Shown: positions 1 through 64,000 of the stretch, in pieces
How the letters are laid out: each line of letters opens with the position of its first letter
How positions within the stretch are numbered: position 1 is the stretch's first letter
The notes under the pieces: model-generated
The model's database searches: none
The model's input: only the letters and a program-made list of their open reading frames with translations
Told to the model about the DNA's origin: nothing
Position numbers and translations under genes: made by a program
From: Hyaloraphidium curvatum SAG 235-1
Lineage: Eukaryota > Fungi > Monoblepharomycota
NCBI GenBank assembly: GCA_025558095.1
Contig: JAIVFI010000015.1
Coordinates: forward strand, 558,001 to 622,000
Length of the DNA stretch: 64,000 nucleotides
Reading direction: 5' to 3'

Positions 1-4
1 GCAG

Positions 5-3000
5 ATGCTCAAGGAGGACGGCAAGCTCACGATCACGCGTGCGGAGGGCAGGATCCGGGAGCTGGAATCCAAGATCGGCACGCTGGAGCAGGACGTCGCC
101 GCCGCGCGCAAGGCCATGTCCGAGGGCCAGGCGCGGTACCAGGCCGCGCTCAAGGACGTCGACGACGCGCGGCGGGAGGCCAAAGTCGCCGTGGACCAGT
201 ACGAGCGCCGCATCCGGGAGCTCGAGGCCTCGTTCAACGCGCAGCTGACCGCCAAGGAGCAGGATCTGGACGGCCTGCGGGCCGAGATGGACCGCTCGTC
301 TTCGGACGTGGTCGCCCTGCGCCGCTCGATGCAGGAGGAGCGGGACCGCTTCGAGGCTGAGAAGCTGCAGCTCCAAAAGGCCGTCGCGGAGCTGAAACAG
401 TCCGGCGCGAGGCTGGCGAACGAGCTGTCTTCGACCCGCGACGAGCAGGAGTCAGAGCGCCTGCTGCAGGCCGAGGCGCTGAGGGCCAAGGACGAGGCCA
501 TCGACGCCGTCAACGCCGAGATCGCCAAGCTCGAGACGCAGATGGCCATCAAGCAAAAGGAATTCCAGGCCTTCCGCGACCAGTGGACGGCGCAGCACGA
601 GCTGTCGGAGAAGATGCTGGCCAAGCTCCGCTCCCAGAACGACGCCCTTGAGGCGGACCTGCTCGCATCCAAGGAGGAGATGGCCGCCTTCAGGCTCGAG
701 GGTCGGGAACGGGAGAGGCGCCTCGAGTCGGAGGTCTACGAGCGCGACGTCACCGTGCGCCGCCTCGACACCCAGATCGTCGACCTCAAGGCCCGCGTCT
801 CGCAGGGCGATTCGGACATTGCCAAGCTCGAGGAGCAGATCGCCGCGGTGCAGACCTCGCTCCTGGAGCAGGAGGCCATCTCCCAGGCCCTGAAGGACCA
901 GGGGGTGCGCACGGCGGCTGAACACGAGCGCGTGCTGGCCTCGATCCGTGCCGACGCCGCGGCCCGGGAGAGCAAGGCCAAGGCCATGATCGCCGAGAAG
1001 GAGGAGCGGATCTCCGAGGTCCAGGCTGCCAACTCGATCCTCCTCGCCCAGATCACCCAGCACGAGGGCACCATCTCGCAGCTCAACGCCGAGGCGGACG
1101 AACTGAGCAGCCAGATCCGAGCCGTCGCCGAGACGGCCGAGGAGCTGCGCCGCGCGCTCGCGTCTTCCCAAGCCCAGGTCGCCGACAGGGAGGCCGCGGT
1201 TCAGCGCCTCGCGGCCGAGATGGAGAGCCTCACGCAGACGTACGAAGCCAGGTTCGAGCAGTCCAAGTCGGAGCTCGCCGTCCTCCGTCAGGACTTCCAG
1301 GCTGTCTCCCGCGAGCTGGCCGAGGCCAAGGCTTCCATCGCTGACCTGCAGGAGGCGAAACAGAGCGCCGAGGCGGCGATCGTCAAGATGCAGGGCGAGC
1401 ACGAGGAGGAAGCGATGGCCGCGGAGGAAGCCCGCAAGCGCCTTGGGGACGAGCTGGCCGAGGCACAAGAAACCATCGCCGGCCTTCAAGAGGCGAAGCT
1501 TACCGCCGAGGAAACCATCGTCCGCGTGCACGAGGAGTACCAGAGCAAGCTCCAGGCCTCGGAGGAACGGCAGACAGACCTCGACGACCAGCTCAGGCGG
1601 ATCCGGGACGACGTCGAAGCTCTCGACCACGAGAACTCGGAGCTCAAGTCGCGCGTGCGCGCTCTGGACGACGACTTGGAGGAAGCCCGATCCGAAGCCC
1701 GCGAGCTGAGGGAGCGGTCCCGCGAGGCGGAGGAGCGCAGCGCCGGCGACCTTGAGGCCGTGGAGGAGAAGTTGCGTGCTGCCGAGGAGGAGGTCGCGGA
1801 GCTCAAGGACGCCAACGAGGGCTTGCGAGACAGGCTCGCCGAATCGGAACGGGAGGTCGACCAGCTGAACGATGCGCTTTCCGAGGAAAAGGACAACGTC
1901 AGGGAGCTCCGCTCGAAGCTCGACGATGCGGAAGGGGAGGCGGAGCAGGCCAAGGAAGCGCACGAGGAGGAGGTATCGCGCCTCAAGGCCAAGGCCCGGC
2001 AAGCGGGTGAGAAGCACGCTGAGGAGGTCGCTGAGCTCCAGAGCGCGGCGGAGGAAGCCAGCAGGGTGCACGCCGAAACCGTCGCACGGTTGAAGCTGGC
2101 TGCGGATGAGCTGGCTGTCACGCATGCAGAGGAGATGGCCCGACTGAAAGCCGTGGCGGACGAGCTTGCAAAGACCAATGCCGAGGAGATTGCGCAGCTC
2201 AAGGATTCGGTGCGCGAGATCGAGGATCTTCGCGAATCGGACATTGCCCGGCTGCGTTCTTCCATGGAGGAACTGGAGACCCGGCACACCGAGGAGGTCT
2301 CGGAACTGCGACGCGAGGCCGAGGAGCTCGTCGCGAAGCACGAGGAGGCTGTGTCAGATTTGCGGGGCGAGTGGGAGGACAAGGAAGCGCAGATGCGTGC
2401 CGAGGGCGATCAGCTCCGGGATCGCGTCGACGAGCTCGAGGCCCAGCTGGCCTGGGCCGCCGAGAGGGAGGAGGGTCTCGAGGAGCGTGCCGCCAGTCTC
2501 CACGAGCAGCTCATGGAGGCGCGCCGGACGTACCGGCATTTCTCGTGCCTGAAGGAAGCACTTCAAATTTGCGAGAACATGGCTGCCAGCGATGCCCTTG
2601 CGCGAAGGGAGGTCGAGGACGTGAACGCTTTGCTCCTCCAGGAGGTGCATGCCGCCGCCAGTCTCCTGAACCACACGGCCCAGATGCTGATGGACGCCGA
2701 AGAGGAGGCATCGCTGTGGCGCGAGGAGTGTGAGCACTCGAACGAAGCTCGGGAGGTGACCAGGGACATGGCTGCGGACATGGTGGCCGCCGCAATCGAC
2801 GCCGTGAGGGACGAACGGGATGTGGAACGGGAAGAGCAGCAGGACCAGATCGACACGGTCGTCACCATCGCGGACGGGCTGATGGCTCAGCTTGTTGCCG
2901 AACGGGAAGTCGCGGAGGCCATGGCGTCGGCGGACACTTTCCAGGTGAGCCTTCCTGGATCCACACCATCCTCATCCGATCACTCATTCGATTTCGAACA

Positions 3001-4020
3001 GCTCGACGCTTACCGAGCAGCTTTCGAGGAGCAGGTTCAGAAAGTCGCCCTGGAGGCCGAGGACCTGCGGACTCGCCTCAAGGAATCTGAAACTCGCGCC
3101 GCGCAAGAGCGGAGGATGCTCGAGCAGGAAGCCAGCAAGTGCCGTGTCGCGATCCAGTCCCTGGACGAGCAGAAGCGCTCCCAGTCGGTCGAAATGAGGA
3201 AGCACCAGGAAGCCGTGCGGTACCTGGAGGACGCACTCAAGAAGGAGCGGCAGCGATCCGCCGGCTTGGAAGACGAGGTCCGGCAATCGGGGAAGCTCCG
3301 GGACGAGAACTCCCGATTGAGGAGCGAGATCGAGCAAGGCCGGGGCACGGTGCTGGAGGCCGAGCGGCGCATCGCTTCGGTCGAGGCGACGCAGACCCTT
3401 GCCGAACAGCTCGAGCAGGAGAACGGGGACCTGCACAACGAGATCGCCGTGTAGGTTTCGACGCCGGGCTTCTTTGGAACGTTACTAATCATTCCTTCGT
3501 CTAGGCTCAACGACATGATTCGGGAGCTCGAAGAGTCGCGGATGACGGAAGAGGAGGACATGCTGAACCGCGTTGAGGTCATTCTGAAGCAGCGTAACCT
3601 GGCGGAGCACGAGCTCGAAAAGATCAGCGAGATCAATTCGAGCCTCATGGGGCACCAGAACGCAAGACAGAAGATCAAGTACGTGGACAACCTCAAGCGG
3701 GAGAACCTCAAGCTCAAGAAGGTAGGCCGCCTCGGATCGGGCAAAAGCAAACAGCTCACGAGTCATGCGATTCGCAGGACCACGTCGAGCTCACGGCAAC
3801 GACGCAAAAACAACGGATCCTAATCTTGAAGCTCTCGCGCGATTTGGAGGCCCTGAAGGCCACGTCTGGTGGGATGCACAAGTCGCGGAGTCGGTCCCGG
3901 GTGGGCCGCGCGGCATTGTCTTCCCGGCAGGGCATGGACGGTTCCTTTGCCATGTCTCATTCGACATCCTTTGCCGAGTTTGTCGACGGCAAAGAGAACG
4001 ATCGATGGAGCGAGGAATGA
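5..4020 (+). CDS. Long coiled-coil protein with C-terminal HMMR/KIF15-type motif (5' end probably outside window)
   Basis: 1149-aa heptad-rich ORF. Introns 3451-3504 and 3722-3777 (GTAGG..YAG) restore frame to the TGA at 4020. The C-terminal motif LMGHQNARQKIKYVDNLKRENLKLK is typical of the HMMR_C domain. Confidence 0.8.
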
Positions 4021-4144
4021 TGCTCGGGTCTTGGTCTTGTGCACCGGCTTGTCTTGTTCAGATTGGTAGCTACATATGACTATGTACAGTGTAATCTATG
4101 CGGCGCCTTGCAGCCGCTGTCCGAACCGAAGCTTCGTGGGTACA

Positions 4145-6208
4145 TCAGCCAAAGTTGAGCTCTGCCAGCAGCTCCGACAGCAGCCCCTGGGACTTCTCCC
4201 GCTCAAGCTCTGCCGGCGCACTCGGCATCTCCGGCGTTTCCCCGTGCGATGAAGTCAGCCCTTTGCTTCCGTCTTGATTCGCAGAAGCCTTGAAAGGTTC
4301 GCTCGCTGCAACCGCGCTCCCCAAGACCTTTCCTTTGCCGCCGACCTCAATTCGCTTCACGACTGACCTAGCGGGCTCCCGGAATGCAGATGCAACGACA
4401 TGAGGCATCACGGAGGGCACCACTTCCGTCGAAGCATGCACCGTGAACTCAAGGGGCTGCTTGGCTCGATCATCGACCTCTACCGCCTGCTGAGGGGCAA
4501 GTTCCAGCCGGGTCCATTCCTCTGGAGCTTGTATCTGTCCATCGCTACCGACAGTCGATTTCGACAAGGCGGCACACATTCTCCTGAGCGACGCCTAAAG
4601 GAAACATTGGTCAACTTGCGGTCCATGCCTTGACCGAACATGAGCAACATACGAGTCGAAAACGGTCCCGTTCGACGGCATCCTTGTAGTCCGCTTCGAA
4701 GCGCTCCAAGTTGAGGTTCATGACTGAGCTCTTGGCGTCCATCAGACGTTTGAACTTGGCGAGGGAATCGTGAGCATCCCCAAAGCCGGATTCCTGAGCA
4801 CCCTGGTGCGCTTGCGCCGGGACTACGGCACAATCAGATGACGGCGGTGGCTACGCAACACGGGTACACTCACGGGGAGGCAAGGTGGCGTCGACAAGTT
4901 TTGCGTTCGCCTCGCTGACAATGGCAGCAGCGGCAGCCATGCTCGACTTGGCTGTCTCCAGAGCGTTCGTCAAGTCGTTGCTCTTTTCCGCCAGCATGTC
5001 TGTGTCGTCACCTGTCCTCAGCTCATATCGACAAAATGAGAGGAACATAGCAATCTCACCCTTGTACTCCTTTGCTGTACGCTCGAGGAATTGGTTCTCG
5101 TCCAACAGTCTACGGTGTGCGGCTTCCAGCTGGGCAAACTCCTTTGAGTTCGCGTCCGGAGGCGTTTGGGGAACAGCAGGCACAGGCTGGACCGGCATCC
5201 GCGTGGGACTCGAAGGGGCAAGCCGAACGGGCGGTGGCGGCGCGGAAAGCGGCTCCACTTTGCGGTCCCACTTGTTGACATAGTTTGGCACGAATGGTCC
5301 GTGAGGGTTTGAAATTTCAGCCTCTGGAGTTCGCAGTAGCCTGCAAGGGACGGCGTCGAGATCAGGGGCGAATCGCGTCGGCCGTTCGTCGACTCACGTT
5401 CCCGCGGCCGCATGAACTTGCTCTCTCCTCGGCAGCAGGGGTGCTGGCGCATCTCGTCGCTCTTGCTGAGGGCTCGGCACTCCTACAGCCTCCTTGCCAG
5501 GCGATGCGGGCTTTCCTATCGAGTAGTCGAGCTTTCCAAAGCGTTGGCCGGAACCATAGTCGGAGGTCTGCTCCAGCGGCATGCTTTTCGCCAAAGCCCG
5601 TAAATCAGCTTCGAATGAACTCGGAGAAACGGCTGATTTGCTGCCCCAATCTGGCTGCGGTTCATCGGCATTGTACCTCGCCGTGGTCGGAGCCGGAGTA
5701 CTGCAGTCGAGCCATTGGCAATTGGTTACCAAAGCAAAGCCGCAGCAACCCACGTTATCAAGCCATCGTCAGCTGACGTGCTAACCGATTCCGAAGGAGA
5801 CACTGCGGGTTCCAAGCCGCCCCTTGAGCTCTGCACCGGCCGTTTTCGAGGTGTGTATCCCAGCGATGCCGGGCCTCCGACGGGGCTTGGAACCGCCGGT
5901 GGCAATGCGGCGCGTTCAGTATGGTTCAAAGAAGTTTGCAGCGGAGGTAGAGGGAGTGGTTGGGGTTTGGCGAAGACGGTGGATTCCGATTTCGGCAGCG
6001 TTCCGACGGGCCGCGACCGGTAGGCACCATGGTCCGAAGCCGGGGCAACCAGCGACCGCGTAGACCTCCCCGAAGATGGTGGCGAAAGTGTTGCGGGCAC
6101 AGTAGGCTTTGTCGGCCCGGCAGCGAGCTCCTGCGCTGCGGCGGCCGAGGTTGTTTGCCAGACATCCGGGGTGGCCGGCTTCCGCGCAACTCTCTGTGGT
6201 GATGCCAT
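4145..6208 (-). CDS. Multi-exon hypothetical Pro/Ser-rich protein with a short coiled coil
   Basis: Successive minus-strand ORF segments (6208-5780, 5394-5753, 4851-5291, 4145-4579) are separated by splice-like signals. Coiled-coil segment FAQLEAAHRRLLDENQFLERTAKEYK. Exact exon boundaries are uncertain. Confidence 0.5.
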
Positions 6209-6521
6209 TCCGAGCCTCCACGGTGCCAGAAAGGTCCAAGTTCGGTCTCCGGTCGCGATTGGCTCCCTCCGGTGCCAATGGGCCCGGGAAAGTGCGAGAG
6301 AATTCTGGAGTCTGTTTACTCCGGACGACGACCTCGCCAAATCACCCGACGAAATCTGATTGGCCATCGCATTCATATAGGCGTAATACACGGCAACGAA
6401 CATAGCTCAGGAGAGTCTATCTACATTCGATCACTCTCAATGAAGCGGATCTTCTCCGCGACATGCGATCGCACCGGGCGATCCAAGATGAAGTCCGTTT
6501 CCGGCCCGAGGCCGTGGCCGA

Positions 6522-8384
6522 TCACCCGCGCCGGCACAGCTTCTTGAAGCTCTCCTTCAGCTTCGCCAGCGGACCCTTGCGGTGCAGGAGGGCCTCGGTC
6601 TCCTCCTTGGCCCTGGCGCACATCTCCGTGACGATCGCCAGCGACGGCGGCAGCATGGCCAGCTTGCGGCGCTGGCGCTCGTCGAAGAAGGCGTAGTCGT
6701 CCAGGCCGGAGAGCCAGTCCGTGACGACGCCAGCCGCCTCGGTGAGGATGGCGAGCGTGGAGCGCAGGACCTCGCGGTCCCGCTTGCGTGCGAACTTGTC
6801 CAGCTTCTGCACCGACCCGCAGATCTCGGTCCACCGGGAAAAGAGCGCGGACGAGGCAGAGACAAATTCCTCGACGTTGTTGACCAGTGCCGATTCTGTC
6901 TCGACCGGCGTGCGCGCCACGGCCCCCATGTGGAGCAAGTCCTTGGCCGCCTGGATTGCGCACCACCACTGGCTGTGGGCTCCGGGGATGCCGGCGAGCG
7001 TGTAGCTCAGCTCCTTGCTGCCTTGTTCGCAGGCGAGGAAGTGGGGGGAGGTGAAGGCTTGGTACACTGGTGGGGGAATGCGGGTCAGGACTGGCAGGAG
7101 AGGCTCGTGCAATAGAACTCACGCATCACCTGGAGCGCCTTGATCTCCCACGGCAGGCTCTCTTCGGGAACCTTGGCCGCGTTCTTCCTAATGTGCTCGT
7201 TCCAGTCAAACTGCTCTTCGGCTGCGTCGAGCTTGGTGACGATCTTGGGCGGCTTGGGTTTGGCGGTCTTGACGGCAGGGACGTTGACGGGCTGCTTCTT
7301 CTTGCGAGGTACAACCTCGATCACGGGAACGATGGAGCACACCGAATCCAGGGGAAGAAGCGTGGTCTGGAAATGCAAGCGACGCATTAGCGTGGTGCAT
7401 GAGGGAGCGATGCAAAAGCGCGTACCGGAATGCCGCGTTCGAAGTTCACTTCCATCTCGCGGGCGACCGCGGTGGTTTCGGAAGCATCCGAGTCGTACGA
7501 ATCCTGCGAATGGATGTCAGAAGGGTGCGGAGCACGCATGGAAAGTCAAACTCACCCTTGTCTCGATGTCACTCGCAGCCTCGGTGACGTCGCTGTCGGA
7601 GCCGCAGGGGCTTGCAGGGCGCACAGAGTCGGCGAAGGTGATGAGCTTGCGGACGGGCTCGACGTCGACGAGGAGTTCAATGGCGATGCCGGGGAGGGCC
7701 TGCGGTGCAAAGAACAGGCGTCAACGGCCTGCCGTGCAACGCAGTGACCCTTGGCAAAACGTACCATGAAGCGGCAGACGATGTCCAGGAGACCAGCGGG
7801 CACTTTGGGCACGAGAGCACGGGGGATGACGGCCTACGCGGGCGGAGCAGCGGGTGAGCGGAGAACGAAAGAGCGGCAGCAACATCGATACGCACCTTGA
7901 TGGCATTCGTTGGGATGCTCTGGCCGGCGACGAGGGCGGCGATGAACTGCCGGAGCAGCCACTTGGCCGGGTTGCGGTCGATGCGCACCGTAGACAGTGC
8001 CATCGGGACCTGCGGGCGGCGCACCAAACGATCGAGTTAGAAGAACGCATAAGAAGGGCGGCGGCGGCGTCGCGCTGCCCACCTTGGGGACGAGAGACGA
8101 GGTGCTGGACTGGTTGATGGCGGCGGCGACTATGGCGATGTTGGCCACGCTGGCCTGCGAGAAGACGCGGGCGGCGGTGCGGGCGGCCATCTGCGGGTGC
8201 GAAGAGCGGTCAGCGTCGCTGCGGCGGCGGCGCCGGGGTCGCCCGCTGCGGGGGAAGCGGGACTCACCAGCGCGGGGCCGAAGCCGGCGGCCTTGAAAAG
8301 CAGGGCGGCCCGCTCGACGGCGAGGGTGGCGATGGCGAGAACGATGAACTGGATGAAGCAGACGGCGGCGGCGAGGGCCTGCAT
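6522..8384 (-). CDS. Multi-exon hypothetical protein with hydrophobic N-terminus
   Basis: ATG at 8384 (MQALAAAVCFIQFIVLAIA), intron 8191-8267 (GTGAGT..GCTGAC..CAG), then further GT-AG introns. The final exon (ORF 6522-7112) shows strong GC3 codon bias. No family recognised. Confidence 0.55.
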
Positions 8385-9463
8385 GGTGCGCTGAGTGCTC
8401 GATGGCCGATGTTTGAACGAGGATTCGAGTGTCGAGTGTCGTGTGCAACATCGGGGCACGTGCAAACCACCGCAAATCGATGTTCTCCATCCCAGACTGC
8501 CCAGTCGCGGCCGCGACCCGAGACGACGCCTCCTGGCTCCAACGGGCGGCTCCTGCCGAATGCGGGCCGGAGAGGCGCGTGGAGAAACGCTGGCGACGAC
8601 GGAGAGTGCGAAATGGCGAGAGGCGTCACTCCGGTGCACGCGTCCGCGGCCGCGACATGGGGCAGCTCCGCGACGCGCATGGCATCCTCCCAGACTCTTC
8701 TGCCGCTCTGGAAGGCGCCGGCCGCGGCGGCGGGCCCCCTTGAGATCGCGTGCGGGGCTTGGAAGCGCCCGAGATCGCTTTCGCACGCGGCAAACCCGGC
8801 AGCGTCCTCCGCCGCTCGGAAAGCCTGGGACGCTTCCTTGGTTCTTCCGGCGACCGCTGAGTCAGCGCGTTCGGGGTCCCTTGGACCCATGCTCGTCCTG
8901 ATCAAAAGCCGTGCGCGCCTCGCGAAAACGATCGGGATCGATTGGCCATTATTGCTGCCTGCCACCTGGACTGGAATTCATCTCCATCCAAGAGCTCCAA
9001 CTTCAAAGCGACGTTGATGCCACCGGTCTTGAAGCGTCGTGGGGCAGCTGAAGTTGCCTCAGACCCACTGAACACCCGGATCACGTTGTGCACAACTGGT
9101 TTCGTTGCCCTGCTTGGTCGAACGTCGTATCCATCTTGCATTGTTTGGGAACGGAGGCACTTCCGCTCTGTTTGGGTCGCGGCGGAAACACTGCCCCACT
9201 GCCCTCCGGAGCATTCATTCGAATCTGGTACCGCTCCAGCGGCAGGATAAACACAACACGGAGCTGATCCATGTCTCTCAGGCACCGGCGACAGAGAATC
9301 CCGCCTCTGGTTGCCGCTGAATTCGAACGAGGCTCTGAGATGGGGGACGGTGAGCGGACACCAATCAAGTACTGTACGTTGATCGATGTCGAATCTCTGC
9401 TGAAGGTGTCGCTCTTCTATGGACACCTTACACTGGCCTACTTAGCTCTCCTTGTTTCTTCCT

Positions 9464-11149
9464 TTACGTGCTCGCGGCAGGGATGGCATGCGCTGCATAG
9501 ACCAGCTTTCCCTCGAAGAAGGTCATGACCGCCTTCGTCCCCGCCACCTCGTGCGCCGGCACCGCGAAAATGTCCCGATCGAGCACCGCGATGTCCGCCC
9601 ACTTGCCGACCTCGAGCGTGCCCGCCCCCAAGCCGCGGGCGCTGGCCGCCGTGAACGCCTGGAGCGCCTCCTCGACGGAAAGCGTCTGCGCCCCCTGCAT
9701 CCGCGTCGTCCCCTCAACATCACCCGCCTTTGCGCGGGTGACCATCGTCCCCAGCCCTGACCACGGGTTCATCGAGGTCACGCCCGCGGGCCAGTCCGAA
9801 CCTGCCATGATCTGCGCCCCCGCGTCGCGCAGCTCGCGGAAGGGATACAGCCGTTCCACCACCGGCGCCGACACGCACTTGCCGATATCGCGGACGAAGT
9901 CGTTGCCGCCCCAAAGGTAGGGCGACACCTCGGCGATGGCGTTGAGCTCCCTGAACCGCGGGAGATCCCCTTGGCCCACGAAGCAGCAGTGCGCGACCTC
10001 GTGCGCGGGGCCCGAGGGGCCGTTTGCCTTGCGCGCGGCCTCGACGGCGTCCAGGGTCGCGCGGACGGCACCGTCGCCGCAGCAATGCACCTTGACGGTG
10101 AAGTTGCGGCGGTCGAGCTCGGCGAGGTCCTGCGCGAGAACGGTGTGGCCGACGTGTACCGAGCCGTGATGGTCGTCGGCAAAGCGGCCCTGCGGATCGG
10201 GGAGGTACGGCTCGAGCATGCACGCGGAACGCGAGTCGCTCAGCGGGACGCCGTCGAGGTAGATCTTGACGAATTCGGTGTGTACGTGGGGCGCGGCATA
10301 GGCGTCACGCCACTTTTCGTGCAAGGAATAGTCCAAAGGAACCTCACGGTGCCCGTAAGGCGTTGTCTGCGCGGCCACGACCCGCACCGTGAGCCCCTCG
10401 GCGTCGTCCACGGCCTTGAGCGCGCGCAGAATCCCCTCATTGGCGTCGGCATCGGTCACGCCGGTGATGCCAAAAGAGTTTGCGGTCTTGGCCATCTGCT
10501 GCACGCCCTTCCTGTACTGCTCCGCGGTCCAATCGGGCCACGCCAGCCGCGCGCTGACGTCCGCCTCCTCGTTCAGCAGCCCGTTGGGCTCGCCGTCCGC
10601 CCCGCGCACGATCTTGCCCCCGCGCGGGTCCGGCGAGTCGCGCGAGATGCCGAGGAACTCGAGCGCCCTGGAATTCGCCCAGCCGTTATGCCCCGAGTCC
10701 TCCCGCAAATAGACGATCCGGCCGTGCGAGCGCGCGTCGAGCCAGGCACGCGGCGAGCCCCCGAACTCGGCCGCGTGGTCATCGAACAGCGTCGACGGGT
10801 AGCGGCCGCCCATGACGAACTCTGTGCTGGGGTTCTTCTCCGCAAACGCCGCAAGTGCCGCCTCGATCTCCTTCGGGCCGGCGTCGTACGCGAAGCTGCA
10901 CGAAAACAGGGGATAGATGCTGGCCTTGACGCCGTGGCAGTGTCCATCGATCAGCCCCGGCACAGCACGCCGCCCGTCGAGGTCGACGACGCGCGTGGCC
11001 GGGCCGCGGAGCGAGTTGGCGTCCGCGGAGGATCCGACCAACGCTACGCGTCCCCCGCGCACGGCGAGGGCCTCAACGTCGCTGTCCGCCGACGTAGGCA
11101 AAGTGCGGATCTTTCCATTGATGAGGATCAGGTCGGCAGGCGATTCCAT
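9464..11149 (-). CDS. Amidohydrolase 3 family (YtcJ-like) metallo-hydrolase, intronless
   Basis: ADLILINGKIRT...VVDLDGRRAVPGLIDGHCH, SGHNGWANSRAL, FVKIYLDG, KVHCCGDGA, EVAHC, GSDWP, GTLEVGKWADIAVLDRD. Confidence 0.93.
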   Translation of the reverse strand: MESPADLILINGKIRTLPTSADSDVEALAVRGGRVALVGSSADANSLRGPATRVVDLDGRRAVPGLIDGHCHGVKASIYPLFSCSFAYDAGPKEIEAALAAFAEKNPSTEFVMGGRYPSTLFDDHAAEFGGSPRAWLDARSHGRIVYLREDSGHNGWANSRALEFLGISRDSPDPRGGKIVRGADGEPNGLLNEEADVSARLAWPDWTAEQYRKGVQQMAKTANSFGITGVTDADANEGILRALKAVDDAEGLTVRVVAAQTTPYGHREVPLDYSLHEKWRDAYAAPHVHTEFVKIYLDGVPLSDSRSACMLEPYLPDPQGRFADDHHGSVHVGHTVLAQDLAELDRRNFTVKVHCCGDGAVRATLDAVEAARKANGPSGPAHEVAHCCFVGQGDLPRFRELNAIAEVSPYLWGGNDFVRDIGKCVSAPVVERLYPFRELRDAGAQIMAGSDWPAGVTSMNPWSGLGTMVTRAKAGDVEGTTRMQGAQTLSVEEALQAFTAASARGLGAGTLEVGKWADIAVLDRDIFAVPAHEVAGTKAVMTFFEGKLVYAAHAIPAAST

Positions 11150-11708
11150 TTCAAGAAGCGGGCCGGATGTGTGGGATGGACACGGACGCACCTCCCCTCT
11201 GATCGTTCGATCGGCCGCCCCCAGAAGAGGCCGCTGGGCGATAGCCGGGGAAAAAGCGACAAAGCATCTCCAGATGGATGGATTGCATGGCCACAACCCC
11301 GCACAGGACAAGAGACAGCGCGCGGCGAACCACGAGTTGGTAACAAGCTCCCTGTACTTCTCGTAAAAGGCCCGTTACATCCCCCCGTTTGCGCCCCTAT
11401 GCGCGCGTGCCTGATAAAGCGGTGGTGTCATACTTGATGGCAGAGATTAGCTGGGGTGGGAGGCAGGTGTGAGCGTCCGATAAATGGAAACCAGAGCGTC
11501 GCGGGCAAGGCTGCGGCAGCAAGGATGATCCGGGCCAGCCGAATAGCATCCGCGGCGATGGCACAATGCAATCTCCGCAGAAGGCTCCAGCGGATGGAGG
11601 CCGGGCTGCGGATGCGGCCGCGAAATGCCTGTCACGGCCCGTCCGACCCCCACCGCCCCATCCGGCCCATTCCGCCACGCCAGCGACCCATCCACGGCCG
11701 CACGATAC

Positions 11709-12332
11709 TCACAATCCGAGCTCCTTCTTCGTCGGCACGCCGAGCTCCTCCAGCATCGGCTTCAGGGCCGAGACGTACTGCTCGTACTGGCCCTTGTTCT
11801 CGGCGCGCTCCTCGATGCCCTCGAGGATGCGCACGGCGGTGGGGAACGAGTTGAGGCGGCGGGTGGCCTTGAGCGCCTCCTCGACGACGCCGAGCGCCGG
11901 CACCCAGTCGTGCACGAAGCACTCGTTCAGCCCGACCTCGAGGTCGGTCTCGTCGTCGACCTCGCGGAAGAAGGCCAGCCACTGGTCGACGAAGGCGTCG
12001 TAGTTCTTCTCGGGGTCGAGCGCCGCCGAGGCGTAGGCGCGCACGGCGGGCGCGGGGCGCGCGGCGGGCTGCAGCATGCTGGGCGCGACTGGGCGGGGCG
12101 CGAGTCAGCACGGTGTCCGCGAATCCCCTCCGGGCACCGCATAGACGCCTCCCGCCGGGCCTTAAATCGCCCTTAGGCCGCGCGGCCCGGGCGGATTCCC
12201 GCAGCAGCCGGGCGCGGCGCGGCAGCCCGGTGGCGCCCGGCGCCCGCCACGCAATCCCCGACGCTCACCGCGCGCCACGTGCAGCGCACGCAGGTTGATG
12301 GTCGGCGCAACGCGGAACGCGAACCGCTGCAT
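11709..12332 (-). CDS. COX5A: Cytochrome c oxidase subunit Va (yeast Cox6), mitochondrial
   Basis: Exon 1 (12332-12269) encodes a presequence, intron 12089-12268, exon 2 contains LEVGLNECFVHDWVPALGVVEEALKATRRLNSFPTAVRILEGI..LKPMLEELGVPTKKELG. Confidence 0.93.
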
Positions 12333-12558
12333 CTCGGCGGCTGGTCGGAGGGCGAGGGATGGACCGCGAGAAGAGATGGAGGAGCCTGACGTTCCCTGAC
12401 TAATCGGCCAACTACCCGAAACTCCTAAGCACCCCCCCAACGCCTCAAAAGAAAAACATCGTCGGGTCCGAACGCGATCCGCAGCCAGTCCGTCTATCGG
12501 TGTTCCTTCTAGCAGTTCTAAGTGCGCCACCGGTGTTTTCCCGCCCTCAATCCGGCGG

Positions 12559-14153
12559 CTACTGCTCCCCGATCGCGCCCGAATGCCGCTCCTCGGACGC
12601 CGCCCTGTCGTCCTCCCCCTTGACCGTCCCCGCGGCCTCGGCATGCCCGTTGGCATGCGCCGGCAGCAGCTGCGTCCTTTCCGTCCCCTCTGCCGCCTCC
12701 GCGGCCGCCCGCACCATCCCCAGCACCCTCTCCATCCCCGCCTCGAGCGCCTCCGCCTCCTTCCTCACCGCATCGATCTGGTCCTCCACGCGCGTCCGCA
12801 CCTCGCCGTCCCCCGTGAGCGAAAGCAGCCCCAGGAACCCGCCCTTTTCCCGCTCCGAGGCACGCAGCGCCGCCAGCCTCGCCGCCGAGAGCGCGAACGC
12901 CCCCTCGAGCCTCGCCACCGCCGCTCTGTGCTCCGCCAGCAGCCTCTCGTGCGCCGCCGCGTTCGTGCCCGCCGGCAAAGCGGGCGAATACGGCGACGCG
13001 GCCGCCGACCCGTCCGACCCCGCCCGCCGCCTTTTGCGGGACCCCGCCTCGCTCCCCTCGCTCGACTCCTCCGCCGCCGGCCTCGAAAACATCAGCCCCG
13101 TGAGCGCCTCCACCGCGTCCCGGTCCGCGGCGCTCGGCAGCACCCTCGAGTGCGCCCGCGGGACCGTGTTCTGGTACCCCGCGGGATCGGCGAGCCTATT
13201 GTCCGTGTCCGAGTCGCTGTCCGAGTCGCCGGCGCCGCCCCACGACGGTTGCTGCGGCGGCGGGCGGGAGAAGAGGTCCTCGGGGGCGGCGGCGGGGGCG
13301 CGGGTGGAGCGGGACGGGCGGAGGCGGGCCTCGTACGTGTTGACGACGGGAACCTCGCCGATCCGGACGCGGGGGAGGGTAATGCTCGTGGTGTCGCCTC
13401 CTGCAACGATGGATCGTCAGGTGCCGCTGATCGCGCCTCGGCGCCAACACTCACTCCGCCCGCCGTGGTTCCGCTTGCCGGGCTGATCGATTTCCCACAT
13501 GTCCTTGAACAGAGAAAGAACGAGCGGATGGTTGAGTCCCATCTTCCTGGGTCCGCTGAGGGAGAAAGTGCCTCCGCCCTGTCATGCGTGAGCTGCGCAC
13601 GCCACACGCCGCACAACGGACCCACCAGCCGCTGCCCGCTCGCCACCGCCGCCTTGAACATCGTCGTGGCCGTCGACGCTACAAACACCCTGCCGTCGGG
13701 CCTGTCCAGCGGCCGCAGCTCGTACTTGCCGCTGGGCAGGATGCACGCCGAGTACCAGATCAGGCTGGCCTGGTCCAGGTAGTCGTGGAACCTGACGATG
13801 CACCGGTAGTTGTTGGGGTACTGCGACAGCGTGTTTGTGTACCGGCCCAGCTGCAGGATCCGCACGCCGCCCGCCGAGCCGGTCTTGACGAAGAGCGGCG
13901 TTTGGAGAGTCCGCGCGTTTTCGTCGGAGAAATCAAGGTCCGCGAGCGACGTGTCCTGGGTCAGCTGCACCACCTCGTCGTTGCCATCGAGGGAAAACTC
14001 CCCGCCGCCGTCTGCGGGGTATTCGTGGCCGAACTCGTCGTCGGAGTCCTGCGCCGCGGCCGAGGCGGACATCTCCGCCGCCAGGGATTCCCTGAACGGA
14101 GAGGCCCGCGGGGTCGGGAGCGTCGAAGACGGCTGAGAGCCGTCGGAATTCAT
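12559..14153 (-). CDS. FYR (FYRN/FYRC-like) domain nuclear protein, spliced
   Basis: VRILQLG..YPNNYRCIVRFHDYLD..WYSACI...YELRPLDRPDGRVFVASTAT resembles FYRN-FYRC. An NLS-like RKRRR and a coiled coil lie in the last exon. Confidence 0.6.
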
Positions 14154-14582
14154 GGCGGCGCGGGGGGTGCCGGAGAGCATGTGCTGCGGGCGCTCCGCGT
14201 CAGGGGATGCGTGCGGGCGTCAAACAGGGGCAGCGCACCGAAACCGCCGAATGCGCGCGTCAGGCCGCGGGGGCAGAGATTTGCGCCAAAATGAAGCGGT
14301 TTGCGCGGTTCCGGAGGCTCGGATAGCGCCGGAGAGGGGCAGAGACGGGGCGGAGGAAACTTGTTTGGGCCAGCTCCTCCGATGCCCAACACACACCCGA
14401 AGTGATCACTCGCCGCCGGGCCAAACAGAGTGACGATTCAATCTCGAAGCCAAGGAAAACGCACCGGGAGCTACTTGGCGGTCTACGGCAACGGATTGGG
14501 GCCGGAGAGCCAGCATCGAGAGGGTGATCACGCGCGCTTTGCGTGCGAGAATCGATGGCTAACATGCTACACGACAAGCGTC

Positions 14583-14982
14583 TCAGGCGGCGCCGGCGGC
14601 CACGTTCTTGGCGGAGAACTCGCTGATCTTGACCAGCTTCTCGAGCTCGTTGGCGTCCCAGCTGTAGGCTCCGATCCTGGCCACCTTCTTCGTCGCCGGA
14701 TCCAGCTGCACCCTGAGCACGCCCGTGAGGTCGGACACCGGCGAGGGGGCCTTGAGGGTGTACTTCATGCGAGCAACGCACTGGTTGGGCTGGCGAGGAC
14801 GGTCATCGGCATCAAGGGCTCACGGATGTGAGGTGACGCACCTGGTAAGAAAGGGGCTCGCCGTCCAGCTCCGCGGTTGCGAGGCCCATCTTCAACCAGG
14901 CATTGCTGGCGGCCCTGATGGGCTTAATGCCCTTGAGGATGCCGGTGGCGTGTACCCAGACTGTCTCGTCGGTGTAGTGATT
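14583..14982 (-). pseudogene. SnoaL/NTF2-like protein, 5'-truncated fragment (two exons)
   Basis: Exons 14982-14842 and 14789-14583 join in frame across a GTGCGT..CAG intron, giving NHYTDETVWVHATGILKGIKPIRA...VARMKY...GVLRVQLDPATKKVARI. No credible start exon is visible. Confidence 0.5.
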
Positions 14983-15741
14983 CTGACGTTCTTGTGCTGG
15001 ATCCTTGCCTGTGTGATCTTTGCCCACACCGGTTGTTCCCGTGCCAGCGTCATCCCAAGTCTGTCAACGATCCGCCTCAACAGCGGGCTGCAGAAACGCG
15101 CCGCGACCCTTGCGCTCTCCCGGGCCCTGCAGCGTTTCCGAAATGCCATCAGCGATTCCGGTTCCGCCCTTCCCGGCCCGGGCGAACCCTACCTTTCCTT
15201 GCACACCGCCCTCACCGATACTTGGACCGCGGGCTCCCTCCAGCTCCCCCTCAGCCGCGTCATGTTTTTCGTCTTCGTGGTCAACGCGGTGGTCGTCTTT
15301 GCCATCAACGGCGTCGCCGGCTGCGTGGCGGCATGGCAGCTGTCCTGGCTCGCCTTCTGGTTCGTCTTTGTCCTTGTGGAGATGCTCACCCTCGCGGAAT
15401 CCAACGCGCAGATCACCGGGGTGACGGACATCTACCACCGCGCGCGGAACGAGCTGATGCAGCTCGGGATCGAGGTCGCCTCCGGATCTGGCGCGGAGGC
15501 CGCGTGCCTGGCCCCGGACCGCACTCAGGCGCTGCTGGCGACGATCACGTGGCACGCAACCGTGTTGGACGGGTTCCAGGACGTCGGGAGGCTGAAGGCG
15601 ACGTTCCTGGGGGTGGCGATCGACTACTCGGTGATCCGGACTGCGGTGGCCACCGTGTTCACCCTGGCGGTCGGGCTCTGGGGCATTCTCAGGGGCGTCG
15701 GAATATCGGTCGTCTTTCAGACCTTTTGCATGGCGCCGTAG
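14975..15741 (+). pseudogene. 7-TM family member (copy A), TM4-TM7 only, 5'-truncated
   Basis: Shares family motifs EPYLSLHTAL, AGCVA, SNAQITGVTDIYHRAR, ATFLGVAIDYSVIRT..TVFT..GLWGILRGVG..FC. The N-terminal LFP motif and the CPC loop are missing. Confidence 0.7.
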
Positions 15742-15822
15742 AATGCTGCGCGATGTAGTGCGAGAAAGGGAGTCTTGGGGCGATCACAACTCCTGCGGCT
15801 AGAGCGTGACGTGCGGTCCACA

Positions 15823-17806
15823 ATGGACTCCGATGACTCTCCCGCCGCGTCCGATTCAATCGACGGCGCCGACGGCGCGTCGTCTCCACCGCGCGAAGGC
15901 GTGGCCGAGGGCGGCGACGCGTCGGCACGGGCTGTAGAGGCCGAGGACGCGAGCGCGCCACCGAACGCGGACGCCGTTGGGAATGCCGGCGCTGCGGGGC
16001 CGAAAGAGGGCGCCGCGGGGAGCGCAGTCAATGGCGGGCTTTCGGCGGACGCGCACGGCGACGACGGCGCGTCGGACGTGTCGGCGGGAGCGCCCCCGGG
16101 CGAGAACGCGTTCGGTGAAAATGGGGACGGCGACTCGGACGACCGCGAGGAGGAGGAGGACGCCGAGGCGCGCATGCGGCGGTCGCGCGAAAAGGGCAAG
16201 GGAAAACCGCCGGAGCCGGAGGACGAGGCAGCGGAACGTGGGTGGACCGGGCACCCCGCGGGGGCGGCCGATCGACGCGTTCCAACCGCGGGCCCTCCAG
16301 CCGCGATTCTGGCAGACCGCACACCGCACGCGCTGGTGTTTCATTCGCGGAAGCTGTCGAGCGGCAGCCTGATGAGGCAGGCCACGGGCGAGCTGCCGAC
16401 CGAAGGCGGGCGCCGCGGGCCGGGCAAGAGCGACGAACAGGTGTCTTCGCCCGAGTGGTCCGCGCGGGAGAAGCACGTTTTCGTGCTGAGCGCGGCGGGG
16501 AAGCCGGTTTACACGAGGTGTGTCTGTCGACTCGTGTCACGCTCCTGTCCTCACCTTCCCTTCCCCTTCTTTCAAGGTACGGCGACGAGGCGGCGCTGGC
16601 GCCCTTTGCCGCCGTCGTCCACACCATCATCGCCTTTTTCGCCGAGGAAGGCGACTCGATTCGGTGTCTGAATGCCGGGGATCACAAGTTTGTCTTTCTG
16701 CTGCGGTGGCCCCTCTATCTCCTCTGCGTGAGCAGGACCGGCGAGAGCGAGCACCAGGTGGGCCGCATCACTACAACGGGACGTGCTGTTGTCTGAGCAG
16801 CCGCCGCCAGCTCCGCGACCAGCTCCGAACCCTTCACAGCCAGATCGTCTCGCTACTTACCGCCACCCAGCTGCAGCGCATCTTCGAGCAGCGCCTCAAC
16901 TACGACCTCCGCAACCTCCTCGGCGGCGCGGAACGACAGCTGACCCACCTCCCCGACATGATGTCCTCGGACCTGGGCCACCTTATGTCCTCCATCCAAT
17001 CCCTGCGCCTGAAGCCCCAGCTCCGCCAGAAGATCGGCAACGCGCTCTCCGCCCCCGCGCGGCCCAAATCCCTCGTCTTCGCCGTCCTCATCGCCAAGGG
17101 CAAGCTCGTCACCCTCCTCCGCCCGCGGAAGCACAGCATGAACCCGTCGGACCTCCTCCTGATCCTCAACCTCCTCGGCGCGTCCCCCTCGGCGCGCAAC
17201 CCCTCGGCCGGCGAGGCCTGGTCCCCCGTCTGCCTGCCGCGGTTCAATCCGCGCGGGTTCCTGCACGCGTACCTGGCTCCGCTGGCCGAGGACCTTACCC
17301 TCGTCGCGCTGGGTACGGAGAAGGAGGGCTTCTTCGAGGTGCGCGAGTGGCGCGAGGCGGTCGAGGCCGCGCTGGAGCAGGGTGGGCTGCCGGAGAAGCT
17401 GCGGGAGGCCATGGACGCGGACCCGTACTCGCTGGCGTCGACGGGGGTGCCGCACCTCCGGCACTTTGTGTACAAGTCCCGCGCGCTGGTGCAGTTCACC
17501 GAGCCGGGGCTCGAGCCGCCCCACGCGCGGGACAGGGAGGCGCTGGTGCGGGCGTACGCCGCGGCGGTGCGGCTAACGCGGCCGGCGGCGCACGCTGCGC
17601 CGGGCGCGGGGATGCCACCGGCGACTGCGGTGCACCTGCTGGGGGACGTGGCGGTGGCGGCTGCTGCCACGACGACGCACGAGATGTACGGCGTGCTCTC
17701 GCCGCTGTGCTCCCGCGCGCAGGCGCTGGAGGCCATGGAGGCACTCAGGCGGTGGGGACGCAAGGCGGAGGAGGAGTGCTTTGTGCTCGGCGCGCCGACC
17801 TTCTAA
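15823..17806 (+). CDS. MON1: Vacuolar fusion protein Mon1 (Ypt7/Rab7 GEF subunit)
   Basis: KHVFVLSAAGKPVYTRYGDE, IRCLNAGDHKFVFL, NYDLRNLLGG, EAWSPVCLPRFNPRGFLHAY, LRHFVYKSR..QFT. Two introns near 16518-16576 and 16757-16800. Confidence 0.95.
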
Positions 17807-17822
17807 TCGACCGGGCGCCCCT

Positions 17823-18950
17823 CTACATCTTGTTGATCCTCCCCGGCTGCTCCAGCTTCTCCCCCAGCACCGCCTCCCCCTCCCCCGCCGACACCCTGTC
17901 CGCCTCCCCCTCCTCGGGGCTGGCCCCCAGCACCTCGGCCAGCCCGTCCGCCGACGCGCACTCGAAGTTCGCCACCATCGGGCTCACGCTGATGCACCGG
18001 TGCTGCAGCGCGTGGCCGTCCGATCCCGGCTCCGGTTCCCGCCGGGGCACGTGGAACGTCGGGGCCCACTTGAAGGCCGCGGGCTGGCCGGGGGTCGAGG
18101 GGACGGGCTTGTAGAGCGAGCCGTAGTGGCCCTTGTGGATGTGGGTGACGTGGATCGGCGGCGCGGGCGGGGGGACGAGGGGGATGTTGACGTTGAACAT
18201 GTCGACCTGCATCGGAAGGGACGAGGTCAGGGGGTGCGGAAAGCGCCGCAAGGAGGCGGTCCACCTTGCCGTCCTCGGGCCAGTTGTCCCACAGCCGCCC
18301 CACGATCCCCACGGCGCTGTCGACGGCGCTGCGCGTCCACTCCTCGGGGAAGTCGCGGCCGTAGAATGCGAAGCTGAGGGCCACGGCGCGGACGCCGCAG
18401 AGAACGGCGTCGATCGCGGCGCCGACGGTTCCCGAGTTGAGGGTCATGGCGTTGGAGCTGTTGCGGCCGAAATTGGGCCCTGTGGGCGACAAAGCGGAAG
18501 CTCGGAATCAGCTGGCGGAATTCCAATCGCGTCCGCGTCTGCCCACCGCTCAGCACGAGGTCGATCTCGTCCGGCCACAGGTGGTGCAGGCCGATGTTGA
18601 CGCACGCGGCCGGCGTGCCCTCCAAACACGTCCACCACCGGTCCGGCTTGCCGTCCGCCGGAGCCCGGTCGTGCATCGTCCCCGTCTGGCGGTCGTAGTA
18701 GGTCATCGGGACGTGGTCCTTGGTCACGAAGCCCTTGCCGATCCACGATTTCTGCGCCGGCAAGTCAGGACCGGCTCCTGGCCCAGGCAGCGCATCGGGC
18801 CACCTGCGTCGCCGGGATCGCCACGCGGAAGCGCCAGCCGAGGCGCCGCTCGACCTCCTCGATGAAAGGGAGGATGAACGGGGATTCGTCGCCCGGCGGG
18901 CCGTCGTCGTTGGAGAAGAGGACCATGCGGGGGGGCGGGCGGCGCGGCAT
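17823..18950 (-). CDS. surE: SurE-like 5'-nucleotidase/phosphatase (fungal type)
   Basis: VLFSNDDGPP..SPFI, QKSWIGKG, LEGTPAACVNIGL, DLVLSGPNFGRNS..SGTVGAA, FNVNIP. Three introns. Confidence 0.9.
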
Positions 18951-19150
18951 CGCGTGGCGGAGCAAGGGGGAGAGCCGGGGAGGCGTGGCGGAGGCTGCCC
19001 GGGAGGCACGCGGGACTCGAGATCGGTCGGGTGTTTGGGAGGCCGAATATGCGAAATCCGCTAGGCCCTGCCAGGGCGACGGGTGCGGGGGTTGAAGGGC
19101 CAGATACGAAAACTCCGCCGCCAACCCAACCCGTTCGCCGTCCCCGGTGC

Positions 19151-21512
19151 ATGCAGCTCCGGCAGCTCGCGGGCACCGTCCAGGCGTCGATCGCGCGCGC
19201 CCTGAGCCGCCCCGCCGCCCCGCCACCCCCGCGTGCCCCGCCCGCGTCGCGCTACGCGTCCGCCGCCGCCGCGATGGCGCCCGCCGCGATGCCTCCGCCG
19301 ATTCCCGCCTCAGCGCCCGTCGACACGTCCGGCCGGCTCGAGAAACTGCGCGCCCTTATGAAGGAGCGCCAGCTGGGCGCGTATATTGTTCCCACGGAGG
19401 ACGCCCACCAGGTAAACATGCCCGATCGCGGTCCCTGGGCGCACCCTGAAGGCCATTCGCGCCCGCCAATGATTTCTGCAGAGCGAGTACATCGCGGAGA
19501 TCGACAAGCGCCGCGCCTACATCTCGGGCTTCACCGGCTCGGCCGGAACCGCCGTCGTCACGCCCGCCGAGGCCCTGCTGTGGACCGACGGCCGCTACTT
19601 CCTGCAGGCGTCCAAGGAGCTGGATCCCAAGCTGTGGACGCTTATGAAGAGCGGCATGCCCGACGTGCCGACGAAGGAGGAGTGGCTGGCGGCAAAGGTG
19701 CCGCAGGGATCCGCGGTCGGGATCGACCCCAGGCTGTTCTCCACCGGTGGGCGCTACGGGGTTCATCCTGCTAAGTGCCTCACGTGACACGCCTTTCAGC
19801 CGCCGCCAAGGCGCTCGACGAGGCCCTGACCCCCAAGGGCATCCGCCTCGACGCGCTCCCGGACAACCTCGTCGACGCCGTCTGGGCCTCGCAGCCCCCG
19901 CGCCCCGACAACCCCGTCTCGGTGCTCGAGGTCCGCTACGCCGGCAAATCCGCCGAGGACAAGCTGGCCGCGGTCCGCGAGGAGATGGCCAAGAAGGGCT
20001 GCGGCGCCCTCGTCCTCTCGGCGCTGGACGAGATCGCTTGGCTCTACAACCTCCGCGGGTCCGACATCGCCTACAACCCCGTGTTCTTCGCCTACTCGGT
20101 CGTCAAGGGCCAGGGGCAGCTCCTGTACATGGACGAGAGCAAGCTCGGCGCGGCGGCGGCGCACCTGCCCCCCGGGACCGAGATCAGGCCGTACGAGGCC
20201 ATCTACGAGGAGCTCCCCGCCATCGCCGGCACCCTCGACGCCTCCAAGGAGGTAACATACATCGTGCTCGCGCGGTTGGCCGTCGTGACGCCTTGCGCCC
20301 CCGCAGAAGATCTGGCTCGACTCCCGCAGCAACCTCGCCCTCCTCAACTGCGTCCGCTCCCTCCCCTCCCCGCCGCGCATCGAGGACGGCAAGAACCCGG
20401 TGCTGCTCGCCAAGGCGGTCAAGAATTCGGCCGAAATCGCCGGGTTCAGGGCGTGCCACCGCCGCGACGCCGCGGCGCTGTGCCGGTACGCGGCGTGGCT
20501 GGAGAAGGAGCTGGCAGAGGGGAGGAAGTGGAACGAGTACGACGCGGCGGGGGTGCTGGAGAAGTTCAGGAGGTGCGTGACGCGAGGGAATCGTGATCTT
20601 GGCGCCGAGCTCACGTTGCCTTGCCGTGTCACTCACAGCGAGCAGGCGGACTTTGTCGGCCTCTCGTTCCAGACCATTTCCTCCACCGGCCCGAACGCGG
20701 CCATCATCCACTACGCCCCCGACGCGGAGAAGAGCGACGTGATCGACCGCGATCGGATATACCTGCTCGACTCGGGCGGCCAGTACCGGTATGGACTTCG
20801 AACGCCGGCCGATTAACGGCACCTGACCATACCTCCCATCCAGCGACGGCACGACCGACGTCACCCGCACCTTCCACTTCGGCACCCCCTCCGCCGCCGA
20901 GCGCGAAGCCTACACCCTCGTCCTCAAGGGCCACATCGCGCTCGACACCCTCGTGGTCCCCAAGGGCACCACCGGCTACGTCGTGGACTGCGTGGCCCGC
21001 ATCCCGCTGTGGAAGAAAGGGCTCGAGTACCGCCACGGGACGGGGCACGGCGTGGGGAGCTTCCTGAACGTGCACGAGGGGCCGCACGGGATCGGGACGA
21101 GGATCGGGTACAACGACGTCGGGCTGGCCGCGGGAATGACGGTGACCAACGGTGGGTGCGCCCTTGGGCGGGGCGCGGGACGGTGCTAACACGCTCCGCG
21201 GTAGAACCGGGGTACTACAAGGACGGCGAGTTTGGGATCCGCATCGAGAACGTGCTCGTGGTGCGCGAGGCCATGCCGGGCTTCCTCGGGTTCGAGCACG
21301 TCACGCTGGTCCCGCTGGACCGCGGGCTGATCGTGCCGGAGCTCCTCGACGACGCTGAGAAGAAGTGGGTGGACGCCTACCACAAGGAGTGCTGGGACGC
21401 GGTGTCGCCGCTGCTGGAGGAGGGGAGCGCGGCAAGGGAGTGGCTGAAGAAGAACACGCTGCCGCTGTCGGAGCCTGCGAGCACTCTTGGAAGCTGGAAG
21501 CTTACGTATTGA
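19151..21512 (+). CDS. XPNPEP1: Xaa-Pro aminopeptidase P (M24B), possible mitochondrial presequence
   Basis: [105 protein letters not shown]. About six introns. Confidence 0.95.
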
Positions 21513-21553
21513 CGATCGGGATCGTGTTGTATGCGGAGGGAGCACTTGAATGC

Positions 21554-22689
21554 CTATTGGCCCTCCCAGTACTTGCGCTCCCCGGCATCTCGGACCCTCG
21601 CGTTCTCAAAAGCGTCCTTCGCCGCTTCCTCCGCGGCGCCTGCGTCCCTGACTTTCCGCTGCCAGGCGACATACTCCCTGTCGAAGCCAAACAACGTATC
21701 CCAGAAGCGAAAGAAGGTCTGATAGTTGCCTCGGAAATTCTGGTGGTGAAAGCTGGTTGGTTGAGATCAGACGGTCTGACGGCAAGGAAGACGAGTGAAG
21801 CCTACTCATGGTAATTGACGTAGCCAAACACCTGATTCCAGAGGTCCCAGGGCAGCTCAAATCCGCAGTGATTGTGAATCACGGTCCAGAGTCGCCACAT
21901 GCCGAATGTCCACAGCGCCGCGAACGACGTGCGTCCGGCAGCGTTCCCGAGGTAGGCGCCGATCGTGGCCTCGAGGACGGCGTCGAGCGGGTGGAAGTGC
22001 TCCGCGACAAGGATCATTGGCGCTTGGAACTCATGGTGCTGCGCCAAGAAGTTTAACCAGGGACTGAGAATGGAGCTGCATGTTCTCACCTGCTTGTGGA
22101 ACCGGGCGTAGAACCGCGGATGGTGCAGCGCGACATGCGCTGCCCATACGAAGGTATCCCAGACGAAACTGCCCAACGACCCTGTCAGCGCAATCCGCTG
22201 CGCCAACAGCAGAGCTTTCCTTACGCAGCGATCGCCAAAGACTTCCAGAACTGCCACCACGTTTCTCGCCGCTCGTGGACTGCAAAGCCCCCGTCAGATA
22301 CCCGACAGAACGAAGGTCTCAGCTGACTGCCCACTGTCAAAGCCCCTCGCTCGTTGCAACAGGTAGTTTGCCACCTCCAGCGGCAGAGCAAAGGTCAACA
22401 GGCCTTTCCAGGATCTGTTGCCATACTTGGCCTCCCACATGGCCTTTACGTCCTCCTCCGACACTCTCCGTCCCTTCTGTATTCGATACCGGTCGAACCA
22501 TCCTCGCTTGTCCGCAACGATGAAGAACTTGACGGCCGCAGCCCGAACGATTCGGGGAACGACGAACGTGAGGACGAAGAAGGCGCCGCCGTCGCCCAGG
22601 CGCAACCGCCGGGAGAGAAAGTCCGCGGTGGAGTAAAGAGGAGCATACAGGCGGAGAAGCGAAGGAGAGTAGGGCTTCCCTGGTCGCAT
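21554..22689 (-). CDS. Fatty acid hydroxylase/sterol desaturase family (ERG25-like)
   Basis: His boxes HVALHH, HKQHH, EHFHPLD, HNHCG, HDFHH..FRGNY..FWDTLFG, read across three introns. Confidence 0.88.
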
Positions 22690-22849
22690 CGGGGCTACGA
22701 GTGGTGTGTTTGTCCGAACTGTGGGAGACGCTTCGCAACCCGCGCGCGCGCCACCACCGCGCAGCGGAATCGACGCGTCGAACAGTGATCCCCTCAGACG
22801 CCTGTGGGAACAGGAGAATCGCGTGTGCCTTGTGCTCTTGATTCACGCA

Positions 22850-23902
22850 ATGGAGACGGTGGACGCGATTCCAGGTGCTGCTGGCCCCGCAGCTCGTGCT
22901 TCCAGACCGGACATCGTCAAGATCATCGTCTTTGGCAGAGGAGAGCCGGCGGTCTTTTCGTACCTGCGACGCACATTGCTCGGCTATGCGAACTCGGTGT
23001 TTGGGCGCCACTTTGATCCTGCGTCGCCTTTCCGGAGAGAAGGGGTACCCCCCGCGGAGTTTGCGGACGACTGTCCTTTGGACGTGTTTGAGGCCTGCGT
23101 GGACCCTTTCCTGCGTGGGACGCGGTCCTTTCAGTGGCTGGACGAGGTCAGCCGCCAACGCACGCGCGAGCTGGCCGACAAGTTCGGACTGGACGAGCTT
23201 GTTTCCTTGGCGTCCGCCTCGCCGACTCCGCCGCCCTCCACTGCTCCCATCATCGACTTCTCTCGTGCTTTAGACTTGTGGTCTACGCCTTGGATGTCAA
23301 CCGTTCACGGTCTGAAGATCAGTGACTTCATCGTGCGGTCAAAGGAAAGCTATCTTTTCCAGTTTGACGTCGAATGGACGCCATGGGGTCATCCACCAGC
23401 GTCGGAAGACGACTCCTTCTGCATACCGCTCGGGACCAAGTGGCCCGGCGATGGCAATTTCCCTCTCGCAATCCCCATCGCGCTGCACAGCGTTTCGCGA
23501 GCGACTTTGCTGGACACCTGGGAGCTTTCCGGCGAACCCAAAGAGGAATCAGAGGCCCTGTTTTGGAGCAAGTTTTCGGACGAGTTCTCTTCGATCGCGG
23601 TTCAGGTCTTTGTCGACGACGTTGACGTTCGACACCGCATCGCTCGAGCGGTCCGCTCGGACGCCCCGGACCCCAAGCTGGGAAACACAGACAGCCTGTT
23701 CTGGTACGAGCGGTCCGTGGTGCTCGAATCGTACTCGGCCTACGACAACGAAATCGGCTACCAGACGCAGAAACAGACGGTCACGTTCAGATTGGACAGA
23801 CCGTACATCCGCATTTGGCGCCACGCGGAAGGCGACCAGATGTTTGCCGACTTTTCCGACTCCGTTCTTCCTGATTGGGATCACTATCACGTTTGGTCGT
23901 AG
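22850..23902 (+). CDS. KCTD-type BTB/POZ domain protein
   Basis: N-terminal IVKIIVFG..FSYLRRTL..NSVFGRHF..DDCPLDVF..FLRG..ADKFGLDEL pattern. The C-terminal region is not recognised. Confidence 0.55.
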   Translation: METVDAIPGAAGPAARASRPDIVKIIVFGRGEPAVFSYLRRTLLGYANSVFGRHFDPASPFRREGVPPAEFADDCPLDVFEACVDPFLRGTRSFQWLDEVSRQRTRELADKFGLDELVSLASASPTPPPSTAPIIDFSRALDLWSTPWMSTVHGLKISDFIVRSKESYLFQFDVEWTPWGHPPASEDDSFCIPLGTKWPGDGNFPLAIPIALHSVSRATLLDTWELSGEPKEESEALFWSKFSDEFSSIAVQVFVDDVDVRHRIARAVRSDAPDPKLGNTDSLFWYERSVVLESYSAYDNEIGYQTQKQTVTFRLDRPYIRIWRHAEGDQMFADFSDSVLPDWDHYHVWS

Positions 23903-23923
23903 GCCTTTTCTGTGCTTCTACGC

Positions 23924-25039
23924 TCAATCGAAGCCCCAGAAAGCCCTCTTGGATACCCAGCTCACGTCCGGCTCCCTGTGCTCCGCGCAAGCCAGCCCTC
24001 GCCAGAACTCCTCCTCGCGCTTTCCCTCGTCGTCCAGGGTGTCATCGCGATTGCCGCGAAGCGTGAGCCGGACGAGAAAGACGCGGATGCCGAGCGCCTC
24101 GAGGCGCTGAGCCAACTTGGGGCGATCACCGGGGCTCAGGTTCCTCGTGTAGTCCTCCAGGGTGATGGTCTGGAGCGTAGGCGGAAAGAACATGGTGAGG
24201 AGGTCCGATGTGCTGGCAAGGTAGAGCGTGAGGTGCTGCAGGCCCGGAAAGGCGAGCTCTCCACGGGTACTGATGGCGGCGTTGAAGAAGTCGAAGCGCT
24301 TGATTTTGCCCGTCCAGGCGAAGAGGCGGACTTCCGAAAGGTTCGATCTGTTGATCGCCCCCCAGTATGGGATCTCATGATCAGCAATCGTAGCGCTGGC
24401 GAGGTTCCTGCAAATATTCGGAAACTTGCGGAGCGTCAAGGGCCACTTGCTATCGATGTTCAGCTGGTCGACGAGGTGGAACTCGCGAACGCGTGGCAGG
24501 GCTTCCACGCGCTTCAGGAACTTCTTGAAGGCGTTCGCCTCGGTGTCCTTCGTGAGCGAAAGCAGCTTCACCACCTCAATAGTAGCAGGGAGAGGAGCCT
24601 TGCTCTTCAGGCATTCGGGTTCGAAGCAGTCCGAAAAGCAGTCGACCGCGATCTCGAGCCTCTTGAGCGCGGCAGCGGAGGAGAGCGCCTTCCAGAAGCC
24701 CGAGAGGTCGGTCCTGATGCCCGAACTAACGACGGCCATTCGGAGCTCTTGAAGCGTAGGGGCCACCCGGTCGAGGAGCAAAGCATACGGATTTGCGCCG
24801 CCCGCATCGTGCTCCGCGAACTCGATCGAGATCCGCCGGATGTAAGCAAAGTCCGACTGCCACAAGCTGCCGCCGACAAATGAAAGCACGCGTTCTTTGA
24901 CCGGGCTCAGCGCAAACGCGAAAAAGTGGTTCTTGAAGTGCACGTCCCTGAGCAGATGCGGCAGCGCGAGAGCGCGAAGGTCGTGGCTGCACGCCGACAC
25001 GGTCGCGAGCGTTTCGAGCCAGCCCCGCCGCCTGAGCAT
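23924..25039 (-). CDS. F-box-like/LRR-like hypothetical protein (N-terminus possibly incomplete)
   Basis: TLATVSACSHDLRALALPHLLRDV resembles the end of an F-box and is followed by degenerate LxxLxL repeats. An in-frame stop lies just upstream. Confidence 0.5.
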   Translation of the reverse strand: MLRRRGWLETLATVSACSHDLRALALPHLLRDVHFKNHFFAFALSPVKERVLSFVGGSLWQSDFAYIRRISIEFAEHDAGGANPYALLLDRVAPTLQELRMAVVSSGIRTDLSGFWKALSSAAALKRLEIAVDCFSDCFEPECLKSKAPLPATIEVVKLLSLTKDTEANAFKKFLKRVEALPRVREFHLVDQLNIDSKWPLTLRKFPNICRNLASATIADHEIPYWGAINRSNLSEVRLFAWTGKIKRFDFFNAAISTRGELAFPGLQHLTLYLASTSDLLTMFFPPTLQTITLEDYTRNLSPGDRPKLAQRLEALGIRVFLVRLTLRGNRDDTLDDEGKREEEFWRGLACAEHREPDVSWVSKRAFWGFD

Positions 25040-25197
25040 TTTTCCAGTGACTCGCTACAAACATGAGATTCGGCTCGCGTTGTCCGAATGTGTGCGATCA
25101 ACAGTAATCAACTATCAAGCAGTGCCTCGCTGCGTCGCCGGCATAGGAAACCACAGGTCTATGCAACATAGCAGGGATACCCGAGTCGACGCCTCCT

Positions 25198-25815
25198 TCA
25201 GAACGGGGCAGGCCAGTCCGGTCCATTCTCCAGAACCCTGCTCTTCGGCACCGGTCCCCCGTCCTTCTTGTCCAAGGCGTCCCAAACGTGTACCCAGACC
25301 CGGAACGCGAGGTAAGTGCAGTCGCCGTGCTCCTCCCGGAAGCCCGCACCGGGATCGAGGATGCCCTCACTGGTTGCGAACTTCGGGAAGCCCAGGCCAA
25401 CCCCGTCTGCGCCGAAGATGCAGTTGTCCAGGGTCAAAGTCGGCGAGCTGTCGTACGGGGAGCCGAAGCCGACCTTGGCCAGCGCCGCCGCGGTCACGAG
25501 CTGCAGGAAGAGGCTCACCCGCTCGGCCGCGTCCGCGGGGTACTCGACGAGGAGGATCCAGGTGGCTCTGCCAATGCTGAAATTGCGAGAAAAGTAGCAG
25601 GTTCCATTTGGGCCCGTTTCGCTGGTGCCGTTGGCGGTCACGGCCTTCACGTTCGGCAGCGCCGTGGGCGGCAGGCTCCCCTTTTGTCCAATGGGAATGC
25701 GCACGACCACACTACTGGCCCTCAGGCGCGCCTCCAGAATCTTGATCTGCTGCCTGTGGGCCTGGTCAGACGCGAAGAGGGCGTTCTCAAGGTTGAAGAT
25801 CTTGGAGGCGCTCGC
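25198..25815 (-). pseudogene. Coiled-coil + MATH domain fragment, truncated paralog of the gene at 60644-62050
   Basis: SASKIFNLENAL..VVRIPIG..W.LLVEYP..VSLFLQL..LGFPKF..LAFRVWVHV.DAL.KKDGG..PDW.APF aligns by eye with ORF 61319-62050. RING and zinc fingers are absent. Confidence 0.75.
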
Positions 25816-26234
25816 GACGACGATCAGCTGCTTTCGTCGGCCGTCGGATCCATACGCCCATCCCGTGGGGCCAGGGCCTTTCTGGAGAGCGTCGGGAGGG
25901 CCGCGGCAGAGAGCAGGCGCATCCGGAGCGCGGAAGCCGGCGCGGCCGCGGCGGAGACGCCGCGGCCGCATCCCCTGAACCTCTGCGATTGGGTCCGGAG
26001 CTGGTGGGCGCTGGAGGAGGCATGGAAGGAGCTGGAGGCCAAGCACAAGTTCGCGAGGTCGGACGAGGCCATGCTCTCCCTCTGGAGAAGGAAGTAGGTC
26101 TTGTTGAATCTGTGTCGCGTGTCTATACCCGCGCAATTGCGCAACCTGTACCCGAAACCTTGCCCAACCAGGCGAACAAATCCGTCCAGAGACAATCCAC
26201 AAAGCCACGCCGCAGATCCGCCATGACCCACACC

Positions 26235-26278
26235 CCGTCCGCCGATCCGTCCGCCGATCCGTCCGCCGATCCGTCCAC
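26235..26278. repeat. 12-bp tandem repeat CCGTCCGCCGAT (about 3.5 copies)
   Basis: Directly visible: ccgtccgccgat ccgtccgccgat ccgtccgccgat ccgtcca. Confidence 0.9.
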
Positions 26279-26902
26279 TGTGATCACGCGCATTGGCGTG
26301 TTGTGCCGAGCCGCCATCAGGCGCACCCCGAGCCGCCACCGGGCTGCCGCCGGCGGCCGTCCACGGGGGAAAGAACTGGGCGCGAAACGTCATATACGCC
26401 CTGCTGCCCTGTAGCTCGGGGCTTCGCCCCTCGCCCAGACCGCTCGCTGCGCTCGCGGGGGCCGCTCCGCGGCAAAAGCTTGCAGGCAGGTAGCGGCGGG
26501 AGACGTGCGTGCCTGCGGCGGCGGGGTACGTGCCCGCTGGCGCGGGGCTCGCTGGCGCTCGCGGGCCGCTCCGCGGCAAAGCTACATGGCAGGTAGCGCC
26601 GGGGGGAGCGATGCCAGCAGCCAGACGACCTGGAATCAGAGACCATTCGCCGCGCGACCTGGAATCAGTGACCACCAGACTCGGAGGCATGTGGACAGTT
26701 CGGGGAGATCGGACGACGTCGATGGGAGGCAAAAAAGGCAGCTCTAGACCACATGCAAACCAGGTCGCACAACATAGATGTCCAAAGACTTTGGTTTATT
26801 TGAGTTTTAGAGGAAGATAACCTTCCGCGTCAGACTGGTGGCGGACGGGGTGGTTGCACTCCGGAACCTACGGAAATAAGAGAGGAGCAGCTGCTTCGTT
26901 CT

Positions 26903-27639
26903 TTAGCCCGCGCCAGGGCACGAGTTCGGGTCCTTCGCGTAGAACGTGAAGCCGTCCTTGAAGATCCCGGTGGTTGGCTCCGAGCAGGCGCTCCAGCCGT
27001 TGCACGTGCTTTGGCCGTTGTACTCGACGTAAAGGCAGCTCGGGGCGCCGCCGCAGGCCGCCTGGCACGCGGCCAGGGTGTCGGCGCTGCCGAGGCTGAG
27101 GGGGTCCCCGTCGCCGCACCCGGTGTTGGCCCCACCGCACTGCGTGAAGGTGGGGGCGGCGTAGCGGCGGTACAGGGCGCCCTGGGAGCCGTAGGTGACG
27201 CAGGCTACCGAGTTGGCCGGGGCATCGGGGTACGCGTATTCGCCTGGGCGCGGGTGGTGGGGAATGACGACGGGGAGCAAGTCAAGGGCGGAGAGGGATC
27301 GCCGTGGGCAGCACCGCTGTTAGCTCGCGTCGGGGGAAGAGCGGCCGGCAACGTACAGAAGGATGACGCGGGGCAGCCGCCGCAGCCGCGCCTGAACAGC
27401 ACGGCAGTGGGGGCTTGATCAGCCGTCTTGGCGCCCACGGGGCTGACGCGCGGCCGGGGTGCGGATCGTCGCGGCGGACGATGGAGGGAGGCCAGGGCAA
27501 CGCGCACACGGTTCCCCGAGCAAAGTCAGCGCCGCGGAGGGGGGATGTCGGGGGCAATCAATCACCTCGCGGCTGCGCCGGTCAGCACGGCGGAGAGGGC
27601 GAACATCGCCGCCAGCAGAAAGAAGTTCCCGCGGGCCAT
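26903..27639 (-). CDS. Small secreted Cys-rich protein with C-terminal PAN/apple domain
   Basis: Signal peptide MARGNFFLLAAMFALSAVLTGAAA. The last exon reads TLAACQAACGGAPSCLYVEYNGQSTCNGWSAC. Spliced. Confidence 0.7.
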
Positions 27640-28308
27640 GTCGCAATCGTCGTCGCTGGCTTTCGTTCTCGACTGTCGGAGTGGCGCAGGGCGATTCCGC
27701 GTGTCGGAGAACACCAATCGTTGACGGCGGTGCAATTCGCTCGCATCGGGCTCATTGCCGCCGAGCCGCACCTCATGGTCCCTTGCGGGCTTGCCGCACC
27801 CGAGGCCCGAGTCTGTTCGCAACCCATAGCCACCCTTCGAGTGGGAAGGGGCACCAAAATTGAAAGCATGATGATCGGACCGTCCAGGAGGTGCACTTGG
27901 GCGCGGAGGACGGCAAGAGACGAGTGCCCGTTTATGGGGCCGCACCGAGGCCCAGGCCCGGCAACCGCCCGTTCTGCCCTTGCGCACAGACCAAAAGACC
28001 AGTCCACAAACCCCAAGACCCGCCGAGCACAGGCTCTCGCGGTCTGATCGACATACGTCCGCAATCCGTACCCGTTCGAGTGGAAATGGTCCGCCGAACA
28101 CTGCATCGGGTTTGTGAATGTCCGAGATCGGGCGGCAGGAGGCGAAGAAAGAGCAGCAAAACGCAGTTTCTATGGATGAACAGTTCCAGGCAGTCGGACT
28201 AAAAGCACTCGCAAAGCGGATCGAGACTTCCATGACCTTGATCGAGAGGCGCGGGGCCGCCACGCATGTCTGTCCACGACAGCAGTCCCCTCCCCAAAAG
28301 GGAGGAGA

Positions 28309-29426
28309 TCAACCACCCACGGCCACGCCGAACGCCCTGCCGACGCCGTACGTGACCGCCATGGCCAGCCAGCCCCCCAACAGCACCCTGATGGCGGCCC
28401 GCAGCGGCGGCGCACCCCCCAAAACGGCCCCCATGGTCCCGAAGAATGCCAGCGCGAGGCTCGAGACGCCGATAATTGTCAGCAGCCTCGCCAGAAAGTT
28501 GTGTATGAAGCTCCCCGCGAGGAGCGGTATCGCCGCTCCGACGGAGAAGCTCAGCGCGCTCGTCCACGCGGCCTGGAACGGCCTCGACAGCGCGCCGACG
28601 TCGATCCCCAGCTCGTCCCTGGCGTGGTGCTCGACAATCTCGTCGATGGACTTGGCGTGGATCTCCTCGGCCACCTGGCGCGCGAGCTCGGGGCGCAGGC
28701 CGCGGTTGATGTAGATGGCCACGAGCTCCTCGAGCTCGGCGCGGCGGTGGTCGGGGCCCTTGAGGAACTCGGCGCGCTCGCGGCGGAGGTCGGCGACTTC
28801 GGCGTCCTTTTGGGAGGAGACGCTGACGTATTCGCCTGGAGGGGGGGGGGGGCGGGGGTCAGACGTGGCCTGATCCGAAATGAAATCGGGGCTGCGATGC
28901 ACGCACCTGCGGCCATGGACAATGCACCGGCCACCATGCCGCTCAGGCCGGTCAGGACCATGAGCTGCAGCTCGTCCGCGCCGCCCGAGACGCCCATCAG
29001 CAGCGAGGCGGTCGACACCAGGCCGTCGTTGGCGCCCAGCACGCACGCCCTCAGCCAGGGTGCCCGCGACGAGTAGTGGCTGTGGCCGTACTGCTCGGTC
29101 GGAAGGTCCTCGATCGGCACCTCCGATCCGGCGTCCGACGCTGGGGGGTTCTCGGGCGACGCCCGGCTGGCCTCGACGTCGCCGGCCGGGTGCGGGGGCT
29201 GCAGGCCGCGCAGCTTGCGCAGCGTGGCGATGCCGAGGATGCCGCCGCCGTCGGGCGCCTTCGCCTCGGGCGCCAGCGTGATGTCCTGCGGCAGCGGCAC
29301 GGCCGACGGGCGCGAGCGCAGCACGGCCGGCGGCGGCGGCGACGGGTCCGCGGCGTCCCCGTCCGCGGCGACCTCCGCAGAAGCGGCGGCCTCCTCCTTC
29401 GATGCCATTTCCGGCTGCTCAGACAT
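28309..29426 (-). CDS. CCC1: VIT1/CCC1 vacuolar iron/manganese transporter
   Basis: RAPWLRACVLGANDGLVSTASL, AGALSMAAGEYVSVSSQKD, HARDELGI, PFQAAWTSALSFSVGA. One intron near 28836-28906. Confidence 0.95.
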
Positions 29427-29574
29427 GGTTGAGTGGGACTTCTCCGTGACTCCTGTTCAGGTGAGTTTTGGCGCAGCGCGAGATCTTGGTCAGCGCCGGA
29501 TCCCAGCTGCCCGGCTCCTCGGCTCAGCTGCTTCGAACCCTCGCATTGCTCTTAAATCGCCTCCCTGACTTCCG

Positions 29575-30498
29575 ATGGCCTCCGATGTGCCGGCCGCCGG
29601 CGGGCCCGGCCCCCCCAAGGAGCTCCCGGCCCCAACCACCGCGACCTACAAGGTCCTCTGGCTCCTCACGTCCCCGCTCCCGCTGCCGACAATTTCCGCC
29701 CTCCTGCCCCCGGGCTACGCGCCAGTCAACCCCCTGCCCGGCCAGGACCCCTGGAACAAGGCCTCCGGCCACCCGCTGTTCCTGGAGCTGGGCGAGGAGG
29801 TCGACTCCGTTGCCTCGGGCTTCATAATCGGGAACTTTGGCGAGGCCAAGATCGAGGTGCCCTCCGTGCTCCCGCCCGGCGCCCCCGCCGAACGGGCGGC
29901 AAAGTGGCCCGGCGGCGCGGGGCTGCTATACAAGCTGCGGATCGACATGGACGCGGGCTTGGTGATGTCCAGCGGGGCCCGATGGGGCTTCGGGCTCGAC
30001 GCGTATTCGTCGCGCATCTCGTGGACCAAGGACTCGAGCGCGCACAGGTACTCGGTGGAGGCGCGGGAGGAGTCCCTCCTGTGGCGCGCCGCCGCGGCGC
30101 CGTTCCGCCTCTTCTCGGGCGCCAAACCCGCGCCGGCGGACCGCACCGTCTACTCCGCGGACCTCAAAGTGGTCGCATCGCTCCCCGGCGTCTCATTCCC
30201 GGACCTCGAGGCCGGCAAGCACCCGGATTTGCCCCCCTGGGCCGCCCCGCTCGCAGCGCGCGTGCGGGCCGCGACCTCGGCCGCGTGGCAGCCCGCCTCT
30301 TCCCCCGAAAAGGTGGCCAGGCACTACTACGACTACCGGTCCGCCAAGATCACGGCGATCGTGGATGGCACGGCCGAGTTTTCGGCGGGGGTGCTGGGGG
30401 GGAAGCTGCCGGCGAAGGTGGCGGTGAGGGGGGTGGAGGTCGAGATCGGGTGGCGGTCGACGTACCCTGCGGGGTTCAAGGAGGCGGGGTTGGAGTGA
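29575..30498 (+). CDS. Hypothetical protein, possibly acetoacetate-decarboxylase-like fold
   Basis: Intact 307-aa ORF with coding bias. ISALLPPGY..HPLFLELG..NFGEAKIEVP is reminiscent of ADC-like proteins. Confidence 0.55.
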   Translation: MASDVPAAGGPGPPKELPAPTTATYKVLWLLTSPLPLPTISALLPPGYAPVNPLPGQDPWNKASGHPLFLELGEEVDSVASGFIIGNFGEAKIEVPSVLPPGAPAERAAKWPGGAGLLYKLRIDMDAGLVMSSGARWGFGLDAYSSRISWTKDSSAHRYSVEAREESLLWRAAAAPFRLFSGAKPAPADRTVYSADLKVVASLPGVSFPDLEAGKHPDLPPWAAPLAARVRAATSAAWQPASSPEKVARHYYDYRSAKITAIVDGTAEFSAGVLGGKLPAKVAVRGVEVEIGWRSTYPAGFKEAGLE

Positions 30499-30975
30499 GC
30501 GCCGACATCGGAGGTTTTTCAATGACGATCGCTGCGGCGTGCGCCTTCTGCCAGTGCGTTGCTCGTCCGGGACCGGTCCACACCGCGGATTAATTGAATC
30601 CGCTGCCGTAGCTCGCCGCGCCTTTCGGATCTAGTATTTTGGCATCATTGGGCTTTGCGCGATTGGTGGGAGGGCGAGGAAAACTGATGGCGATGGCGCT
30701 AAGGGGGGCCCTGGACTTGGGGCCAACGCGTGGATACCAGGACTCGTCGGGCTGCAATAGTGCACCAAGAATGTTTCCGACATGTTTCGAACTTGCACGC
30801 TGAACCCAACAAGAAGCACATCAACACTACGCAAAGATGCACGGCCCCATGCAGGCAAAGGACCTCGATCGGGGCGTTTACTTTTTCCGGGTGCTCCGCA
30901 TTTTGGGAGGCCCGCTGGCTTGTCTGACGGCAACTGAGTCCTGCCATCAGCAGCCCCTTGGCTTAGTCGTCGCAC

Positions 30976-31743
30976 CTAGGTGCGCTTCGCGGTGGTCGTG
31001 CGCTTCCTTGCGGTCGTGCGCTTCTCGGCGGGCGGCAGTCCCACCCAAGGGACGCACGGTGACCCGCGCTGGGCAGGCGGGCAGTTTGCCGCCGTCCTCG
31101 CCGAGGAAATGATGCCCGGGCTGGCGAACGACGAGTATTCGCACGCGTTGCCCTGGACCCTGCACTCGCCCGTGGCGGGGTTGAAGTTGACGGTGTTGCA
31201 GAAGAGTCCTTCCGCGCGGCACGCGTACTCGCAACGCCGCAGGTCCGCCGTGTGCACGATCTTCAGCGGGTGGCCGCAGCACGTGCGGCCGGAGGGGCAG
31301 GCGACGAAAGGGCGCGCACCGGGCGGCGGCGGCGGCGGGGCAGGGCAGCCGACGGCGGGGCACGCGGCGAGGGACGTGCGGAAGATGACGCCGGGGGCCG
31401 AGCGCGTCGACCGCGTGCAGTCCTCGCCGTAGAACCTGCAGTTGCGTGTGGCGGGATCCCAGCTGAAGAAGCTGCAGGAACTGCTCACGGTGCACCCCGA
31501 CTGGCAGGCCTCGGCGGTGGTGGCTGTCGCCCACGACTCCCAGCCATCGCAACAAGTGAGCCCGGTGCCGCAGTCGCGGTAGGTGTAGCAGTCGTGGAAC
31601 AGGCCGCTCGAGTGGGTGTTCGGCGCTACCAGTGCCGCCGCCGTCGCGTTGCCCGGGAGGGCGGGCGCCGTCGCCGTCGCGGTCACTCCGCTCAGCGCCG
31701 CCGCGAGCAGTACCGCCAGCGCGGCGGCCGCGGCGGGCGGCAT
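30976..31743 (-). CDS. Secreted protein with two PAN/apple domains
   Basis: Signal peptide, then TAEACQSGCTVSSSCSFFSWDPATRNCRFY and LRRCEYACRAEGLFCNTVNFNPATGECRV. Confidence 0.8.
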   Translation of the reverse strand: MPPAAAAALAVLLAAALSGVTATATAPALPGNATAAALVAPNTHSSGLFHDCYTYRDCGTGLTCCDGWESWATATTAEACQSGCTVSSSCSFFSWDPATRNCRFYGEDCTRSTRSAPGVIFRTSLAACPAVGCPAPPPPPPGARPFVACPSGRTCCGHPLKIVHTADLRRCEYACRAEGLFCNTVNFNPATGECRVQGNACEYSSFASPGIISSARTAANCPPAQRGSPCVPWVGLPPAEKRTTARKRTTTAKRT

Positions 31744-32138
31744 GGTCGCACCTTCGACGGGGGCTGGTGGCTGATGCGGGCGCCGCTGGGGAGTGGGGGA
31801 CAGCGGCTGATGAGCCGCTTTCGGCCTCATTTCGCGGCTCGGCGACCTCCCACCGACCGCCGACCGCACCCATGGCATCTTTGCGCTTCCTTTTTTCATC
31901 AGCATCTAACATTGTTGGGCTCGATGTGCGCTCGGTAGGACCGCGGGAAGGCCGCTGTCGGCGAGGACGATTGGGCGATGTTTCCGCCGCCCGTGATTCG
32001 ACGCCAAGGTGGGGATTCGTCGAGAGGCTCCTCGGGGTGCAGGTGCGCTTAATTGAATGCTGCATCATCTATTGACGGAGGGTACAAAGCTCCTTGGGCG
32101 ATCCGTGCTCCTCTCCGTCCCGTGCTATTCAAACGCAA

Positions 32139-33581
32139 TCAATCGTACAGCGGACAAAATGACTCGATGGTAAACCTGACGCCTGCGCCCTTGAGCAGCG
32201 TGAACAGGCCCACGCACACGGTGAACAGCGTGACCAGGAGCGCCCTCACGAACCCCGGGCCGACGTCGATCCCCGCCACGCGGGCCGTGTAGGGTGCTCC
32301 GTCCGCGCAGAGGCGGAGCTGGCGGAGCCGCGCGCGCAGCGTCGGGAGGGCGGGGTGCGAGGGGTCGGCGCGGGCGGCGAGGTCGGCAAGCTGCTTCTCG
32401 GCGAGGGCAAAGAGGCGGGTGACCTTGTATACCTGGGCGTTGCTCGCGGTGAAGTTGAGGAGGGCGGCGAGGAGCTCTCCGAAGCCAAAGATGGGGTAAC
32501 CGATAAGCCACATTGGCAGGCAGCTTCCGGTGGAGACGAAGACGATTCCAAAGACGAAAAAAGTCAGGATGACCATCGATGTCGAGGTAATGAACCGTTC
32601 GATGGTGGACAATCTGCCTTGCCACTCCAAGACAAGAAACCCGTGAAGCGAAGTGAACGTCTCTTCCTTGCGAAGGTCGGCACAATCGCCGGCTGATTGG
32701 GCGGGAACCGAGAGCCGGTTACGGAACCGGCCGACGAGGTCTTGCAGGGAGAGGAGAGCAGCTTGGTGGTGCAAACGGAGGGAAAGCTCCAGTGCCTTCA
32801 TCCCCGGTCTGAGGCAAGCAACGCAGACGGAATAACAAAAAGAGTGCAATGTGTTGAGAGCCACGAAAAGCACCGCAAGTGCGGTGCTCCAGCCGGTGGT
32901 CCAAGTCAGCGAAATGTAGGCACCGTACAGAGCGGTCGAAGTGGGCACAAAGCCGCTGACCGCCAAAGCGCCGACCAATTCGTACGCGACCTCGAGCAGC
33001 CGTCCGAGCCCGACGCCTCCGGGCAAGCTCCCCGCACAAGTGGCCGCAGGGCACGGGCATAGGCCGGCGGGGACGTCCGCATCGTGGCGCAGTAGGGAAA
33101 GAGAGGGCTTTCGCCGTGCGAGCTCGGCCCAGAGAGCCAGCTGCGTCAGGGGATGATGCGGCGGGTCCCGAGAATGCCTGAAAGAAGCATCCAAGGACGG
33201 CGCGGCCAGGATGCTTGGCGTTAGACCGACGAGGAAGACCGCGGTTCCTGCAGCAAGCTGAGTCGTTCCGAATACTGGAATAGCGGAGCGGAAAGCCCAG
33301 CCCGTCGCGATGATGAGCGTCATCTCGACCACCAGGAGCGCGGAAACGGTGAGGAGCTGGGTGAGCGGCGCGAGCGCAAACTGGAGGCGCGTGATTCCTC
33401 TGAGGAGGGGGGTGGGGAGCGCGCCCAGCAGCCAGGCGCGGGTACGCGAGACGCGCAGCTCCGCGGCCGGGTCCGCGGGCAGAGGTGCCAGCGGCGATTC
33501 GCTGGCCGGCAGGTCGGGGAAAAGCAGGAGGAATTCGTCGGGAGTGAAGCAGAGAGGCGAAACGGGCTGTGGTGTCTCCAT
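32139..33581 (-). CDS. 7-TM family member (copy B), gustatory-receptor-like/7TM ion channel candidate
   Basis: Intact 480-aa ORF with FTPDEFLLLFP, about 7 hydrophobic segments, HPLTQLALW, CPCPAATCAG, GSCLP, ARVAGIDVGPGFVRALLVTLFT..GLFTLLKGAG..ESFCP. Confidence 0.8.
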   Translation of the reverse strand: METPQPVSPLCFTPDEFLLLFPDLPASESPLAPLPADPAAELRVSRTRAWLLGALPTPLLRGITRLQFALAPLTQLLTVSALLVVEMTLIIATGWAFRSAIPVFGTTQLAAGTAVFLVGLTPSILAAPSLDASFRHSRDPPHHPLTQLALWAELARRKPSLSLLRHDADVPAGLCPCPAATCAGSLPGGVGLGRLLEVAYELVGALAVSGFVPTSTALYGAYISLTWTTGWSTALAVLFVALNTLHSFCYSVCVACLRPGMKALELSLRLHHQAALLSLQDLVGRFRNRLSVPAQSAGDCADLRKEETFTSLHGFLVLEWQGRLSTIERFITSTSMVILTFFVFGIVFVSTGSCLPMWLIGYPIFGFGELLAALLNFTASNAQVYKVTRLFALAEKQLADLAARADPSHPALPTLRARLRQLRLCADGAPYTARVAGIDVGPGFVRALLVTLFTVCVGLFTLLKGAGVRFTIESFCPLYD

Positions 33582-33769
33582 CGTTGCGGGTCCGTGGGCG
33601 CGTGCACAACGCCGCGGGAGGGGCAGTCGGCCGGTGTGTCAACAGGGGGACACAACGCCGTCAGATCGTTTCGGAAGTGTCCTTGGCGGAAGAGGCCAGG
33701 CCGTGGGCGCAGGGCGCCAGGTTGAGTAGACGGGTGGTGGTGGGGCTGTTTCGGCCCATGGCCGTGATA

Positions 33770-34233
33770 CTGTATAGCTCAGAGAGCTTCGAACAACACC
33801 CTCCCTGTGACTCTCCGGACCTCACGTACAGCACGCGATGTGACCGTGACCGTACGAGAAATTTCGTACACGATGCGCCCGTGTGACGCGTGACCGTGTA
33901 CGAGGTTTTGCGGCCGTCCCATTCCTCTCCCCACCGCTTTCGGAAACTGAGGCCGGGGCATTCTCATCATCCAATTGATCCGAATCGGACTCATCGTCTT
34001 CGCTTTGAGAAGCAGAAGACATTGTGGAGGGAGACGTTTCGGTGTTTGGTTGCTTATCGCGTGGAGGACGGGAGATCACGCACTCCGGTTTAGTCACCGC
34101 GATCTGGCCGGCAGTGTGACCAGGGGAATATAATTCGTACAGCTTCTAGAATGACCGTGACACCTGTACGGTAAATTTCGTACAGTTTTTCGGGTTGTGA
34201 CGCGTGATGTTCGAAGCTCTCTGAGCTATACAG
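33770..34233. mobile_element. MITE-like non-autonomous DNA transposon (Tc1/mariner-type TA duplication)
   Basis: Perfect 30-bp inverted repeat GATACTGTATAGCTCAGAGAGCTTCGAACA at 33766-33795 and 34208-34237, with TA at 33768-33769 and 34234-34235. Internal repeated TGACCGTGA / AATTTCGTACA motifs. Lower GC and no transposase. Confidence 0.8.
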
Positions 34234-34314
34234 TATCCGGCCACGGTGTCCACTTCCTCTAGCTGCGGATCTTTGTCTTGTCTTGCTGCGATCTACCAAT
34301 TCCGTCCCGCCAAA

Positions 34315-36045
34315 TCAGGTATCCCTCCTTGCCTCGGGCCAGAACCTCACCCCCTTCCTCGCCATTCCTCCTCCGACCCCGATCGCCGTCCCGTCCGCCC
34401 TCCAGCACGCCGCCCCCTGCATCGCCCCGTCCTCACCGAACGCCACCGCGCACATCCCGCCGCCGACCGTGGCGACCCTGACCGCGTCGTGCCCGCGCTT
34501 CTTGAGCTCTTCGACGACCGCGGCCGCGATCCCGGGCTCGATCTCGAGGTCGTACCCCTGCGTCCATACCCGCGGGGCCTCGACGGCCTCCTGCAGCGAC
34601 ATGCCGTGATCGAGCAGGTTGACGACGGCCTGCATCGCCGAGGGGAAGATCTTGAGCCCGCCGGGCAGGCCGAGGGCCAACCTGGGCTTGCCGTCCCGGG
34701 AGACGATCAGGGGCGACATGGAGGAGGTGACGCGCTTGCCGGGGGCCAGCGAGTTGGCGCGGCCGGGGTGGGGGTCGAAAACATACAGGTAGTTGTTGGG
34801 GATCATGCCCGTTCCCGGGACCATGTACCTCGCGCCGAAAAGCGAGTTGATGGTGAAGGTGCAGCAGAAGATCATTCCGGACGAGTCGGCGACGGTGAGG
34901 TGGGTGGTGTGCGAGTGCGGGTCGGCGACGCCGGGGCCGGCAAGGGGGGTGCCCGCCTCCACGCCGGGTTGGTAGCTTTGGGCGCGCTTCATGTCGAGCT
35001 CTGCGCGGCGCTCGGCGGCGTACTCGGGGGAGAGCAGGCGGGCGACGGGCACCGTGACGAAGGCCGGGTCGGCAGTTGCGGCGAGGCGGTCCGCAAAGGC
35101 GATCTTGGTCACCTCGGCGATCAGGTGCACGCCGTCGGCGGTGCCGAAGCCGGTATCGGCCACGTCCAGGCCCTCGAGGATGCCGAGCATCTGGCCGATG
35201 TGGAGCGGGCCGGCACAGGGGGGCGGGGGCCCGCGGATATCGTGCCCGCGGTAGGTGAAGTGCAGGACGTCGAGGTCGTGCGTGCGGTATCCGGCCAAGT
35301 CGGCCTCGGTCATGTGGCCCCCGTTGGCGGCCATGTCCTCCGCCACCTTCTTGCCCAACGGGCCGCCATACAGCGCACTGGGGCCGTCACGGACGACGGC
35401 CTCGAGCGTGCGGGCATAGTCGGCGTTGACGACGCGGTCGCCGGCCTTGATGGGCTTCCCTCCGGGGAGGAACACCTTGGAGATTTCGGGGTCCAGCGCC
35501 ATGTCCGCCGCGCACTCGGCCACGCAGCTGGCAAGGTACTCGGTGGCCACGAACCCGCGCTCGGCGTGCCTGATGGCCGGCGCCACCACGTCCGCCAGCG
35601 GCATCGTGCCCCACCGCTCCAGCATGGTGCACCACGCGAGCAGGTTCCCCGGCACGCCGACGGCTGCCCTGCCCACCGAGTTTTTCCTGCCCACGGCATC
35701 GAGCGAACCCTTTTTCGCTTCCGGATCGGGGGTAAAGGTCGTCGGGCCGACTGTTGCCGGGCAGCTAGCCTGCCCCTCCAGCACGTGGTGCGAGCCGTCG
35801 GCCAGCCGCACATGGGCGAAACCCCCGCCGAGCAGACCGACCATCATCGGCTCGACGACGGTGAGGGCAAACAGCGCGGCGACGGCGGCGTCGGCGGCGT
35901 TGCCGCCCGCCGCCAACATCTCGGCCGCGGCCGCCGACGCGAGCGGGTGGTTCGTGACGGCCATCCCGCGGCTGCCCGACGCGGGGCGCTTCTCGGTGGT
36001 GAACTGCGACCCCGCGCGGGCGCGCCACGAGGAGGAATCGGCCAT
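34315..36045 (-). CDS. ggt: Gamma-glutamyltranspeptidase, intronless, bacterial type
   Basis: RGMAVTNHPLAS..AGGNAADAAVA..VVEPMMVGLLGGGF, VGVPG, PPPCAG, nucleophile HTTH, TINSLFG, PGKRVTSSMSP, GLPGG. Confidence 0.95.
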   Translation of the reverse strand: MADSSSWRARAGSQFTTEKRPASGSRGMAVTNHPLASAAAAEMLAAGGNAADAAVAALFALTVVEPMMVGLLGGGFAHVRLADGSHHVLEGQASCPATVGPTTFTPDPEAKKGSLDAVGRKNSVGRAAVGVPGNLLAWCTMLERWGTMPLADVVAPAIRHAERGFVATEYLASCVAECAADMALDPEISKVFLPGGKPIKAGDRVVNADYARTLEAVVRDGPSALYGGPLGKKVAEDMAANGGHMTEADLAGYRTHDLDVLHFTYRGHDIRGPPPPCAGPLHIGQMLGILEGLDVADTGFGTADGVHLIAEVTKIAFADRLAATADPAFVTVPVARLLSPEYAAERRAELDMKRAQSYQPGVEAGTPLAGPGVADPHSHTTHLTVADSSGMIFCCTFTINSLFGARYMVPGTGMIPNNYLYVFDPHPGRANSLAPGKRVTSSMSPLIVSRDGKPRLALGLPGGLKIFPSAMQAVVNLLDHGMSLQEAVEAPRVWTQGYDLEIEPGIAAAVVEELKKRGHDAVRVATVGGGMCAVAFGEDGAMQGAACWRADGTAIGVGGGMARKGVRFWPEARRDT

Positions 36046-36445
36046 TTCGCGCGGGGCGGGAAAGCAGCGGGGGGCACTTCTTCTGTCGGTTCCGGGGCGA
36101 GTCGACGGCGAGGAATCAATCTCCGGCGCGATATTCGACGTGGTCTTTGTCGCGATGTTGCCCGGCAAGACGCCCTCGCCGCGATGCGCTGCCGCGGGAG
36201 GCTGTACTCGGGGTTGGTAATGCCGGCGCCGATGCCTCACCCAAATTGCAGCCGAATCTCGATGACGACGGCTCGGAATGCGGACGACCAGCTAGCAGTG
36301 GAGATATATCCGTCCAGCCCGTCAAGATCATGAACCGCGGGCGCTCCCGCCCGTGACCATCCACCCGACCCTTCTGCTGCGCCCGATGTCTCCTCGCCCT
36401 CACACCCGGCTCGCGCGCGACCCACAGCAGCACTACCCGATGGGT

Positions 36446-37067
36446 AACGTGCCGGCGCTCGCAGTTGCCAGGAGGCTGCACCACCGGGCCGTCAAGATCG
36501 CCCTGGAGGACCTGCTTTCTCGGTGCGCGACGGGCTCTGAGGTGCCGGATCCGTCCACGGAAGATCCCTACGTCCAGCTGCACTGGACCCTGTGCGCAAC
36601 CTACACGAACCAGCTGCGCTTCCTCTCGAACGGCCAGGGGTTGATAGTCGCCGCCCTCCCGCTTCTCGCGGTGTGCGGTATCGTCAACGCCGCCGTAGGC
36701 CGCTGCGTCCCGGCCTGGATAGCCCTCATCTTCTGCTACTTCGCAGTCTGGTTCGCCGTGCCCACGGCCATGGTCGCCGTCTGGAACCGCAACATCGTCT
36801 CGGTCGCGGAGCTGTACCGCAACGCGCAGGAGAGGCTGGTGCTCCTCGAGCCCGAGTCGGCATCTCCCGCGGCGCAGGAGCGGCACGGGAGGCGTTGGGC
36901 CTGCTGAGGGAGGGCATCGCCGCGCACAGGGGAACGTTCATGGGGTTGACGGTCCGGCTGGGAACCGTGAGAACTTACCTGGCCACGCTCTTCAAGGCTG
37001 CTGGGCCTGTGGACGCTGGCGGGGGGCCGGGATCGCGATCGCGGTCGACTCGGTCTGCCCGGGGTAG
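36446..37067 (+). pseudogene. Frameshifted partial duplicate (copy C') of the 7-TM gene at 39613-41085
   Basis: Near-identical to 40459-41085. There is a 1-nt deletion near 36893 (ggaggcgttgg vs ggaggctgttgg) and further indels near 36995-37020. Confidence 0.9.
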
Positions 37068-37106
37068 ATTACATATGCGAACGTGACAGAGTGCAACAAG
37101 GCAAGA

Positions 37107-38552
37107 TCACGCCGCCACCGCAAGCGCTGCCATTGCAACCAGTGTCCCCATCCATCCGGAAGCCCCCGAGGCTCCGACCCGCACCGCGCCCGACTCGGGC
37201 CTCGCATCCGTCGGCGGGGGGGGCTCCCCCGGGCACGACTCCACACGTCCCGTCGCGAAGACCAGTTCCGCCCTATCACACCACGCGGCCCTCTGGGTGC
37301 CATTGGTCCGCTCCGGGCACAGAAAGCCGGCGACGACGCGATTGTTTACCAGGGCCGCCGGCGCGGGCTCGCTGGGGGCCAGCTCTGTGCATTCACCGTC
37401 GACGAACCACGAGCATGCCGGGCCCGAGAAAAACGCCAGATCCGGGACGAAGGTACCGTTCCGCGGGCCGGCGCAGGCGACCCGCGGGCCGCGCCCGCCG
37501 TCCGCCGGGGTCAGCTCGGCGGCGAGGAAGTAGTGCCCCTGGTCATCGGGGTGGTAGGAGCGCAGGCACCGCGTGGTGCCTGCCTCCGGTGGGCATCCGG
37601 GCTGCTCGCAGAGGGGTTCGGGCGGGAGGGTGTCGTTGAGCGCCAGGGCGAGCGCGGCGGGGCACCACGGGAAGGTCGATGCCATGCCGTTGCAGGCGAC
37701 GTTGTTCGGAAAGCCTTTCACAGCGAGGCTGTAGTCGGGGCCGGGGAAGAGATGCGTGCATCCTTGGTCGCAAAAGTAGGCGCAGGAAAGCTCGGTTCGG
37801 AGCGGAAGCCCGTTCGGATTCGAGGGGAAGCCCGTTGCGCACTGGCCGTCCGTTTGGTTCCCGAAGCCGATGCGGCGAACCGATATGTACAGCCCCGGTA
37901 AAGGGCCGTCGCAGGTGCGCATGCATGTCCAGTCGCCGGTCCAGGGCGTGTTGTTGGCGACCAGGTGGGACAGGTCGGAGCAGCTGGCCGATTCCGGGAC
38001 CGGCGTGCCGAACAGCGACGAGTGCGCCTCGACGCACCACGGCACAAACGAGGTGATGTTGGTGATGTTCTTCTCCCCGTCCGGCCCAATGCATTCGGTC
38101 GGCCCGGCCGACTGCGGTGCCGGGCCGATGGCGTCGAGGCACCACGGGTCCGAGAAGAGCGTGCAAGTGCCGTTCCCCCGGCAGGCAACCGACGCGCTGC
38201 CGTACCACCCCGCCGCGCGTGCGTCCTCGACAGCGACGAACGCGCAGCCCAGGGACGGGATGCGCACGCAGCTGCCGCGCCGCTCGCACTCGGCCGGCCC
38301 CGGCGCGAAATCCCGACCGCGCACCCGCCGGCCGACGCCGACCACCCGGTCGCCGCCCTCGCACGCGCCGACGCAGCGCACCCGCGACCCGCCGTAGCCG
38401 CTGTCAGACCAGCGGCCGTAGACGCAGTTGATGAGGCCCGTGGCGGGGTCGAGCCATTCCTGCTGGTTGAGGCCGCTGTGCGAGGCCCGGGAGGCGGGCA
38501 CAAGGACGAGGAGGGCGACTGCAGAGAGGTAGCAGACAGTGAGTGTTCGCAT
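37107..38552 (-). CDS. Secreted Cys-rich protein with possible GPI-anchor signal
   Basis: Signal peptide MRTLTVCYLSAVALLVLVPASRA, many Cys, and a small-residue omega region followed by hydrophobic C-terminus ASGASGWMGTLVAMAALAVAA. Confidence 0.7.
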   Translation of the reverse strand: MRTLTVCYLSAVALLVLVPASRASHSGLNQQEWLDPATGLINCVYGRWSDSGYGGSRVRCVGACEGGDRVVGVGRRVRGRDFAPGPAECERRGSCVRIPSLGCAFVAVEDARAAGWYGSASVACRGNGTCTLFSDPWCLDAIGPAPQSAGPTECIGPDGEKNITNITSFVPWCVEAHSSLFGTPVPESASCSDLSHLVANNTPWTGDWTCMRTCDGPLPGLYISVRRIGFGNQTDGQCATGFPSNPNGLPLRTELSCAYFCDQGCTHLFPGPDYSLAVKGFPNNVACNGMASTFPWCPAALALALNDTLPPEPLCEQPGCPPEAGTTRCLRSYHPDDQGHYFLAAELTPADGGRGPRVACAGPRNGTFVPDLAFFSGPACSWFVDGECTELAPSEPAPAALVNNRVVAGFLCPERTNGTQRAAWCDRAELVFATGRVESCPGEPPPPTDARPESGAVRVGASGASGWMGTLVAMAALAVAA

Positions 38553-38750
38553 AGGTGTGTTTGGTTCAGTTTTGTCGTGTGACTCAGTGAGGGGCGGAGC
38601 AGCGGCAAGTTCGGGAAGGCGGGGGGGGGTTTCTCATTCAATCCGCGGATCCGGGAGACAGTCGCTTGGACACGGACCCAACCAGAATCAATCGTGCATC
38701 TGCCCGGCATCCGCCGAGGCTCGTCTCGGGCCCCCCTCGGTTCTGGGGCT

Positions 38751-38845
38751 TGCATGGCCCTCGCCGCCCGCGCAGCCGTGGTGACCCGCTGCGGCGAGTG
38801 CGACGCCAACGCGCACTGCGAGTACAGCGTGGTGTTCGGCGAGCA
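38751..38845 (+). repeat. About 95-bp orphan copy of the 5' coding region of the gene at 43148
   Basis: Near-identical to 43181-43275 (CGECDANAHCEYSVVFGE); similarity ends abruptly. Confidence 0.85.
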
Positions 38846-39029
38846 AGAAGAGTTGCTGCCGCTGCAACTTTGTTCCAGAACCTCCACAAAGATCAACTTC
38901 CGCAGGGCAACCATGGAGCCCTACAATGCAAACCCTCCCTTCCCGCATGCGTGCTCTTGGCTTGAACAACAGAAACTCCATCACGAAGATCTGGAAACAA
39001 AGTCCTCGAAACAAAACCTGGGACCCGGG

Positions 39030-39497
39030 TACTCTTTTGCCTGGCCACCTGCCCCAGAGACAGCGGACGCCTTTGCCCCGGTGGTCTCGTCCTCGATGCA
39101 GTGGACGAACGCGTCCACCACGCCTTCCATGGGTGTCCAGACCTCCAGACGATTTGAACATGCTTGCAAAAGTCGGATTCTCTGAAATGGCGTCGGGGTC
39201 GTCACCGAACGTCTTGAACTGGCGATCGATGGCGTTGGCTCCAAACGAAGGCATCATGTTCGAGCAGCCCAACGTACCCAGGACTCCAAACAAAGCCCGG
39301 TAGTACAGCAGAATATCGGATTGGATACGGCTCCTTGCCGGCGTTCTTTGCATCCCACTCGAGGCAGGATTGGGTGTTGACCACGAACTGGCCACGATCC
39401 GCGAGGTCAGGCGATCCCCGAAGTGAAGCACCGCACTCGAAGAGACCGTGCTTCCGCCCGTAACCAGAGCGGCTTTGCCGCGGATTTCGAAAACCAT
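39030..39497 (-). pseudogene. Short-chain dehydrogenase/reductase remnant
   Basis: MVFEIRGKAALVTGGST (Rossmann start) and the C-terminal-like TPMEGVVDAFVHCIEDETTGA fall in different frames. The catalytic middle region is not recognisable. Confidence 0.55.
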
Positions 39498-39612
39498 TGC
39501 CGTTACTTGTTGCCCGCGGTGCAGGCCGTCTCGGAATGTTCGCACGATCGACGCGATCGCGTCAGCCATCCTCCTCGCGGTCCCCGCAACAGCGCTGTTT
39601 GTCTTCCAGGCG

Positions 39613-41085
39613 ATGGCAGTGCTATTCACGGACCGCGAGTGGCTCGCCCTGTTCCCGGCCCAACCTCCGCCGGACCCGTCTCTCTTCCGCGGGCCACTTC
39701 CCGACCCGGCAAGGGAGCTCCGCGCCGCGGACGCGCTTTCCTTCGACGCGCTCGTCTCCAATCTGCCGGACGCGCTCCTGCGAGCGCAGGTGATCGCCGC
39801 GCGCCGCCTGGAGCCGCTGGCCGCCCGTTTCATTGTGCGCTACTCGGCGCTCGGCGCACTGACAATGGCGCTCTACGGCGCCGCAGTGGCCTTCAACGAC
39901 GGGCGGTACGGAGGGCCGCAGGTCGCCACGGGCTTCGCGACCATCGCCGCGCCTTTCGCCTTCCTCATTGGGACCATCGCGGCTACCCGCTTCCGCGAAG
40001 GCAGCTGGGCCCGCATCTACCGCCCCGTCGGCGAGCTCAAGAAGGGCGAGGTTCCGGCTCCCGCGGAAGACTTTAGCGCCCACCCTTTCGCGGGCATTGC
40101 CCGCTGGACCCAGCTGGTCTCCTTGCCGCCCAAGGCGGACGCCAAGGACGAGGAGAACGGCGGCGCGTCCGCGCCGACGGACAAGCTGACGGCGCACGAC
40201 CCGGACGACCCGGATTGCCCCTGCGGCCTTGCCACATGCCTCGGAGACGCGCCGAGATCGGCCGGCAGGCAGCGCGTGGTCCAGGTCGTCGTCCAGCTTG
40301 TGGAAGAGCTGGTGCAATTCGTTTTGACCGTGTGGACGCCGCTCGTGGTGCTCGGGGCGTCCGTGTGGACCTCGCCGTGGTCTGCACCGATCGCGGCGCT
40401 GTACTGCTGCGTGCTCGTGGTGCACGCCCCCGCGACCACCTTAGGAACGACGCAGACCAATTTGCCGGCGCTCGCGGTTGCCAGGAGGCTCCACCACCGG
40501 GCCGTGAAGATCGCCCTGGAGGACCTGCTTTCTCGGTGCGCGACTGGTTCCGAGGTGCCGGATCCGTCCACGGAAGAGCGCTACGTCCAGCTCCACTGGA
40601 CGTTGTGCGCGACTTACACGAACCATCTGCACTTCCTCTCGAACGGCCAGGGGTTGATTGTCACCGCGCTCCCGCTTCTCGCAGTGTGCGGGATCGTCAA
40701 CGCCGCCGTAGGCCGCTGCGTCCCGGCCTGGATAGCCCTCATCTTCTGCTACTTCGCAGTCTGGTTCGCCGTGCCCACGGCCATGGTCGCCGTCTGGAAC
40801 CGCAACATCGTCTCGGTCGCGGAGCTGTACCGCAACGCGCAGGAGAGGCTGGTGCTCCTCGAGCCCGAGTCGGCATCTCCCGCGGCGCTGGAGCGCCACG
40901 GGAGGCTGTTGGGCCTGCTGAGGGAGGGCATCGCCGCGCGCAGGGGAACGTTCATGGGGTTGACGGTCGGGCTGGGGACCGTGAGGACGTACCTGGCCAC
41001 GCTCTTCACGGTGCTGCTGGGCCTGTGGACGCTGCTGCGGGGGGCCGGGATCGCGATCACGGTCGACTCGGTCTGCCCGGGATAG
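39613..41085 (+). CDS. 7-TM family member (copy C), gustatory-receptor-like/7TM ion channel candidate
   Basis: FTDREWLALFP, HPFAGIARW, HDPDDPDCPCGLATCLG, RYVQLHWTL, GRCVP, GTFMGLTVGLGTVRTYLATLFT..GLWTLLRGAG..DSVCPG. Confidence 0.8.
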   Translation: MAVLFTDREWLALFPAQPPPDPSLFRGPLPDPARELRAADALSFDALVSNLPDALLRAQVIAARRLEPLAARFIVRYSALGALTMALYGAAVAFNDGRYGGPQVATGFATIAAPFAFLIGTIAATRFREGSWARIYRPVGELKKGEVPAPAEDFSAHPFAGIARWTQLVSLPPKADAKDEENGGASAPTDKLTAHDPDDPDCPCGLATCLGDAPRSAGRQRVVQVVVQLVEELVQFVLTVWTPLVVLGASVWTSPWSAPIAALYCCVLVVHAPATTLGTTQTNLPALAVARRLHHRAVKIALEDLLSRCATGSEVPDPSTEERYVQLHWTLCATYTNHLHFLSNGQGLIVTALPLLAVCGIVNAAVGRCVPAWIALIFCYFAVWFAVPTAMVAVWNRNIVSVAELYRNAQERLVLLEPESASPAALERHGRLLGLLREGIAARRGTFMGLTVGLGTVRTYLATLFTVLLGLWTLLRGAGIAITVDSVCPG

Positions 41086-41311
41086 ATAGCCCGACAGCAC
41101 ATGCTATGCACACGAATGTAACGCAGATTGCACGAAGGGACAACCACGACGCCGCTGCAAGGCCGGCCACAATTACTAGCGCCACTATCCGTGCTGTGGA
41201 ATTCAATCAGTCAATGGAGGATTTGACTTCGTTGATTGCACCAGCCTTGGAATGACTGACTGACAGACAGTGCGCAACGCGTGAATGGCACCGTGGGGTT
41301 CGTGCGCTCAA

Positions 41312-42844
41312 ATGGAACCTTGGGTGCGGAGCACTCTCCTCTGCGCCGTGCTATCGGTCGCTTTGGCGGGCGGGGCGGCGGGGGCGCCGTGCACTCTTGA
41401 CGGAGGGTGTGTGGCGCTGCCAGCGCATCTGCCGCCGCTGGCCTTCTTAGTGCCTACCGTCCCTGCTTCGATGCAGCCGGTTCATCGAATCATGCACCGA
41501 CGTCCGGCTGGACGGCTCTGTCGTGCGCGCGTCGTGCATGAACTGCGCCGGCAGAGCATCGTCCGCGGACTTCGACCTGCGGGCCGCGGTCGGCAACACG
41601 GACGGGCAGCTCTTCTTTCCGGGCACAGGATTGACCTCGTCGTGTGTTCTACGCTCTCTTTCGGTCGCGGGCGGCCGGGCGATGCTGGCGGCATCCTGCT
41701 CGGACCACAAAGGGACGCCGCGGGAAACGAGCCTGGATCTCAACTACGTGCTCAACAACGGCTGCGGAGTCCTCAAAGTATTTCGCTCGGATTGCACCGT
41801 CGAGGGCTCTATTGCGTCCTCTAATCCCGGAGCCACTTGCAGCTTGGATGACAAGTTGGTCGTGCTCTCCCCTTTGAAGGCGGACGAACTGAACCCGAGC
41901 CGTTCCGCTCACAGCGGGTTCTCGCAGTCGTGCTCGGCCATGAGGCTGGACGGTTTTGTTCTCCGCGCGTCATGCATCGCCTGCGACGGCACAACGTCTT
42001 CCACGAACATCGACCTGAGCAGAATCATCACCAACAGCTTTGGCACGCTCTCTTTTCCGGGGCAAGATTTTGCCCTGACGTGCAGCTCTGTTTCGCTAGT
42101 TTCGTCCAACGGTCCGTCCCTGCCCTCCGCCACCAGGTGATAGTGCTGATTTCGCGACGATCGGCCTCCGCAGGTGGACCAAACAAGACTCTCAGCGCAT
42201 CCTGCCGCGACGGCAAAGTCAGCACGCTGTACGCAACCCAGATGGATCTGGACTACATCCTGGCTAATCGGTGTGGACGCCTGGCCGCCGCCGGATCGGG
42301 TTGTACGTTCGTCGGCTCTTCGTCACTGGCTTCACCGCCCGCCGCGCAGCCTGTCGCACAACCTTCCGCCCAGCCCGTCGCGCAACCCTCCGCGCAGCCA
42401 GTCGCGCAACCCTCCGCCGCCGCTCCTACGATTTCCCAACCGGTCTCGGGCCTATCCATGGGCGCGATCGCCGGGATCGCGGTCGGCGCTTCGGTTGGCG
42501 CAGCCGCCCTTGGCGCCGGCCTGTTTGTTCTGCTGCGTCGGCCCGCTCACGGCTCACACGTCCTCGAGGAGCCCGAGGCGGTAGCATTGCCTCCTCACGA
42601 TGCCTCCCCGGACTTTGGGTCCAACGGGGACGCCCCGGCCCGCCCTTCTCCAAACGAAGACGTCGCGGCCCGTCCCCCGCCCAACGAGGACGCCGCGACC
42701 TGCGTGATCTGCATGGACCGGCCGAAGAACACCGTGGTCCGGCCCTGCAAGCACCTGGCCATGTGCGCAGAATGCGCCGCAACGGTCGAGAGCTGCCCGC
42801 TGTGCCGCGGAAGGGTGGCCAGCGTGGAGACGCTCTTCGTGTGA
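41312..42844 (+). CDS. Single-pass membrane protein: signal peptide, two CVNH (cyanovirin-N homology) domains, TM, C3HC4 RING
   Basis: GFIESC..RLDGSVVRASC..DLRAAVGNTDGQL and GFSQSC..LDGFVLRASC..IDLSRIITNSFGTL, QPVAQPSA x3 linker, TM GAIAGIAVGASVGAAALGAGLFVLL-RR, then CVICMDRPKNTVVRPCKHLAMCAECAATVESCPLCR. Three introns inferred. Confidence 0.85.
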
Positions 42845-43147
42845 CCGCGGTGCGTTTGGGGTGGAGTAGAAGGAAAAGGTGCGTGTGAAGGACCTTTCTA
42901 TCCATGCATAATCCACTGTGCAATGCCATGGCATGCATGCCCGCCATGCGGCGTGTCCGTGCGCTCCAGGCGGTTCGTTAGTCAGCCAGCGCGGAACGTC
43001 CGGCGGGAGACGCGACCAAATGCCTGAAACGAAAGTCAGTCAGTCAGGGCCAGGCACTCCCGATACTACGCAAGAAGGTGCGCGGCTGCTTCGCCGGGGC
43101 TCGCGCAGGCGGGATGCGCTGAATGCTGTCCGCCGTCGTCGCGGCAG

Positions 43148-43855
43148 ATGGTCCTCTGGTCGGCGCTGCTCCTCGGGGCGTGCCTGGCCCTCGCGGCCCG
43201 CGCAGCCGCGGCGAAGCGCTGCGGCGAGTGCGACGCCAACGCGCACTGCGAGTACAGCGTGGTTTTCGGCGAGCACTGCGTGTGCGACCGGGGGTTCAGC
43301 GGGTCGGGCGCGGCGGGCGGCTGCCGCGAGGACGCGGCCGCGCAGCTGTACGACCTCTGCCACGCCGGCGGGCGGTGCTGCGCGGACCCGCTGGGCAGCA
43401 CGGCCGTGACGTCGCGGCGGGACTGCGAGGCCGCCTGCGACGCGCACCCGGGGTGCAAGTACGTCGCCTTCGACGCCTCCGGCGGCGGTTGCCACCTCTT
43501 CGGCTCGTGCTCGGCCCGCACCCACGGCGGCCCCTGGGAGCTGCGCGCACGCAACGGGTCGGCGTCGTGCCCCGCCAGCGCGGGCTGCAGGGCCGACCTG
43601 CGGATCACCGCCACCCACGCCTCCGTGCGCAGGGGAAACTCAGTCACCCTCCGCGCCACCGTGCGGCTCGCCGACACCAACAAGCCGGCCCGCAACATGC
43701 GCATCACCTTCGCCGTGCGCGGCACTGCGGCGGGGAGCGCAACGACCGACCGCCAGGGGGTGGCGACGGTCAGGTTCAGGTACCCGGCGGGCTTTCCGAA
43801 GGGGCGGCAGAGCTACACGGCCGCCCACGCCGGGTCGTCGAGCTACAACGCGTAG
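43148..43855 (+). CDS. Secreted EGF + PAN/apple + bacterial Ig-like domain protein
   Basis: Signal peptide, CDANAHC..CVCDRGFSGSG (EGF), DCEAACDAHPGCKYVAFDASGGGCHLF (PAN), GNSVTLRATV..ITF..GSATTDRQGVAT..YTAAHAGSSSY (Big-like). Confidence 0.8.
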   Translation: MVLWSALLLGACLALAARAAAAKRCGECDANAHCEYSVVFGEHCVCDRGFSGSGAAGGCREDAAAQLYDLCHAGGRCCADPLGSTAVTSRRDCEAACDAHPGCKYVAFDASGGGCHLFGSCSARTHGGPWELRARNGSASCPASAGCRADLRITATHASVRRGNSVTLRATVRLADTNKPARNMRITFAVRGTAAGSATTDRQGVATVRFRYPAGFPKGRQSYTAAHAGSSSYNA

Positions 43856-44127
43856 CAATCAGATGGGACCCTGAACGTCAGCTGAGGCGTCTCTGTCTCG
43901 GGCAGGCGCCTTCACATCAAGTTGGAGAACATTCGTCACGTTTGAAAGCTTCTGAAGAACAACAGCTTGGTAATGTTCAGCTTCACAGAGTCAATACGCA
44001 TCGTCCGCACTGCGCGTGCAGAGCTTCCATGCCCCGCGATAAAGCCCCCCCGACACCCGCGCGCCGCCAACCAGTCCCCCAACCATGCACCACCTCCGCC
44101 AAACCCATTCCCGCGGCACCACCGCCC

Positions 44128-47100
44128 TCACGGCGCACAATATACCCTCAGATCGTCCAGGAAGTTCATGTCCTTGACGACGATGTCCACCCCGTCGAAC
44201 GCCGGCGCGATCGCCGCCTCGGCGTCCGCGCCGCTGCCCTCCAGCTCGTCCGGCCCGTCCGCACCCAGGAACAGCCGCGACCTCCCCGCCTCGTAGTCGA
44301 TCTCCAGCACCGCGTCCCTGGTGCTCGTTATCGGCTTGCCCGAGCCCCACTCGCCCTCCAGGTTGGCACCCAGGATGGCCCACTCGCTCCCGTACGCGGC
44401 CCCCACGCCCCCGGCCACCGCCCCGCCGTCCTTCAGCCGGACGTTGGGCGCGCCGTCCCCCACCGCCCCAAAATTGGCCCTGAACGCCAGGTACCCGCGC
44501 CTGCACGAGTTTGCGTCCACCCGCGACGCCAGGGGGCGGAGGCACCCGCGCAGCGCCGCGCCCCCGGAGCCGCCGGTGCTCCCGACCGCGCGCTCGTTCC
44601 TGACGGCGAGGGAGGGGAACCACGTCGCGCTGCGCGACCAGGCGGCGGACCAGCCGCTGCCCCCCGAACGGCCGGCGAGGTCGCCGTTGGGATACGAAAA
44701 GGATTCGGAGGCCCTTTGGGTGGGGACGGGGCGCGCGGTCGTCGTGGTTGTCGTTGTCGTTGTTGTAGTCGTAGTTGTCTGTCGTTTTCCGGTGCCGTTG
44801 AGCGATGGGAACGGCAAGGTTCGGTGGGGGAAGGGTAAAGAGCAAAGGGGGCCGACCGTCAGCTTCCCCGTCAGCAAAATTCCCGCGAATCCACGCACCG
44901 TGGTGGTAGTGGTAGTCGTTGTAGTGGTCTGCGATTCGGCGGCGAGGGTTTCGAAGGGAGGGCAGGGGACGGCAATGTGCCCCGGGCGTGGGGGAACAAG
45001 GTCAGCTGCCGCGCGCCCGCAAAACTCCCCCGCAACGCACCGTGGTCGTCGTTGTTGTCGTCTCTGATGTCGTCGTAGTCGTTTCCGAGGTCGTGGTCTG
45101 CATGCGGAGCGGGCCACGGGCGGGGGGGGGGGGATGCGGGGACCCGGGGATGCGAAGGGGCATCGTCAGCATCCTGCGGCATCCTGCGCGCGAGGACATC
45201 CAGATCCAAAACGCACCGTGGTCGTCGTCGTCGTTTCGGAGGTCGTCGTGGTGGGTTCGGTGGTTGTTGTCTGCGGTTGGACGGGGTGCGGCGGGGTGGG
45301 ACGCGGGGACGGGGGAGAGGCCGAATCAGCCCCGGCGCACGGGATGATCGCGGCATGCAAAACGCACCGTGGTCGTCGTGGTGGCCTCGGACGTCGTCGT
45401 TGTAGTCGGCTCGGACGTCGTGGTCTGCATTTCGGATCGGGTGGCGAGGGCCCGCAAGGAAAGGCACCGTCAGGTCTCGCCCGCCGCGAAAACGCCCCAG
45501 CAAACGCACCGTCGTCGTCGTTGGCGGCGGGTCCGTGGTCGCGGGGGTGGTCTCGAAGGTCGTCGTCTGCGGTGCGGAACAGTGGGCGACGGTGCGGGGA
45601 TGCGAGGCGCAACGTCAACCTCCCGCGCGCAAATATCGCAACATGCAAACGCACCGTGGTCGTCTCCGAGCTCGTCGTCGTGGTTTCCGAGCTCGTCGTG
45701 GTGGTTTCGGGCGGCGCGGGCGTCGTCTCGACCGGCGGCGAGGTGGTCGGAGGCGGGGGCGGCGGATCGGTCGTCGACGGGGGCGCCTCGGTGGTCGGAG
45801 AGGGCACGTCCGAGGTCGTGGGGAGCGGAGGAGGTGCTTCCGTTGTTGTCGGAGGCGGGGGAGGCGGTTCGGTGGTTGTTGGAGGGGGAGGAGGGGGTTC
45901 GGTGGTGGGGGGGGGCGGCGGAGGCGCCTCGCTGGTGGTCGGAGGCGCCTCAGTGGTGGGAGAGGGCGCATCCGAGGTTGTTGGAGGCGGAGGCGGCGCT
46001 TCCGTAGTCACCGGTGGCACTTCCGTGGTTCTGGGAAGAGCATCGGTGGTCGTTGGCGGCTGAGGCGGGGCCGCCGTCGTGACAGGCGCATCGGTGGTCG
46101 GCAGCGGGGGTGGGGCCTCTGTTGTCACAGGAGGCGTCTCGGTGGTAGTGAATGCGTCCGTCGTCGACGCTGGCGGGGGAGGCGCATCGGTGGTCGGCAG
46201 CGGCGGCTCCGTGCTGATCGGCGGCGGGGGTGCTTCCGTCGTCGACGCGGGCGGAGGGGCCGCCTCAGTCGCGGTCAGAGGCGCGTCGGTCGACGAAGGA
46301 AGCACCGCGCTGGTCGACGCGGGCGGCGGCACGTCGCTGGTCGACAGCGGTGCTGCGCTGGTCGTCGCCGGCGCCACCGTGCTCTTGACGGACGCTTTGG
46401 TCGTCGCGGGTGCCGCCGTGCTCTTGACGGGCGCCTTCGTCGTCACCACGGGCGGGGGCGGCGCCTTGGTCGTCACGATGGGCGGCGGCGGCACCGCCGT
46501 CGGCCCCGGCGGCGCAACCGAAGTCGCGGGCGGCGGCAACGGCGGCACTTCCGTTTCCGGCGCCGGCGGGATCGGAGCTTCCGAGGTGGGTACGGGGCCA
46601 GGAGCCTCCTCCGTCGGCGCGAAGGTCGGTTCCGGGGCGGGGGCAAGCGGCGCCGCGGTCGTCGGCGCGGGGACGAGACCGGTGCTTCCAGCTTGAGGCG
46701 GTACGTCCGGGGTTGTCGCATCCAGTGCCGCCGTGGGGGTCACCGCGATCGGCGGCGCGGCGGATGTCGCCGGCAGAGCACCCGTGCTCGGCTCGGGAGC
46801 CGCGGTGCCCGTAGCCGGCGGCGCGGTCCCCAGCACCGACAGGACAGGCGTCGGCCTCGGCACGATGGGCAGGGTAACCGTCCGCTCCGCGTCCGATCCC
46901 GCGTCCTCCGTCTCCAGTGCGGCCACGGTGATGGTGCCCGTTCCGAGCGGCGTGTTGGGGACGCTGTCGTTGGGATCGGGTGCCGGTGCGGGTGTCCCCG
47001 TTGGGGAGGCCGCCGACGAGGGTTGCGGCGCGGGTTGGGGAGAGGCCGAGGGCACCGCTGCCGGGGCGGAGGTCCCCAAGAGCTGGGGCTGAGAGGCCGA

Positions 47101-47586
47101 GGGCACTGCCGGGGCACCCGTGGCCGATAGTGCCTGCGATGGCCGATTCGCCGGCGGCGAGGCCGTCCCGACTGTCTGGCTCGCCGCCTGCCCCGTGGTC
47201 CCCGTTTCAGCCTCCACGGTGCCGCTCGGCTGCAGCAGGGGCACCAGCGGCACGGGCGGGGGCGGCGCCGGCGGGGGCAGCTCGCGAGCGGCCTCAAAAT
47301 ACTCGTTCGCGTGCAGCAGCGGCGGCGCCTCGTGTTTGAACATCATCCGCTCCTCGTCGCGGACGATCTGCGCGAGCGACGGCGATCCCGGCAGGTGCCC
47401 GCGCATGGCGCTCTCTGCGGCGGCGCCGGCCTTTTTCTGGTGCGTGTGCGCGAAGTTCACGCGGGCCATGGCCGCCATCATGAACCGGCGCTCCATGGGG
47501 CGCCGCGGCACCGCGACGCCGCCGGCCACCCCGGCCAATGCAGCCAGCGCAGCCAGCAGCCACGCCAACGCCACCGCGGCCCGCAT
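44128..47586 (-). CDS. Secreted mucin-like Pro/Thr-rich protein with globular C-terminal domain, 7 exons
   Basis: Signal peptide at 47586 and a long exon to 45655. Mini-exons 45566-45510, 45424-45368, 45270-45217, 45097-45041, 44928-44899. Last exon 44778-44128 (ESFSYPNGDLAGRSGGSGWSAAW...FLDDLRV). Confidence 0.85.
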
Positions 47587-47695
47587 CTCGGCGTCGGGCT
47601 GCGGGCGGCCTCGTCGGGAGAACAGCGGCCAAGCCCCTCAAGGGATTGGATCGGCCGACAGTTGCACCGCCAATCAGGTCCACCCATCGCTCGCG

Positions 47696-48964
47696 ATGCC
47701 GGCGTCTGTGGGCCGCCGGCCACCGCGGGGGCGCCTCCTCGCCGCGATCGCCGTCTTGGCGGGGCTGCTGGCCGCCGCCGCCGCGCCCGCCGATGCCTTT
47801 GTTTCGACCGGCGGAGTGGTCCCTCGACTGGACGACCCGCCCGAGAACTCGACCGTCGTGCTCGTCGGCATATTCGTGCGCAAGGTGTACGACTTCGATC
47901 CGACCACGGACACGTACCAGGTCACCTTCGACCTGTGGCTGACCTGGCCGGACGCCGGCCCCAACGGCACCGACCCCTCGCAGTCGGTCTCGATCTCCAA
48001 CGCCGTCGACCTCGGCTCCGCCGTGCTCAGCCGCGCATTCGACGCCCCCCGCGCAGCCAACGGCACCCTGACCGCGCTCTTCCGCGCGCAGGCCCGCCTG
48101 GCCCGGGTCTTCGACATGCGGCCCTTCCCCGCCGACCGCCACACGCTCGACATCGTCATCGAGGACGAGTCGGACCCGACAAACTACTACCTCCCCGACG
48201 AGGCCCGCTCCGGCTTCGGCGCCGGCTTCTCGATCCCCGGCTGGCTCGCCGGGCCCATGCGCGCCGTGCCCGCGCTGCACGACTACGCCACGGACTTCGG
48301 CACCTTCCCAAACGGCACCCTGTTCCCCGCCGCGGTCTTCAGCATCCCCATCTCCCGCGGAAACTTCCTCCTCGCGTGGCAGCTCGTCCCCCTCATCTTC
48401 GTCCTGTGCCTCTCGTGGCTCAGCCTGCTGATCAACCCCGCCCGCGCCGACTCGCGGATCGCCCTCGCCACCACCGCCCTCCTCACCGCCGTCTTTTTGC
48501 AACAGGCTGCGCTGTCTCTCTTCAACCGCACCTACCTCGTACTCCTCGACCAGCTGTACGCCATGGCCTACGCCTTCTTCGCCGCAAATCTCATTATGGT
48601 CCTCTTGGACGAGCTGCAGTACTCCGAATTCTTCGAGAACCCGATCCGCAACGAACCCCGCGCGCAGCGCGACCTCGAGGACGCGGCGGAGGGTGCCGAC
48701 AAGCCCGACGGCGAATCCGTCCTCCTCGTGCCCAACCCCGCTCCCCCCGAACTGCCCGCCGGCGAATCCCCCCGCGAGCCGTGGTTCGCCCCCCTCTCGC
48801 GCGGGCGCAGGGGGTGCAGGCAGTGCCTGGGCCCGTGGTTCCTCCCGCGCACGGCGGAGGGCGCCGCGGCGGCGATCAAGACGAGGGACCTGGCGCTGCT
48901 GGCGGCGGAGCTCGTGGCGTTCCCGGTGGCGACGGGGATCCTGTGCGGCACGGCGATGAACTAG
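47696..48964 (+). CDS. Pentameric ligand-gated ion channel, Cys-less (GLIC/ELIC-like Pro-loop type), intronless
   Basis: Signal peptide, VLVGIFVRKVYDFD..TYQVTFDLWLTW, Pro-loop FDMRPFPADRHTLDIVIE, IPGW, M1 LVPLIFVLCLSWLSLLI, M2 DSRIALATTALLTAVFLQ, M3 YLVLLDQLYAMAY, M4 at the C-terminus. Confidence 0.88.
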   Translation: MPASVGRRPPRGRLLAAIAVLAGLLAAAAAPADAFVSTGGVVPRLDDPPENSTVVLVGIFVRKVYDFDPTTDTYQVTFDLWLTWPDAGPNGTDPSQSVSISNAVDLGSAVLSRAFDAPRAANGTLTALFRAQARLARVFDMRPFPADRHTLDIVIEDESDPTNYYLPDEARSGFGAGFSIPGWLAGPMRAVPALHDYATDFGTFPNGTLFPAAVFSIPISRGNFLLAWQLVPLIFVLCLSWLSLLINPARADSRIALATTALLTAVFLQQAALSLFNRTYLVLLDQLYAMAYAFFAANLIMVLLDELQYSEFFENPIRNEPRAQRDLEDAAEGADKPDGESVLLVPNPAPPELPAGESPREPWFAPLSRGRRGCRQCLGPWFLPRTAEGAAAAIKTRDLALLAAELVAFPVATGILCGTAMN

Positions 48965-49419
48965 GCGCGCAGGACGGGGATGTGGACGGCCGGACCGCCG
49001 CGCGGCGCGTGTGGATGGCATGGGAAGGCGCGGCGGGCAAAGCCGTGCCTCGGTTGGATGCAAGCATGGTGTATGGTTATTCCGGAGTATGAGGAATCGC
49101 GTTTCGATGCCGCGATGCCATCCCTGCCGGGATCTCGTCTAGGAGGCTGGTGAGCTGAGCCCCCGATGGGGACGCTCTTCGGACATCCCTACTGCAGCAT
49201 CGCGATCCGTTTCGCGCCGAGAAGAGAAATGCTAGCTCTTCGGGAAGTCGGAATCACTTGTAGGACCGAGCAGGTCAAGATCCGGGTGAGTTTCTTGGAT
49301 GAGCGCGGACGATGGCGCGCGTTACGCATTCCGCGCGCCATCTGCGACACAAAAGCACCCCTTGACGACTCCGCATCAAACGAATCTACTCCCCTACTGC
49401 CAATCTCTTCTTCGCCTGC

Positions 49420-51333
49420 ATGGCTGACGCTGCCGGAGACGCGCCCGCTCCGCGCGACCGACGCAAGCGGAGCGCCGCTGCGCTGCCCGACGCCGGGGCC
49501 AAGCGCCGGCGCCACCCGGGGCACGTGCTCAGCTCGGCGCGCGCCGTCGCCCTCGCGAGCTCCGTCGTGGAAGCCGTGCGGCGCGCGGTCGGGGCGCCAC
49601 GCGAGACAGACAACCCGCACACGCCCGAGGCCGCGTACCGCCGCGCGATGGACCACAAGGACGGCACGGGCCTGCGGGAAGAGGACCCGGCCGAAGCCGC
49701 GCGGTGGTTCGCGAGAGCTGCGCAGGGCGGCCACGTCGGGGCCGCGGTGGAGCTCGCGTGGATGTGCTGGGAGGGCGAGGGGATGGACGGCAAGGACTTG
49801 GATGCGTATGCGCGGCTGGCCGCGTTTGCGGCCGAGAAGGGCCACGTCGACGCGATGGTGATGCTCGCGGGCGCGTACAAGTTTGGCGACGGCGTCGAAG
49901 AGGACTCGGATCAGGCCTACTACTGGTTCCGGCGCGCGGCGGGGGAGGGCGACGTGCCGGCCATGACCGAAGCCGCACGCATCCTGCTCGAGAGCCCTAC
50001 CCGCTCCTCCGACGACGTCGAAGAAGCGTTGCAGCTGCTCCGAGGCGCAGCGGACCCGCAAGAGGCCAATGACACAGACGCGCAGCTCATGCTAGGGGAA
50101 CTGCACTTCAAGGGCGAGCTGGTGCCGCGGAACCTGGTCGAAGCCAGGAGCTGGCTGGAACTCGCGGCGGTCAAGCGCGGCGTCGACCATGGGCTGCTCC
50201 CCGAAGACGAAAAGGAGGAATACTACCAGGCCGAGCACATGGCGATGAACGAGGCGGCGCCGCTCCTGGAGCAAGTAAAGGAAATGCTGAAGGAGGAGTT
50301 GTGGCAGGCGCAGGAGGCTTTGGCGAGGATGAGGATCGTCTACTCGGATCTAGTCTTCGACGAAGGACCGCCTTTTGCCCGGGGTGGGTTCGGAGAAGTG
50401 CATCGGGCCGTTCTCAAGGGGGCGACCGCGGTGGCGGTCAAGAGAATCACAAGGAACGACTTGCGGGCTAGGGGGATCTTCAAGGACGAAGTTACCGCGT
50501 GGATCTCGCTTGTGCACTCAAACAGTGAGCACCTCATCGGCTCCGAGGTCCCCGGCTGACCCGCCTTCTCCGCCGCAGTCAACCCGCTCATGGCCTTCTG
50601 TGACAGTCCCCTCCTCATGGTATCGGAACTGTGCCCCGACGGCAACATGCAGACGTATCTGTCCAAGCAAAACTGGGCTCCCGCGCTCGGCGCCTCCCTC
50701 CTCGCCGGCGTCGCCCAAGGCATGGCCCACCTGCACTCCCACGACATCATCCACGGCGACCTCAAATGCGCCAACGTGCTCGTCGGCCGCGGCGGAACCG
50801 CGCGGATCTCGGATTTCGGACTGGCGAAGCTGCGGCGCACCGTTGCGGCCGGGACCGGGAACGGTGCGGGCCCGGGCGGGACGCCCGCGTTCATGGCGCC
50901 GGAGCTGCTCTCGGGAGGCGAGCCGGAGAAGCCTTCGGATGTGTACGCGTACGCCATGCTGTGCTACGAGGTCGTCACCAAGGGGATGATGCCGTTCTTT
51001 GGGCACCGCATGCCGGGGCTCGATAGCATCTTGGCTAAAATGGCTTTGGCGATGGACAAGGAAAAGGTGCTCCGAGGCGAGAGGCCCAAGGATCACCTTG
51101 ATGCGGCCGAGGAGGGACTGCTGGTGGAGATCATGGACAAGTGCTGGCAGCAGGATCCAAGGGAAAGGCCGCGGTTCGTGGATGTCGCGAAGATAATGGA
51201 GGACGTGGCCGTTGAGGCCCGACTGATGGCAGATGGTGCAACGGCGTCATTTTCGGAGCTAAGCAGGTCGTATTCAGGAGCAGGCGGCGAAGACGGGGGA
51301 TCGATGGCGCCAGCCAATAATGTAACCAAATAG
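49420..51333 (+). CDS. Sel1-like repeats + TKL-type protein kinase
   Basis: Sel1 repeats (EAARWFARAAQGGH, QAYYWFRRAAGEGD, EARSWLELAA). Kinase motifs GGFGEV, VAVK, HGDLKCANVL, DFG, GTPAFMAPE, SDVYAY. Intron near 50525-50577. Confidence 0.92.
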
Positions 51334-53230
51334 CTCGAAGCAGGTTGCCGACTGCCCGCGCGCGAAGAAAACAACGCGCCCCAAAGCGAGCAGTGCCGCA
51401 GTGCTCGAGGTCACTGGATTACCTCCTGAGCCCGGAGGCCCAAGAGCGGGAGGTCTGCCAACTCCCAACCGATGCCCTCGCCTTACCGGTCTCTTGGCGA
51501 GCGGCGGCCCCGGTCGACGTCGACGTTGACGTTACTCACGGAATGGCACGCGGGGGCGGGCGATCGGCGATTGCGCCATGCCGAAGCCGCTCACTGCCAC
51601 AAGCCTCTGCCGGTTGGCGTTGCGCTAGCAGGCGATCGCGCAACGCAGAACCTGCTGAGGCAGGGCGCCCATGGAGGCGAACAACAGGCCAGTACCGTCG
51701 ACGTTGATTCCCAAGACCAGCGGCAAGGACCGGGCTTGGATGATTTCGAAAAACCCCCGTAGGCGCGCTGGTTGGCACTGCCGCAGTCGTGCAAGAACGA
51801 AACGTAGCAGGCGGCGGAGTGAGAGCCAAGGACCAGTCCGTGTGTACGGAATGAAGCCCTGGTTGGAAGAGACGGAAGGGGCCAAGTGGCGATCGGAGAG
51901 TATAGTGCGGTTGAATCCAGAGGTCACGTAGCCGGGCACGTGCTGGAGCACCTCGCCGACCACGAGTCTGAGCAGCCCCTCCAGGCGCGGCATGTCGAAC
52001 CGGTTGAAGTACGACGGCTTCTTGGGCAGCTTGGGCTCGCCATAGCGGGTCGCGTTCCAGGGGTGCACGTAGTGCGCCCGGAGCTTGAGCGTCGCCTCGC
52101 GGAAGGTGTCGGCAGCCGGTTCAAGCGGTCCCTGTAATGTTCCCGCCAGTGCCAGGCGGACGACTGGCCGGTGCTCAAGGCAGTCCGCGACGGGATGGGA
52201 TCCAGCTGCGTCTAGCCTCGATCGGCCGTGCTGTTGCGCGGTCGTGGATCCGTATCTTGAGCGGGTCACCGTCGTCGCCGAAGGGTACGAGGAGGATATA
52301 ATTTGGTACTCTATCAATGCTATGCGCTGGCCTAACCCTATTAAATTAGGGGAACCTCAAGCTGAGCTGCCGCATCGTCGGCCGCGGTCGAAGTCGGGGG
52401 TCGTCGGGCTGTGCGCCGAGCGGCTCGTACGTCCCTCACGGCTACGGATGAGGGGCCGTCCCTCCGCCCATGCAGGTTGGCAGCGGGGTAACCCATACGA
52501 CCGGCCGTGGGACAACATCCGATGATCCAGTCGTCGAGTTCCTGGAGCTCGGCACTCCAGCGCGGCCACCCTGGCGGAAAGGCTGGACGGACACCCCGCG
52601 GGATCGCCCGCGCCACGGATCAGGTGCGCGGCGAAAACTCCATCATTTGCTCCCGTGTTGTGCCTCTGCCGGGAGGAACGGAATGGAGATTGCGCGCAAG
52701 GGCGTTCGGGAACTCATCCCTCAAAGGGACCTTTCCCTCGGAATGGTCCCCGCGCCGGTCGCTTTTGGTTTGAATGTAGATGAGGAACTGATTCTTGGGG
52801 CGTAGGGGGACTTTTAAGTGTTTGGTGGGATTGCTAGCTCCTCATTACACACGACGCGCACCTCGGGAGACATCCCGCAACCTCTCTTCCCCGGCTACAG
52901 TCAAGTACATTCAGCGCCGTTCGCTTATTCACATCCAGGGCCTATCCGACCCGAAGAGCCAAGCGGGATTCGCGCGCCGGGTTAGAGCTTCAGGCCCGGT
53001 TCTGACCCGGACCGTCGCACACCACATAAAGGCGAGGCCGAGAGCCGTAGACAGAGACTGAAGCTGCCCGCTGTACTGCGCCCGTATAGAACTGTACTAA
53101 CGGATTGGTCCGCACACCGCCTCGCGGGGCGTCACTCCTGCCATCTGGCTCGGCACCGCCGAGACGCGGCCTCACCGCCGCCGCCCGTCGCCGCTGGGCT
53201 GGACGGAGCCCGGGCTGCCGTCCGCCGCCC

Positions 53231-53638
53231 GCGAGCTGCAGCTGCAGCGCCACGTAGGGCTCGTTGGCGGTGGGGATCGAGGTGCCGGCTAGCCCGCGGG
53301 CGGCGTCGCGGTGCCGTTTCAGCATGTCCGAAAGGAGCAGGTCGACGGCGCGGTGCTGCATGCGGCCGGCGAGCTTGAGCATCTGCGGGTTGGGGGAGTT
53401 GTGGGCGAGGAAGATGTGCGTAGGGAGCGTCTACAGCATGGCTGGCTGCATGATCCCGGGTTCGCGGGAGCACCAATCAGAGGACGATCTGACCGGCTAG
53501 GCCATCCATCCACCCATCGTAGAGGACAAAGACGAGGATCCTCCCCCAAGTCGACCATATGAGCGGGGTGAACGTGAACATGACGTAGATGGTCCAGTTG
53601 GAGAACACCTTGCCCAGGGACTCAACGACGAGCTCCGT
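53231..53638 (-). pseudogene. Degenerate internal duplicate (copy D') of the 7-TM gene at 55270-56850
   Basis: Highly similar to 55754-56172 (TELVVE.LGKVFSNWTIYV; MLKLAGRMQHRAVDLLLSDML; EPYVALQLQLA), truncated at both ends and carrying indels. Confidence 0.88.
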
Positions 53639-54016
53639 GCCCAAATTCGCCGTCTGCTGATCCATCTCTGGAATCGAGATCCTCGCTGAATGCGGCGTCG
53701 GGATGATTTAGGGATTGTTGCAGGTGCCGATCGTCCTCGCACGATTGGGCCTGGATCCAGAAGCGGCTGGGGATCCCATCGCTCCAGATAGCGAAAGAGG
53801 TTTGTCGCAAACCGACTCATGCCACTGCACACTCCTCGACAGACCATTACCTGGCATAGACGGCGCGGGTTCCGCGAGCGTACTTTCCAAAGATTTCTTC
53901 GTCGGGGAGATTTCGAGCATCAGCCGCCATGGTGTGTCACTAGCCCTCTGCCGTGAGGGACGAGGACACAGATCCCCCAAAAAAACCTGTTCCGCGACCA
54001 AAGCACTGCCACCACG

Positions 54017-54959
54017 ATGAAGCTCCTGGCGCTCTTTCTTCTCGCCGCTGTGGCCGCCGCCGCGGCGCCGCACGCTTCCGCCGCGCCGTCGGTTACCGTA
54101 GAGTCCCCGCGCCACATCGCACCCTGACGTCCTCTTCTACACAGGGCCGCCAACAACGCCGTGGTGTACCGCCGCAGTTGCAGCGAGTGCTCCGACGACG
54201 TCGGCACGTTCTGGTGGGCGCCCTCCGGCCGGCGTGGTGCGGGATCCCGGACTGACTCACTTCGACAGCGAGTTCAACTACCCGGGGGCCCCCGAAAACT
54301 CTGTCGCCTGCGTCAGCTACAGCGCCGGCCCCCGCGAGCTGTACAGGCGCTATACCCCCCCCGTGTGCCCCCAGGGCGGCTATGTCTCGGCGATATTCAC
54401 CGGACCCAACTACGCCTACGTGGACAGCGAGAGCTACAACGGAGCCGGCTCGATTGCGGTTGTTTTCAGCACCGGATCATCTGTCGTTCCCTGCAACAAG
54501 GTAAGCGGGCAGGGGCGCCCGCGGCTCCCAGTGCTGACCATTGCGCCCCGTTAGATCACTGGTGTCGTCCCGACATATCAAAACACCGGTACCGTCGGTT
54601 CCTCGGTCAGTTTCCGTCTCGACCTCCGCGGCGTGTCGGGGGGTCTGCCCTCGTCCACGCTCTATGCCTCCGACACGATCAGCTTCACCTCCGCGGCCGG
54701 CGGAGACCTGATCATCATCGGCACGCAGCTGACAAACATCGGAGCATACGTTCTTTCGCCTTCAACTCAGTACGCGCTCGTGATGTACGACCTCCAGGTC
54801 GTCGGGGGTGCGAGCACGTCGATCTGGGTGCTTAAGAACGACGCCACATCCCCTTCCACCTCCGTCACCTATGCCCAGGGATTCAACAGCGCCTCGTACG
54901 TCAAGGACGGGGCCACCTATGCGGGCACCATCGCCCTCTCGTTCGGCTTCTCCTTCTGA
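54017..54959 (+). CDS. Secreted protein with small Cys module and a beta-rich C-terminal domain
   Basis: Signal peptide MKLLALFLLAAVAAAAA and three introns. The module AVVYRRSC..C / YPGAPENSVACVSY..LYRRY is shared with the gene at 26903-27639. Confidence 0.7.
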
Positions 54960-55269
54960 GTTGGTCGAGCGGCTGGGTGAAGGCAGCGGGGAATTATTTG
55001 GCTCTAAGGGAAAAGGGTGTACACTCGAGAGAACGAGTTCTGGTCATCGTTATACGAATAGCTGAACTTTGGGAAACCGAATCGTGCACATTTTAGCCTC
55101 CTGCTTTTGTTTGATTCTCTCAATGAATCAATGTGAACAATTGGAGGACAATGCGAAGGTTCCCCATCTCCACGATCTTGAGCAGGGTCGGCGACGTAGG
55201 TCCTGTCGGCAAAGGTCCAATCAGATCGTACAGCATTTCCAGCCCCTCATTCGGCGGCCCACGACCGCT

Positions 55270-56850
55270 TCACCCCGCACAAACCGTCTCCACGGTGAAG
55301 TACATCCCCGCTGCCCTGAGCACGGTCCACATCCCGAACCCCAGCGTGATCCACGTGACCACGTACGTCCTCACCAGGCCGTACCCCACCTCGAACCCCA
55401 TGAACGTGGCCTTGAGCCCCTCCGTCCCGGCAAAGACCCCGAGCAGCTCCGCGTGGTCCGCGAGCGAGGCGGCGACCGCCGCCGGGGGCCGCCGCGAGCC
55501 CATCAGCAGGATCGAGGTGCGCGCGCGGCGGTACAGGTCGGCGACGTGGGCGATCTGGGAGTTGGCGGCGGCGATGCCCAGCAGGGACTTGAGGAAGACG
55601 GTGAACCAGAGCAGCAGCAGGACGGGGTTCCAGACGGGGACGCAGCCGGCAAAGGCGGCGTTGGCCAGGATCCCGGCGAACATGAAGAAGCCCAGCACGG
55701 TGAGCGGGCCCCGGCCGGTGGACATGAAGGCCAGCTGCGTCGGCCATGCGGCGGCAAGCTGCAGCTGCAGCGCCACGTAGGGCTCGTCCGCGGCGGGGAT
55801 CGGGGTGCCGGCGAGCCCGCGGGCGGCGTCGCGGTGCCGGTTCAGCATGTCCGAGAGGAGGAGGTCGACGGCGCGGTGCTGCATGCGGCCGGCGAGCTTG
55901 AGCATCTGCGGGCTGGGGGCGTTGTGGGTGAGGAAGATGTGCGTGGGGAGCGTGTACAGCAGGGCGGCGGTGGCTGGCGGTCGGGCGGATGTGAGCGGGA
56001 TCGGCGGGAGCACGATGATATGGAGAACTGGCCGGCTTGGACCATCCATCCACCCACCGTAGAGGACAAAGAGGAGGATGCTCCACCAGGTCGACCACAT
56101 GAGCGGGGCGAACGTGACGTAGATGGTCCAGTTGGAGAACACCTTGCCCAGGTACTCGACGACGAGCTCCGTGAACGGCTCTGCGGCGCGCATCACGGAC
56201 GCGGTGCCCGGCAGCTTCCCCGCGCAGGAATCCAGCGGGCAGGGGCAGAACGGGTCCGCGGGATCGTGCGCGACCAGCGCCGGAGGTCCCCCAGGGGAGG
56301 TGAGGAGCTCCTTCCAGCGCGCGAGCACGGCAAAGGGGTGCGTGTCGAACGACACGGGGGTGACGAAAAAGGACGCGGGCCTGGCTCGCGCGTTGAAGGA
56401 GGAAAGGAGGCCGGTTGCAGCGAGAACCGCAGTCGGCACCTGGAACAGCAGGAGGGCGGCGGTGGCACCGGCCACGTGCCGGCTGCTGAACATCTGCAGC
56501 TCGCCGTTGAAGACCCACAGCGGGACGAGCAGCAGCGCCCACGCGACGGTGTCGACGAACAGGCGCGCGGGCGACAGCGTTGCCAGCGGCGCGGCGGCCA
56601 GGTGGACGCGCGTGCAGAGGCCGAGCAGCGGCAAATCGCCCATTCCCGCGAGCAGCGCGGCGGCGTCGAGCGGCGGCGGGCCCGCCGGTGGCGCTTCGGG
56701 GGTTTCGTCGCCGCAACGCGTCTTTCGGAAGAGGACGTCGTCGGCGGGCCGCTCGGGGAACAAGGCGCGGCGCTCCGCCGGCGAGAGCGCGAGCGGCGCG
56801 GCCGGAGGAAGCGGGAGGCGGTCGCCGTCGCCTGTTTCCATGGTACTCAT
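55270..56850 (-). CDS. 7-TM family member (copy D), gustatory-receptor-like/7TM ion channel candidate
   Basis: LSPAERRALFP, HPFAVLARW, HDPADPFCPCPLDSCAG, EPYVALQLQL, AGCVP, ATFMGFEVGYGLVRTYVVTWIT..GMWTVLRAAG..ETVC. Probable in-frame 84-nt intron at 55974-56057. Confidence 0.8.
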   Translation of the reverse strand: MSTMETGDGDRLPLPPAAPLALSPAERRALFPERPADDVLFRKTRCGDETPEAPPAGPPPLDAAALLAGMGDLPLLGLCTRVHLAAAPLATLSPARLFVDTVAWALLLVPLWVFNGELQMFSSRHVAGATAALLLFQVPTAVLAATGLLSSFNARARPASFFVTPVSFDTHPFAVLARWKELLTSPGGPPALVAHDPADPFCPCPLDSCAGKLPGTASVMRAAEPFTELVVEYLGKVFSNWTIYVTFAPLMWSTWWSILLFVLYGGWMDGPSRPVLHIIVLPPIPLTSARPPATAALLYTLPTHIFLTHNAPSPQMLKLAGRMQHRAVDLLLSDMLNRHRDAARGLAGTPIPAADEPYVALQLQLAAAWPTQLAFMSTGRGPLTVLGFFMFAGILANAAFAGCVPVWNPVLLLLWFTVFLKSLLGIAAANSQIAHVADLYRRARTSILLMGSRRPPAAVAASLADHAELLGVFAGTEGLKATFMGFEVGYGLVRTYVVTWITLGFGMWTVLRAAGMYFTVETVCAG

Positions 56851-56989
56851 GGTGGGTGACACCGCGACGGGTGCGGTGACGAACTTTCCCAGGGCGCAGA
56901 CGCATGGATTCCACCTTCCACAACCGTCAGCGAGATCTGCAACGATTCGCCGAGCTCCTGACGGCGACTCGACGACATCCAACGCACTA

Positions 56990-58323
56990 CTACATGACCT
57001 GGTACGCAAACTCGCCCGTCGTCGGCGGCTGCTTGGCCGCGCACTGCTTGTTGTACTCGGCCACCCAGTCCGGATCGCAGGCATCGGGGGGATCGTCCGA
57101 CTTGCACGCCTTGGACGTCGGGGGCAGGACCGTCTTGGGGCTGCACGCGCCGGCCATGTACGTCGCGTACGCGGGTGTGCCCTTGACGAAGTAACGGAAC
57201 CGGCGGTTGATCTTGGCCGTGTCGGAAGGGTGCACCTCCAGCACGCCCTTTTCGAACTCCATCCGCCCCTTGGTGAGCGTCGCGGATGTCGGGAACCCCA
57301 GCGCGGCCTTGAGCCCGCGCCCCTTCCACACCTTGAAGTGCGACGGCGGCCACAGGATCGGGTCCGAGGTCAGCTGGATCTGCTTCGCCTGCGCCTCGTA
57401 GGGTATCGAGGCGTACTTGAACCCGTTGGTGCAGAAGGTGTACAGGTAGTTGTACGCGAACGGGACGATGCCGGAGCCGGCGGCGTCGTACTGCCGCACG
57501 TGGATGAGCTCGTGCGTGAGCAGCCGTGTGCGGGCGTGGAAGTCGGGCTGCCGGCGGGGGGCTGCGGTGAGCCACAAGGGGAAAGGGGAACGCGCATTCG
57601 GGCTCGGCGCACCTGGAGGAGCCACTTGCCGATCCCCGTGCCGTTGTCCAGCGGCGCGTTGCCCAGGCCCTTCTTGCCGTTAAAGTAGATGAAGTTGTCC
57701 ATCGTCACGGCCGACTTGGTGAACCCCGGGGCGAACTTTGCGTTGTACACAAGCACGCCCGCCGGCACCGGAACGTGGTCGACCGCGCGCACAAAGAACA
57801 GCTGGTCGTCCGTCAGGCCCTGCACGTACGGCCCGCCGAGGTTCCGGGTGAAGAACCACGAGGCGGCGGCGAGGTAGCCCGGCAGCGCGCCCGCGGCGAA
57901 GAGGTTGCACGCCGCCGGGCCGGGCGCCCTCCTCGCCAGCCGCCGATCCAGGGACGGGCCGGCGCCCAGGGCGGCCAGCACGTTGTCTGCCAGCGATTGC
58001 GCCGTGGTGCCGGCGGGCAGCCCGGGTTTGCCGGCGGCCGCCAGCTGCGCGTTGAGCTGCGGCACGGCGGCGGCGATGGCGGCGACCACGGCGGGGCGGA
58101 AGTTTGCGTCTGTCGCCGGCCCGCGGAAGGCGGCGAGCGCGAGGTCGATCTTGGGCAGGGGCAGGCTGCGGGTCAGCGGGTGCGCGCGGGTGAGGTTGGC
58201 GGCGCGGAGGGCCAGAAGCGGGTAGGTGCCGGTGAAGGGCGGGGCGGCGGCGCAGGGGCCGAGGAGCGCCGCCAGCGCAAGGGCGGCGAGGAGCCCGAGG
58301 GCCGGCTGTGCGGGGTGGCGCAT
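56990..58323 (-). CDS. Secreted HExxH zinc-metallopeptidase-like protein (DUF4157-like)
   Basis: Signal peptide, SAVTMDNFIYF, and after an intron RLLTHELIHVRQY..Y..IPYEAQA. The 3' end is uncertain. Confidence 0.7.
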
Positions 58324-59034
58324 CGCTTGTTCGGGGGAAGGACGGCGCGGGCCTGTTTCACGTGGGGGAATGGCCTCGCAGGAACGATGTCTTTTTGGGG
58401 GCGCGGTGCCGCTGTGTCCGTGGGGATCGTTCGCGGAAGGCGCTGTGGAGGGCGAGCCTGGCCTACGGCGGGCGGGATGACGCGGGGGATCTTCCGCCTC
58501 CCTAACTGTGCGCAGAAATTGGGGTGTTCCGTGTCCAAACCTGCGCGCAACAATGCTGGAAGAGCCCGTCGAGGAATGCTGCAGCGGATGTTGCCTGCGG
58601 AGGCGCACAATGAGAGGTGTCCTTCAAGCTTGCGGGCGGCAATTGTTCGGGGCGACGATTAAAATGCCGTTCCTTTCGGAAGGAACCATAGAGCTTTGTC
58701 TTGGAAACTCTCTGTAGTAAGTTGACTTCGAGTCCGATTGCGGGGTCCTGTTTCGCGCGATTGTCACGTCATCGGCAAGGCAGACGGCTTCGTTTCCTCG
58801 CATACCAGATTCATATGAGAGAGCGCGCGCTTGGAGGATATGGCTCGGCGTATCTGTCGCACGAGCGACGTGCCTTGCCTCGGCGGGAGGACAGCAGTCC
58901 GCAGCATTTCTTGGGGGCGTCCTCGATTGATTCGACGATTGCGCCTCCGACGCCAACGCATTCCCGCTCCTGCTCCCGCTGCTCTTGGTTTCGATGTCTT
59001 GCGGCTTGTCACCAAAATCTGGGCCAAGTTCGCC

Positions 59035-59077
59035 GAAATCTGGGCCAGGTTCGCCAACTTGCTGGGCACGCAGGCAG
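59035..59077. repeat. 21-bp tandem duplication AAATCTGGGCCARGTTCGCCR
   Basis: aaatctgggccaagttcgccg aaatctgggccaggttcgcca is directly visible. Confidence 0.8.
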
Positions 59078-59294
59078 GTTTCGGCTTCGCTGCGCCGCGC
59101 CAACTAGGTTTTCCCTAATCCCACTCCCCGCAGCCTAATTTTAGACATAATTTGAGCTCAAATGTGGAGCAGCTGAGCCGATCAGTTTGTGCGTGAGGGG
59201 CCGGGGAACAGGTCTGAGCGCCAGGGAGTGTCGAGTGACCCTTCCCTTGTCGACGCGTCCCCCACTATCCCATGCCCCCACGCCCGCCATCCCC

Positions 59295-60461
59295 ATGGCG
59301 CAACGCGGCGGTACGCGGCTGGGCGCGGTGCTGCTCCTCGCGCTCTGCGTCTTCGTGTACTCGCGCCGCCCGCCGCCGGCGGACCCGCGCGCGGCGTGCC
59401 CCGGCCTGATGCCCGCGCCCGACGTCGTCCGCGGCGTGCGCGCCGAGCTGCTCGTCGCGATGAGGGTCGCACTCGCCGGCATCCGGAAGGCCGTGCTGGT
59501 GAAGCTGCCGATGCAGGCGAACAAGGGCGACTCGGCCATCGGCGCCGGGGAGCTCGAGGTCCTGCGGCTGCTGGGAATCAACCTGGTGCACGCCGGCATC
59601 GAGGAGGTCGACGACGACGTCGAGGCCGCGAAAATCAATTCCGTCCTGTCGAACGACTCGTCGTCGGCCGTGCTGTACCACGGCGGCGGGAACCTCGGGG
59701 ATGTGTGGCCGCGGCCAAACAGGATGCGGACCAACCTCATGTGGCGCCTCAACGGCGCCCGGCGGTCGGTGCTGCTGCCGCAGACGATCCACTACACCTC
59801 CCCCGAAAGCGTCAAAGACGCCGCGGTGCTCTTCGACTCCTTCTCGGACCTGACCCTCATGGGGCGCGACGCGCCCTCCTTCTCCTTCCTCCAAAACAAC
59901 TTTGCCGCCCGCCACCGGATCGTGCTCTCCCCCGACTCGGCGTTTGCCCTGGGCCCGCTGGACAGGACGCACTTTGCCGCCGTCCCCGAGCTCGATTTCC
60001 TGTACTTCATCCGGACGGACAAGGAGGCCGTGATCGGCCCCAACATGACCACGCGCCCCGAGGACCTCCACCCGGGGCGCAAGGTCGAGGTCAGCGACTG
60101 GCTCAAGTTCGGGGAGGACGAGGCCAAGCTCGTCACCGACCCCGCGGCGGCGGTGCGCAAACGGACCGCGCTCGGGCTGCAGTACCTGGCCCGCGCAAAG
60201 GTCGTGGTGACGGACCGCCTGCACGGGCACATCCTGTGCCTGCTCTTGGACCTGCCGCACGTGCTGCTGGACAACAGCTACGCCAAGGTGATGCGGTACC
60301 ATTCCATGTTCACGCTGAGGGCGGACAACGTGCGGACGGCGGGGAGCGTGGAGGAGGCGGCGAAGATGGCCGAGGACATGCTGAAGCGGGATTATGCGGC
60401 GGAACGGAAGAAATATGAGGGGAGCGGGGGGTGCAGGGCGGAATGGAGGGCGGGGGGGTAG
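59295..60461 (+). CDS. Polysaccharide pyruvyltransferase (Pvg1/EpsO-like), type II membrane, intronless
   Basis: N-terminal TM, NKGDSAI, HGGGNLGDVW, LPQTIHY, MGRDAPSF, PDSAFALG, VVTDRLHGHILCLLLDLPHVLLDNSYAKV. Confidence 0.92.
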   Translation: MAQRGGTRLGAVLLLALCVFVYSRRPPPADPRAACPGLMPAPDVVRGVRAELLVAMRVALAGIRKAVLVKLPMQANKGDSAIGAGELEVLRLLGINLVHAGIEEVDDDVEAAKINSVLSNDSSSAVLYHGGGNLGDVWPRPNRMRTNLMWRLNGARRSVLLPQTIHYTSPESVKDAAVLFDSFSDLTLMGRDAPSFSFLQNNFAARHRIVLSPDSAFALGPLDRTHFAAVPELDFLYFIRTDKEAVIGPNMTTRPEDLHPGRKVEVSDWLKFGEDEAKLVTDPAAAVRKRTALGLQYLARAKVVVTDRLHGHILCLLLDLPHVLLDNSYAKVMRYHSMFTLRADNVRTAGSVEEAAKMAEDMLKRDYAAERKKYEGSGGCRAEWRAGG

Positions 60462-60643
60462 CGCGCAGAGGGGGCTAAGCAGCGCCTCCAATAGATTGGA
60501 CGGTAGCTCTTGCCAGACTTCAGCCTTTGCGAATTTTCACGGGATGAACGATCGTCATTGTGGGGAAGTGCAGCGCGTTCGGTCTACAATCGCATGCCGG
60601 TCCGCCTCCCGTTGATGACTCGACGCCGCGGCAAAAGGCAGCG

Positions 60644-62050
60644 ATGTCCGCCCCCATGCCCTCCTGGAGCACCTGCTCCGTCTGCCTCCACGACATCCTC
60701 CCCTCCGCCGAGCCCGTGTTCCTCGCCGGTGGGGACGGAAACGCGGTCTGCCAGCACCTCTTCTGCCGCGCGTGCGCGGTCCCCGTCAAGGCCGGGAAAC
60801 GCCCCGCGGAGCGCGAATGCCCCACCTGCCGCGCCGCATGGGAGGACGCCAGGCCGCTCGAGACGAGCCCGGTCATGTGGATGCTGTACCGGACGCACGT
60901 GCTCGCGTGCCCGTGGGGGTGCGGCGGACACGTGGCGGTGCAGGAGCTGGAGGCGCACGCGGCGGCGTGCCCGAAGCGCCGGTGCGGTTTGTGTGCGGCG
61001 TATCTCGGGCTGCCGACGACGGTGGAGGTGAGTGGGGAGCGGCGGTGCGGCCTGCGCGGACGGGGACTTGACTTGCGGGGGCCGGTGGCTTTCCAGGAGC
61101 ACGTCGCCGCGTCGTGCCCCGAGGCGGTCGTCGAATGCGTCAACGCCGGGTGCGGGGTCACCATGCGCCGCAAGGAATTGGAGAAGCATGCCGCGACGTG
61201 CCCCAAGAGGATCCTGACGTGCGAAATGCCGTTCTGCGGCTTCAAGGTGGGCCGAGCCGGGGTAAGAACGGCCGTTTAGCGAGGCTCACGCCGAAGCATC
61301 CAGGGCTCCCCGGACCAAATGAGGGAGCACGACGAAGACGCGGTGAAGCAGCACCTATCGGCGGCCCTGCGCAAGATTGTAGATATGGACAAGGCTTTCA
61401 CCTCGAGCGCCTCCAAGGTCTTCAACCTCGAGAAGGCGCTGGCGGCGTCGGACCACGAGCTTCAAGACCTGCGCAAGTCCAACGAGACGCTCAAGGCACG
61501 CCTCAAGGCCGGCAGCATGGTCGTGCGGATCCCGATCGGGTACAAGGGCAGCCTGTCACCCGACCCGTTCCCGACCCTGCCGGACCAGCTCGCCGGCCTC
61601 GGCAGCTGCGAAACAGGCACCAACGAGGTGCGCTACCTCTCTCCCACCGTCCGATCCGGCGGGGCCGCGTGGAATCTGCTCGTGGAGCACCCCAGGGACC
61701 CGGCTGCAGCCCAGGGCGCCGGCGTCTTCCTCCAGCTGCAGCCTGGCGGCGACCGCCGCCGCGTGCTCGCCAAGTGGGGCATCGGCCCCCTATCCGCCCA
61801 CGCCCCGGTCAAGGTCCTCCCGTGCTGCCAGTTCGCCCCGGACGGGGGCTACCTCGGCTTCCCCGGGTTCGGCGCGCGCGCGGGGATCATGGACCCGGCG
61901 GCGGGGTACCGCGAGGAGCACGGCAAGTTCGCCTTCCTCGCGTTCCGGGTGTGGGTCCACGTGAGGGATGCGCTGCCGAAGAAGGACGGGGGGGCGGTGC
62001 CGCAGACGCGGATCCTGGAGGGCGAGCCGGACTGGTACGCGCCTTTCTGA
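60644..62050 (+). CDS. TRAF-like protein: RING, TRAF zinc fingers, coiled coil, MATH
   Basis: RING CSVC..CQHLFCRAC..CPTC. Zinc fingers CPWGC..EAHAAACP, EHVAASCPEAVVECVNAGC..EKHAATCPKRILTCEMPFCG. Coiled coil, then MATH-like YLSPTVRSGGAAWNLLV..GVFLQL..LGFPGF. Introns near 61028-61095 and 61247-61303. Confidence 0.85.
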
Positions 62051-62281
62051 GCGGGGCGGTGCACGGGGTCCGGGTGGATAAGGGGGCTTTGAGGGAAGAC
62101 ATAGGCCGTTGGCTTCAATGAGCGTATAGAGCCAGCCGGCCCGTGTCGGCGATTACATGTCTGGGCTTCCGTCCGGGGTCCGCGTGCCGGGTCGGCCCCG
62201 GCCCATGTGAGATTGATTCGATCTTGAAATGAAGACGGATTGAGGTGCTTCTGTACCGCCAAGTCATCGAGCGATCACTTC

Positions 62282-63990
62282 TCATAGTTTAGGTTTCTTT
62301 TGAAGTTGGTTGTTGGTACAAACGCCGAACGAAAAGCCCGACGCCATGGCAAGCGTCTGGTCCCGCTTCGACCGGAAGCGTTTGTCGAGCACGTGGCGGC
62401 GGAGTCCGCCGCCATCGAGGAGCTCCGCCGCCGCGGCGGCGGCGGTGCCGTGCGCGCGGGCGAGCTGCCCGAGTGCGCGCAGCGCATCCTCCTGCTGATG
62501 CGGCCCGCCGGCGCCCTGGGAAACGGCGACGTCGCGGAGCTCGGCGGCTGCGCGGCTCCCGGCCTGGGGCACCGCGCCCGAGGCGCTCGTCGCCGAGCTC
62601 TTCCTGGACTGCTTCCGCGCCTCGTTCGGCTTCGTCCGCGCCTGCCTTTTCGACTTGCAGACGCGTACTCCAAGGTCAAGCGAGAGAAGCAGGGGCACGG
62701 TCCGCTGGCGGGGCCAAAAGACCACGATCGCGGACTGGAACCAATGCGTCAACGTCGCGGTGTCCTGGATGATGCGTCAGGGGAAAGACGCACGATCTCT
62801 CGCTCGCCGGCAAATACCTTGTCGTATTCCTTCTCGTCCGGATCTTCGCCGAACAGGTCGCCGACTGCCGTTCCGATGAGCTCCCGATCGAGGTCGACGT
62901 TCAGCTTGCGCGGCAACATGGCGAGACCGCCGTCGGGTGCGACGTTGATCCAATGGAGCGTCCCCAGCTCGGTCTCCTCCAGCTCCGTGATGCTCGCTCC
63001 GCCCGGGTAGGAATCGTCGTCCGAGTCGACGTCGTAGTAGCCCAACAGGTCTGTGTAGCCCCGCCTCATGGGGCTCCAGTCCGTGTACCCCCTTTCCGTC
63101 CTTTCCATCAGGACCACGTGCACGCCAAACAAATAGTCGCCTTCAGGCCCCGAGGCGCTCGCGAGAAAGCCGACGACGGCCTTGTCGGCCCCCTTCAGGG
63201 CCGAGTACTCGATCTTGTCCTCCACGTACTCGCCCCGGAGCGCAAACGCCAGCTTGCCGCACCCTTCGCAGTCGGCAAGCCATTCCTAAGCCGCCTGGAT
63301 CAGTCTGGGCAACTGCAGCACCGCCGCGCTCCCCGATAGGCTCGGCGGCGAGCCCTCCGTGGTCCTGACCAGGACTTACACCAGTGCGAGGCGCATGCCG
63401 GTACGCAGAGGCTTGACGGCCACCCGGCATTCCGAAAAGAACGCCGTAAAGTACATCTGATCCGCAGAGCATTCCGACGAGTCGAAGCTGTCCTCCTTCG
63501 GTCCGTACGCGACGACCATATCGCCCCCCGTGTGCTCGGCGGGGAGCTGCACGAGGAGAGACGCGAAACCGTCCACAGCTTCTCCGCCGAGCCGATGTCG
63601 AAAGTCGCACCCGGCCTCGAAAAGCAGGAGATCGCGGAGGCGTGCCTGGACCCCGAGCTTGCCCCTGTCCAGGTGAAAGGTGTCGCAAACGCTCTGAACG
63701 ACGTTCAAAAACTCTCCGTCCCAGCCGGGCCCGCCAACAACGACTCTTTCGGCCGGAATGCTCGAAGGTCCGCCCACGTCCTTTCCAATGCCTGTGACTG
63801 CAGCTCCCCCGCCGGCAAGTGCCGCCTTCGCGGGGGATACGACGGTCGCGGCCTGCTCGCGGCACAGCGGGAATGCGAGCCGGCCGACACCCTCGACCGA
63901 GACGGCGGGAGGCCTCAACGCAGGCAAAGGGCCCCCGCAAACAAAGTCCAGGCCGGAGCCGTCCTCAGCGACGGCCTCCAGGGCGGCCAC
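62282..63990 (-). CDS. 2OG-Fe(II) oxygenase-like protein with degenerate iron ligands (5' end outside window)
   Basis: VEGVGRLAFPL, LLLFEAG, FASLLVQLPAEHTGGDMVV, FTAFFSEC..VKPLRTGMRLALV, and downstream THWFQSAIVVFWPR. Spliced; the 3' end is uncertain. Confidence 0.7.
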
Positions 63991-64000
63991 AATGTCCTGC

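What the first reader, a model, noticed from the sequence alone, without database searches (positions are those of the whole stretch)
32139..56850. Expanded family of gustatory-receptor-like 7-TM proteins (candidate chemosensory ion channels), six copies in 64 kb
Seen: three intact paralogs (32139-33581, 39613-41085, 55270-56850) and three fragments (14975-15741, 36446-37067, 53231-53638). They are highly divergent yet share these motifs: N-terminal [FL][TS]xxExxxLFPxxP with no signal peptide; HPxxxxAxW and CPCxxxxCxG between TM2 and TM3; a long helical TM4-TM5 loop with [YF]xxL[HQ]xxL; a very short TM5-TM6 loop containing G(x)C[VL]P; NxxIxxVxxLYxxA after TM6; and C-terminal [AG]xFxGxxVxxGxVRT[YA]xxTxFTxxxGLWxxLRGAG..C. 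Established: the insect Gr/Or, GRL and plant DUF3537 7TM ion-channel superfamily has an inside N-terminus, long cytosolic TM4-6 extensions and a split TM7 preceded by a short beta-like 'hxhxGhxhd' segment. Inference: these genes are a lineage-specific, rapidly birthing and dying chemoreceptor-like repertoire in a non-animal. At this density the genome could hold very many copies.
Basis: partly seen in the sequence, partly recalled or inferred. Interest (0 to 1): 0.9.

Follow-up and report, generated by a model that had tools for sequence, protein, structure and literature searches.

The report
Huge fungal family of insect-chemoreceptor-fold channels
The early-diverging fungus Hyaloraphidium curvatum carries several hundred intact genes for seven-helix membrane proteins whose predicted shape matches insect smell and taste receptor channels, which would be by far the largest such repertoire I found reported outside animals, though what they sense is unknown.

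Summary
Observation confirmed. The window holds three intact paralogs (480, 490 and 526 aa, about 30% identical) and three fragments at the stated coordinates, with the stated motifs.

The genome is Hyaloraphidium curvatum, a non-flagellated monoblepharid fungus.

The models show:
- seven TM helices, N-terminus inside;
- cytoplasmic TM4-6 extensions;
- TM7 split by a beta-hairpin.

A four-copy model of the C-terminal half passes its controls (0.68 vs 0.00), with contacts in the anchor domain.

The family is very large:
- 89 mostly full-length ORFs found by genome search, a lower bound;
- 257 motif hits against 4 in the control;
- 413-466 protein clusters, and all 10 sampled are H. curvatum.

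Close paralogs show dN/dS of 0.28-0.45. New features are an invariant cytosolic H-C-C-C motif and an invariant extracellular cysteine pair.

Verdict: a new, hugely expanded family with the 7TMIC fold. Channel and sensing functions are inferred, not shown. First readers noted the same family in other windows of this genome.

The parts
32139..33581 (-). Intact paralog 1 (480 aa). AlphaFold2 model me52a978a1f04.
39613..41085 (+). Intact paralog 2 (490 aa), the reference for residue numbering. AlphaFold2 model mde8ff90057a5.
   Evidence: Translation. Model pLDDT 89.4, pTM 0.88. OR/GR are the top hits. ESM Atlas TM 0.56/0.67 to an animal cluster and 0.46/0.56 to an arthropod 7tm_7 cluster. Contigs of a probable RNA run cover 38460-40722.
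55270..56850 (-). Intact paralog 3 (526 aa from this ATG; the open frame continues upstream to 57084). It carries an extra insertion after TM4.
   Evidence: Translation. HMM hit 3e-172. ORF list.
14992..15732 (+). Fragment 1: the C-terminal half only (profile 249-487). No close parent gene in the window.
36443..37067 (+). Fragment 2: a 94%-identical partial duplicate of the 3' 620 nt of paralog 2, with a frame change near 36880.
   Evidence: Contigs of the public run differ from the assembly here (A>T at 36876, G>C at 36883, an extra T after 36893).
53230..53653 (-). Fragment 3: an 85%-identical partial duplicate of the middle of paralog 3 (profile 211-327), in two frames.
40195..40239 (+). 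Cytosolic loop motif H195-x3-D199-x2-C202-P-C204-x4-C209 in the TM2-TM3 loop of paralog 2. Candidate metal (zinc) site.
   Evidence: H195 1.00, D199 0.95, C202 0.99, C204 1.00 and C209 0.99 across about 150 family proteins. pLDDT is about 94 here. Metal binding is an inference.
40717..40719 (+). Cys369 in the 4-residue TM5-TM6 outer loop. Candidate disulfide partner of Cys488.
   Evidence: 0.99 conserved. Strand 369-371 is modelled next to strand 481-483.
40879..40935 (+). TM7a (residues 423-441), a cytoplasmic helix of the anchor domain.
   Evidence: DSSP of the model. It forms the lowest-error inter-subunit contacts with residues 400-419 of the neighbouring copy in the four-copy model.
40936..40971 (+). 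Beta-hairpin linker (residues 442-453) that splits TM7. Gly449 is 0.97 conserved.
   Evidence: The 'EE--EE' pattern appears in both models. Conservation.
40972..41043 (+). TM7b (residues 454-477), the most conserved helix and the candidate pore lining (R458, T463, T466, R476).
   Evidence: Mean top-residue frequency is 0.61, against 0.34-0.39 for TM1-6. Per-site conservation.
41074..41076 (+). Cys488 in the extracellular C-terminal tail, invariant.
   Evidence: 1.00 conserved.

Best explanation
These genes belong to a family that I could find only in Hyaloraphidium curvatum. It has very roughly 250-470 members, mostly intronless, each encoding a protein of about 480-530 aa with the fold of insect odorant/gustatory receptors (the 7TMIC superfamily).

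Shown in silico:
- seven TM helices with the N-terminus in the cytosol;
- long cytosolic extensions of TM4, TM5 and TM6;
- TM7 split by a beta-hairpin into a cytosolic TM7a and a membrane TM7b;
- self-association of the C-terminal half through TM6-extension/TM7a/TM5-extension contacts, as in the Orco anchor domain.

Inferred:
- The proteins form tetramers with the conserved, Thr-rich TM7b lining a central pore.
- The highly variable membrane-embedded parts of TM1-6 form diverse ligand pockets.
- The repertoire therefore works as ligand-gated cation channels that report many different environmental or self-derived chemicals.
- An invariant cytosolic H-x6-C-x-C-x4-C motif before TM3 probably binds a metal.
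- An invariant Cys pair probably ties the outer C-terminal tail to the TM5-TM6 loop.
For: Fold.
- Two paralogs about 30% identical give confident models.
- Foldseek probability is 0.84-1.00 for OR/GR (one Gr43a entry 0.66), best E 7e-4. Transporters and GPCRs score TM 0.17 or less.
- ESM Atlas gives TM 0.56/0.67 and 0.57/0.65 to cnidarian and echinoderm clusters, and 0.46/0.56 to an arthropod 7tm_7 cluster.

Topology. K+R per protein is about 30 on the proposed inside and 1.3 on the outside.

Conservation. It is highest in TM7b, the C-terminus and the TM5-TM6 loop, and lowest in TM1-6.

Oligomer. Four copies of residues 280-490 score 0.68 against a best control of 0.00. Runs agree in at least 58% of contacts and partner pLDDT is at least 64. 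The tool's mark was reached by 21 of 30 proteins solved as homo-pairs and by 0 of 23 solved as single chains. Each copy touches two neighbours through residues 400-419 against 423-442 and 317-325.

Real genes. Eighty-seven of the 89 genome matches have no internal stop, and most cover nearly the whole profile. dN/dS is 0.28-0.45. They are annotated as hypothetical proteins at NCBI. A GT-AG intron occurs in some copies.

Copy number..
Against: - No sequence or profile similarity to 7tm_6, 7tm_7, DUF3537 or any PDB chain, even at E up to 10.
- The animal TM7 signature TYhhhhhQF is not kept.
- Foldseek TM-scores to solved structures are only 0.31-0.47.
- The four-copy prediction used a truncated protein without its alignment. 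It is unlike the tool's calibration, and it could reflect memory of solved OR/GR tetramers.
- No ligand, current or localisation data exist.
- H. curvatum is reported as non-flagellated (PMC8371127), so classical chemotaxis is not an obvious use.
- Transcription rests on a single run whose RNA label is a guess.
Confidence: 0.6

Rival explanations
1. Same 7TMIC fold, and probably the same ancestry, but not a chemosensory ion-channel repertoire. The family might instead serve self/non-self or pathogen recognition, membrane scaffolding, or metal-dependent signalling through the H-C-C-C loop. Its expansion would then resemble other fungal recognition-gene expansions.
For: The authors of the 7TMIC papers themselves say that for most members it is not known whether they are ion channels (PMC9998090). 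The organism is described as non-flagellated. The family has an invariant cytosolic H-C-C-C motif that is not among the defining 7TMIC features I read in the papers.
Against: The conservation pattern mirrors that described for insect receptors: TM7b and the anchor region are most conserved, and the membrane parts of TM1-6 most variable (PMC9998090 and bioRxiv 10.1101/2023.08.30.555482). The predicted self-association uses the anchor domain.
Confidence: 0.25
2. Convergent or only superficial similarity. This would be an unrelated orphan 7-TM family whose long helices happen to align with OR/GR structures.
Against: Every top hit, for two paralogs and three search methods, belongs to the one family. 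The alignments are co-linear over about 300-350 residues and cover nearly the whole of each target. The idiosyncratic hallmarks are all present: N-in 7TM, TM4-6 extensions, and TM7a/hairpin/TM7b. From my own knowledge, AlphaFold2 was trained on structures released before the first Orco structure (6C70, released August 2018), so the fold is unlikely to have been copied from memory.
Confidence: 0.1
3. Non-functional repeated ORFs, for example transposon cargo, or chance open frames in GC-rich DNA.
For: The sequence is high in GC, so long spurious ORFs are common here. Three of the six copies in the window are fragments. Most copies lack introns.
Against: dN/dS is 0.28-0.45 with dS 0.5-1.2. Residues stay invariant across about 150 members at 30% overall identity. 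The models are confident. In the one recent duplicate pair examined, similarity was confined to the ORF, with no repeat detected in the flanks by a megablast-level comparison.
Confidence: 0.03

Closest known systems
Insect odorant and gustatory receptors and Orco (Pfam 7tm_6 and 7tm_7; PDB 6C70, 7LIC, 8V00, 8V3D, 8VC1, 8JM9)
   Same: Predicted fold and helix order. N-in, 7-TM topology. Short outer loops. Cytoplasmic TM4-6 extensions. TM7a/beta-hairpin/TM7b. TM7b is the most conserved helix. Predicted self-association through the anchor region. Large and very divergent repertoire.
   Different: No detectable sequence similarity, and the TYhhhhhQF motif is absent. The proteins are about 100 aa longer, with a 70-90 aa TM2-TM3 loop carrying an invariant H-C-C-C motif, a conserved N-terminal ...E.LALFP motif, and an invariant outer Cys pair. 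The host is a fungus, and the genes are mostly intronless.
Unicellular-eukaryote GRLs, including the chytrid Spizellomyces GRL1 (Benton et al. 2020, PMC7746228)
   Same: They come from an early-diverging fungus, have 7TMIC-like secondary-structure features, and conserve the TM7 motif poorly (only one of four positions in the Spizellomyces proteins).
   Different: That paper reports a single copy per Spizellomyces genome and 1-6 per protist. Here there are hundreds. I could not compare the sequences directly because no tool gave me the Spizellomyces protein.
PHTF-like 'Class-B' 7TMICs (Benton & Himmel 2023; Himmel et al. 2023 preprint)
   Different: No Pfam PHTF hit. The loop here is only about 70-90 aa and has its own motifs. 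The best ESM Atlas shape matches are animal clusters and an arthropod 7tm_7 cluster, not PHTF. Class assignment was not tested.
Plant DUF3537 proteins (PF12056)
   Same: A non-animal branch of the 7TMIC superfamily. Three DUF3537 clusters appear among the language-model neighbours at score 0.91, which is a lead only.
   Different: No HMM match in the proteins or in the genome. The genome search's control also found nothing, so that negative result is uninformative.

Membership tests
7TMIC superfamily (insect OR/GR, GRL, DUF3537, PHTF) | Seven transmembrane helices in a protein of about 350-500 aa | tested here: met
   Both AlphaFold2 models show seven membrane helices, and family-averaged hydropathy agrees. 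Lengths are 470-545 aa.
7TMIC superfamily (insect OR/GR, GRL, DUF3537, PHTF) | Intracellular N-terminus and extracellular C-terminus (inverse of GPCRs) | tested here: met
   By the positive-inside rule over 27 members, proposed cytosolic segments hold about 30 K+R and proposed outer loops plus the C-tail hold 1.3. No dedicated topology predictor was available.
7TMIC superfamily (insect OR/GR, GRL, DUF3537, PHTF) | Intracellular loops longer than extracellular loops | tested here: met
   Outer loops are 8, 17 and 4 residues. Inner loops and extensions run from tens of residues up to about 68-88.
7TMIC superfamily (insect OR/GR, GRL, DUF3537, PHTF) | TM4, TM5 and TM6 project into the cytosol to form an anchor domain | tested here: met
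   Helices 284-311, 323-343 and 372-414 in model 1, and 261-290, 308-352 and 357-404 in model 2.
7TMIC superfamily (insect OR/GR, GRL, DUF3537, PHTF) | TM7 split into cytosolic TM7a and membrane TM7b | tested here: met
   H423-441, a hairpin with strand residues 446-447 and 450-451, then H454-477. The same arrangement appears in model 2.
7TMIC superfamily (insect OR/GR, GRL, DUF3537, PHTF) | Global structural similarity to Orco/OR/GR clearly above that of unrelated membrane proteins | tested here: met
7TMIC superfamily (insect OR/GR, GRL, DUF3537, PHTF) | Sequence or profile similarity to a known member family (7tm_6, 7tm_7, DUF3537, PHTF) | tested here: not met
   No such Pfam hit for any of 27 members at E up to 10. 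The family profile finds no OR/GR in the PDB. From the papers read, several accepted 7TMIC groups also lack this, so it does not exclude the superfamily.
Animal GR/GRL (Class-A) family | TM7 motif TYhhhhhQF | tested here: not met
   Family TM7b reads R-[T]-x3-T-x2-T-[VL]-x2-G-L-W. Tyr is present in paralogs 2 and 3 but is not the common residue family-wide, and Q-F is absent.
7TMIC superfamily (insect OR/GR, GRL, DUF3537, PHTF) | Tetramer held by the anchor domain, with TM7b lining the pore | tested here: inconclusive
   Four copies of residues 280-490 score 0.68 against a best control of 0.00. Contacts lie in the TM6 extension, TM7a and TM5 extension, and each copy touches two others. This is a truncated construct, a prediction only, and possibly from memory of solved tetramers.
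7TMIC superfamily (insect OR/GR, GRL, DUF3537, PHTF) | Ligand-gated cation channel activity | not testable with these tools
   Needs electrophysiology or flux assays.

The most novel reading that the evidence does not exclude
A non-flagellated unicellular fungus has independently evolved a repertoire of insect-receptor-fold channels as large as that of an insect, roughly 400 genes or about 2% of a 32 Mb genome. The family has its own additions: a cytosolic H-C-C-C metal site and a disulfide-tethered C-terminal tail. It would be the largest 7TMIC family known outside animals, and a microbial system in which to ask what this ancient channel class senses.
Probability: 0.45. Interest if true: 0.85.

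Novelty: new variant of a known kind. Interest (0 to 1): 0.74.

Why it matters
7TMICs are the insect smell and taste receptors. Outside animals they were reported as single or few-copy genes of unknown function: one GRL in each of two Spizellomyces chytrids, and 1-6 in a few protists (PMC7746228).

A fungus with hundreds of divergent, selectively maintained copies would show that large 7TMIC repertoires are not an animal invention.

It would also provide hundreds of natural sequence variants for defining the pore, anchor and pocket regions of the fold.

It raises a concrete, testable question: what does a non-motile planktonic fungus sense with them?

The invariant H-C-C-C loop suggests a regulatory input that is not among the 7TMIC features described in the papers I read.

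I found no paper describing this family. The NCBI records call the proteins hypothetical.

Tried and rejected
**Searches that found nothing or were uninformative**
- Pfam scans found only scattered single-member noise: three proteins at E up to 1, and all 27 members at E up to 10.
- The family profile against PDB sequences gave one irrelevant weak hit.
- The search for homologous proteins, with a single protein and with the 27-row alignment, returned only the query and two close H. curvatum paralogs. It was too insensitive for 30% paralogs, so its blank says nothing about other species.
The 3-row and 7-row alignments matched patterns but no relatives. This is a weak negative.
- PF12056 and PF08395 found nothing in the genome, but the controls also found nothing, so this is uninformative.
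- A literature search for gene-family or receptor work on Hyaloraphidium found nothing relevant.

**Analyses that were inconclusive**
- Duplication unit: a head-to-head pair on contig 14 aligns at 83% over the ORF only. The comparison was at megablast level, so whether the flanks were duplicated is undecided.
- Expression: the single run holding the stretch is labelled RNA only by guess. Its contigs have very uneven depth (0-115), with holes and an adapter-tagged end. That looks more like RNA than DNA but proves nothing. The last 360 nt of paralog 2 are not covered.

**Readings rejected**
- GPCR or transporter fold (TM 0.17 or less).

- Read laying was given 5,901 letters.
Full report
**1. What is in the window**

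The three stated ORFs translate without stops into proteins of 480, 490 and 526 aa.

A six-frame scan of the window with a 27-member family HMM finds exactly six hits.
- Intact genes: 32151-33578(-), 39613-41082(+), 55276-56817(-).
- Fragments: 14992-15732(+), 36443-36993(+), 53230-53653(-).

Fragment 2 is a 94%-identical DNA copy of the last 620 nt of paralog 2, which lies 2.5 kb away. Fragment 3 is an 85% copy of the middle of paralog 3. Fragment 1 has no close parent in the window.

**2. Whose genome**

The nearest database proteins are hypothetical proteins of Hyaloraphidium curvatum. An earlier follow-up on this assembly gave the same organism.

H. curvatum is an atypical, non-flagellated fungus. 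It was first described as a colourless green alga and is now placed in the Monoblepharidomycota (PMC8371127). The window is about 66% GC.

**3. Size of the family**

- A genome search with the three-sequence profile returned 89 matches. Only 87 of 787 first-look candidates were scored, so this is a lower bound. Eighty-seven of the 89 have no internal stop, and most cover nearly the whole profile.
- The DNA pattern for D-x-x-C-P-C-x4-C occurs 257 times, against 4 for the reversed control.
- The pattern for C-P-C-x4-C-x-G occurs 288 times, against 33.
- A profile search of 1.84 billion representative proteins found 466 clusters at E<=1e-3, 413 at E<=1e-10 and 292 at E<=1e-30.
- Ten clusters sampled across the top 150 are all single H. 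curvatum NCBI entries.
- Correcting the motif counts by how often each motif is kept in the family gives roughly 400-470 copies. This is my extrapolation.

Copies lie on most contigs, both scattered and in clusters (for example five within 33 kb on contig 5). The three window genes are not each other's closest relatives: paralog 2 is 71% identical to a copy on contig 23, and paralog 1 is 58% identical to one on contig 5.

I found no relative outside this species. My means were weak, though: searches are insensitive, and ranks 151-466 are not listed.

**4. Real genes**

- Eight close pairs give dN/dS of 0.28-0.45 at dS of 0.5-1.2.
- Across about 150 members that share only about 30% identity, fourteen positions are 92-100% conserved.
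- Most copies have no intron. At least two members have a 63-75 nt gap at profile position 360/361. In one of them the gap begins with GT and ends with AG.
- One public run holds 82% of the sampled words of window 36000-41900, and its contigs cover 38460-40722. Depth is very uneven, and the run's RNA label is only a guess. Transcription is therefore likely but not shown.

**5. Fold**

No Pfam family or PDB sequence matches.

AlphaFold2 with the 27-paralog alignment gives confident models:
- paralog 2: pLDDT 89.4, pTM 0.88;
- paralog 1: pLDDT 91.1, pTM 0.89.

|---|---|---|---|---|

- A second look at Foldseek's candidates for paralog 2 gives 18 of 18 top rows as OR/GR/Orco. Z runs from 13.4 to 8.8, with Orco 6C70 at 9.6.
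- Foldseek itself ranks OR/GR first, mostly at probability 0.84-1.00 and a best E of 7e-4. LeuT, pyrophosphatases, MATE transporters and GPCRs score TM 0.09-0.17.
- In the ESM Atlas the nearest shapes are cnidarian and echinoderm clusters (TM 0.56/0.67 and 0.57/0.65) and an arthropod 7tm_7 cluster (0.46/0.56). All other rows are 0.39 or below.

The similarity is thus at the weak end of the accepted range, close to PHTF. It is specific, full-length and reproduced in a second paralog.

**6. Anatomy** (residues of paralog 2)

| Residues | Element |
|---|---|
| 1-53 | cytosolic N-terminus, with a conserved ...E-W-L-A-L-F-P helix |
| 54-72 | pre-TM1 helix |
| 73-93 | TM1 |
| 94-100 | outer loop of 7-8 residues |
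| 101-124 | TM2 |
| 125-212 | cytosolic loop with HP..A..RW and the H-C-C-C motif |
| 213-239 | TM3 |
| 240-256 | outer loop, 17 residues |
| 257-278 | TM4 |
| 284-311 | TM4 cytosolic extension |
| 323-343 | TM5 cytosolic extension |
| 346-367 | TM5 |
| 368-371 | outer loop of 4 residues, containing Cys369 |
| 372-414 | TM6, running far into the cytosol |
| 423-441 | TM7a |
| 442-453 | beta-hairpin |
| 454-477 | TM7b |
| 478-490 | outer tail, ending in Cys488 |

- K+R counts are about 30 inside and 1.3 outside.
- Conservation is highest in TM7b, the tail and the TM5-TM6 loop (0.61-0.69). It is lowest in the membrane parts of TM1-6 (0.34-0.39).
- The 7TMIC papers describe the same pattern for insect receptors: conserved pore and anchor, and greater divergence elsewhere.

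**7. Oligomer**

Four copies of residues 280-490 were folded three times and scored 0.68, 0.71 and 0.66. Three controls with an unrelated partner all scored 0.00.
- The runs agree in at least 58% of contacts, and partner pLDDT is at least 64.
- The tool's mark was reached by 21 of 30 proteins solved as homo-pairs and by 0 of 23 solved as single chains.
- The tool warns that four copies are unlike its calibration, and that a pass may come from memory of solved relatives.
- Confident contacts join residues 400-419 (TM6 extension) of one copy to 423-442 (TM7a) and 317-325 (TM5 extension) of the next. Each copy touches two others.

That is the arrangement described for the Orco anchor domain. The model supports a ring-like homo-oligomer. 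It does not show one.

**8. How it most likely works**

- Shown in silico: the fold, the topology, the conservation pattern and anchor-mediated self-association.
- Inferred: tetrameric cation channels with TM7b (invariant R458, T466 and R476, and common T463) lining the pore. Ligand pockets would lie in the variable outer halves of TM1-6, and hundreds of specificities would be maintained under purifying selection.
- New features: H195, C202, C204 and C209 are invariant, sit in the cytosol just before TM3, and probably form a metal site. Cys369 and Cys488 are invariant, and the models place strands 369-371 and 481-483 side by side, so a disulfide is likely.

**9. Comparison and novelty**

The family meets every structural criterion used in the literature for 7TMICs. 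It fails the two sequence criteria: a profile hit and the TYhhhhhQF motif. Several accepted groups also fail those.

Known fungal members are single GRLs in two Spizellomyces species (PMC7746228). A later structural screen reported fungal 7TMICs only in Chytridiomycota and Blastocladiomycota and does not mention Hyaloraphidium.

I therefore rate this as a new, sequence-orphan and hugely expanded variant of a known kind. First readers of this scan flagged the same family in at least seven other windows of this genome. Those notes are unchecked and are not independent evidence.

**10. Limits**

- There is no experimental evidence for channel activity, ligands, localisation or stoichiometry.
- Homology as opposed to convergence is not settled.
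- The distribution outside H. curvatum was not adequately tested.
- The copy number is an estimate.

Noticed in passing
window 34315-36240 (-): An uninterrupted 641-aa ORF matches gamma-glutamyltranspeptidase end to end (PF01019, E 1.5e-127). I did not test its origin.
   Followed up: partly
The 614-aa ORF has no Pfam match at E<=1e-3, so that reading has no profile support so far.
   Followed up: partly
window 36876-36893: Contigs of the only public run holding this stretch differ from the assembly (A>T at 36876, G>C at 36883, an extra T after 36893). This is exactly where fragment 2 changes frame. It could be an allele, a paralogous contig or an assembly error.
   Followed up: no
L034:4926-5000 (-) and G000:C18:86449-86511 (+): Some family members have a 63-75 nt gap at the same profile position (360/361, end of TM5). 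In L034 the gap begins with GT and ends with AG, as a short intron would. Most copies have none.
   Followed up: partly
L032:5265-8840 (G000:C14:38265-41840): A head-to-head pair of family genes is 83% identical over the ORF only, separated by about 530 bp. A second inverted pair, with identical motif DNA, lies at C10:808992 and C10:813173.
   Followed up: partly
L033:7134-8179 (-): A family copy broken into four frame pieces, apparently a decayed pseudogene, inside a cluster of family copies on contig 5.
   Followed up: no
window 49420-50559 (+); 41930-42844 (+); 9464-11311 (-); 16520-17806 (+); 59187-60461 (+): Neighbouring ORFs with clear Pfam matches: a Sel1-repeat protein, a C-terminal RING finger, an amidohydrolase, FUZ/MON1/HPS1 longin domains and a polysaccharide pyruvyl transferase. 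There is no obvious functional link to the 7-TM genes.
   Followed up: no
window 5-3454 (+): A 1149-aa ORF with only weak matches to coiled-coil families (Filament, Fib_alpha, TPR_MLP1_2), all below their cut-offs. Probably a long coiled-coil protein.
   Followed up: no

Follow-up and report, generated by a model that had tools for sequence, protein, structure and literature searches.

Gene structure and transcripts of the locus

The window analysed here, a stretch of 64,000 nucleotides from Hyaloraphidium curvatum (Monoblepharomycota), contains a four-exon gene on the forward strand at positions 41312–42844. Its product begins with a predicted signal peptide (exon 1), behind which lie a pair of CVNH domains and three copies of QPVAQPSA. 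Next come one transmembrane (TM) helix with RR after it, the motif ARPxPNED in duplicate and, at the C-terminus, a C3HC4 RING. All of these elements had been named in an earlier sequence-only reading of this DNA, and all were present where it had placed them:

41312–41406, + strand: predicted exon 1, with the start codon and a signal-peptide-like segment (translation, hydropathy)
41407–41476, + strand: putative intron 1, 70 nt, GT..CAG, proposed from splice sites, phase fit and the 70-nt intron of a paralog
41477–41854, + strand: exon 2, with CVNH domain 1 (~41481–41777) and a Cys-containing inter-domain linker
41855–41914, + strand: intron 2, 60 nt, GT..AG, absent from the spliced RNA contig and from the public gene model
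41915–42111, + strand: exon 3, N-terminal half of CVNH domain 2
42112–42173, + strand: intron 3, 62 nt, GT..AG, halfway through CVNH domain 2, with in-frame stops inside, absent from the spliced RNA contig and from the public gene model
42174–42844, + strand: exon 4, with the C-terminal half of CVNH domain 2 (to 42283), an NKT sequon, stalk, TM helix, cytosolic linker, RING and stop codon (42842–42844)
42338–42418, + strand: stalk, a 24-nt tandem repeat in 3.4 copies encoding QPVAQPSA (Tandem Repeats Finder, score 113)
42458–42535, + strand: TM helix by hydropathy (public-model residues 267–292)
42629–42697, + strand: cytosolic 30-nt tandem repeat in 2.3 copies, with the duplicated ARPxPNED motif (Tandem Repeats Finder, score 82)
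42701–42805, + strand: IAP-like C3HC4 RING (zf-C3HC4_3, Pfam PF13920)

The gene is transcribed, at low depth (8 and 3). The first RNA contig is spliced and covers 41506–41854 in exon 2 and 42173–42484 in exon 4, crossing introns 2 and 3 and running from CVNH domain 1 through CVNH domain 2 and the stalk into the TM helix, while the second covers the tail and the RING (42549–42837). None of the RNA contigs listed bridges intron 1 or positions 42485–42548, a segment of 64 nt inside the TM helix. The public gene model (DFJ74DRAFT_670337, 394 aa) likewise has CVNH and RING in one protein, without a signal peptide. Intron 2 is in frame and free of stops, so that it reads through as an open reading frame. 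The three introns by which the sequence-only reading had joined CVNH to RING are of two kinds: introns 2 and 3 are borne out by the spliced contig and their GT..AG borders, and intron 1, which lies outside the RNA evidence, is a prediction.

That the gene model merges an adjacent secreted CVNH lectin gene with a small RING gene is extremely improbable. The RNA contigs listed do leave 42485–42548 unbridged, but this gap falls in the middle of the TM helix within one continuous frame that has neither stop nor start there (in exon 4 it stays open over 42174–42844), the first contig has by then passed the stalk and entered the helix, and the public annotation has a single gene. The flanking genes, one ending at 41085 and the other starting at 43148, leave no space for two genes. 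The two-gene reading was dropped on the continuous frame through the gap, the reach of the contig and the single public model, and the locus is a real, transcribed, single gene, in agreement with the original proposal that CVNH and RING belong together.

An additional upstream exon is needed because the frame of CVNH domain 1 has a stop at 41448–41450 and no ATG before profile position 1 (Pfam CVNH positions 1–102 correspond to residues 2–100 of the exon 2 frame). The predicted exon 1 starts with the ATG at 41312, with an alternative in-frame ATG at 41285; its first 31 codons are signal-peptide-like, with an 11-residue Kyte-Doolittle window of up to 2.8, and a single Cys follows the likely cleavage site. 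A RING-less paralog in the same genome also starts from a signal-peptide exon with a 70-nt intron behind it, and the C-x5-[NR]F-x2-SC pattern across the exon 1/exon 2 join matches this paralog. Together, these features suggest a signal-peptide exon and a type I topology. Exon 1 lies outside the RNA contig coverage and is missing from the public model, and automated annotation based on that model would put the lectin in the cytosol.

The CVNH, transmembrane and RING segments

Both domain families were identified at E-values far beyond chance. Pfam CVNH (PF08881) matched the exon 2-3 frame with 97.2 bits (E 1.1e-27, curated cut-off 24.5 bits) and the public model with 89.4 bits (E 2.9e-25, two domains), and phmmer searches of the PDB returned cyanovirin-N (1e-14) and CrCVNH (1.6e-13). 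The internal pseudo-repeat is present, and all four Cys of the cyanovirin-N disulfides C8-C22 and C58-C73 are aligned in both domains. An AF2 model of CVNH domain 2, folded with an alignment, reached pLDDT 89.2 and pTM 0.80. Foldseek placed this model on cyanovirin-N structures with TM-scores of 0.83–0.94 and an rmsd of ~1 Å (for 2pys, E 1.4e-10, target-normalised TM-score 0.93, rmsd 1.0 Å); all 25 matches at E ≤ 0.001 were CVNH entries, and solved dimannose complexes were among the structural matches. The CVNH fold is thus the same as that of the cyanobacterial (CV-N), fern (CrCVNH) and ascomycete (Tb/Nc/Gz/MoCVNH) lectins, with which the H. curvatum domains share family, pseudo-repeat and disulfides.

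CVNH domains bind mannose-rich glycans, and usually occur as soluble proteins or LysM fusions. From family membership, the H. curvatum domains are predicted to bind glycans as well. According to our mapping of the PDB alignment, the cyanovirin sugar-contact positions Q6, N42, N93 and T57 are kept, whereas E23, T25, E41, E56 and D95 are replaced, and an additional lineage-specific Cys pair is located at sugar site A, unlike in described CVNH lectins. The CVNH part is probably extracytoplasmic, as indicated by the signal-peptide-like exon 1, the even number of Cys in the ectodomain (16 when mature exon 1 and the beginning of exon 2 are included), the NKT sequon in the C-terminal half of CVNH domain 2, and the RR after the TM helix (42536–42541). 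The stalk has a weak match to the Pfam PT repeat, and the TM helix, the only hydrophobic 19-mer above 1.6, is Gly/Ala-rich with many small-xxx-small (GxxxG/A) motifs.

The RING scored 53.3 bits with PF13920 (E 2.4e-14, cut-off 27 bits). All eight zinc ligands (C348, C351, C363, H365, C369, C372, C379 and C382) are present at canonical spacing, and they are nearly invariant among 135 RING matches. Its best solved relatives are cIAP1/2, BIRC7, XIAP, CGRRF1, MYLIP and MDM2, and the alignment with cIAP1 (6hpr) is ungapped (E 2e-11). The domain ends 12 residues before the C-terminus, with Phe as the penultimate residue, and its CPxCR motif (Arg after the last Cys) and short aromatic tail align with cIAP1/2, BIRC7 and XIAP; in IAP RINGs these elements serve dimerisation and E2~Ub activation. 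Membership of this family suggests E3 ubiquitin-ligase activity.

Relatives and genome context

Searches with the spliced protein were run on the public 394-aa model, which lacks exon 1. Among the best 145 matches from 1.84 billion representative proteins, the H. curvatum protein was the only one containing both CVNH and RING. Tandem CVNH domains were also found in other proteins among the CVNH matches; the other CVNH matches listed had CAP or glycosidase-like parts and none had a TM helix or RING, and the only close CVNH relative among them was the RING-less tandem-CVNH paralog, located on contig 1 of the same genome (39% identity), the model of which also joins exons in mid-domain. Three RING-only matches and no CVNH relative were obtained from the JGI metagenomes, and no orthologue was found in either collection. 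In word-index protein searches, neither exon 4 nor the CVNH part matched anything but the protein itself, apart from one BIRC7 match to the RING, and a feature search of the ESM Atlas gave no usable match. Similarly, a literature search found no paper on CVNH or cyanovirin combined with a RING or ubiquitin ligase, or on an extracellular lectin domain combined with a RING. The impression from the sequence that this architecture had not been described before was thus upheld by the single two-domain protein among the best 145 matches, the RING-only metagenome matches and the blank literature search.

The nearest RING within the genome is encoded by a gene on contig 7 (48% identity), where it is positioned just after TM helices. 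A family of receptor-RING proteins in H. curvatum was rejected, with 0/7 other IAP-like RING loci having a signal peptide or ectodomain, as was a second copy of the gene in the locally duplicated block 4 kb upstream, which contains a different, Cys-rich secreted gene on the minus strand. The gene itself sits in a locally duplicated, dynamic region, and its neighbours encode surface or secreted proteins.

Proposed function, known systems and alternatives

Our main reading, to which we assign a probability of roughly 0.6, is that the gene product is a RING E3 ubiquitin ligase that crosses the membrane once in type I orientation, with an extracytoplasmic tandem CVNH lectin on a stalk and a cytosolic IAP-like RING, acting in glycan-directed ubiquitination. 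The lectin would be carried on the short Pro/Gln/Ala stalk, and the disordered cytosolic linker would end in the RING. The CVNH domains would bind mannose-type glycans, whether of external material or of glycoproteins that share the membrane or lumen with the protein, and multivalent binding may cluster the protein, with the GxxxG-rich TM helix and IAP-type RING tail favouring RING dimerisation. The RING would then recruit a ubiquitin-charged E2 and ubiquitinate cytosolic lysines on the protein itself or on a bound membrane glycoprotein, and such targets could go to endocytosis or vacuolar sorting. A more far-reaching version, which we regard as doubtful, is that this is the first natural lectin wired through a membrane to a RING, where extracellular or luminal binding of mannose glycans gates cytosolic ubiquitination by clustering and dimerising the RING. 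On that version an early-diverging aquatic fungus would possess a glycan receptor with ubiquitin as its output, serving to recognise non-self, to sense prey or substrates, or to survey glycoproteins, and the protein would be nature's counterpart of engineered cell-surface protein degraders.

The proposed topology is not new as a kind. The PA-TM-RING ligases (RNF13, GRAIL/RNF128, Goliath/Godzilla, plant RMR) and RNF43/ZNRF3 share the plan of signal peptide, binding ectodomain, one TM helix and cytosolic RING, and the H. curvatum protein, which would be their glycan-directed counterpart, probably shares both this plan and their logic. In PA-TM-RING ligases the luminal or extracellular domain picks substrates, and membrane proteins ubiquitinated by the RING go to endosomal sorting (PMC4021871). 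Outside the RING, neither group has any sequence relationship to the H. curvatum protein; no PA family was detected in Pfam scans at E up to 1, the ectodomain being CVNH, and whereas PA-TM-RING ligases have a RING-H2 finger, the H. curvatum RING has a Cys (C369) at the fifth ligand and C3HC4_3 as best profile, with the zf-RING_2 match falling below its cut-off. Compared with the described CVNH lectins, which are soluble or fused to LysM, the differences are the TM helix and the RING. The IAP-type C-terminal RINGs (cIAP1/2, XIAP, BIRC7, and MYLIP, CGRRF1, MUL1 and MDM2) form the best-scoring class, with the same ligand spacing, CPxCR and short aromatic tail, but these proteins are cytosolic (BIR, FERM) or reside in the mitochondrial outer membrane (MUL1, GIDE domain), and none has a lectin or comparable extracytoplasmic domain.

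The plant lectin receptor kinases (G-, L- and LysM-type) also combine an extracytoplasmic lectin with a single TM helix and an enzyme in the cytosol, but belong to another lectin family and kingdom and use a protein kinase as output instead of a RING; Pfam scans detected no kinase family in the H. curvatum protein. FBXO2/6 are sugar-binding F-box proteins. Both these and the OS-9/Yos9 plus HRD1 system (PMC4021871) couple glycan recognition to a RING-dependent ubiquitin ligase, as proposed for the H. curvatum protein, but there the lectin and ligase are separate polypeptides, or both cytosolic, in contrast to a single membrane-spanning chain, and the lectin folds (MRH for OS-9/Yos9, FBA for FBXO2/6) are unrelated to CVNH.

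The proposed architecture could be used in more than one way, and a role in endomembrane sorting or quality control fits the evidence equally well as a glycan-sensing receptor. A cell-surface pattern-recognition receptor whose CVNH domains sense foreign mannose-rich glycans, be they viral, bacterial, algal or from other fungi, and whose RING turns this into a ubiquitin signal for a defence or feeding response, is unlikely in our view. The type I topology and stalk resemble those of surface receptors, the genes next to it code for surface or secreted proteins, and foreign surfaces carry high-mannose glycans that lectins of the cyanovirin family bind, with dimannose complexes among the structural matches; yet no signalling partner, family expansion or orthologue was found, and the evidence does not separate the plasma membrane from endomembranes. 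Moreover, fungal wall and secretory glycoproteins are themselves mannose-rich, which would make discrimination between self and non-self by a mannose lectin difficult. The classical ligand of cyanovirin, Man-α-1,2-Man, is a mark of glycans in the ER and early Golgi. This would suit a ligase of the secretory pathway in which luminal CVNH recognises membrane glycoproteins by their immature high-mannose N-glycans and the RING tags these proteins for degradation, a specific proposal that we also hold to be improbable. Such a protein would be the one-chain equivalent of OS-9/Yos9 plus HRD1, or of an RMR/RNF13-type sorting receptor, and luminal lectins handing substrates to a membrane RING ligase are an established mechanism (PMC4021871). 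Against it, the tail has no ER-retention or known sorting motif, the Pro-rich stalk and secreted paralog point to the cell surface, and ERAD ligases are multi-pass and conserved, whereas the H. curvatum protein is single-pass and unique.

The gene could also be a lineage-specific chimera of little consequence. In its strict form, namely an accident of exon shuffling that joined a secreted tandem-CVNH gene like that on contig 1 to a TM-RING end like that on contig 7, transcribed at a low level and without selected function, this is very unlikely. It is consistent with the singleton status among the best 145 matches from 1.84 billion representatives, the dynamic and locally duplicated surroundings, the young tandem repeats in both linkers, the low transcript depth, and the location of the genome's nearest RING, likewise just after TM helices. 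However, the frame is intact over four exons with disulfides, zinc ligands and E2-contact motif all kept, introns are spliced correctly, and the identities of 39% and 48% indicate an old divergence from the putative parents. Relatives of H. curvatum have barely been sampled, which makes the singleton status weak evidence of youth.

A singleton from a single species, with no orthologues and with a function deduced from sequence families, carries limited weight. If the parts of the glycan-directed ligase work as suggested, a single chain would link the recognition of sugars on one face of a membrane to ubiquitination on the other, a coupling otherwise known through separate proteins (OS-9/Yos9 plus HRD1) or with protein-binding ectodomains (PA-TM-RING, RNF43/ZNRF3). 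As a natural and compact molecule, the protein could then serve as a template for degrading membrane proteins in a glycan-directed manner. It would also extend the CVNH family past soluble and LysM-linked lectins.

Gene structure and transcript evidence

The window, on contig 15 (558001-622000) of the 31.9 Mb genome assembly of H. curvatum (phylum Monoblepharomycota, early-diverging fungi), is GC-rich eukaryotic DNA with introns of 60-70 nt. In a word-index search of public proteins, the exon 4 frame matched a 394-aa protein (DFJ74DRAFT_670337) at 100% identity, for which Pfam domains PF08881 and PF13920 are precomputed; all searches with spliced sequence were run with this protein. RNA evidence was taken from one public run whose contigs skip GT..AG intervals, as expected of a transcriptome.

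Features of the CVNH-RING gene (+ strand) and its surroundings, in window positions
41085, end of the upstream gene
41312 (alternative 41285), +, inferred ATG start of exon 1, with a 31-codon signal-peptide-like segment
41506-41854, 41915-42110/11 and 42173/4-42484, spliced RNA contig (record 5, 857 nt)
41855-41914, intron 2, 60 nt, in frame and stop-free, defined by record 5
42112-42173, intron 3, 62 nt, defined by record 5
42549-42837, transcriptome contig (record 6, 289 nt)
43148, start of the downstream gene
Stalk, 24-nt repeat, 3.4 copies
Cytosolic ARPxPNED motif, 30-nt repeat, 2.3 copies

The sequence-only reading had three introns joining the CVNH and RING parts; introns 2 and 3 are indeed spliced in the RNA and are identical to those of the public model. 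Exon 1 has no RNA contig coverage in this run, the two contigs over the gene have low depths (8 and 3), and 42485-42548 is unbridged. These 64 nt separating the two RNA contigs lie inside the TM helix, in a single continuous open frame, and we read them as a coverage break rather than a gene boundary; that the CVNH and RING parts belong to two separate genes is very unlikely. GC3 values of 0.74 for the short exon 1 and 0.74-0.77 for exons 2-4, against 0.52-0.55 for introns 1 and 3, weakly back the inferred N-terminus; the in-frame intron 2 has 0.80.

Translation in the public model begins at the Met codon at 41538, so that ~20 positions at the start of the CVNH profile are lost. Pfam places position 1 of the profile on the second codon past 41478. 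Since the CVNH1 frame is interrupted by a stop at 41448-41450 and contains no ATG between this stop and profile position 1, an upstream exon is required, and the inferred exon 1 fits exon 2 in phase through a GT donor at 41407 and a CAG acceptor whose last base is 41476. The RING-less paralog on contig 1 (locus L001, KAI9034156.1) has a matching layout of signal-peptide exon, 70-nt intron and CVNH, and also contains the C-x5-[NR]F-x2-SC pattern that arises here at the inferred exon 1/2 join. Both H. curvatum CVNH public models (394 aa, and 194 aa for KAI9034156.1) begin at internal Met codons and lack the signal-peptide exon and first CVNH1 strands (window 41312-41540; L001 1248-1460), and hence automated annotation would mislocalise both proteins to the cytosol.

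Lectin, membrane and RING modules

The protein is a true member of the CVNH family (PF08881, E 1.1e-27), with two CVNH domains in the public model, and phmmer matches in the PDB include tandem cyanovirin-N (1.2e-14), CrCVNH (2jzj, 1.6e-13) and CYT-CVNH (5k79). Both canonical disulfide pairs are aligned. An AlphaFold model of CVNH2 (17-row alignment; pLDDT 89.2, pTM 0.80) gave 25 Foldseek matches with E <= 0.001, all of them CVNH entries, with target-normalised TM-scores of up to 0.94 for cyanovirin-N and its homologues and rmsd values of 0.9-1.8 A to cyanovirin-N crystal structures. All H. curvatum CVNH domains (window 41538-42283, CVNH1 and CVNH2; L001 1432-2303) share an extra Cys pair, the first in a C-x2-C three residues past the second canonical Cys and the second in the final N-x-C-G motif; the pair was not found in the other 14 aligned CVNH sequences, one of which has the first Cys alone. 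By our own mapping these positions would be those of cyanovirin-N residues T25 and D95, which belong to sugar site A, and the pair probably forms a third disulfide across this site. Some of the remaining sugar-contact residues are conserved and others substituted in the PDB phmmer alignment, and therefore sugar specificity is not readable from the sequence. The ectodomain contains a single NKT sequon and 16 Cys residues, an even number that includes those in mature exon 1 and at the beginning of exon 2. In a survey of lectin evolution, the cyanovirin domain is mostly fungal with a patchy distribution (PMC6362431).

The sole strongly hydrophobic segment (residues 267-292) has many small-xxx-small motifs and is followed by RR. 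The C-terminal domain is a true C3HC4_3 RING (zf-C3HC4_3, E 2.4e-14) with all eight zinc ligands, which aligns without gaps to cIAP1 (6hpr, 2.3e-11), the next-best matches being cIAP2, BIRC7, CGRRF1, XIAP, MYLIP, MGRN1 and MDM2. Its tail carries a CPxCR motif and an aromatic residue adjoining the C-terminus, features that allow IAP-type RINGs to dimerise and activate E2~Ub.

Uniqueness and possible origin of the module pairing

When the public model was searched exhaustively against 1.84 billion cluster representatives by phmmer, 3452 matches reached E <= 0.001, with only the query itself below 1e-30. The runner-up (85 bits) was the contig 1 paralog, "Cyanovirin-N [Hyaloraphidium curvatum]", a tandem CVNH protein without TM helix or RING. 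Single-module matches score 45-60 bits each, so that a two-module protein of that similarity is expected at ~90 bits or more, where none was found besides the query. Pfam identified RING in 135 and CVNH in 11 of the best 145 of the 3452 matches, and the ten other CVNH matches lack a RING pattern, leaving the query alone with both; uniqueness applies to the best 150 of the 3452 matches, and a fusion with a CVNH too diverged for phmmer could escape. Matches in a JGI metagenome scan were RING-only, and full-text literature searches turned up neither a CVNH or cyanovirin protein described as carrying a RING nor a RING ligase with an extracellular lectin domain. The proposed architecture of two CVNH domains, TM helix and RING in one gene is confirmed by Pfam, RNA contigs and the public model, and the claim that it was undescribed also stands after these searches.

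In the H. curvatum genome, CVNH occurs at two loci and IAP-like RINGs at seven loci besides that of the CVNH-RING gene; none of these seven encodes an ectodomain. The nearest RING (48% identity; L006, contig 7 616692-619892, ORF 1495-2493 on the minus strand of the locus) belongs to a 332-aa protein that has PPxY-like motifs at its N-terminus, a long coiled coil and two adjacent TM helices directly before the C-terminal RING, and this gene may have donated the TM-RING module. The CVNH-RING gene could plausibly have arisen when a secreted tandem-CVNH gene fused to the TM-RING end of a contig 7-like gene.

The surrounding region contains local duplications ~4 kb apart. One repeats the upstream gene, of the 7-TM family, at its 3' end (36450-37069 vs 40463-41087, 93-96% identity), and another repeats ~100 nt at the start of the downstream EGF/PAN gene (38745-38845 vs 43175-43275, 92%). 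Two sequence variants occur among the RNA contigs over 40515-40722, and expression of both 7-TM copies is therefore possible. No second CVNH-RING copy was found between the upstream duplicate copies; the position that the CVNH-RING gene takes in the downstream block is filled in the upstream one by a 481-aa ORF (37107-38552, - strand), which has a signal peptide, is rich in Cys, contains several N-x-S/T sequons and likely encodes a secreted or surface protein.

Possible function and relation to known ligases

We favour, with a probability of roughly 0.6, a glycan-directed single-pass membrane E3: multivalent glycans would cluster the protein, clustering would favour RING dimerisation, and the RING could then ubiquitinate the protein itself or membrane glycoproteins held by it. 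The cell-surface sensor of the sequence-only reading, a putative receptor function, is rather unlikely, and the same holds for a ligase that would serve sorting or quality control along the secretory or endosomal pathway. A young chimera without function would agree with the lack of detectable CVNH-RING orthologues, but is disfavoured as improbable by intact structural residues, correct splicing and an old divergence from both parents.

The body plan is already known: in PA-TM-RING ligases, a signal peptide is combined with a binding domain on the luminal or extracellular side, which a single TM helix connects to a cytosolic RING, and the luminal lectins OS-9 and XTP3-B supply HRD1 with substrates (PMC4021871). 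The CVNH-RING protein differs from PA-TM-RING ligases in lacking a PA domain and in having a RING that is not RING-H2, and from lectin receptor kinases in lacking a kinase, and so belongs to neither family. Further C3HC4_3 RINGs behind TM helices were present among the matches, e.g. a MUL1-like GIDE protein and the JGI metagenome protein P0116. The latter (344 aa) has a Cys-rich region resembling that of ephrin receptors, together with hydrophobic segments and a C3HC4_3 RING at its C-terminus, which suggests that other ectodomain-TM-IAP-like-RING proteins with different ectodomains exist in uncultured eukaryotes. What is new is that a CVNH lectin and an IAP-type RING are paired, on opposite sides of a membrane.

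Follow-up and report, generated by a model that had tools for sequence, protein, structure and literature searches.

Ligand-gated ion channels of the pentameric type (pLGICs) make up a superfamily whose patchy, transfer-prone distribution is well known. A survey of that distribution found none in Fungi (PMC4795631), and our search of the literature returned no paper in which chytrid-grade fungi are linked with pLGICs or with Cys-loop receptors. A sequence-only reading of 64,000 nucleotides of DNA (referred to here as the window, and spanning positions 558,001 to 622,000 of contig JAIVFI010000015.1 in GenBank assembly GCA_025558095.1) had proposed that an intronless gene of a fungus-like host encodes a pLGIC without the cysteines of the Cys-loop, and that this gene had been either horizontally acquired or anciently retained. 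The locus raises the question of whether the gene specifies a pLGIC, whether it resides in a fungal genome and, if so, how it came to be there. The host, as that reading had surmised, is a true fungus, Hyaloraphidium curvatum of the Monoblepharomycota. It is not a member of Dikarya, the group for which the reading had taken pLGICs to be absent; the absence found in the survey covers all Fungi.

Results

The window gene encodes a Cys-less pLGIC subunit

The open reading frame in question begins with an ATG at 47696, continues uninterrupted for 422 codons and ends in a stop codon at 48962-48964. Its product can be divided as follows.

47696..48964, + strand: coding sequence of a Cys-less (Pro-loop) pLGIC subunit, complete, single exon, 422 residues (open reading frame and translation)
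47696..47797, + strand: putative signal peptide, residues 1-34; basic n-region, Ala/Leu h-region, A-D-A before F35
47798..48361, + strand: extracellular beta-sandwich domain, residues 35-222; the AF2 model has ten strands here, mostly at pLDDT >93
48104..48136, + strand: Pro-loop (Cys-loop equivalent without cysteines), residues 137-147; contains F-P-A-D (144-147)
48365..48430, + strand: M1 helix, residues 224-245; AF2 helix, preceded by pre-M1 Arg221
48446..48514, + strand: M2 pore-lining helix, residues 251-273; AF2 helix
48542..48634, + strand: M3 helix, residues 283-313; AF2 helix
48635..48853, + strand: M3-M4 intracellular loop, residues 314-386; 73 residues, mostly disordered, pLDDT 55-74
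48854..48958, + strand: pre-M4 extension and M4 helix, residues 387-421; AF2 helix, pLDDT 81-96

Every element of the complete, intronless layout that had been described from the letters of the DNA was recovered in its place, including the signal peptide with its basic n-region, Ala/Leu core and A-D-A motif. The N-terminus aligns with the N-termini of paralogues and other relatives, and that of P0001, an NCBI protein of H. curvatum, begins likewise. Because GC3 in the coding frame is 0.93 and frame-specific, and because all 24 invariant columns of a 24-sequence family alignment are kept, the frame is not a chance ORF. By the NG86 method, for which dS is here saturated or compressed by GC3 bias, dN/dS between the window gene and its relatives is 0.2-0.46 (<0.5 with a paralogue; 0.2 with the orthologue-like P0002).

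Both sequence and structure assign the protein to the pLGIC superfamily, as the earlier reading had held. In a phmmer search of the PDB, the window protein matched GLIC and GLIC chimeras (E 4.9e-10 to 1e-5) over ~250 residues (52-305). Single-sequence AlphaFold prediction gave a pLDDT of 39, and an alignment-based AF2 model (pLDDT 87.2, pTM 0.78), which comprises a ten-strand beta-sandwich and four helices, was used instead. Foldseek of this model placed GLIC at the top (E 5e-18, TM 0.70), followed by GlyR and GluCl; at least 500 PDB chains matched at E <= 0.001, and all among the matches listed are pLGICs. The marks of the superfamily are present, namely the beta-sandwich with its four helices, the Pro and Asp of the Pro-loop, the pre-M1 R221, R254 at 0' and L263 at 9'. 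The HMM search that had been suggested as a check (Neur_chan_LBD and Neur_chan_memb) fell below the gathering score, with no match of the window protein to PF02931 and an E of 0.93 to PF02932 (10.1 bits, where the cut-off is 28.1), whereas the structural check yielded GLIC. Bacterial relatives also lie under the cut-off; the Pfam miss reflects a limit of the models and not of the fold. These findings establish that the window gene specifies a Cys-less pLGIC subunit. Assembly as a pentamer, cellular location, selectivity, ligand and expression are points that we infer; a two-copy complex prediction of residues 35-422, with a score of 0.01, speaks neither for nor against assembly.

The gene is integrated in a fungal genome

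The window gene lies >600 kb inside its contig, and its GC and GC3 match those of the host. Its upstream neighbour is divergently oriented.

47587..47695, no strand: divergent intergenic region; 109 bp separating the channel start codon from that of the mucin-like gene
45166..47586, - strand: first long exon of a secreted Pro/Thr-rich mucin-like gene, head-to-head with the channel gene; context only

The N-terminal region of the mucin-like protein, including the sequence M-M-F-K-H, aligns with the product of the gene upstream of the L012 orthologue (BLASTP E 2e-5), and a head-to-head pair of channel and secreted repeat protein genes is also found on two other eukaryotic contigs, L012 and L052. 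In another genome, an orthologue persists beside this neighbour at 57% identity. Downstream, a Sel1/kinase gene contains a GT..AG intron of ~54 nt with an in-frame stop; both flanks are eukaryotic, in agreement with the intron-containing flanks noted earlier. The 7-TM ORFs nearby had been taken as Gr-like, an attribution that found no backing in Pfam, where these ORFs gave no match. As to other ORFs, the 70% GC region of the window is rich in long spurious ones.

Six paralogous loci of the window family are present in the genome (on C15, C12, C27, C16, C13 and C31). P0001 maps with 100% identity to contig C12, in the same assembly as the window, and the C12 paralogue carries a 52-nt GT..AG spliceosomal intron; the C13 paralogue has a TAG inside its match. 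For the intron-bearing copies we used the public models P0001 and P0009, and for C13 and C16 single open-frame pieces. Intron-bearing flanks, host-like GC3, an intron-bearing paralogue and microsynteny on other eukaryotic contigs together indicate that the window gene is integrated in the fungal genome and is not a contaminant.

The window gene is not the sole pLGIC there, since the genome contains a second family of at least nine loci (P0221-P0229), which are of eukaryote type, Cys-less, intron-bearing and endowed with an F-P-F-D Pro-loop. This family is already known in the sense that NCBI has named its members automatically ('neurotransmitter-gated ion-channel ligand-binding domain-containing protein'). 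Its members score above the cut-offs of both Pfam models and lie closest to glycine and GABA-A receptors (E 1e-28). Thus, although the two families share a superfamily, a genome and the lack of the Cys pair, the second is Pfam-positive, GlyR/GABA-A-like and interrupted by introns. Its sequences, taken as ORF pieces cut after a V-N-Y motif, can be aligned with the window family only in the membrane part (M1-M3), at 28% over 96 residues. The second family is of separate origin from the window family.

Ectodomain, pore and M3-M4 loop

The cysteines of the window protein are at positions 238, 374, 377 and 417 only. There are none in the ectodomain and hence no Cys-loop; the two cysteines, 13 residues apart and flanking the beta6-beta7 loop, that mark a Cys-loop receptor in the strict sense are absent from the window protein. 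The FPxD Pro-loop lacking the Cys pair was in this respect read correctly from the DNA. Residues 143-147 are P-F-P-A-D, with P145 present in 135/135 relatives and D147 in 124/135, and this loop aligns with the Y-P-F-D loop of GLIC in the phmmer comparison. Other residues of the family kept in the ectodomain are W81, W84, P94, N102, E156, Y165, W183, Y197 and G202, and four N-x-S/T sequons occur there (N51, N90, N122 and N206). D72 aligns with E35 of GLIC in the beta1-beta2 loop, in a column that is mostly Asn in the window protein's family. Two tyrosines that are otherwise conserved on the pocket's complementary face are replaced in the window subfamily, Tyr79 by Asp and Tyr126 by Thr, Ala or Ser.

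The selectivity filter of GLIC is a glutamate at -2'. We set the M2 register of the window protein by aligning R254 to the Arg at 0' in the GlyR pore of a GLIC-GlyR chimera, which places D252 at -2', S253 at -1', R254 at 0', A256 at 2', T260 at 6', L263 at 9' and F267 at 13'. The start of M2 (A-D-S-R-I-A-L) had been described as having neither a P-A-R motif nor Glu at -1', which is accurate but overlooks the acidic D252 at -2'. With an acidic -2' ring as in GLIC, the selectivity is not unreadable, and from the alignment we predict a cation-selective pore on the strength of three residues: Asp at -2', where GLIC has its Glu, the 0' Arg and the 9' Leu. These columns are well kept among the 135 relatives: -2' is D or E in 119, 0' is R in 129 and 9' is L, F or I in 131 (Leu, as in the window protein, in 97). 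The pre-M1 R221 is kept in 125/135 and D285, in M3, in 131/135. In the M2-M3 linker the window protein has F276, as against Pro in 119/127 bacterial relatives.

The M3-M4 loop had been estimated at about 70-80 residues, a range that takes in the 73 residues of the AF2 model. Measured between fixed alignment columns, the distance from the M3 anchor to the M4 anchor is 93 residues in the window protein versus a bacterial median of 20. Among 134 full-length matches, a loop of >45 residues occurs only in fungal and eukaryote-like sequences and in P0095 (48). The anchor-to-anchor lengths are graded, from ~20 in bacteria through 54-75 in those fungal copies that are least derived to 93-175 in the window subfamily. 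Beyond the loop, the window protein's M4 can be aligned to that of every relative, and the near-invariant Asp398 lies within the aligned part.

Relatives of the window protein

Among solved proteins, the best match in both sequence and structure is GLIC (PDB 3EAM and many others), a cation channel gated by protons and found in Gloeobacter violaceus. The two have in common the Cys-less Pro-loop, the ten-strand ectodomain and four helices, an acidic -2', a hydrophobic 9' gate, the Pro-loop Asp and the pre-M1 Arg. They are, however, only ~20-22% identical, and the window protein differs in having a loop C longer by six residues, Phe at 13', a 73-residue M3-M4 loop where that of GLIC is very short, a eukaryotic host, a signal peptide and N-glycosylation sequons; it also lacks the M2-M3 Pro of bacterial relatives. 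Its true sequence family is an uncharacterised bacterial pLGIC subfamily of 340-400 residues (27-37% identity, E down to 1e-43) found in freshwater Actinomycetota, Chloroflexota, Chlorobiaceae, Desulfamplus, Planktothrix and others. Shared with that subfamily are the motifs V-x-V-G, W-x-x-W, D-P, F/Y-P-L-D, P-G-W and H-x-Y-x-T-x-F-G, as well as the M2 pattern T-A-L-L-T-x-V-F-L-Q-Q. By contrast, Tyr79, Tyr126 and Pro276 are kept in the bacterial subfamily and all replaced in the window subfamily.

A search of 1.84 billion representatives gave 1302 matches; among the best 150 of these, all that could be named are bacterial or from H. curvatum, with no other named eukaryote. Related bacterial loci were sought with a six-sequence bacterial alignment, and the contigs on the donor side are truly bacterial, bearing genes for T2SS-F, HipA and the like. 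The bacterial gene neighbourhoods (CDF cation efflux, CLC, an AMP-binding enzyme, transglutaminase, an FtsK-like gene) gave no consistent hint of a ligand. The least derived fungal paralogues are 46-50% identical to actinobacterial proteins.

In a careful tree of 71 rows (IQ-TREE, LG+C20 PMSF), ten eukaryotic rows, representing the six loci and four eukaryote-like metagenome sequences, fell inside one 20-row clade (93/99) whose other members are freshwater Actinomycetota MAG sequences only. This clade is nested in a 36-row clade (96/89) and then in a 42-row clade, which takes in seven bacterial phyla and further short-loop sequences. The ten rows form one clade in the best tree, at a node with bootstrap 45 and SH-aLRT 91.5; C16/C13 join the window subfamily at 86/79. 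A FastTree analysis of 173 rows, for which the second pLGIC family served as outgroup, likewise recovers the enclosing clade (99) and sets the window subfamily apart from the other four copies, beside two sequences, one from Synechococcus. Because that sister pair sits on very long branches, the join is probably an artefact. The branch of the window subfamily is itself 1.96 long and its composition deviates from that of the alignment, and its position could be biased if GC-rich sequences of fungal and actinobacterial origin attract each other; against this, the eukaryotic contig L012 has 54% GC and some actinobacterial loci have 53-55%. The tree was built without other eukaryotic Cys-less pLGICs (those of diatoms, haptophytes and Capsaspora), and diatom and haptophyte clusters are among the look-alikes returned by a feature-based atlas search.

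Discussion

With the fungal sequences forming a clade with Actinomycetota only, nested in wider bacterial diversity, transfer from bacteria to the fungus is favoured over ancient retention. Of the two origins that had been left open for the gene, it is therefore the horizontal one that the tree favours. We consider it likely that the window gene is a GLIC-like subunit in the nuclear genome of H. curvatum whose family entered from bacteria once and then underwent expansion, loop growth and divergence. On this account the family would have come into the fungal lineage, most likely in a single event, from a bacterium whose nearest living relatives are in freshwater Actinomycetota, and would subsequently have expanded to six loci, taken on host codon usage and gained introns in some copies, while the intracellular M3-M4 loop lengthened stepwise. 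The signal peptide would direct the subunit into the secretory pathway, and five subunits would form a channel of the plasma membrane. A stimulus acting on the ectodomain, perhaps a small molecule bound under loop C at the subunit interface or perhaps protons, would be relayed by the Pro-loop, the pre-M1 Arg and the M2-M3 linker to M2, opening the gate formed by Leu 9'; the ring of Asp at -2' would confer cation selectivity, as Glu -2' does in GLIC. Given the replacement of Tyr79 and Tyr126 and the loss of the Pro in the M2-M3 linker, the ligand and gating of the window subfamily probably differ from those of its bacterial ancestors.

At least two transfers from related freshwater bacteria, one giving the short-loop copies (C27, C31 and C16/C13) and another the long-loop subfamily (the window gene, C12 and metagenomic relatives), would accommodate the lack of resolution inside the 20-row clade, the bootstrap of 45 at the node uniting the eukaryotic rows and the split seen with FastTree. 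That account is rather unlikely, however, in view of the single eukaryotic clade in the best careful tree, the grouping of the window subfamily with C16/C13 and the fact that the M3-M4 loop of every copy exceeds those of the bacterial relatives; the FastTree join with the long-branch pair is probably an artefact.

We think it improbable that the gene descends vertically from a pLGIC of an early eukaryote or opisthokont that was lost in nearly all other fungi, its bacterial likeness being due to slow evolution. Such a history has precedents, in that Cys-less pLGICs are scattered among protists, including the opisthokonts Capsaspora and Monosiga, with frequent loss documented (PMC4795631), and it would fit both the diatom and haptophyte look-alikes and the eukaryote-type family kept in the same genome. 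Unicellular eukaryotes, as surveyed by Jaiteh, Taly and Henin (2016, PMC4795631), have Cys-less pLGICs that resemble the window gene in being eukaryotic, patchy and equipped with a loop longer than the bacterial one. The nearest relatives of the window gene are bacterial and not protist, as judged from the sequence search and from a tree that holds no protist sequences. Retention is also at odds with the position of the fungal sequences several nodes deep in bacterial clades, with the 46-50% identity to actinobacterial proteins, with an alignment to the second family that is confined to the membrane part (28% over 96 residues), with the want of any other named eukaryote among the best 150 matches that could be named, and with a loop that grows stepwise from bacterial length.

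That the gene is a decaying relic, unused and unexpressed, with a frame that stays open merely because stop codons are rare in GC-rich DNA, appears very unlikely: long spurious ORFs are common in the 70% GC region and a TAG lies inside the C13 match, but the window gene retains all family-invariant residues, its frame-specific GC3 and low dN/dS values, and its orthologue persists beside the same neighbour elsewhere. The closest characterised relatives are bacterial and the gene is intronless, as they would be had bacterial DNA been joined into or contaminated the fungal assembly, yet its site >600 kb inside the contig, flanked by genes that carry spliceosomal introns and eukaryotic domains, its host-like GC and GC3, an intracellular loop absent from the checked bacterial relatives, the canonical intron of a paralogue and the recurrence of the gene pair on two independent eukaryotic contigs leave such an artefact a negligible prospect.

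The window gene and its five paralogues are thus a bacterial-type channel resident in a fungal genome, one that adds candidate chemosensory channels to a little-studied planktonic fungus. Domain-based surveys would miss the family, because the Pfam models are blind to it and its relatives are labelled 'hypothetical protein'. We lean slightly towards the broader view that Fungi, in one early-diverging lineage, hold pLGICs of two separate origins, one of eukaryote type and one a capture from freshwater Actinomycetota-like bacteria, remade in eukaryotic style within one genome, with a loop lengthened stepwise, a changed pocket and multiplied copies. If true, this would provide a natural series for how a pLGIC intracellular domain can arise from a bacterial scaffold.

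No part of animal receptors is less well understood than the intracellular domain, and the graded loop lengths of the paralogues (20, 54, 75, 93 and 138 residues) offer a tractable case for its origin. A short loop motif can be followed between sequences: the P-W-F of the window protein is kept as P-[WY]-F in its closest relatives, P0001, P0002, P0003 and P0007.

The window gene encodes a Cys-less pLGIC subunit

The gene at 47696-48964 (+) is an unbroken open reading frame of 422 codons that runs to a stop codon from the ATG named in an earlier, sequence-only reading of the window. The open frame extends 5' of this ATG to a GTG at 47120, the extra stretch overlapping the 5' end of the divergent neighbor, and the start codons of the paralogues coincide with the position of the window ATG. 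Residues 1-34 of the encoded protein resemble a signal peptide, the Pro-loop reads F-P-A-D (residues 144-147), and Cys is found only at positions 238, 374, 377 and 417, leaving the ectodomain free of Cys and the protein therefore without a Cys-loop.

A Pfam search with the window protein returned only Neur_chan_memb, below threshold (E 0.93). [quoted passage not shown] AlphaFold, supplied with an alignment of 135 sequences, returned a model (pLDDT 87.2, pTM 0.78) that we used in place of the single-sequence prediction (pLDDT 39); it contains ten strands, helices at 224-245, 251-273, 283-313 and 387-421, and a low-confidence loop between M3 and M4. In a Foldseek comparison of this model with the PDB, GLIC ranked first (E 5e-18, TM 0.70 by target), with glycine receptors and GluCl next. 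Sequence, model and Foldseek thus agree with the pLGIC anatomy described in the sequence-only reading, and the long M3-M4 loop reported there is borne out at 73 residues (314-386).

The gene belongs to the H. curvatum genome

Hyaloraphidium curvatum is classified as a fungus (Monoblepharomycota, Hyaloraphidiomycetes). Its assembly comprises 31.9 Mb in 55 contigs, of which the window represents C15:558001-622000, and it contains six loci of the window family (on C15, C12, C27, C16, C13 and C31). The best named relative of the window protein, P0001, is an H. curvatum hypothetical protein encoded in two exons on C12 (100% identity). P0001 and the C31 paralogue (P0009) have introns, that of C12 being 52 nt long, bounded by GT..AG, with a CTGAC branch site, and located in M3; the C27 paralogue (P0010) has none. 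The C13 paralogue (C13:117390-118262 (-)) carries one TAG inside its match to the window protein, which may mark an intron or a disabling stop.

It is very unlikely that the window gene is a contaminant or lies on a chimeric contig. The gene sits deep within a large contig, composition is continuous across the region, the third codon positions have the GC content of the host, and the M3-M4 loop is long in the eukaryotic style; moreover, paralogues have introns, and microsynteny is kept on other eukaryotic contigs. GC3 is 0.93 in the frame of the window gene versus 0.84 in the neighboring kinase exon (window GC, 0.66). That exon belongs to the downstream gene, which encodes Sel1 repeats and a kinase domain broken by an intron:

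window ~50525-50578 (+): intron in the Sel1-repeat kinase gene, ~54 nt, GT..AG, CTGAC branch site, in-frame TGA

Elsewhere in the window, long open reading frames of a 7-TM family (39613-41082 (+) and 37110-39833 (-)) matched no Pfam model, even with the E cut-off raised to 1.

On two of the eukaryotic contigs that bear metagenome or SRA relatives of the window gene, L012 and L052, a gene for a secreted repeat protein lies head-to-head with the channel gene, as does the mucin-like gene in the window (45166-47586 (-)), and the L012 neighbor shares an N-terminal motif with that mucin-like gene. As an arrangement, a short divergent spacer separating the channel gene from a gene for a secreted repeat or Big-domain protein is conserved in three eukaryotic genomes, which hints at a bidirectional promoter serving both genes or at a functional connection:

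window 47587-47695: divergent spacer
L012:8196-8422: divergent spacer
L052:7201-7378: divergent spacer

Relatives of the window protein and their M3-M4 loops

When 1.84 billion representatives were searched exhaustively with phmmer, 1302 matches were obtained (295 below 1e-10, 23 below 1e-30). Next after the H. curvatum paralogues came four sequences from metagenomes and SRA assemblies (P0002, P0003, P0007 and P0008; 48-57% identity). All four have long M3-M4 loops and lie on eukaryotic contigs, in which genes are split and housekeeping genes have 55-76% identity to their H. curvatum counterparts. By the NG86 method, and subject to saturation, dN/dS for the window gene was 0.46 against the C12 paralogue and ~0.2 against P0002 and P0007. 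Next to P0008 (in the Logan assembly of SRR26194948) lies a 681-residue gene (L051:11405-13450 (-)) with Pfam Lig_chan, the ionotropic glutamate receptor domain, placing two types of ligand-gated channel side by side in that uncultured eukaryote.

Among the 134 full-length matches checked, an M3-M4 loop of more than 45 residues was confined to eukaryotic sequences and the unnamed P0095 (48 residues). Between fixed M3-M4 anchors, the median length overall was 20 residues, as against 54 (C27), 75 (C31), 93 (window), 138 (C12) and 133-175 (metagenomic relatives).

The remaining matches that could be named were bacterial, including a Deltaproteobacteria MAG, Chlorobium, Planktothrix and Synechococcus. 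Related loci in GTDB genomes (n = 32) came from Actinomycetota, Chloroflexota, Chlorobiota, Bacteroidota, Bacillota, Thermodesulfobacteriota, Pseudomonadota, Cyanobacteriota and Spirochaetota, and the actinobacterial contigs carrying channel relatives also bear ordinary bacterial genes. At the bacterial loci L020:4154-5149, L022:4174-5109 and L037:4065-5387, an ion-transport gene follows the pLGIC gene, namely one for CDF cation efflux in Chlorobium/Chlorobiaceae MAGs and one for a CLC channel in an alphaproteobacterial MAG; the arrangement is not kept across phyla.

The fungal proteins nest within bacterial clades

A FastTree phylogeny of 173 rows, rooted on the other pLGIC family of the genome, recovered a clade of 46 rows (support 99) that is bacterial apart from the six copies of H. 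curvatum and the four eukaryote-like sequences. A more careful IQ-TREE analysis (LG+C20+F+G4 by PMSF; 71 rows, 363 columns) left out 102 more distant rows of this set. The Cys-less pLGICs of eukaryotes in the trees were those of H. curvatum and the four eukaryote-like sequences; intron-bearing paralogues entered as public models (P0001, P0009) or single open-frame pieces (C13, C16), and the second family as open-frame pieces cut just after a V-N-Y motif. All ten eukaryotic rows fell in a 20-row clade (UFboot 93, SH-aLRT 99) whose other members are Actinomycetota MAG sequences from river and lake. Two larger clades, one of 36 rows (96/89) and one of 42, enclose it and bring in Chloroflexota, Chlorobiota, Bacteroidota, Bacillota and others. 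The best tree unites the ten in one clade, with weak support (45/91.5). Identity to actinobacterial proteins is 46-50% for the less derived paralogues; the window subfamily (window, C12 and the metagenomic long-loop relatives) has a long branch and a composition departing from that of the alignment, both of which call for caution about its placement. The nesting of fungal rows within bacterial clades fits the horizontal acquisition proposed as one option in the sequence-only reading, in which the gene would have passed from bacteria to the fungal lineage, perhaps in a single transfer, and duplicated afterwards.

pLGICs have been reported in many protists and in no Fungi (Jaiteh, Taly and Henin 2016; PMC4795631), a distribution still cited in a 2024 survey, and our full-text literature search found no paper tying pLGIC or Cys-loop to chytrids or related fungal groups. 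The window gene adds a member to a known superfamily in a kingdom where none was expected, and its bacterial affinity is well supported. The surprise is lowered by pLGICs being already known as patchy and transfer-prone, and by the other pLGIC family of this genome being already visible in public annotation.

H. curvatum has a second pLGIC family

Searching the assembly with Pfam models revealed at least nine further pLGIC loci, of eukaryote type (four on C6, two each on C1 and C37, and one on C39), often paired in tandem or divergently, and an extra membrane-domain match on C4:

C6:45168-47961: second-family locus
C6:861776-864055: second-family locus
C1:280041-282360: second-family locus
C37:166117-168935: second-family locus
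C39:459632-460393: second-family locus
C4:70162-70371: membrane-domain match

These sequences pass both Neur_chan_LBD and Neur_chan_memb, and in NCBI auto-annotation the encoded proteins bear the name 'neurotransmitter-gated ion-channel ligand-binding domain-containing protein'; the literature search found no paper discussing them. They have introns, in M3, and are Cys-less, with an F-P-F-D Pro-loop and no C-x13-C; their nearest PDB relatives are glycine and GABA-A receptors (E ~1e-28). Given these features, and because the second family can be aligned with the window protein across M1-M3 only (28% over 96 residues), the two pLGIC families of H. curvatum differ in origin.

Predicted pore and candidate ligand pocket

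We set the M2 register by alignment with a GLIC-GlyR chimera:

D252: -2'
S253: -1'
R254: 0'
A256: 2'
T260: 6'
L263: 9'
F267: 13'

As had been read from the sequence, M2 has neither P-A-R nor Glu at -1'. Beyond that description the pore is not featureless, with D252 at -2'; among relatives this column is Asp/Glu in 119 of 135, 0' is Arg in 129 of 135, and Leu, Phe or Ile occupies 9' in 131 of 135. An acidic ring at -2' forms the cation filter of GLIC, and the like ring predicts that the window channel would be cation-selective.

The window protein has the superfamily's coupling elements (P145 and D147 of the Pro-loop, pre-M1 R221). It also shares with the bacterial family several conserved residues that are candidates for the pocket, namely W183, H195, Y197 and F201 around loop C, and Y165. 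On the complementary face, the window subfamily has replaced the otherwise conserved Tyr79 with Asp and Tyr126 with Thr, Ala or Ser, and its M2-M3 linker has Phe for Pro. These replacements suggest that the subfamily has changed its ligand and altered its gating; pentamer formation, location, ligand and expression of the window channel are features that we infer. The M3-M4 loop (window 48635-48853 (+)) is disordered in the model and has a P-[WY]-F motif common to the subfamily. In the fast-evolving loops of the window protein, P0001, P0002, P0003 and P0007, what is conserved is P-[WY]-F-[PA], preceded by His or Arg.
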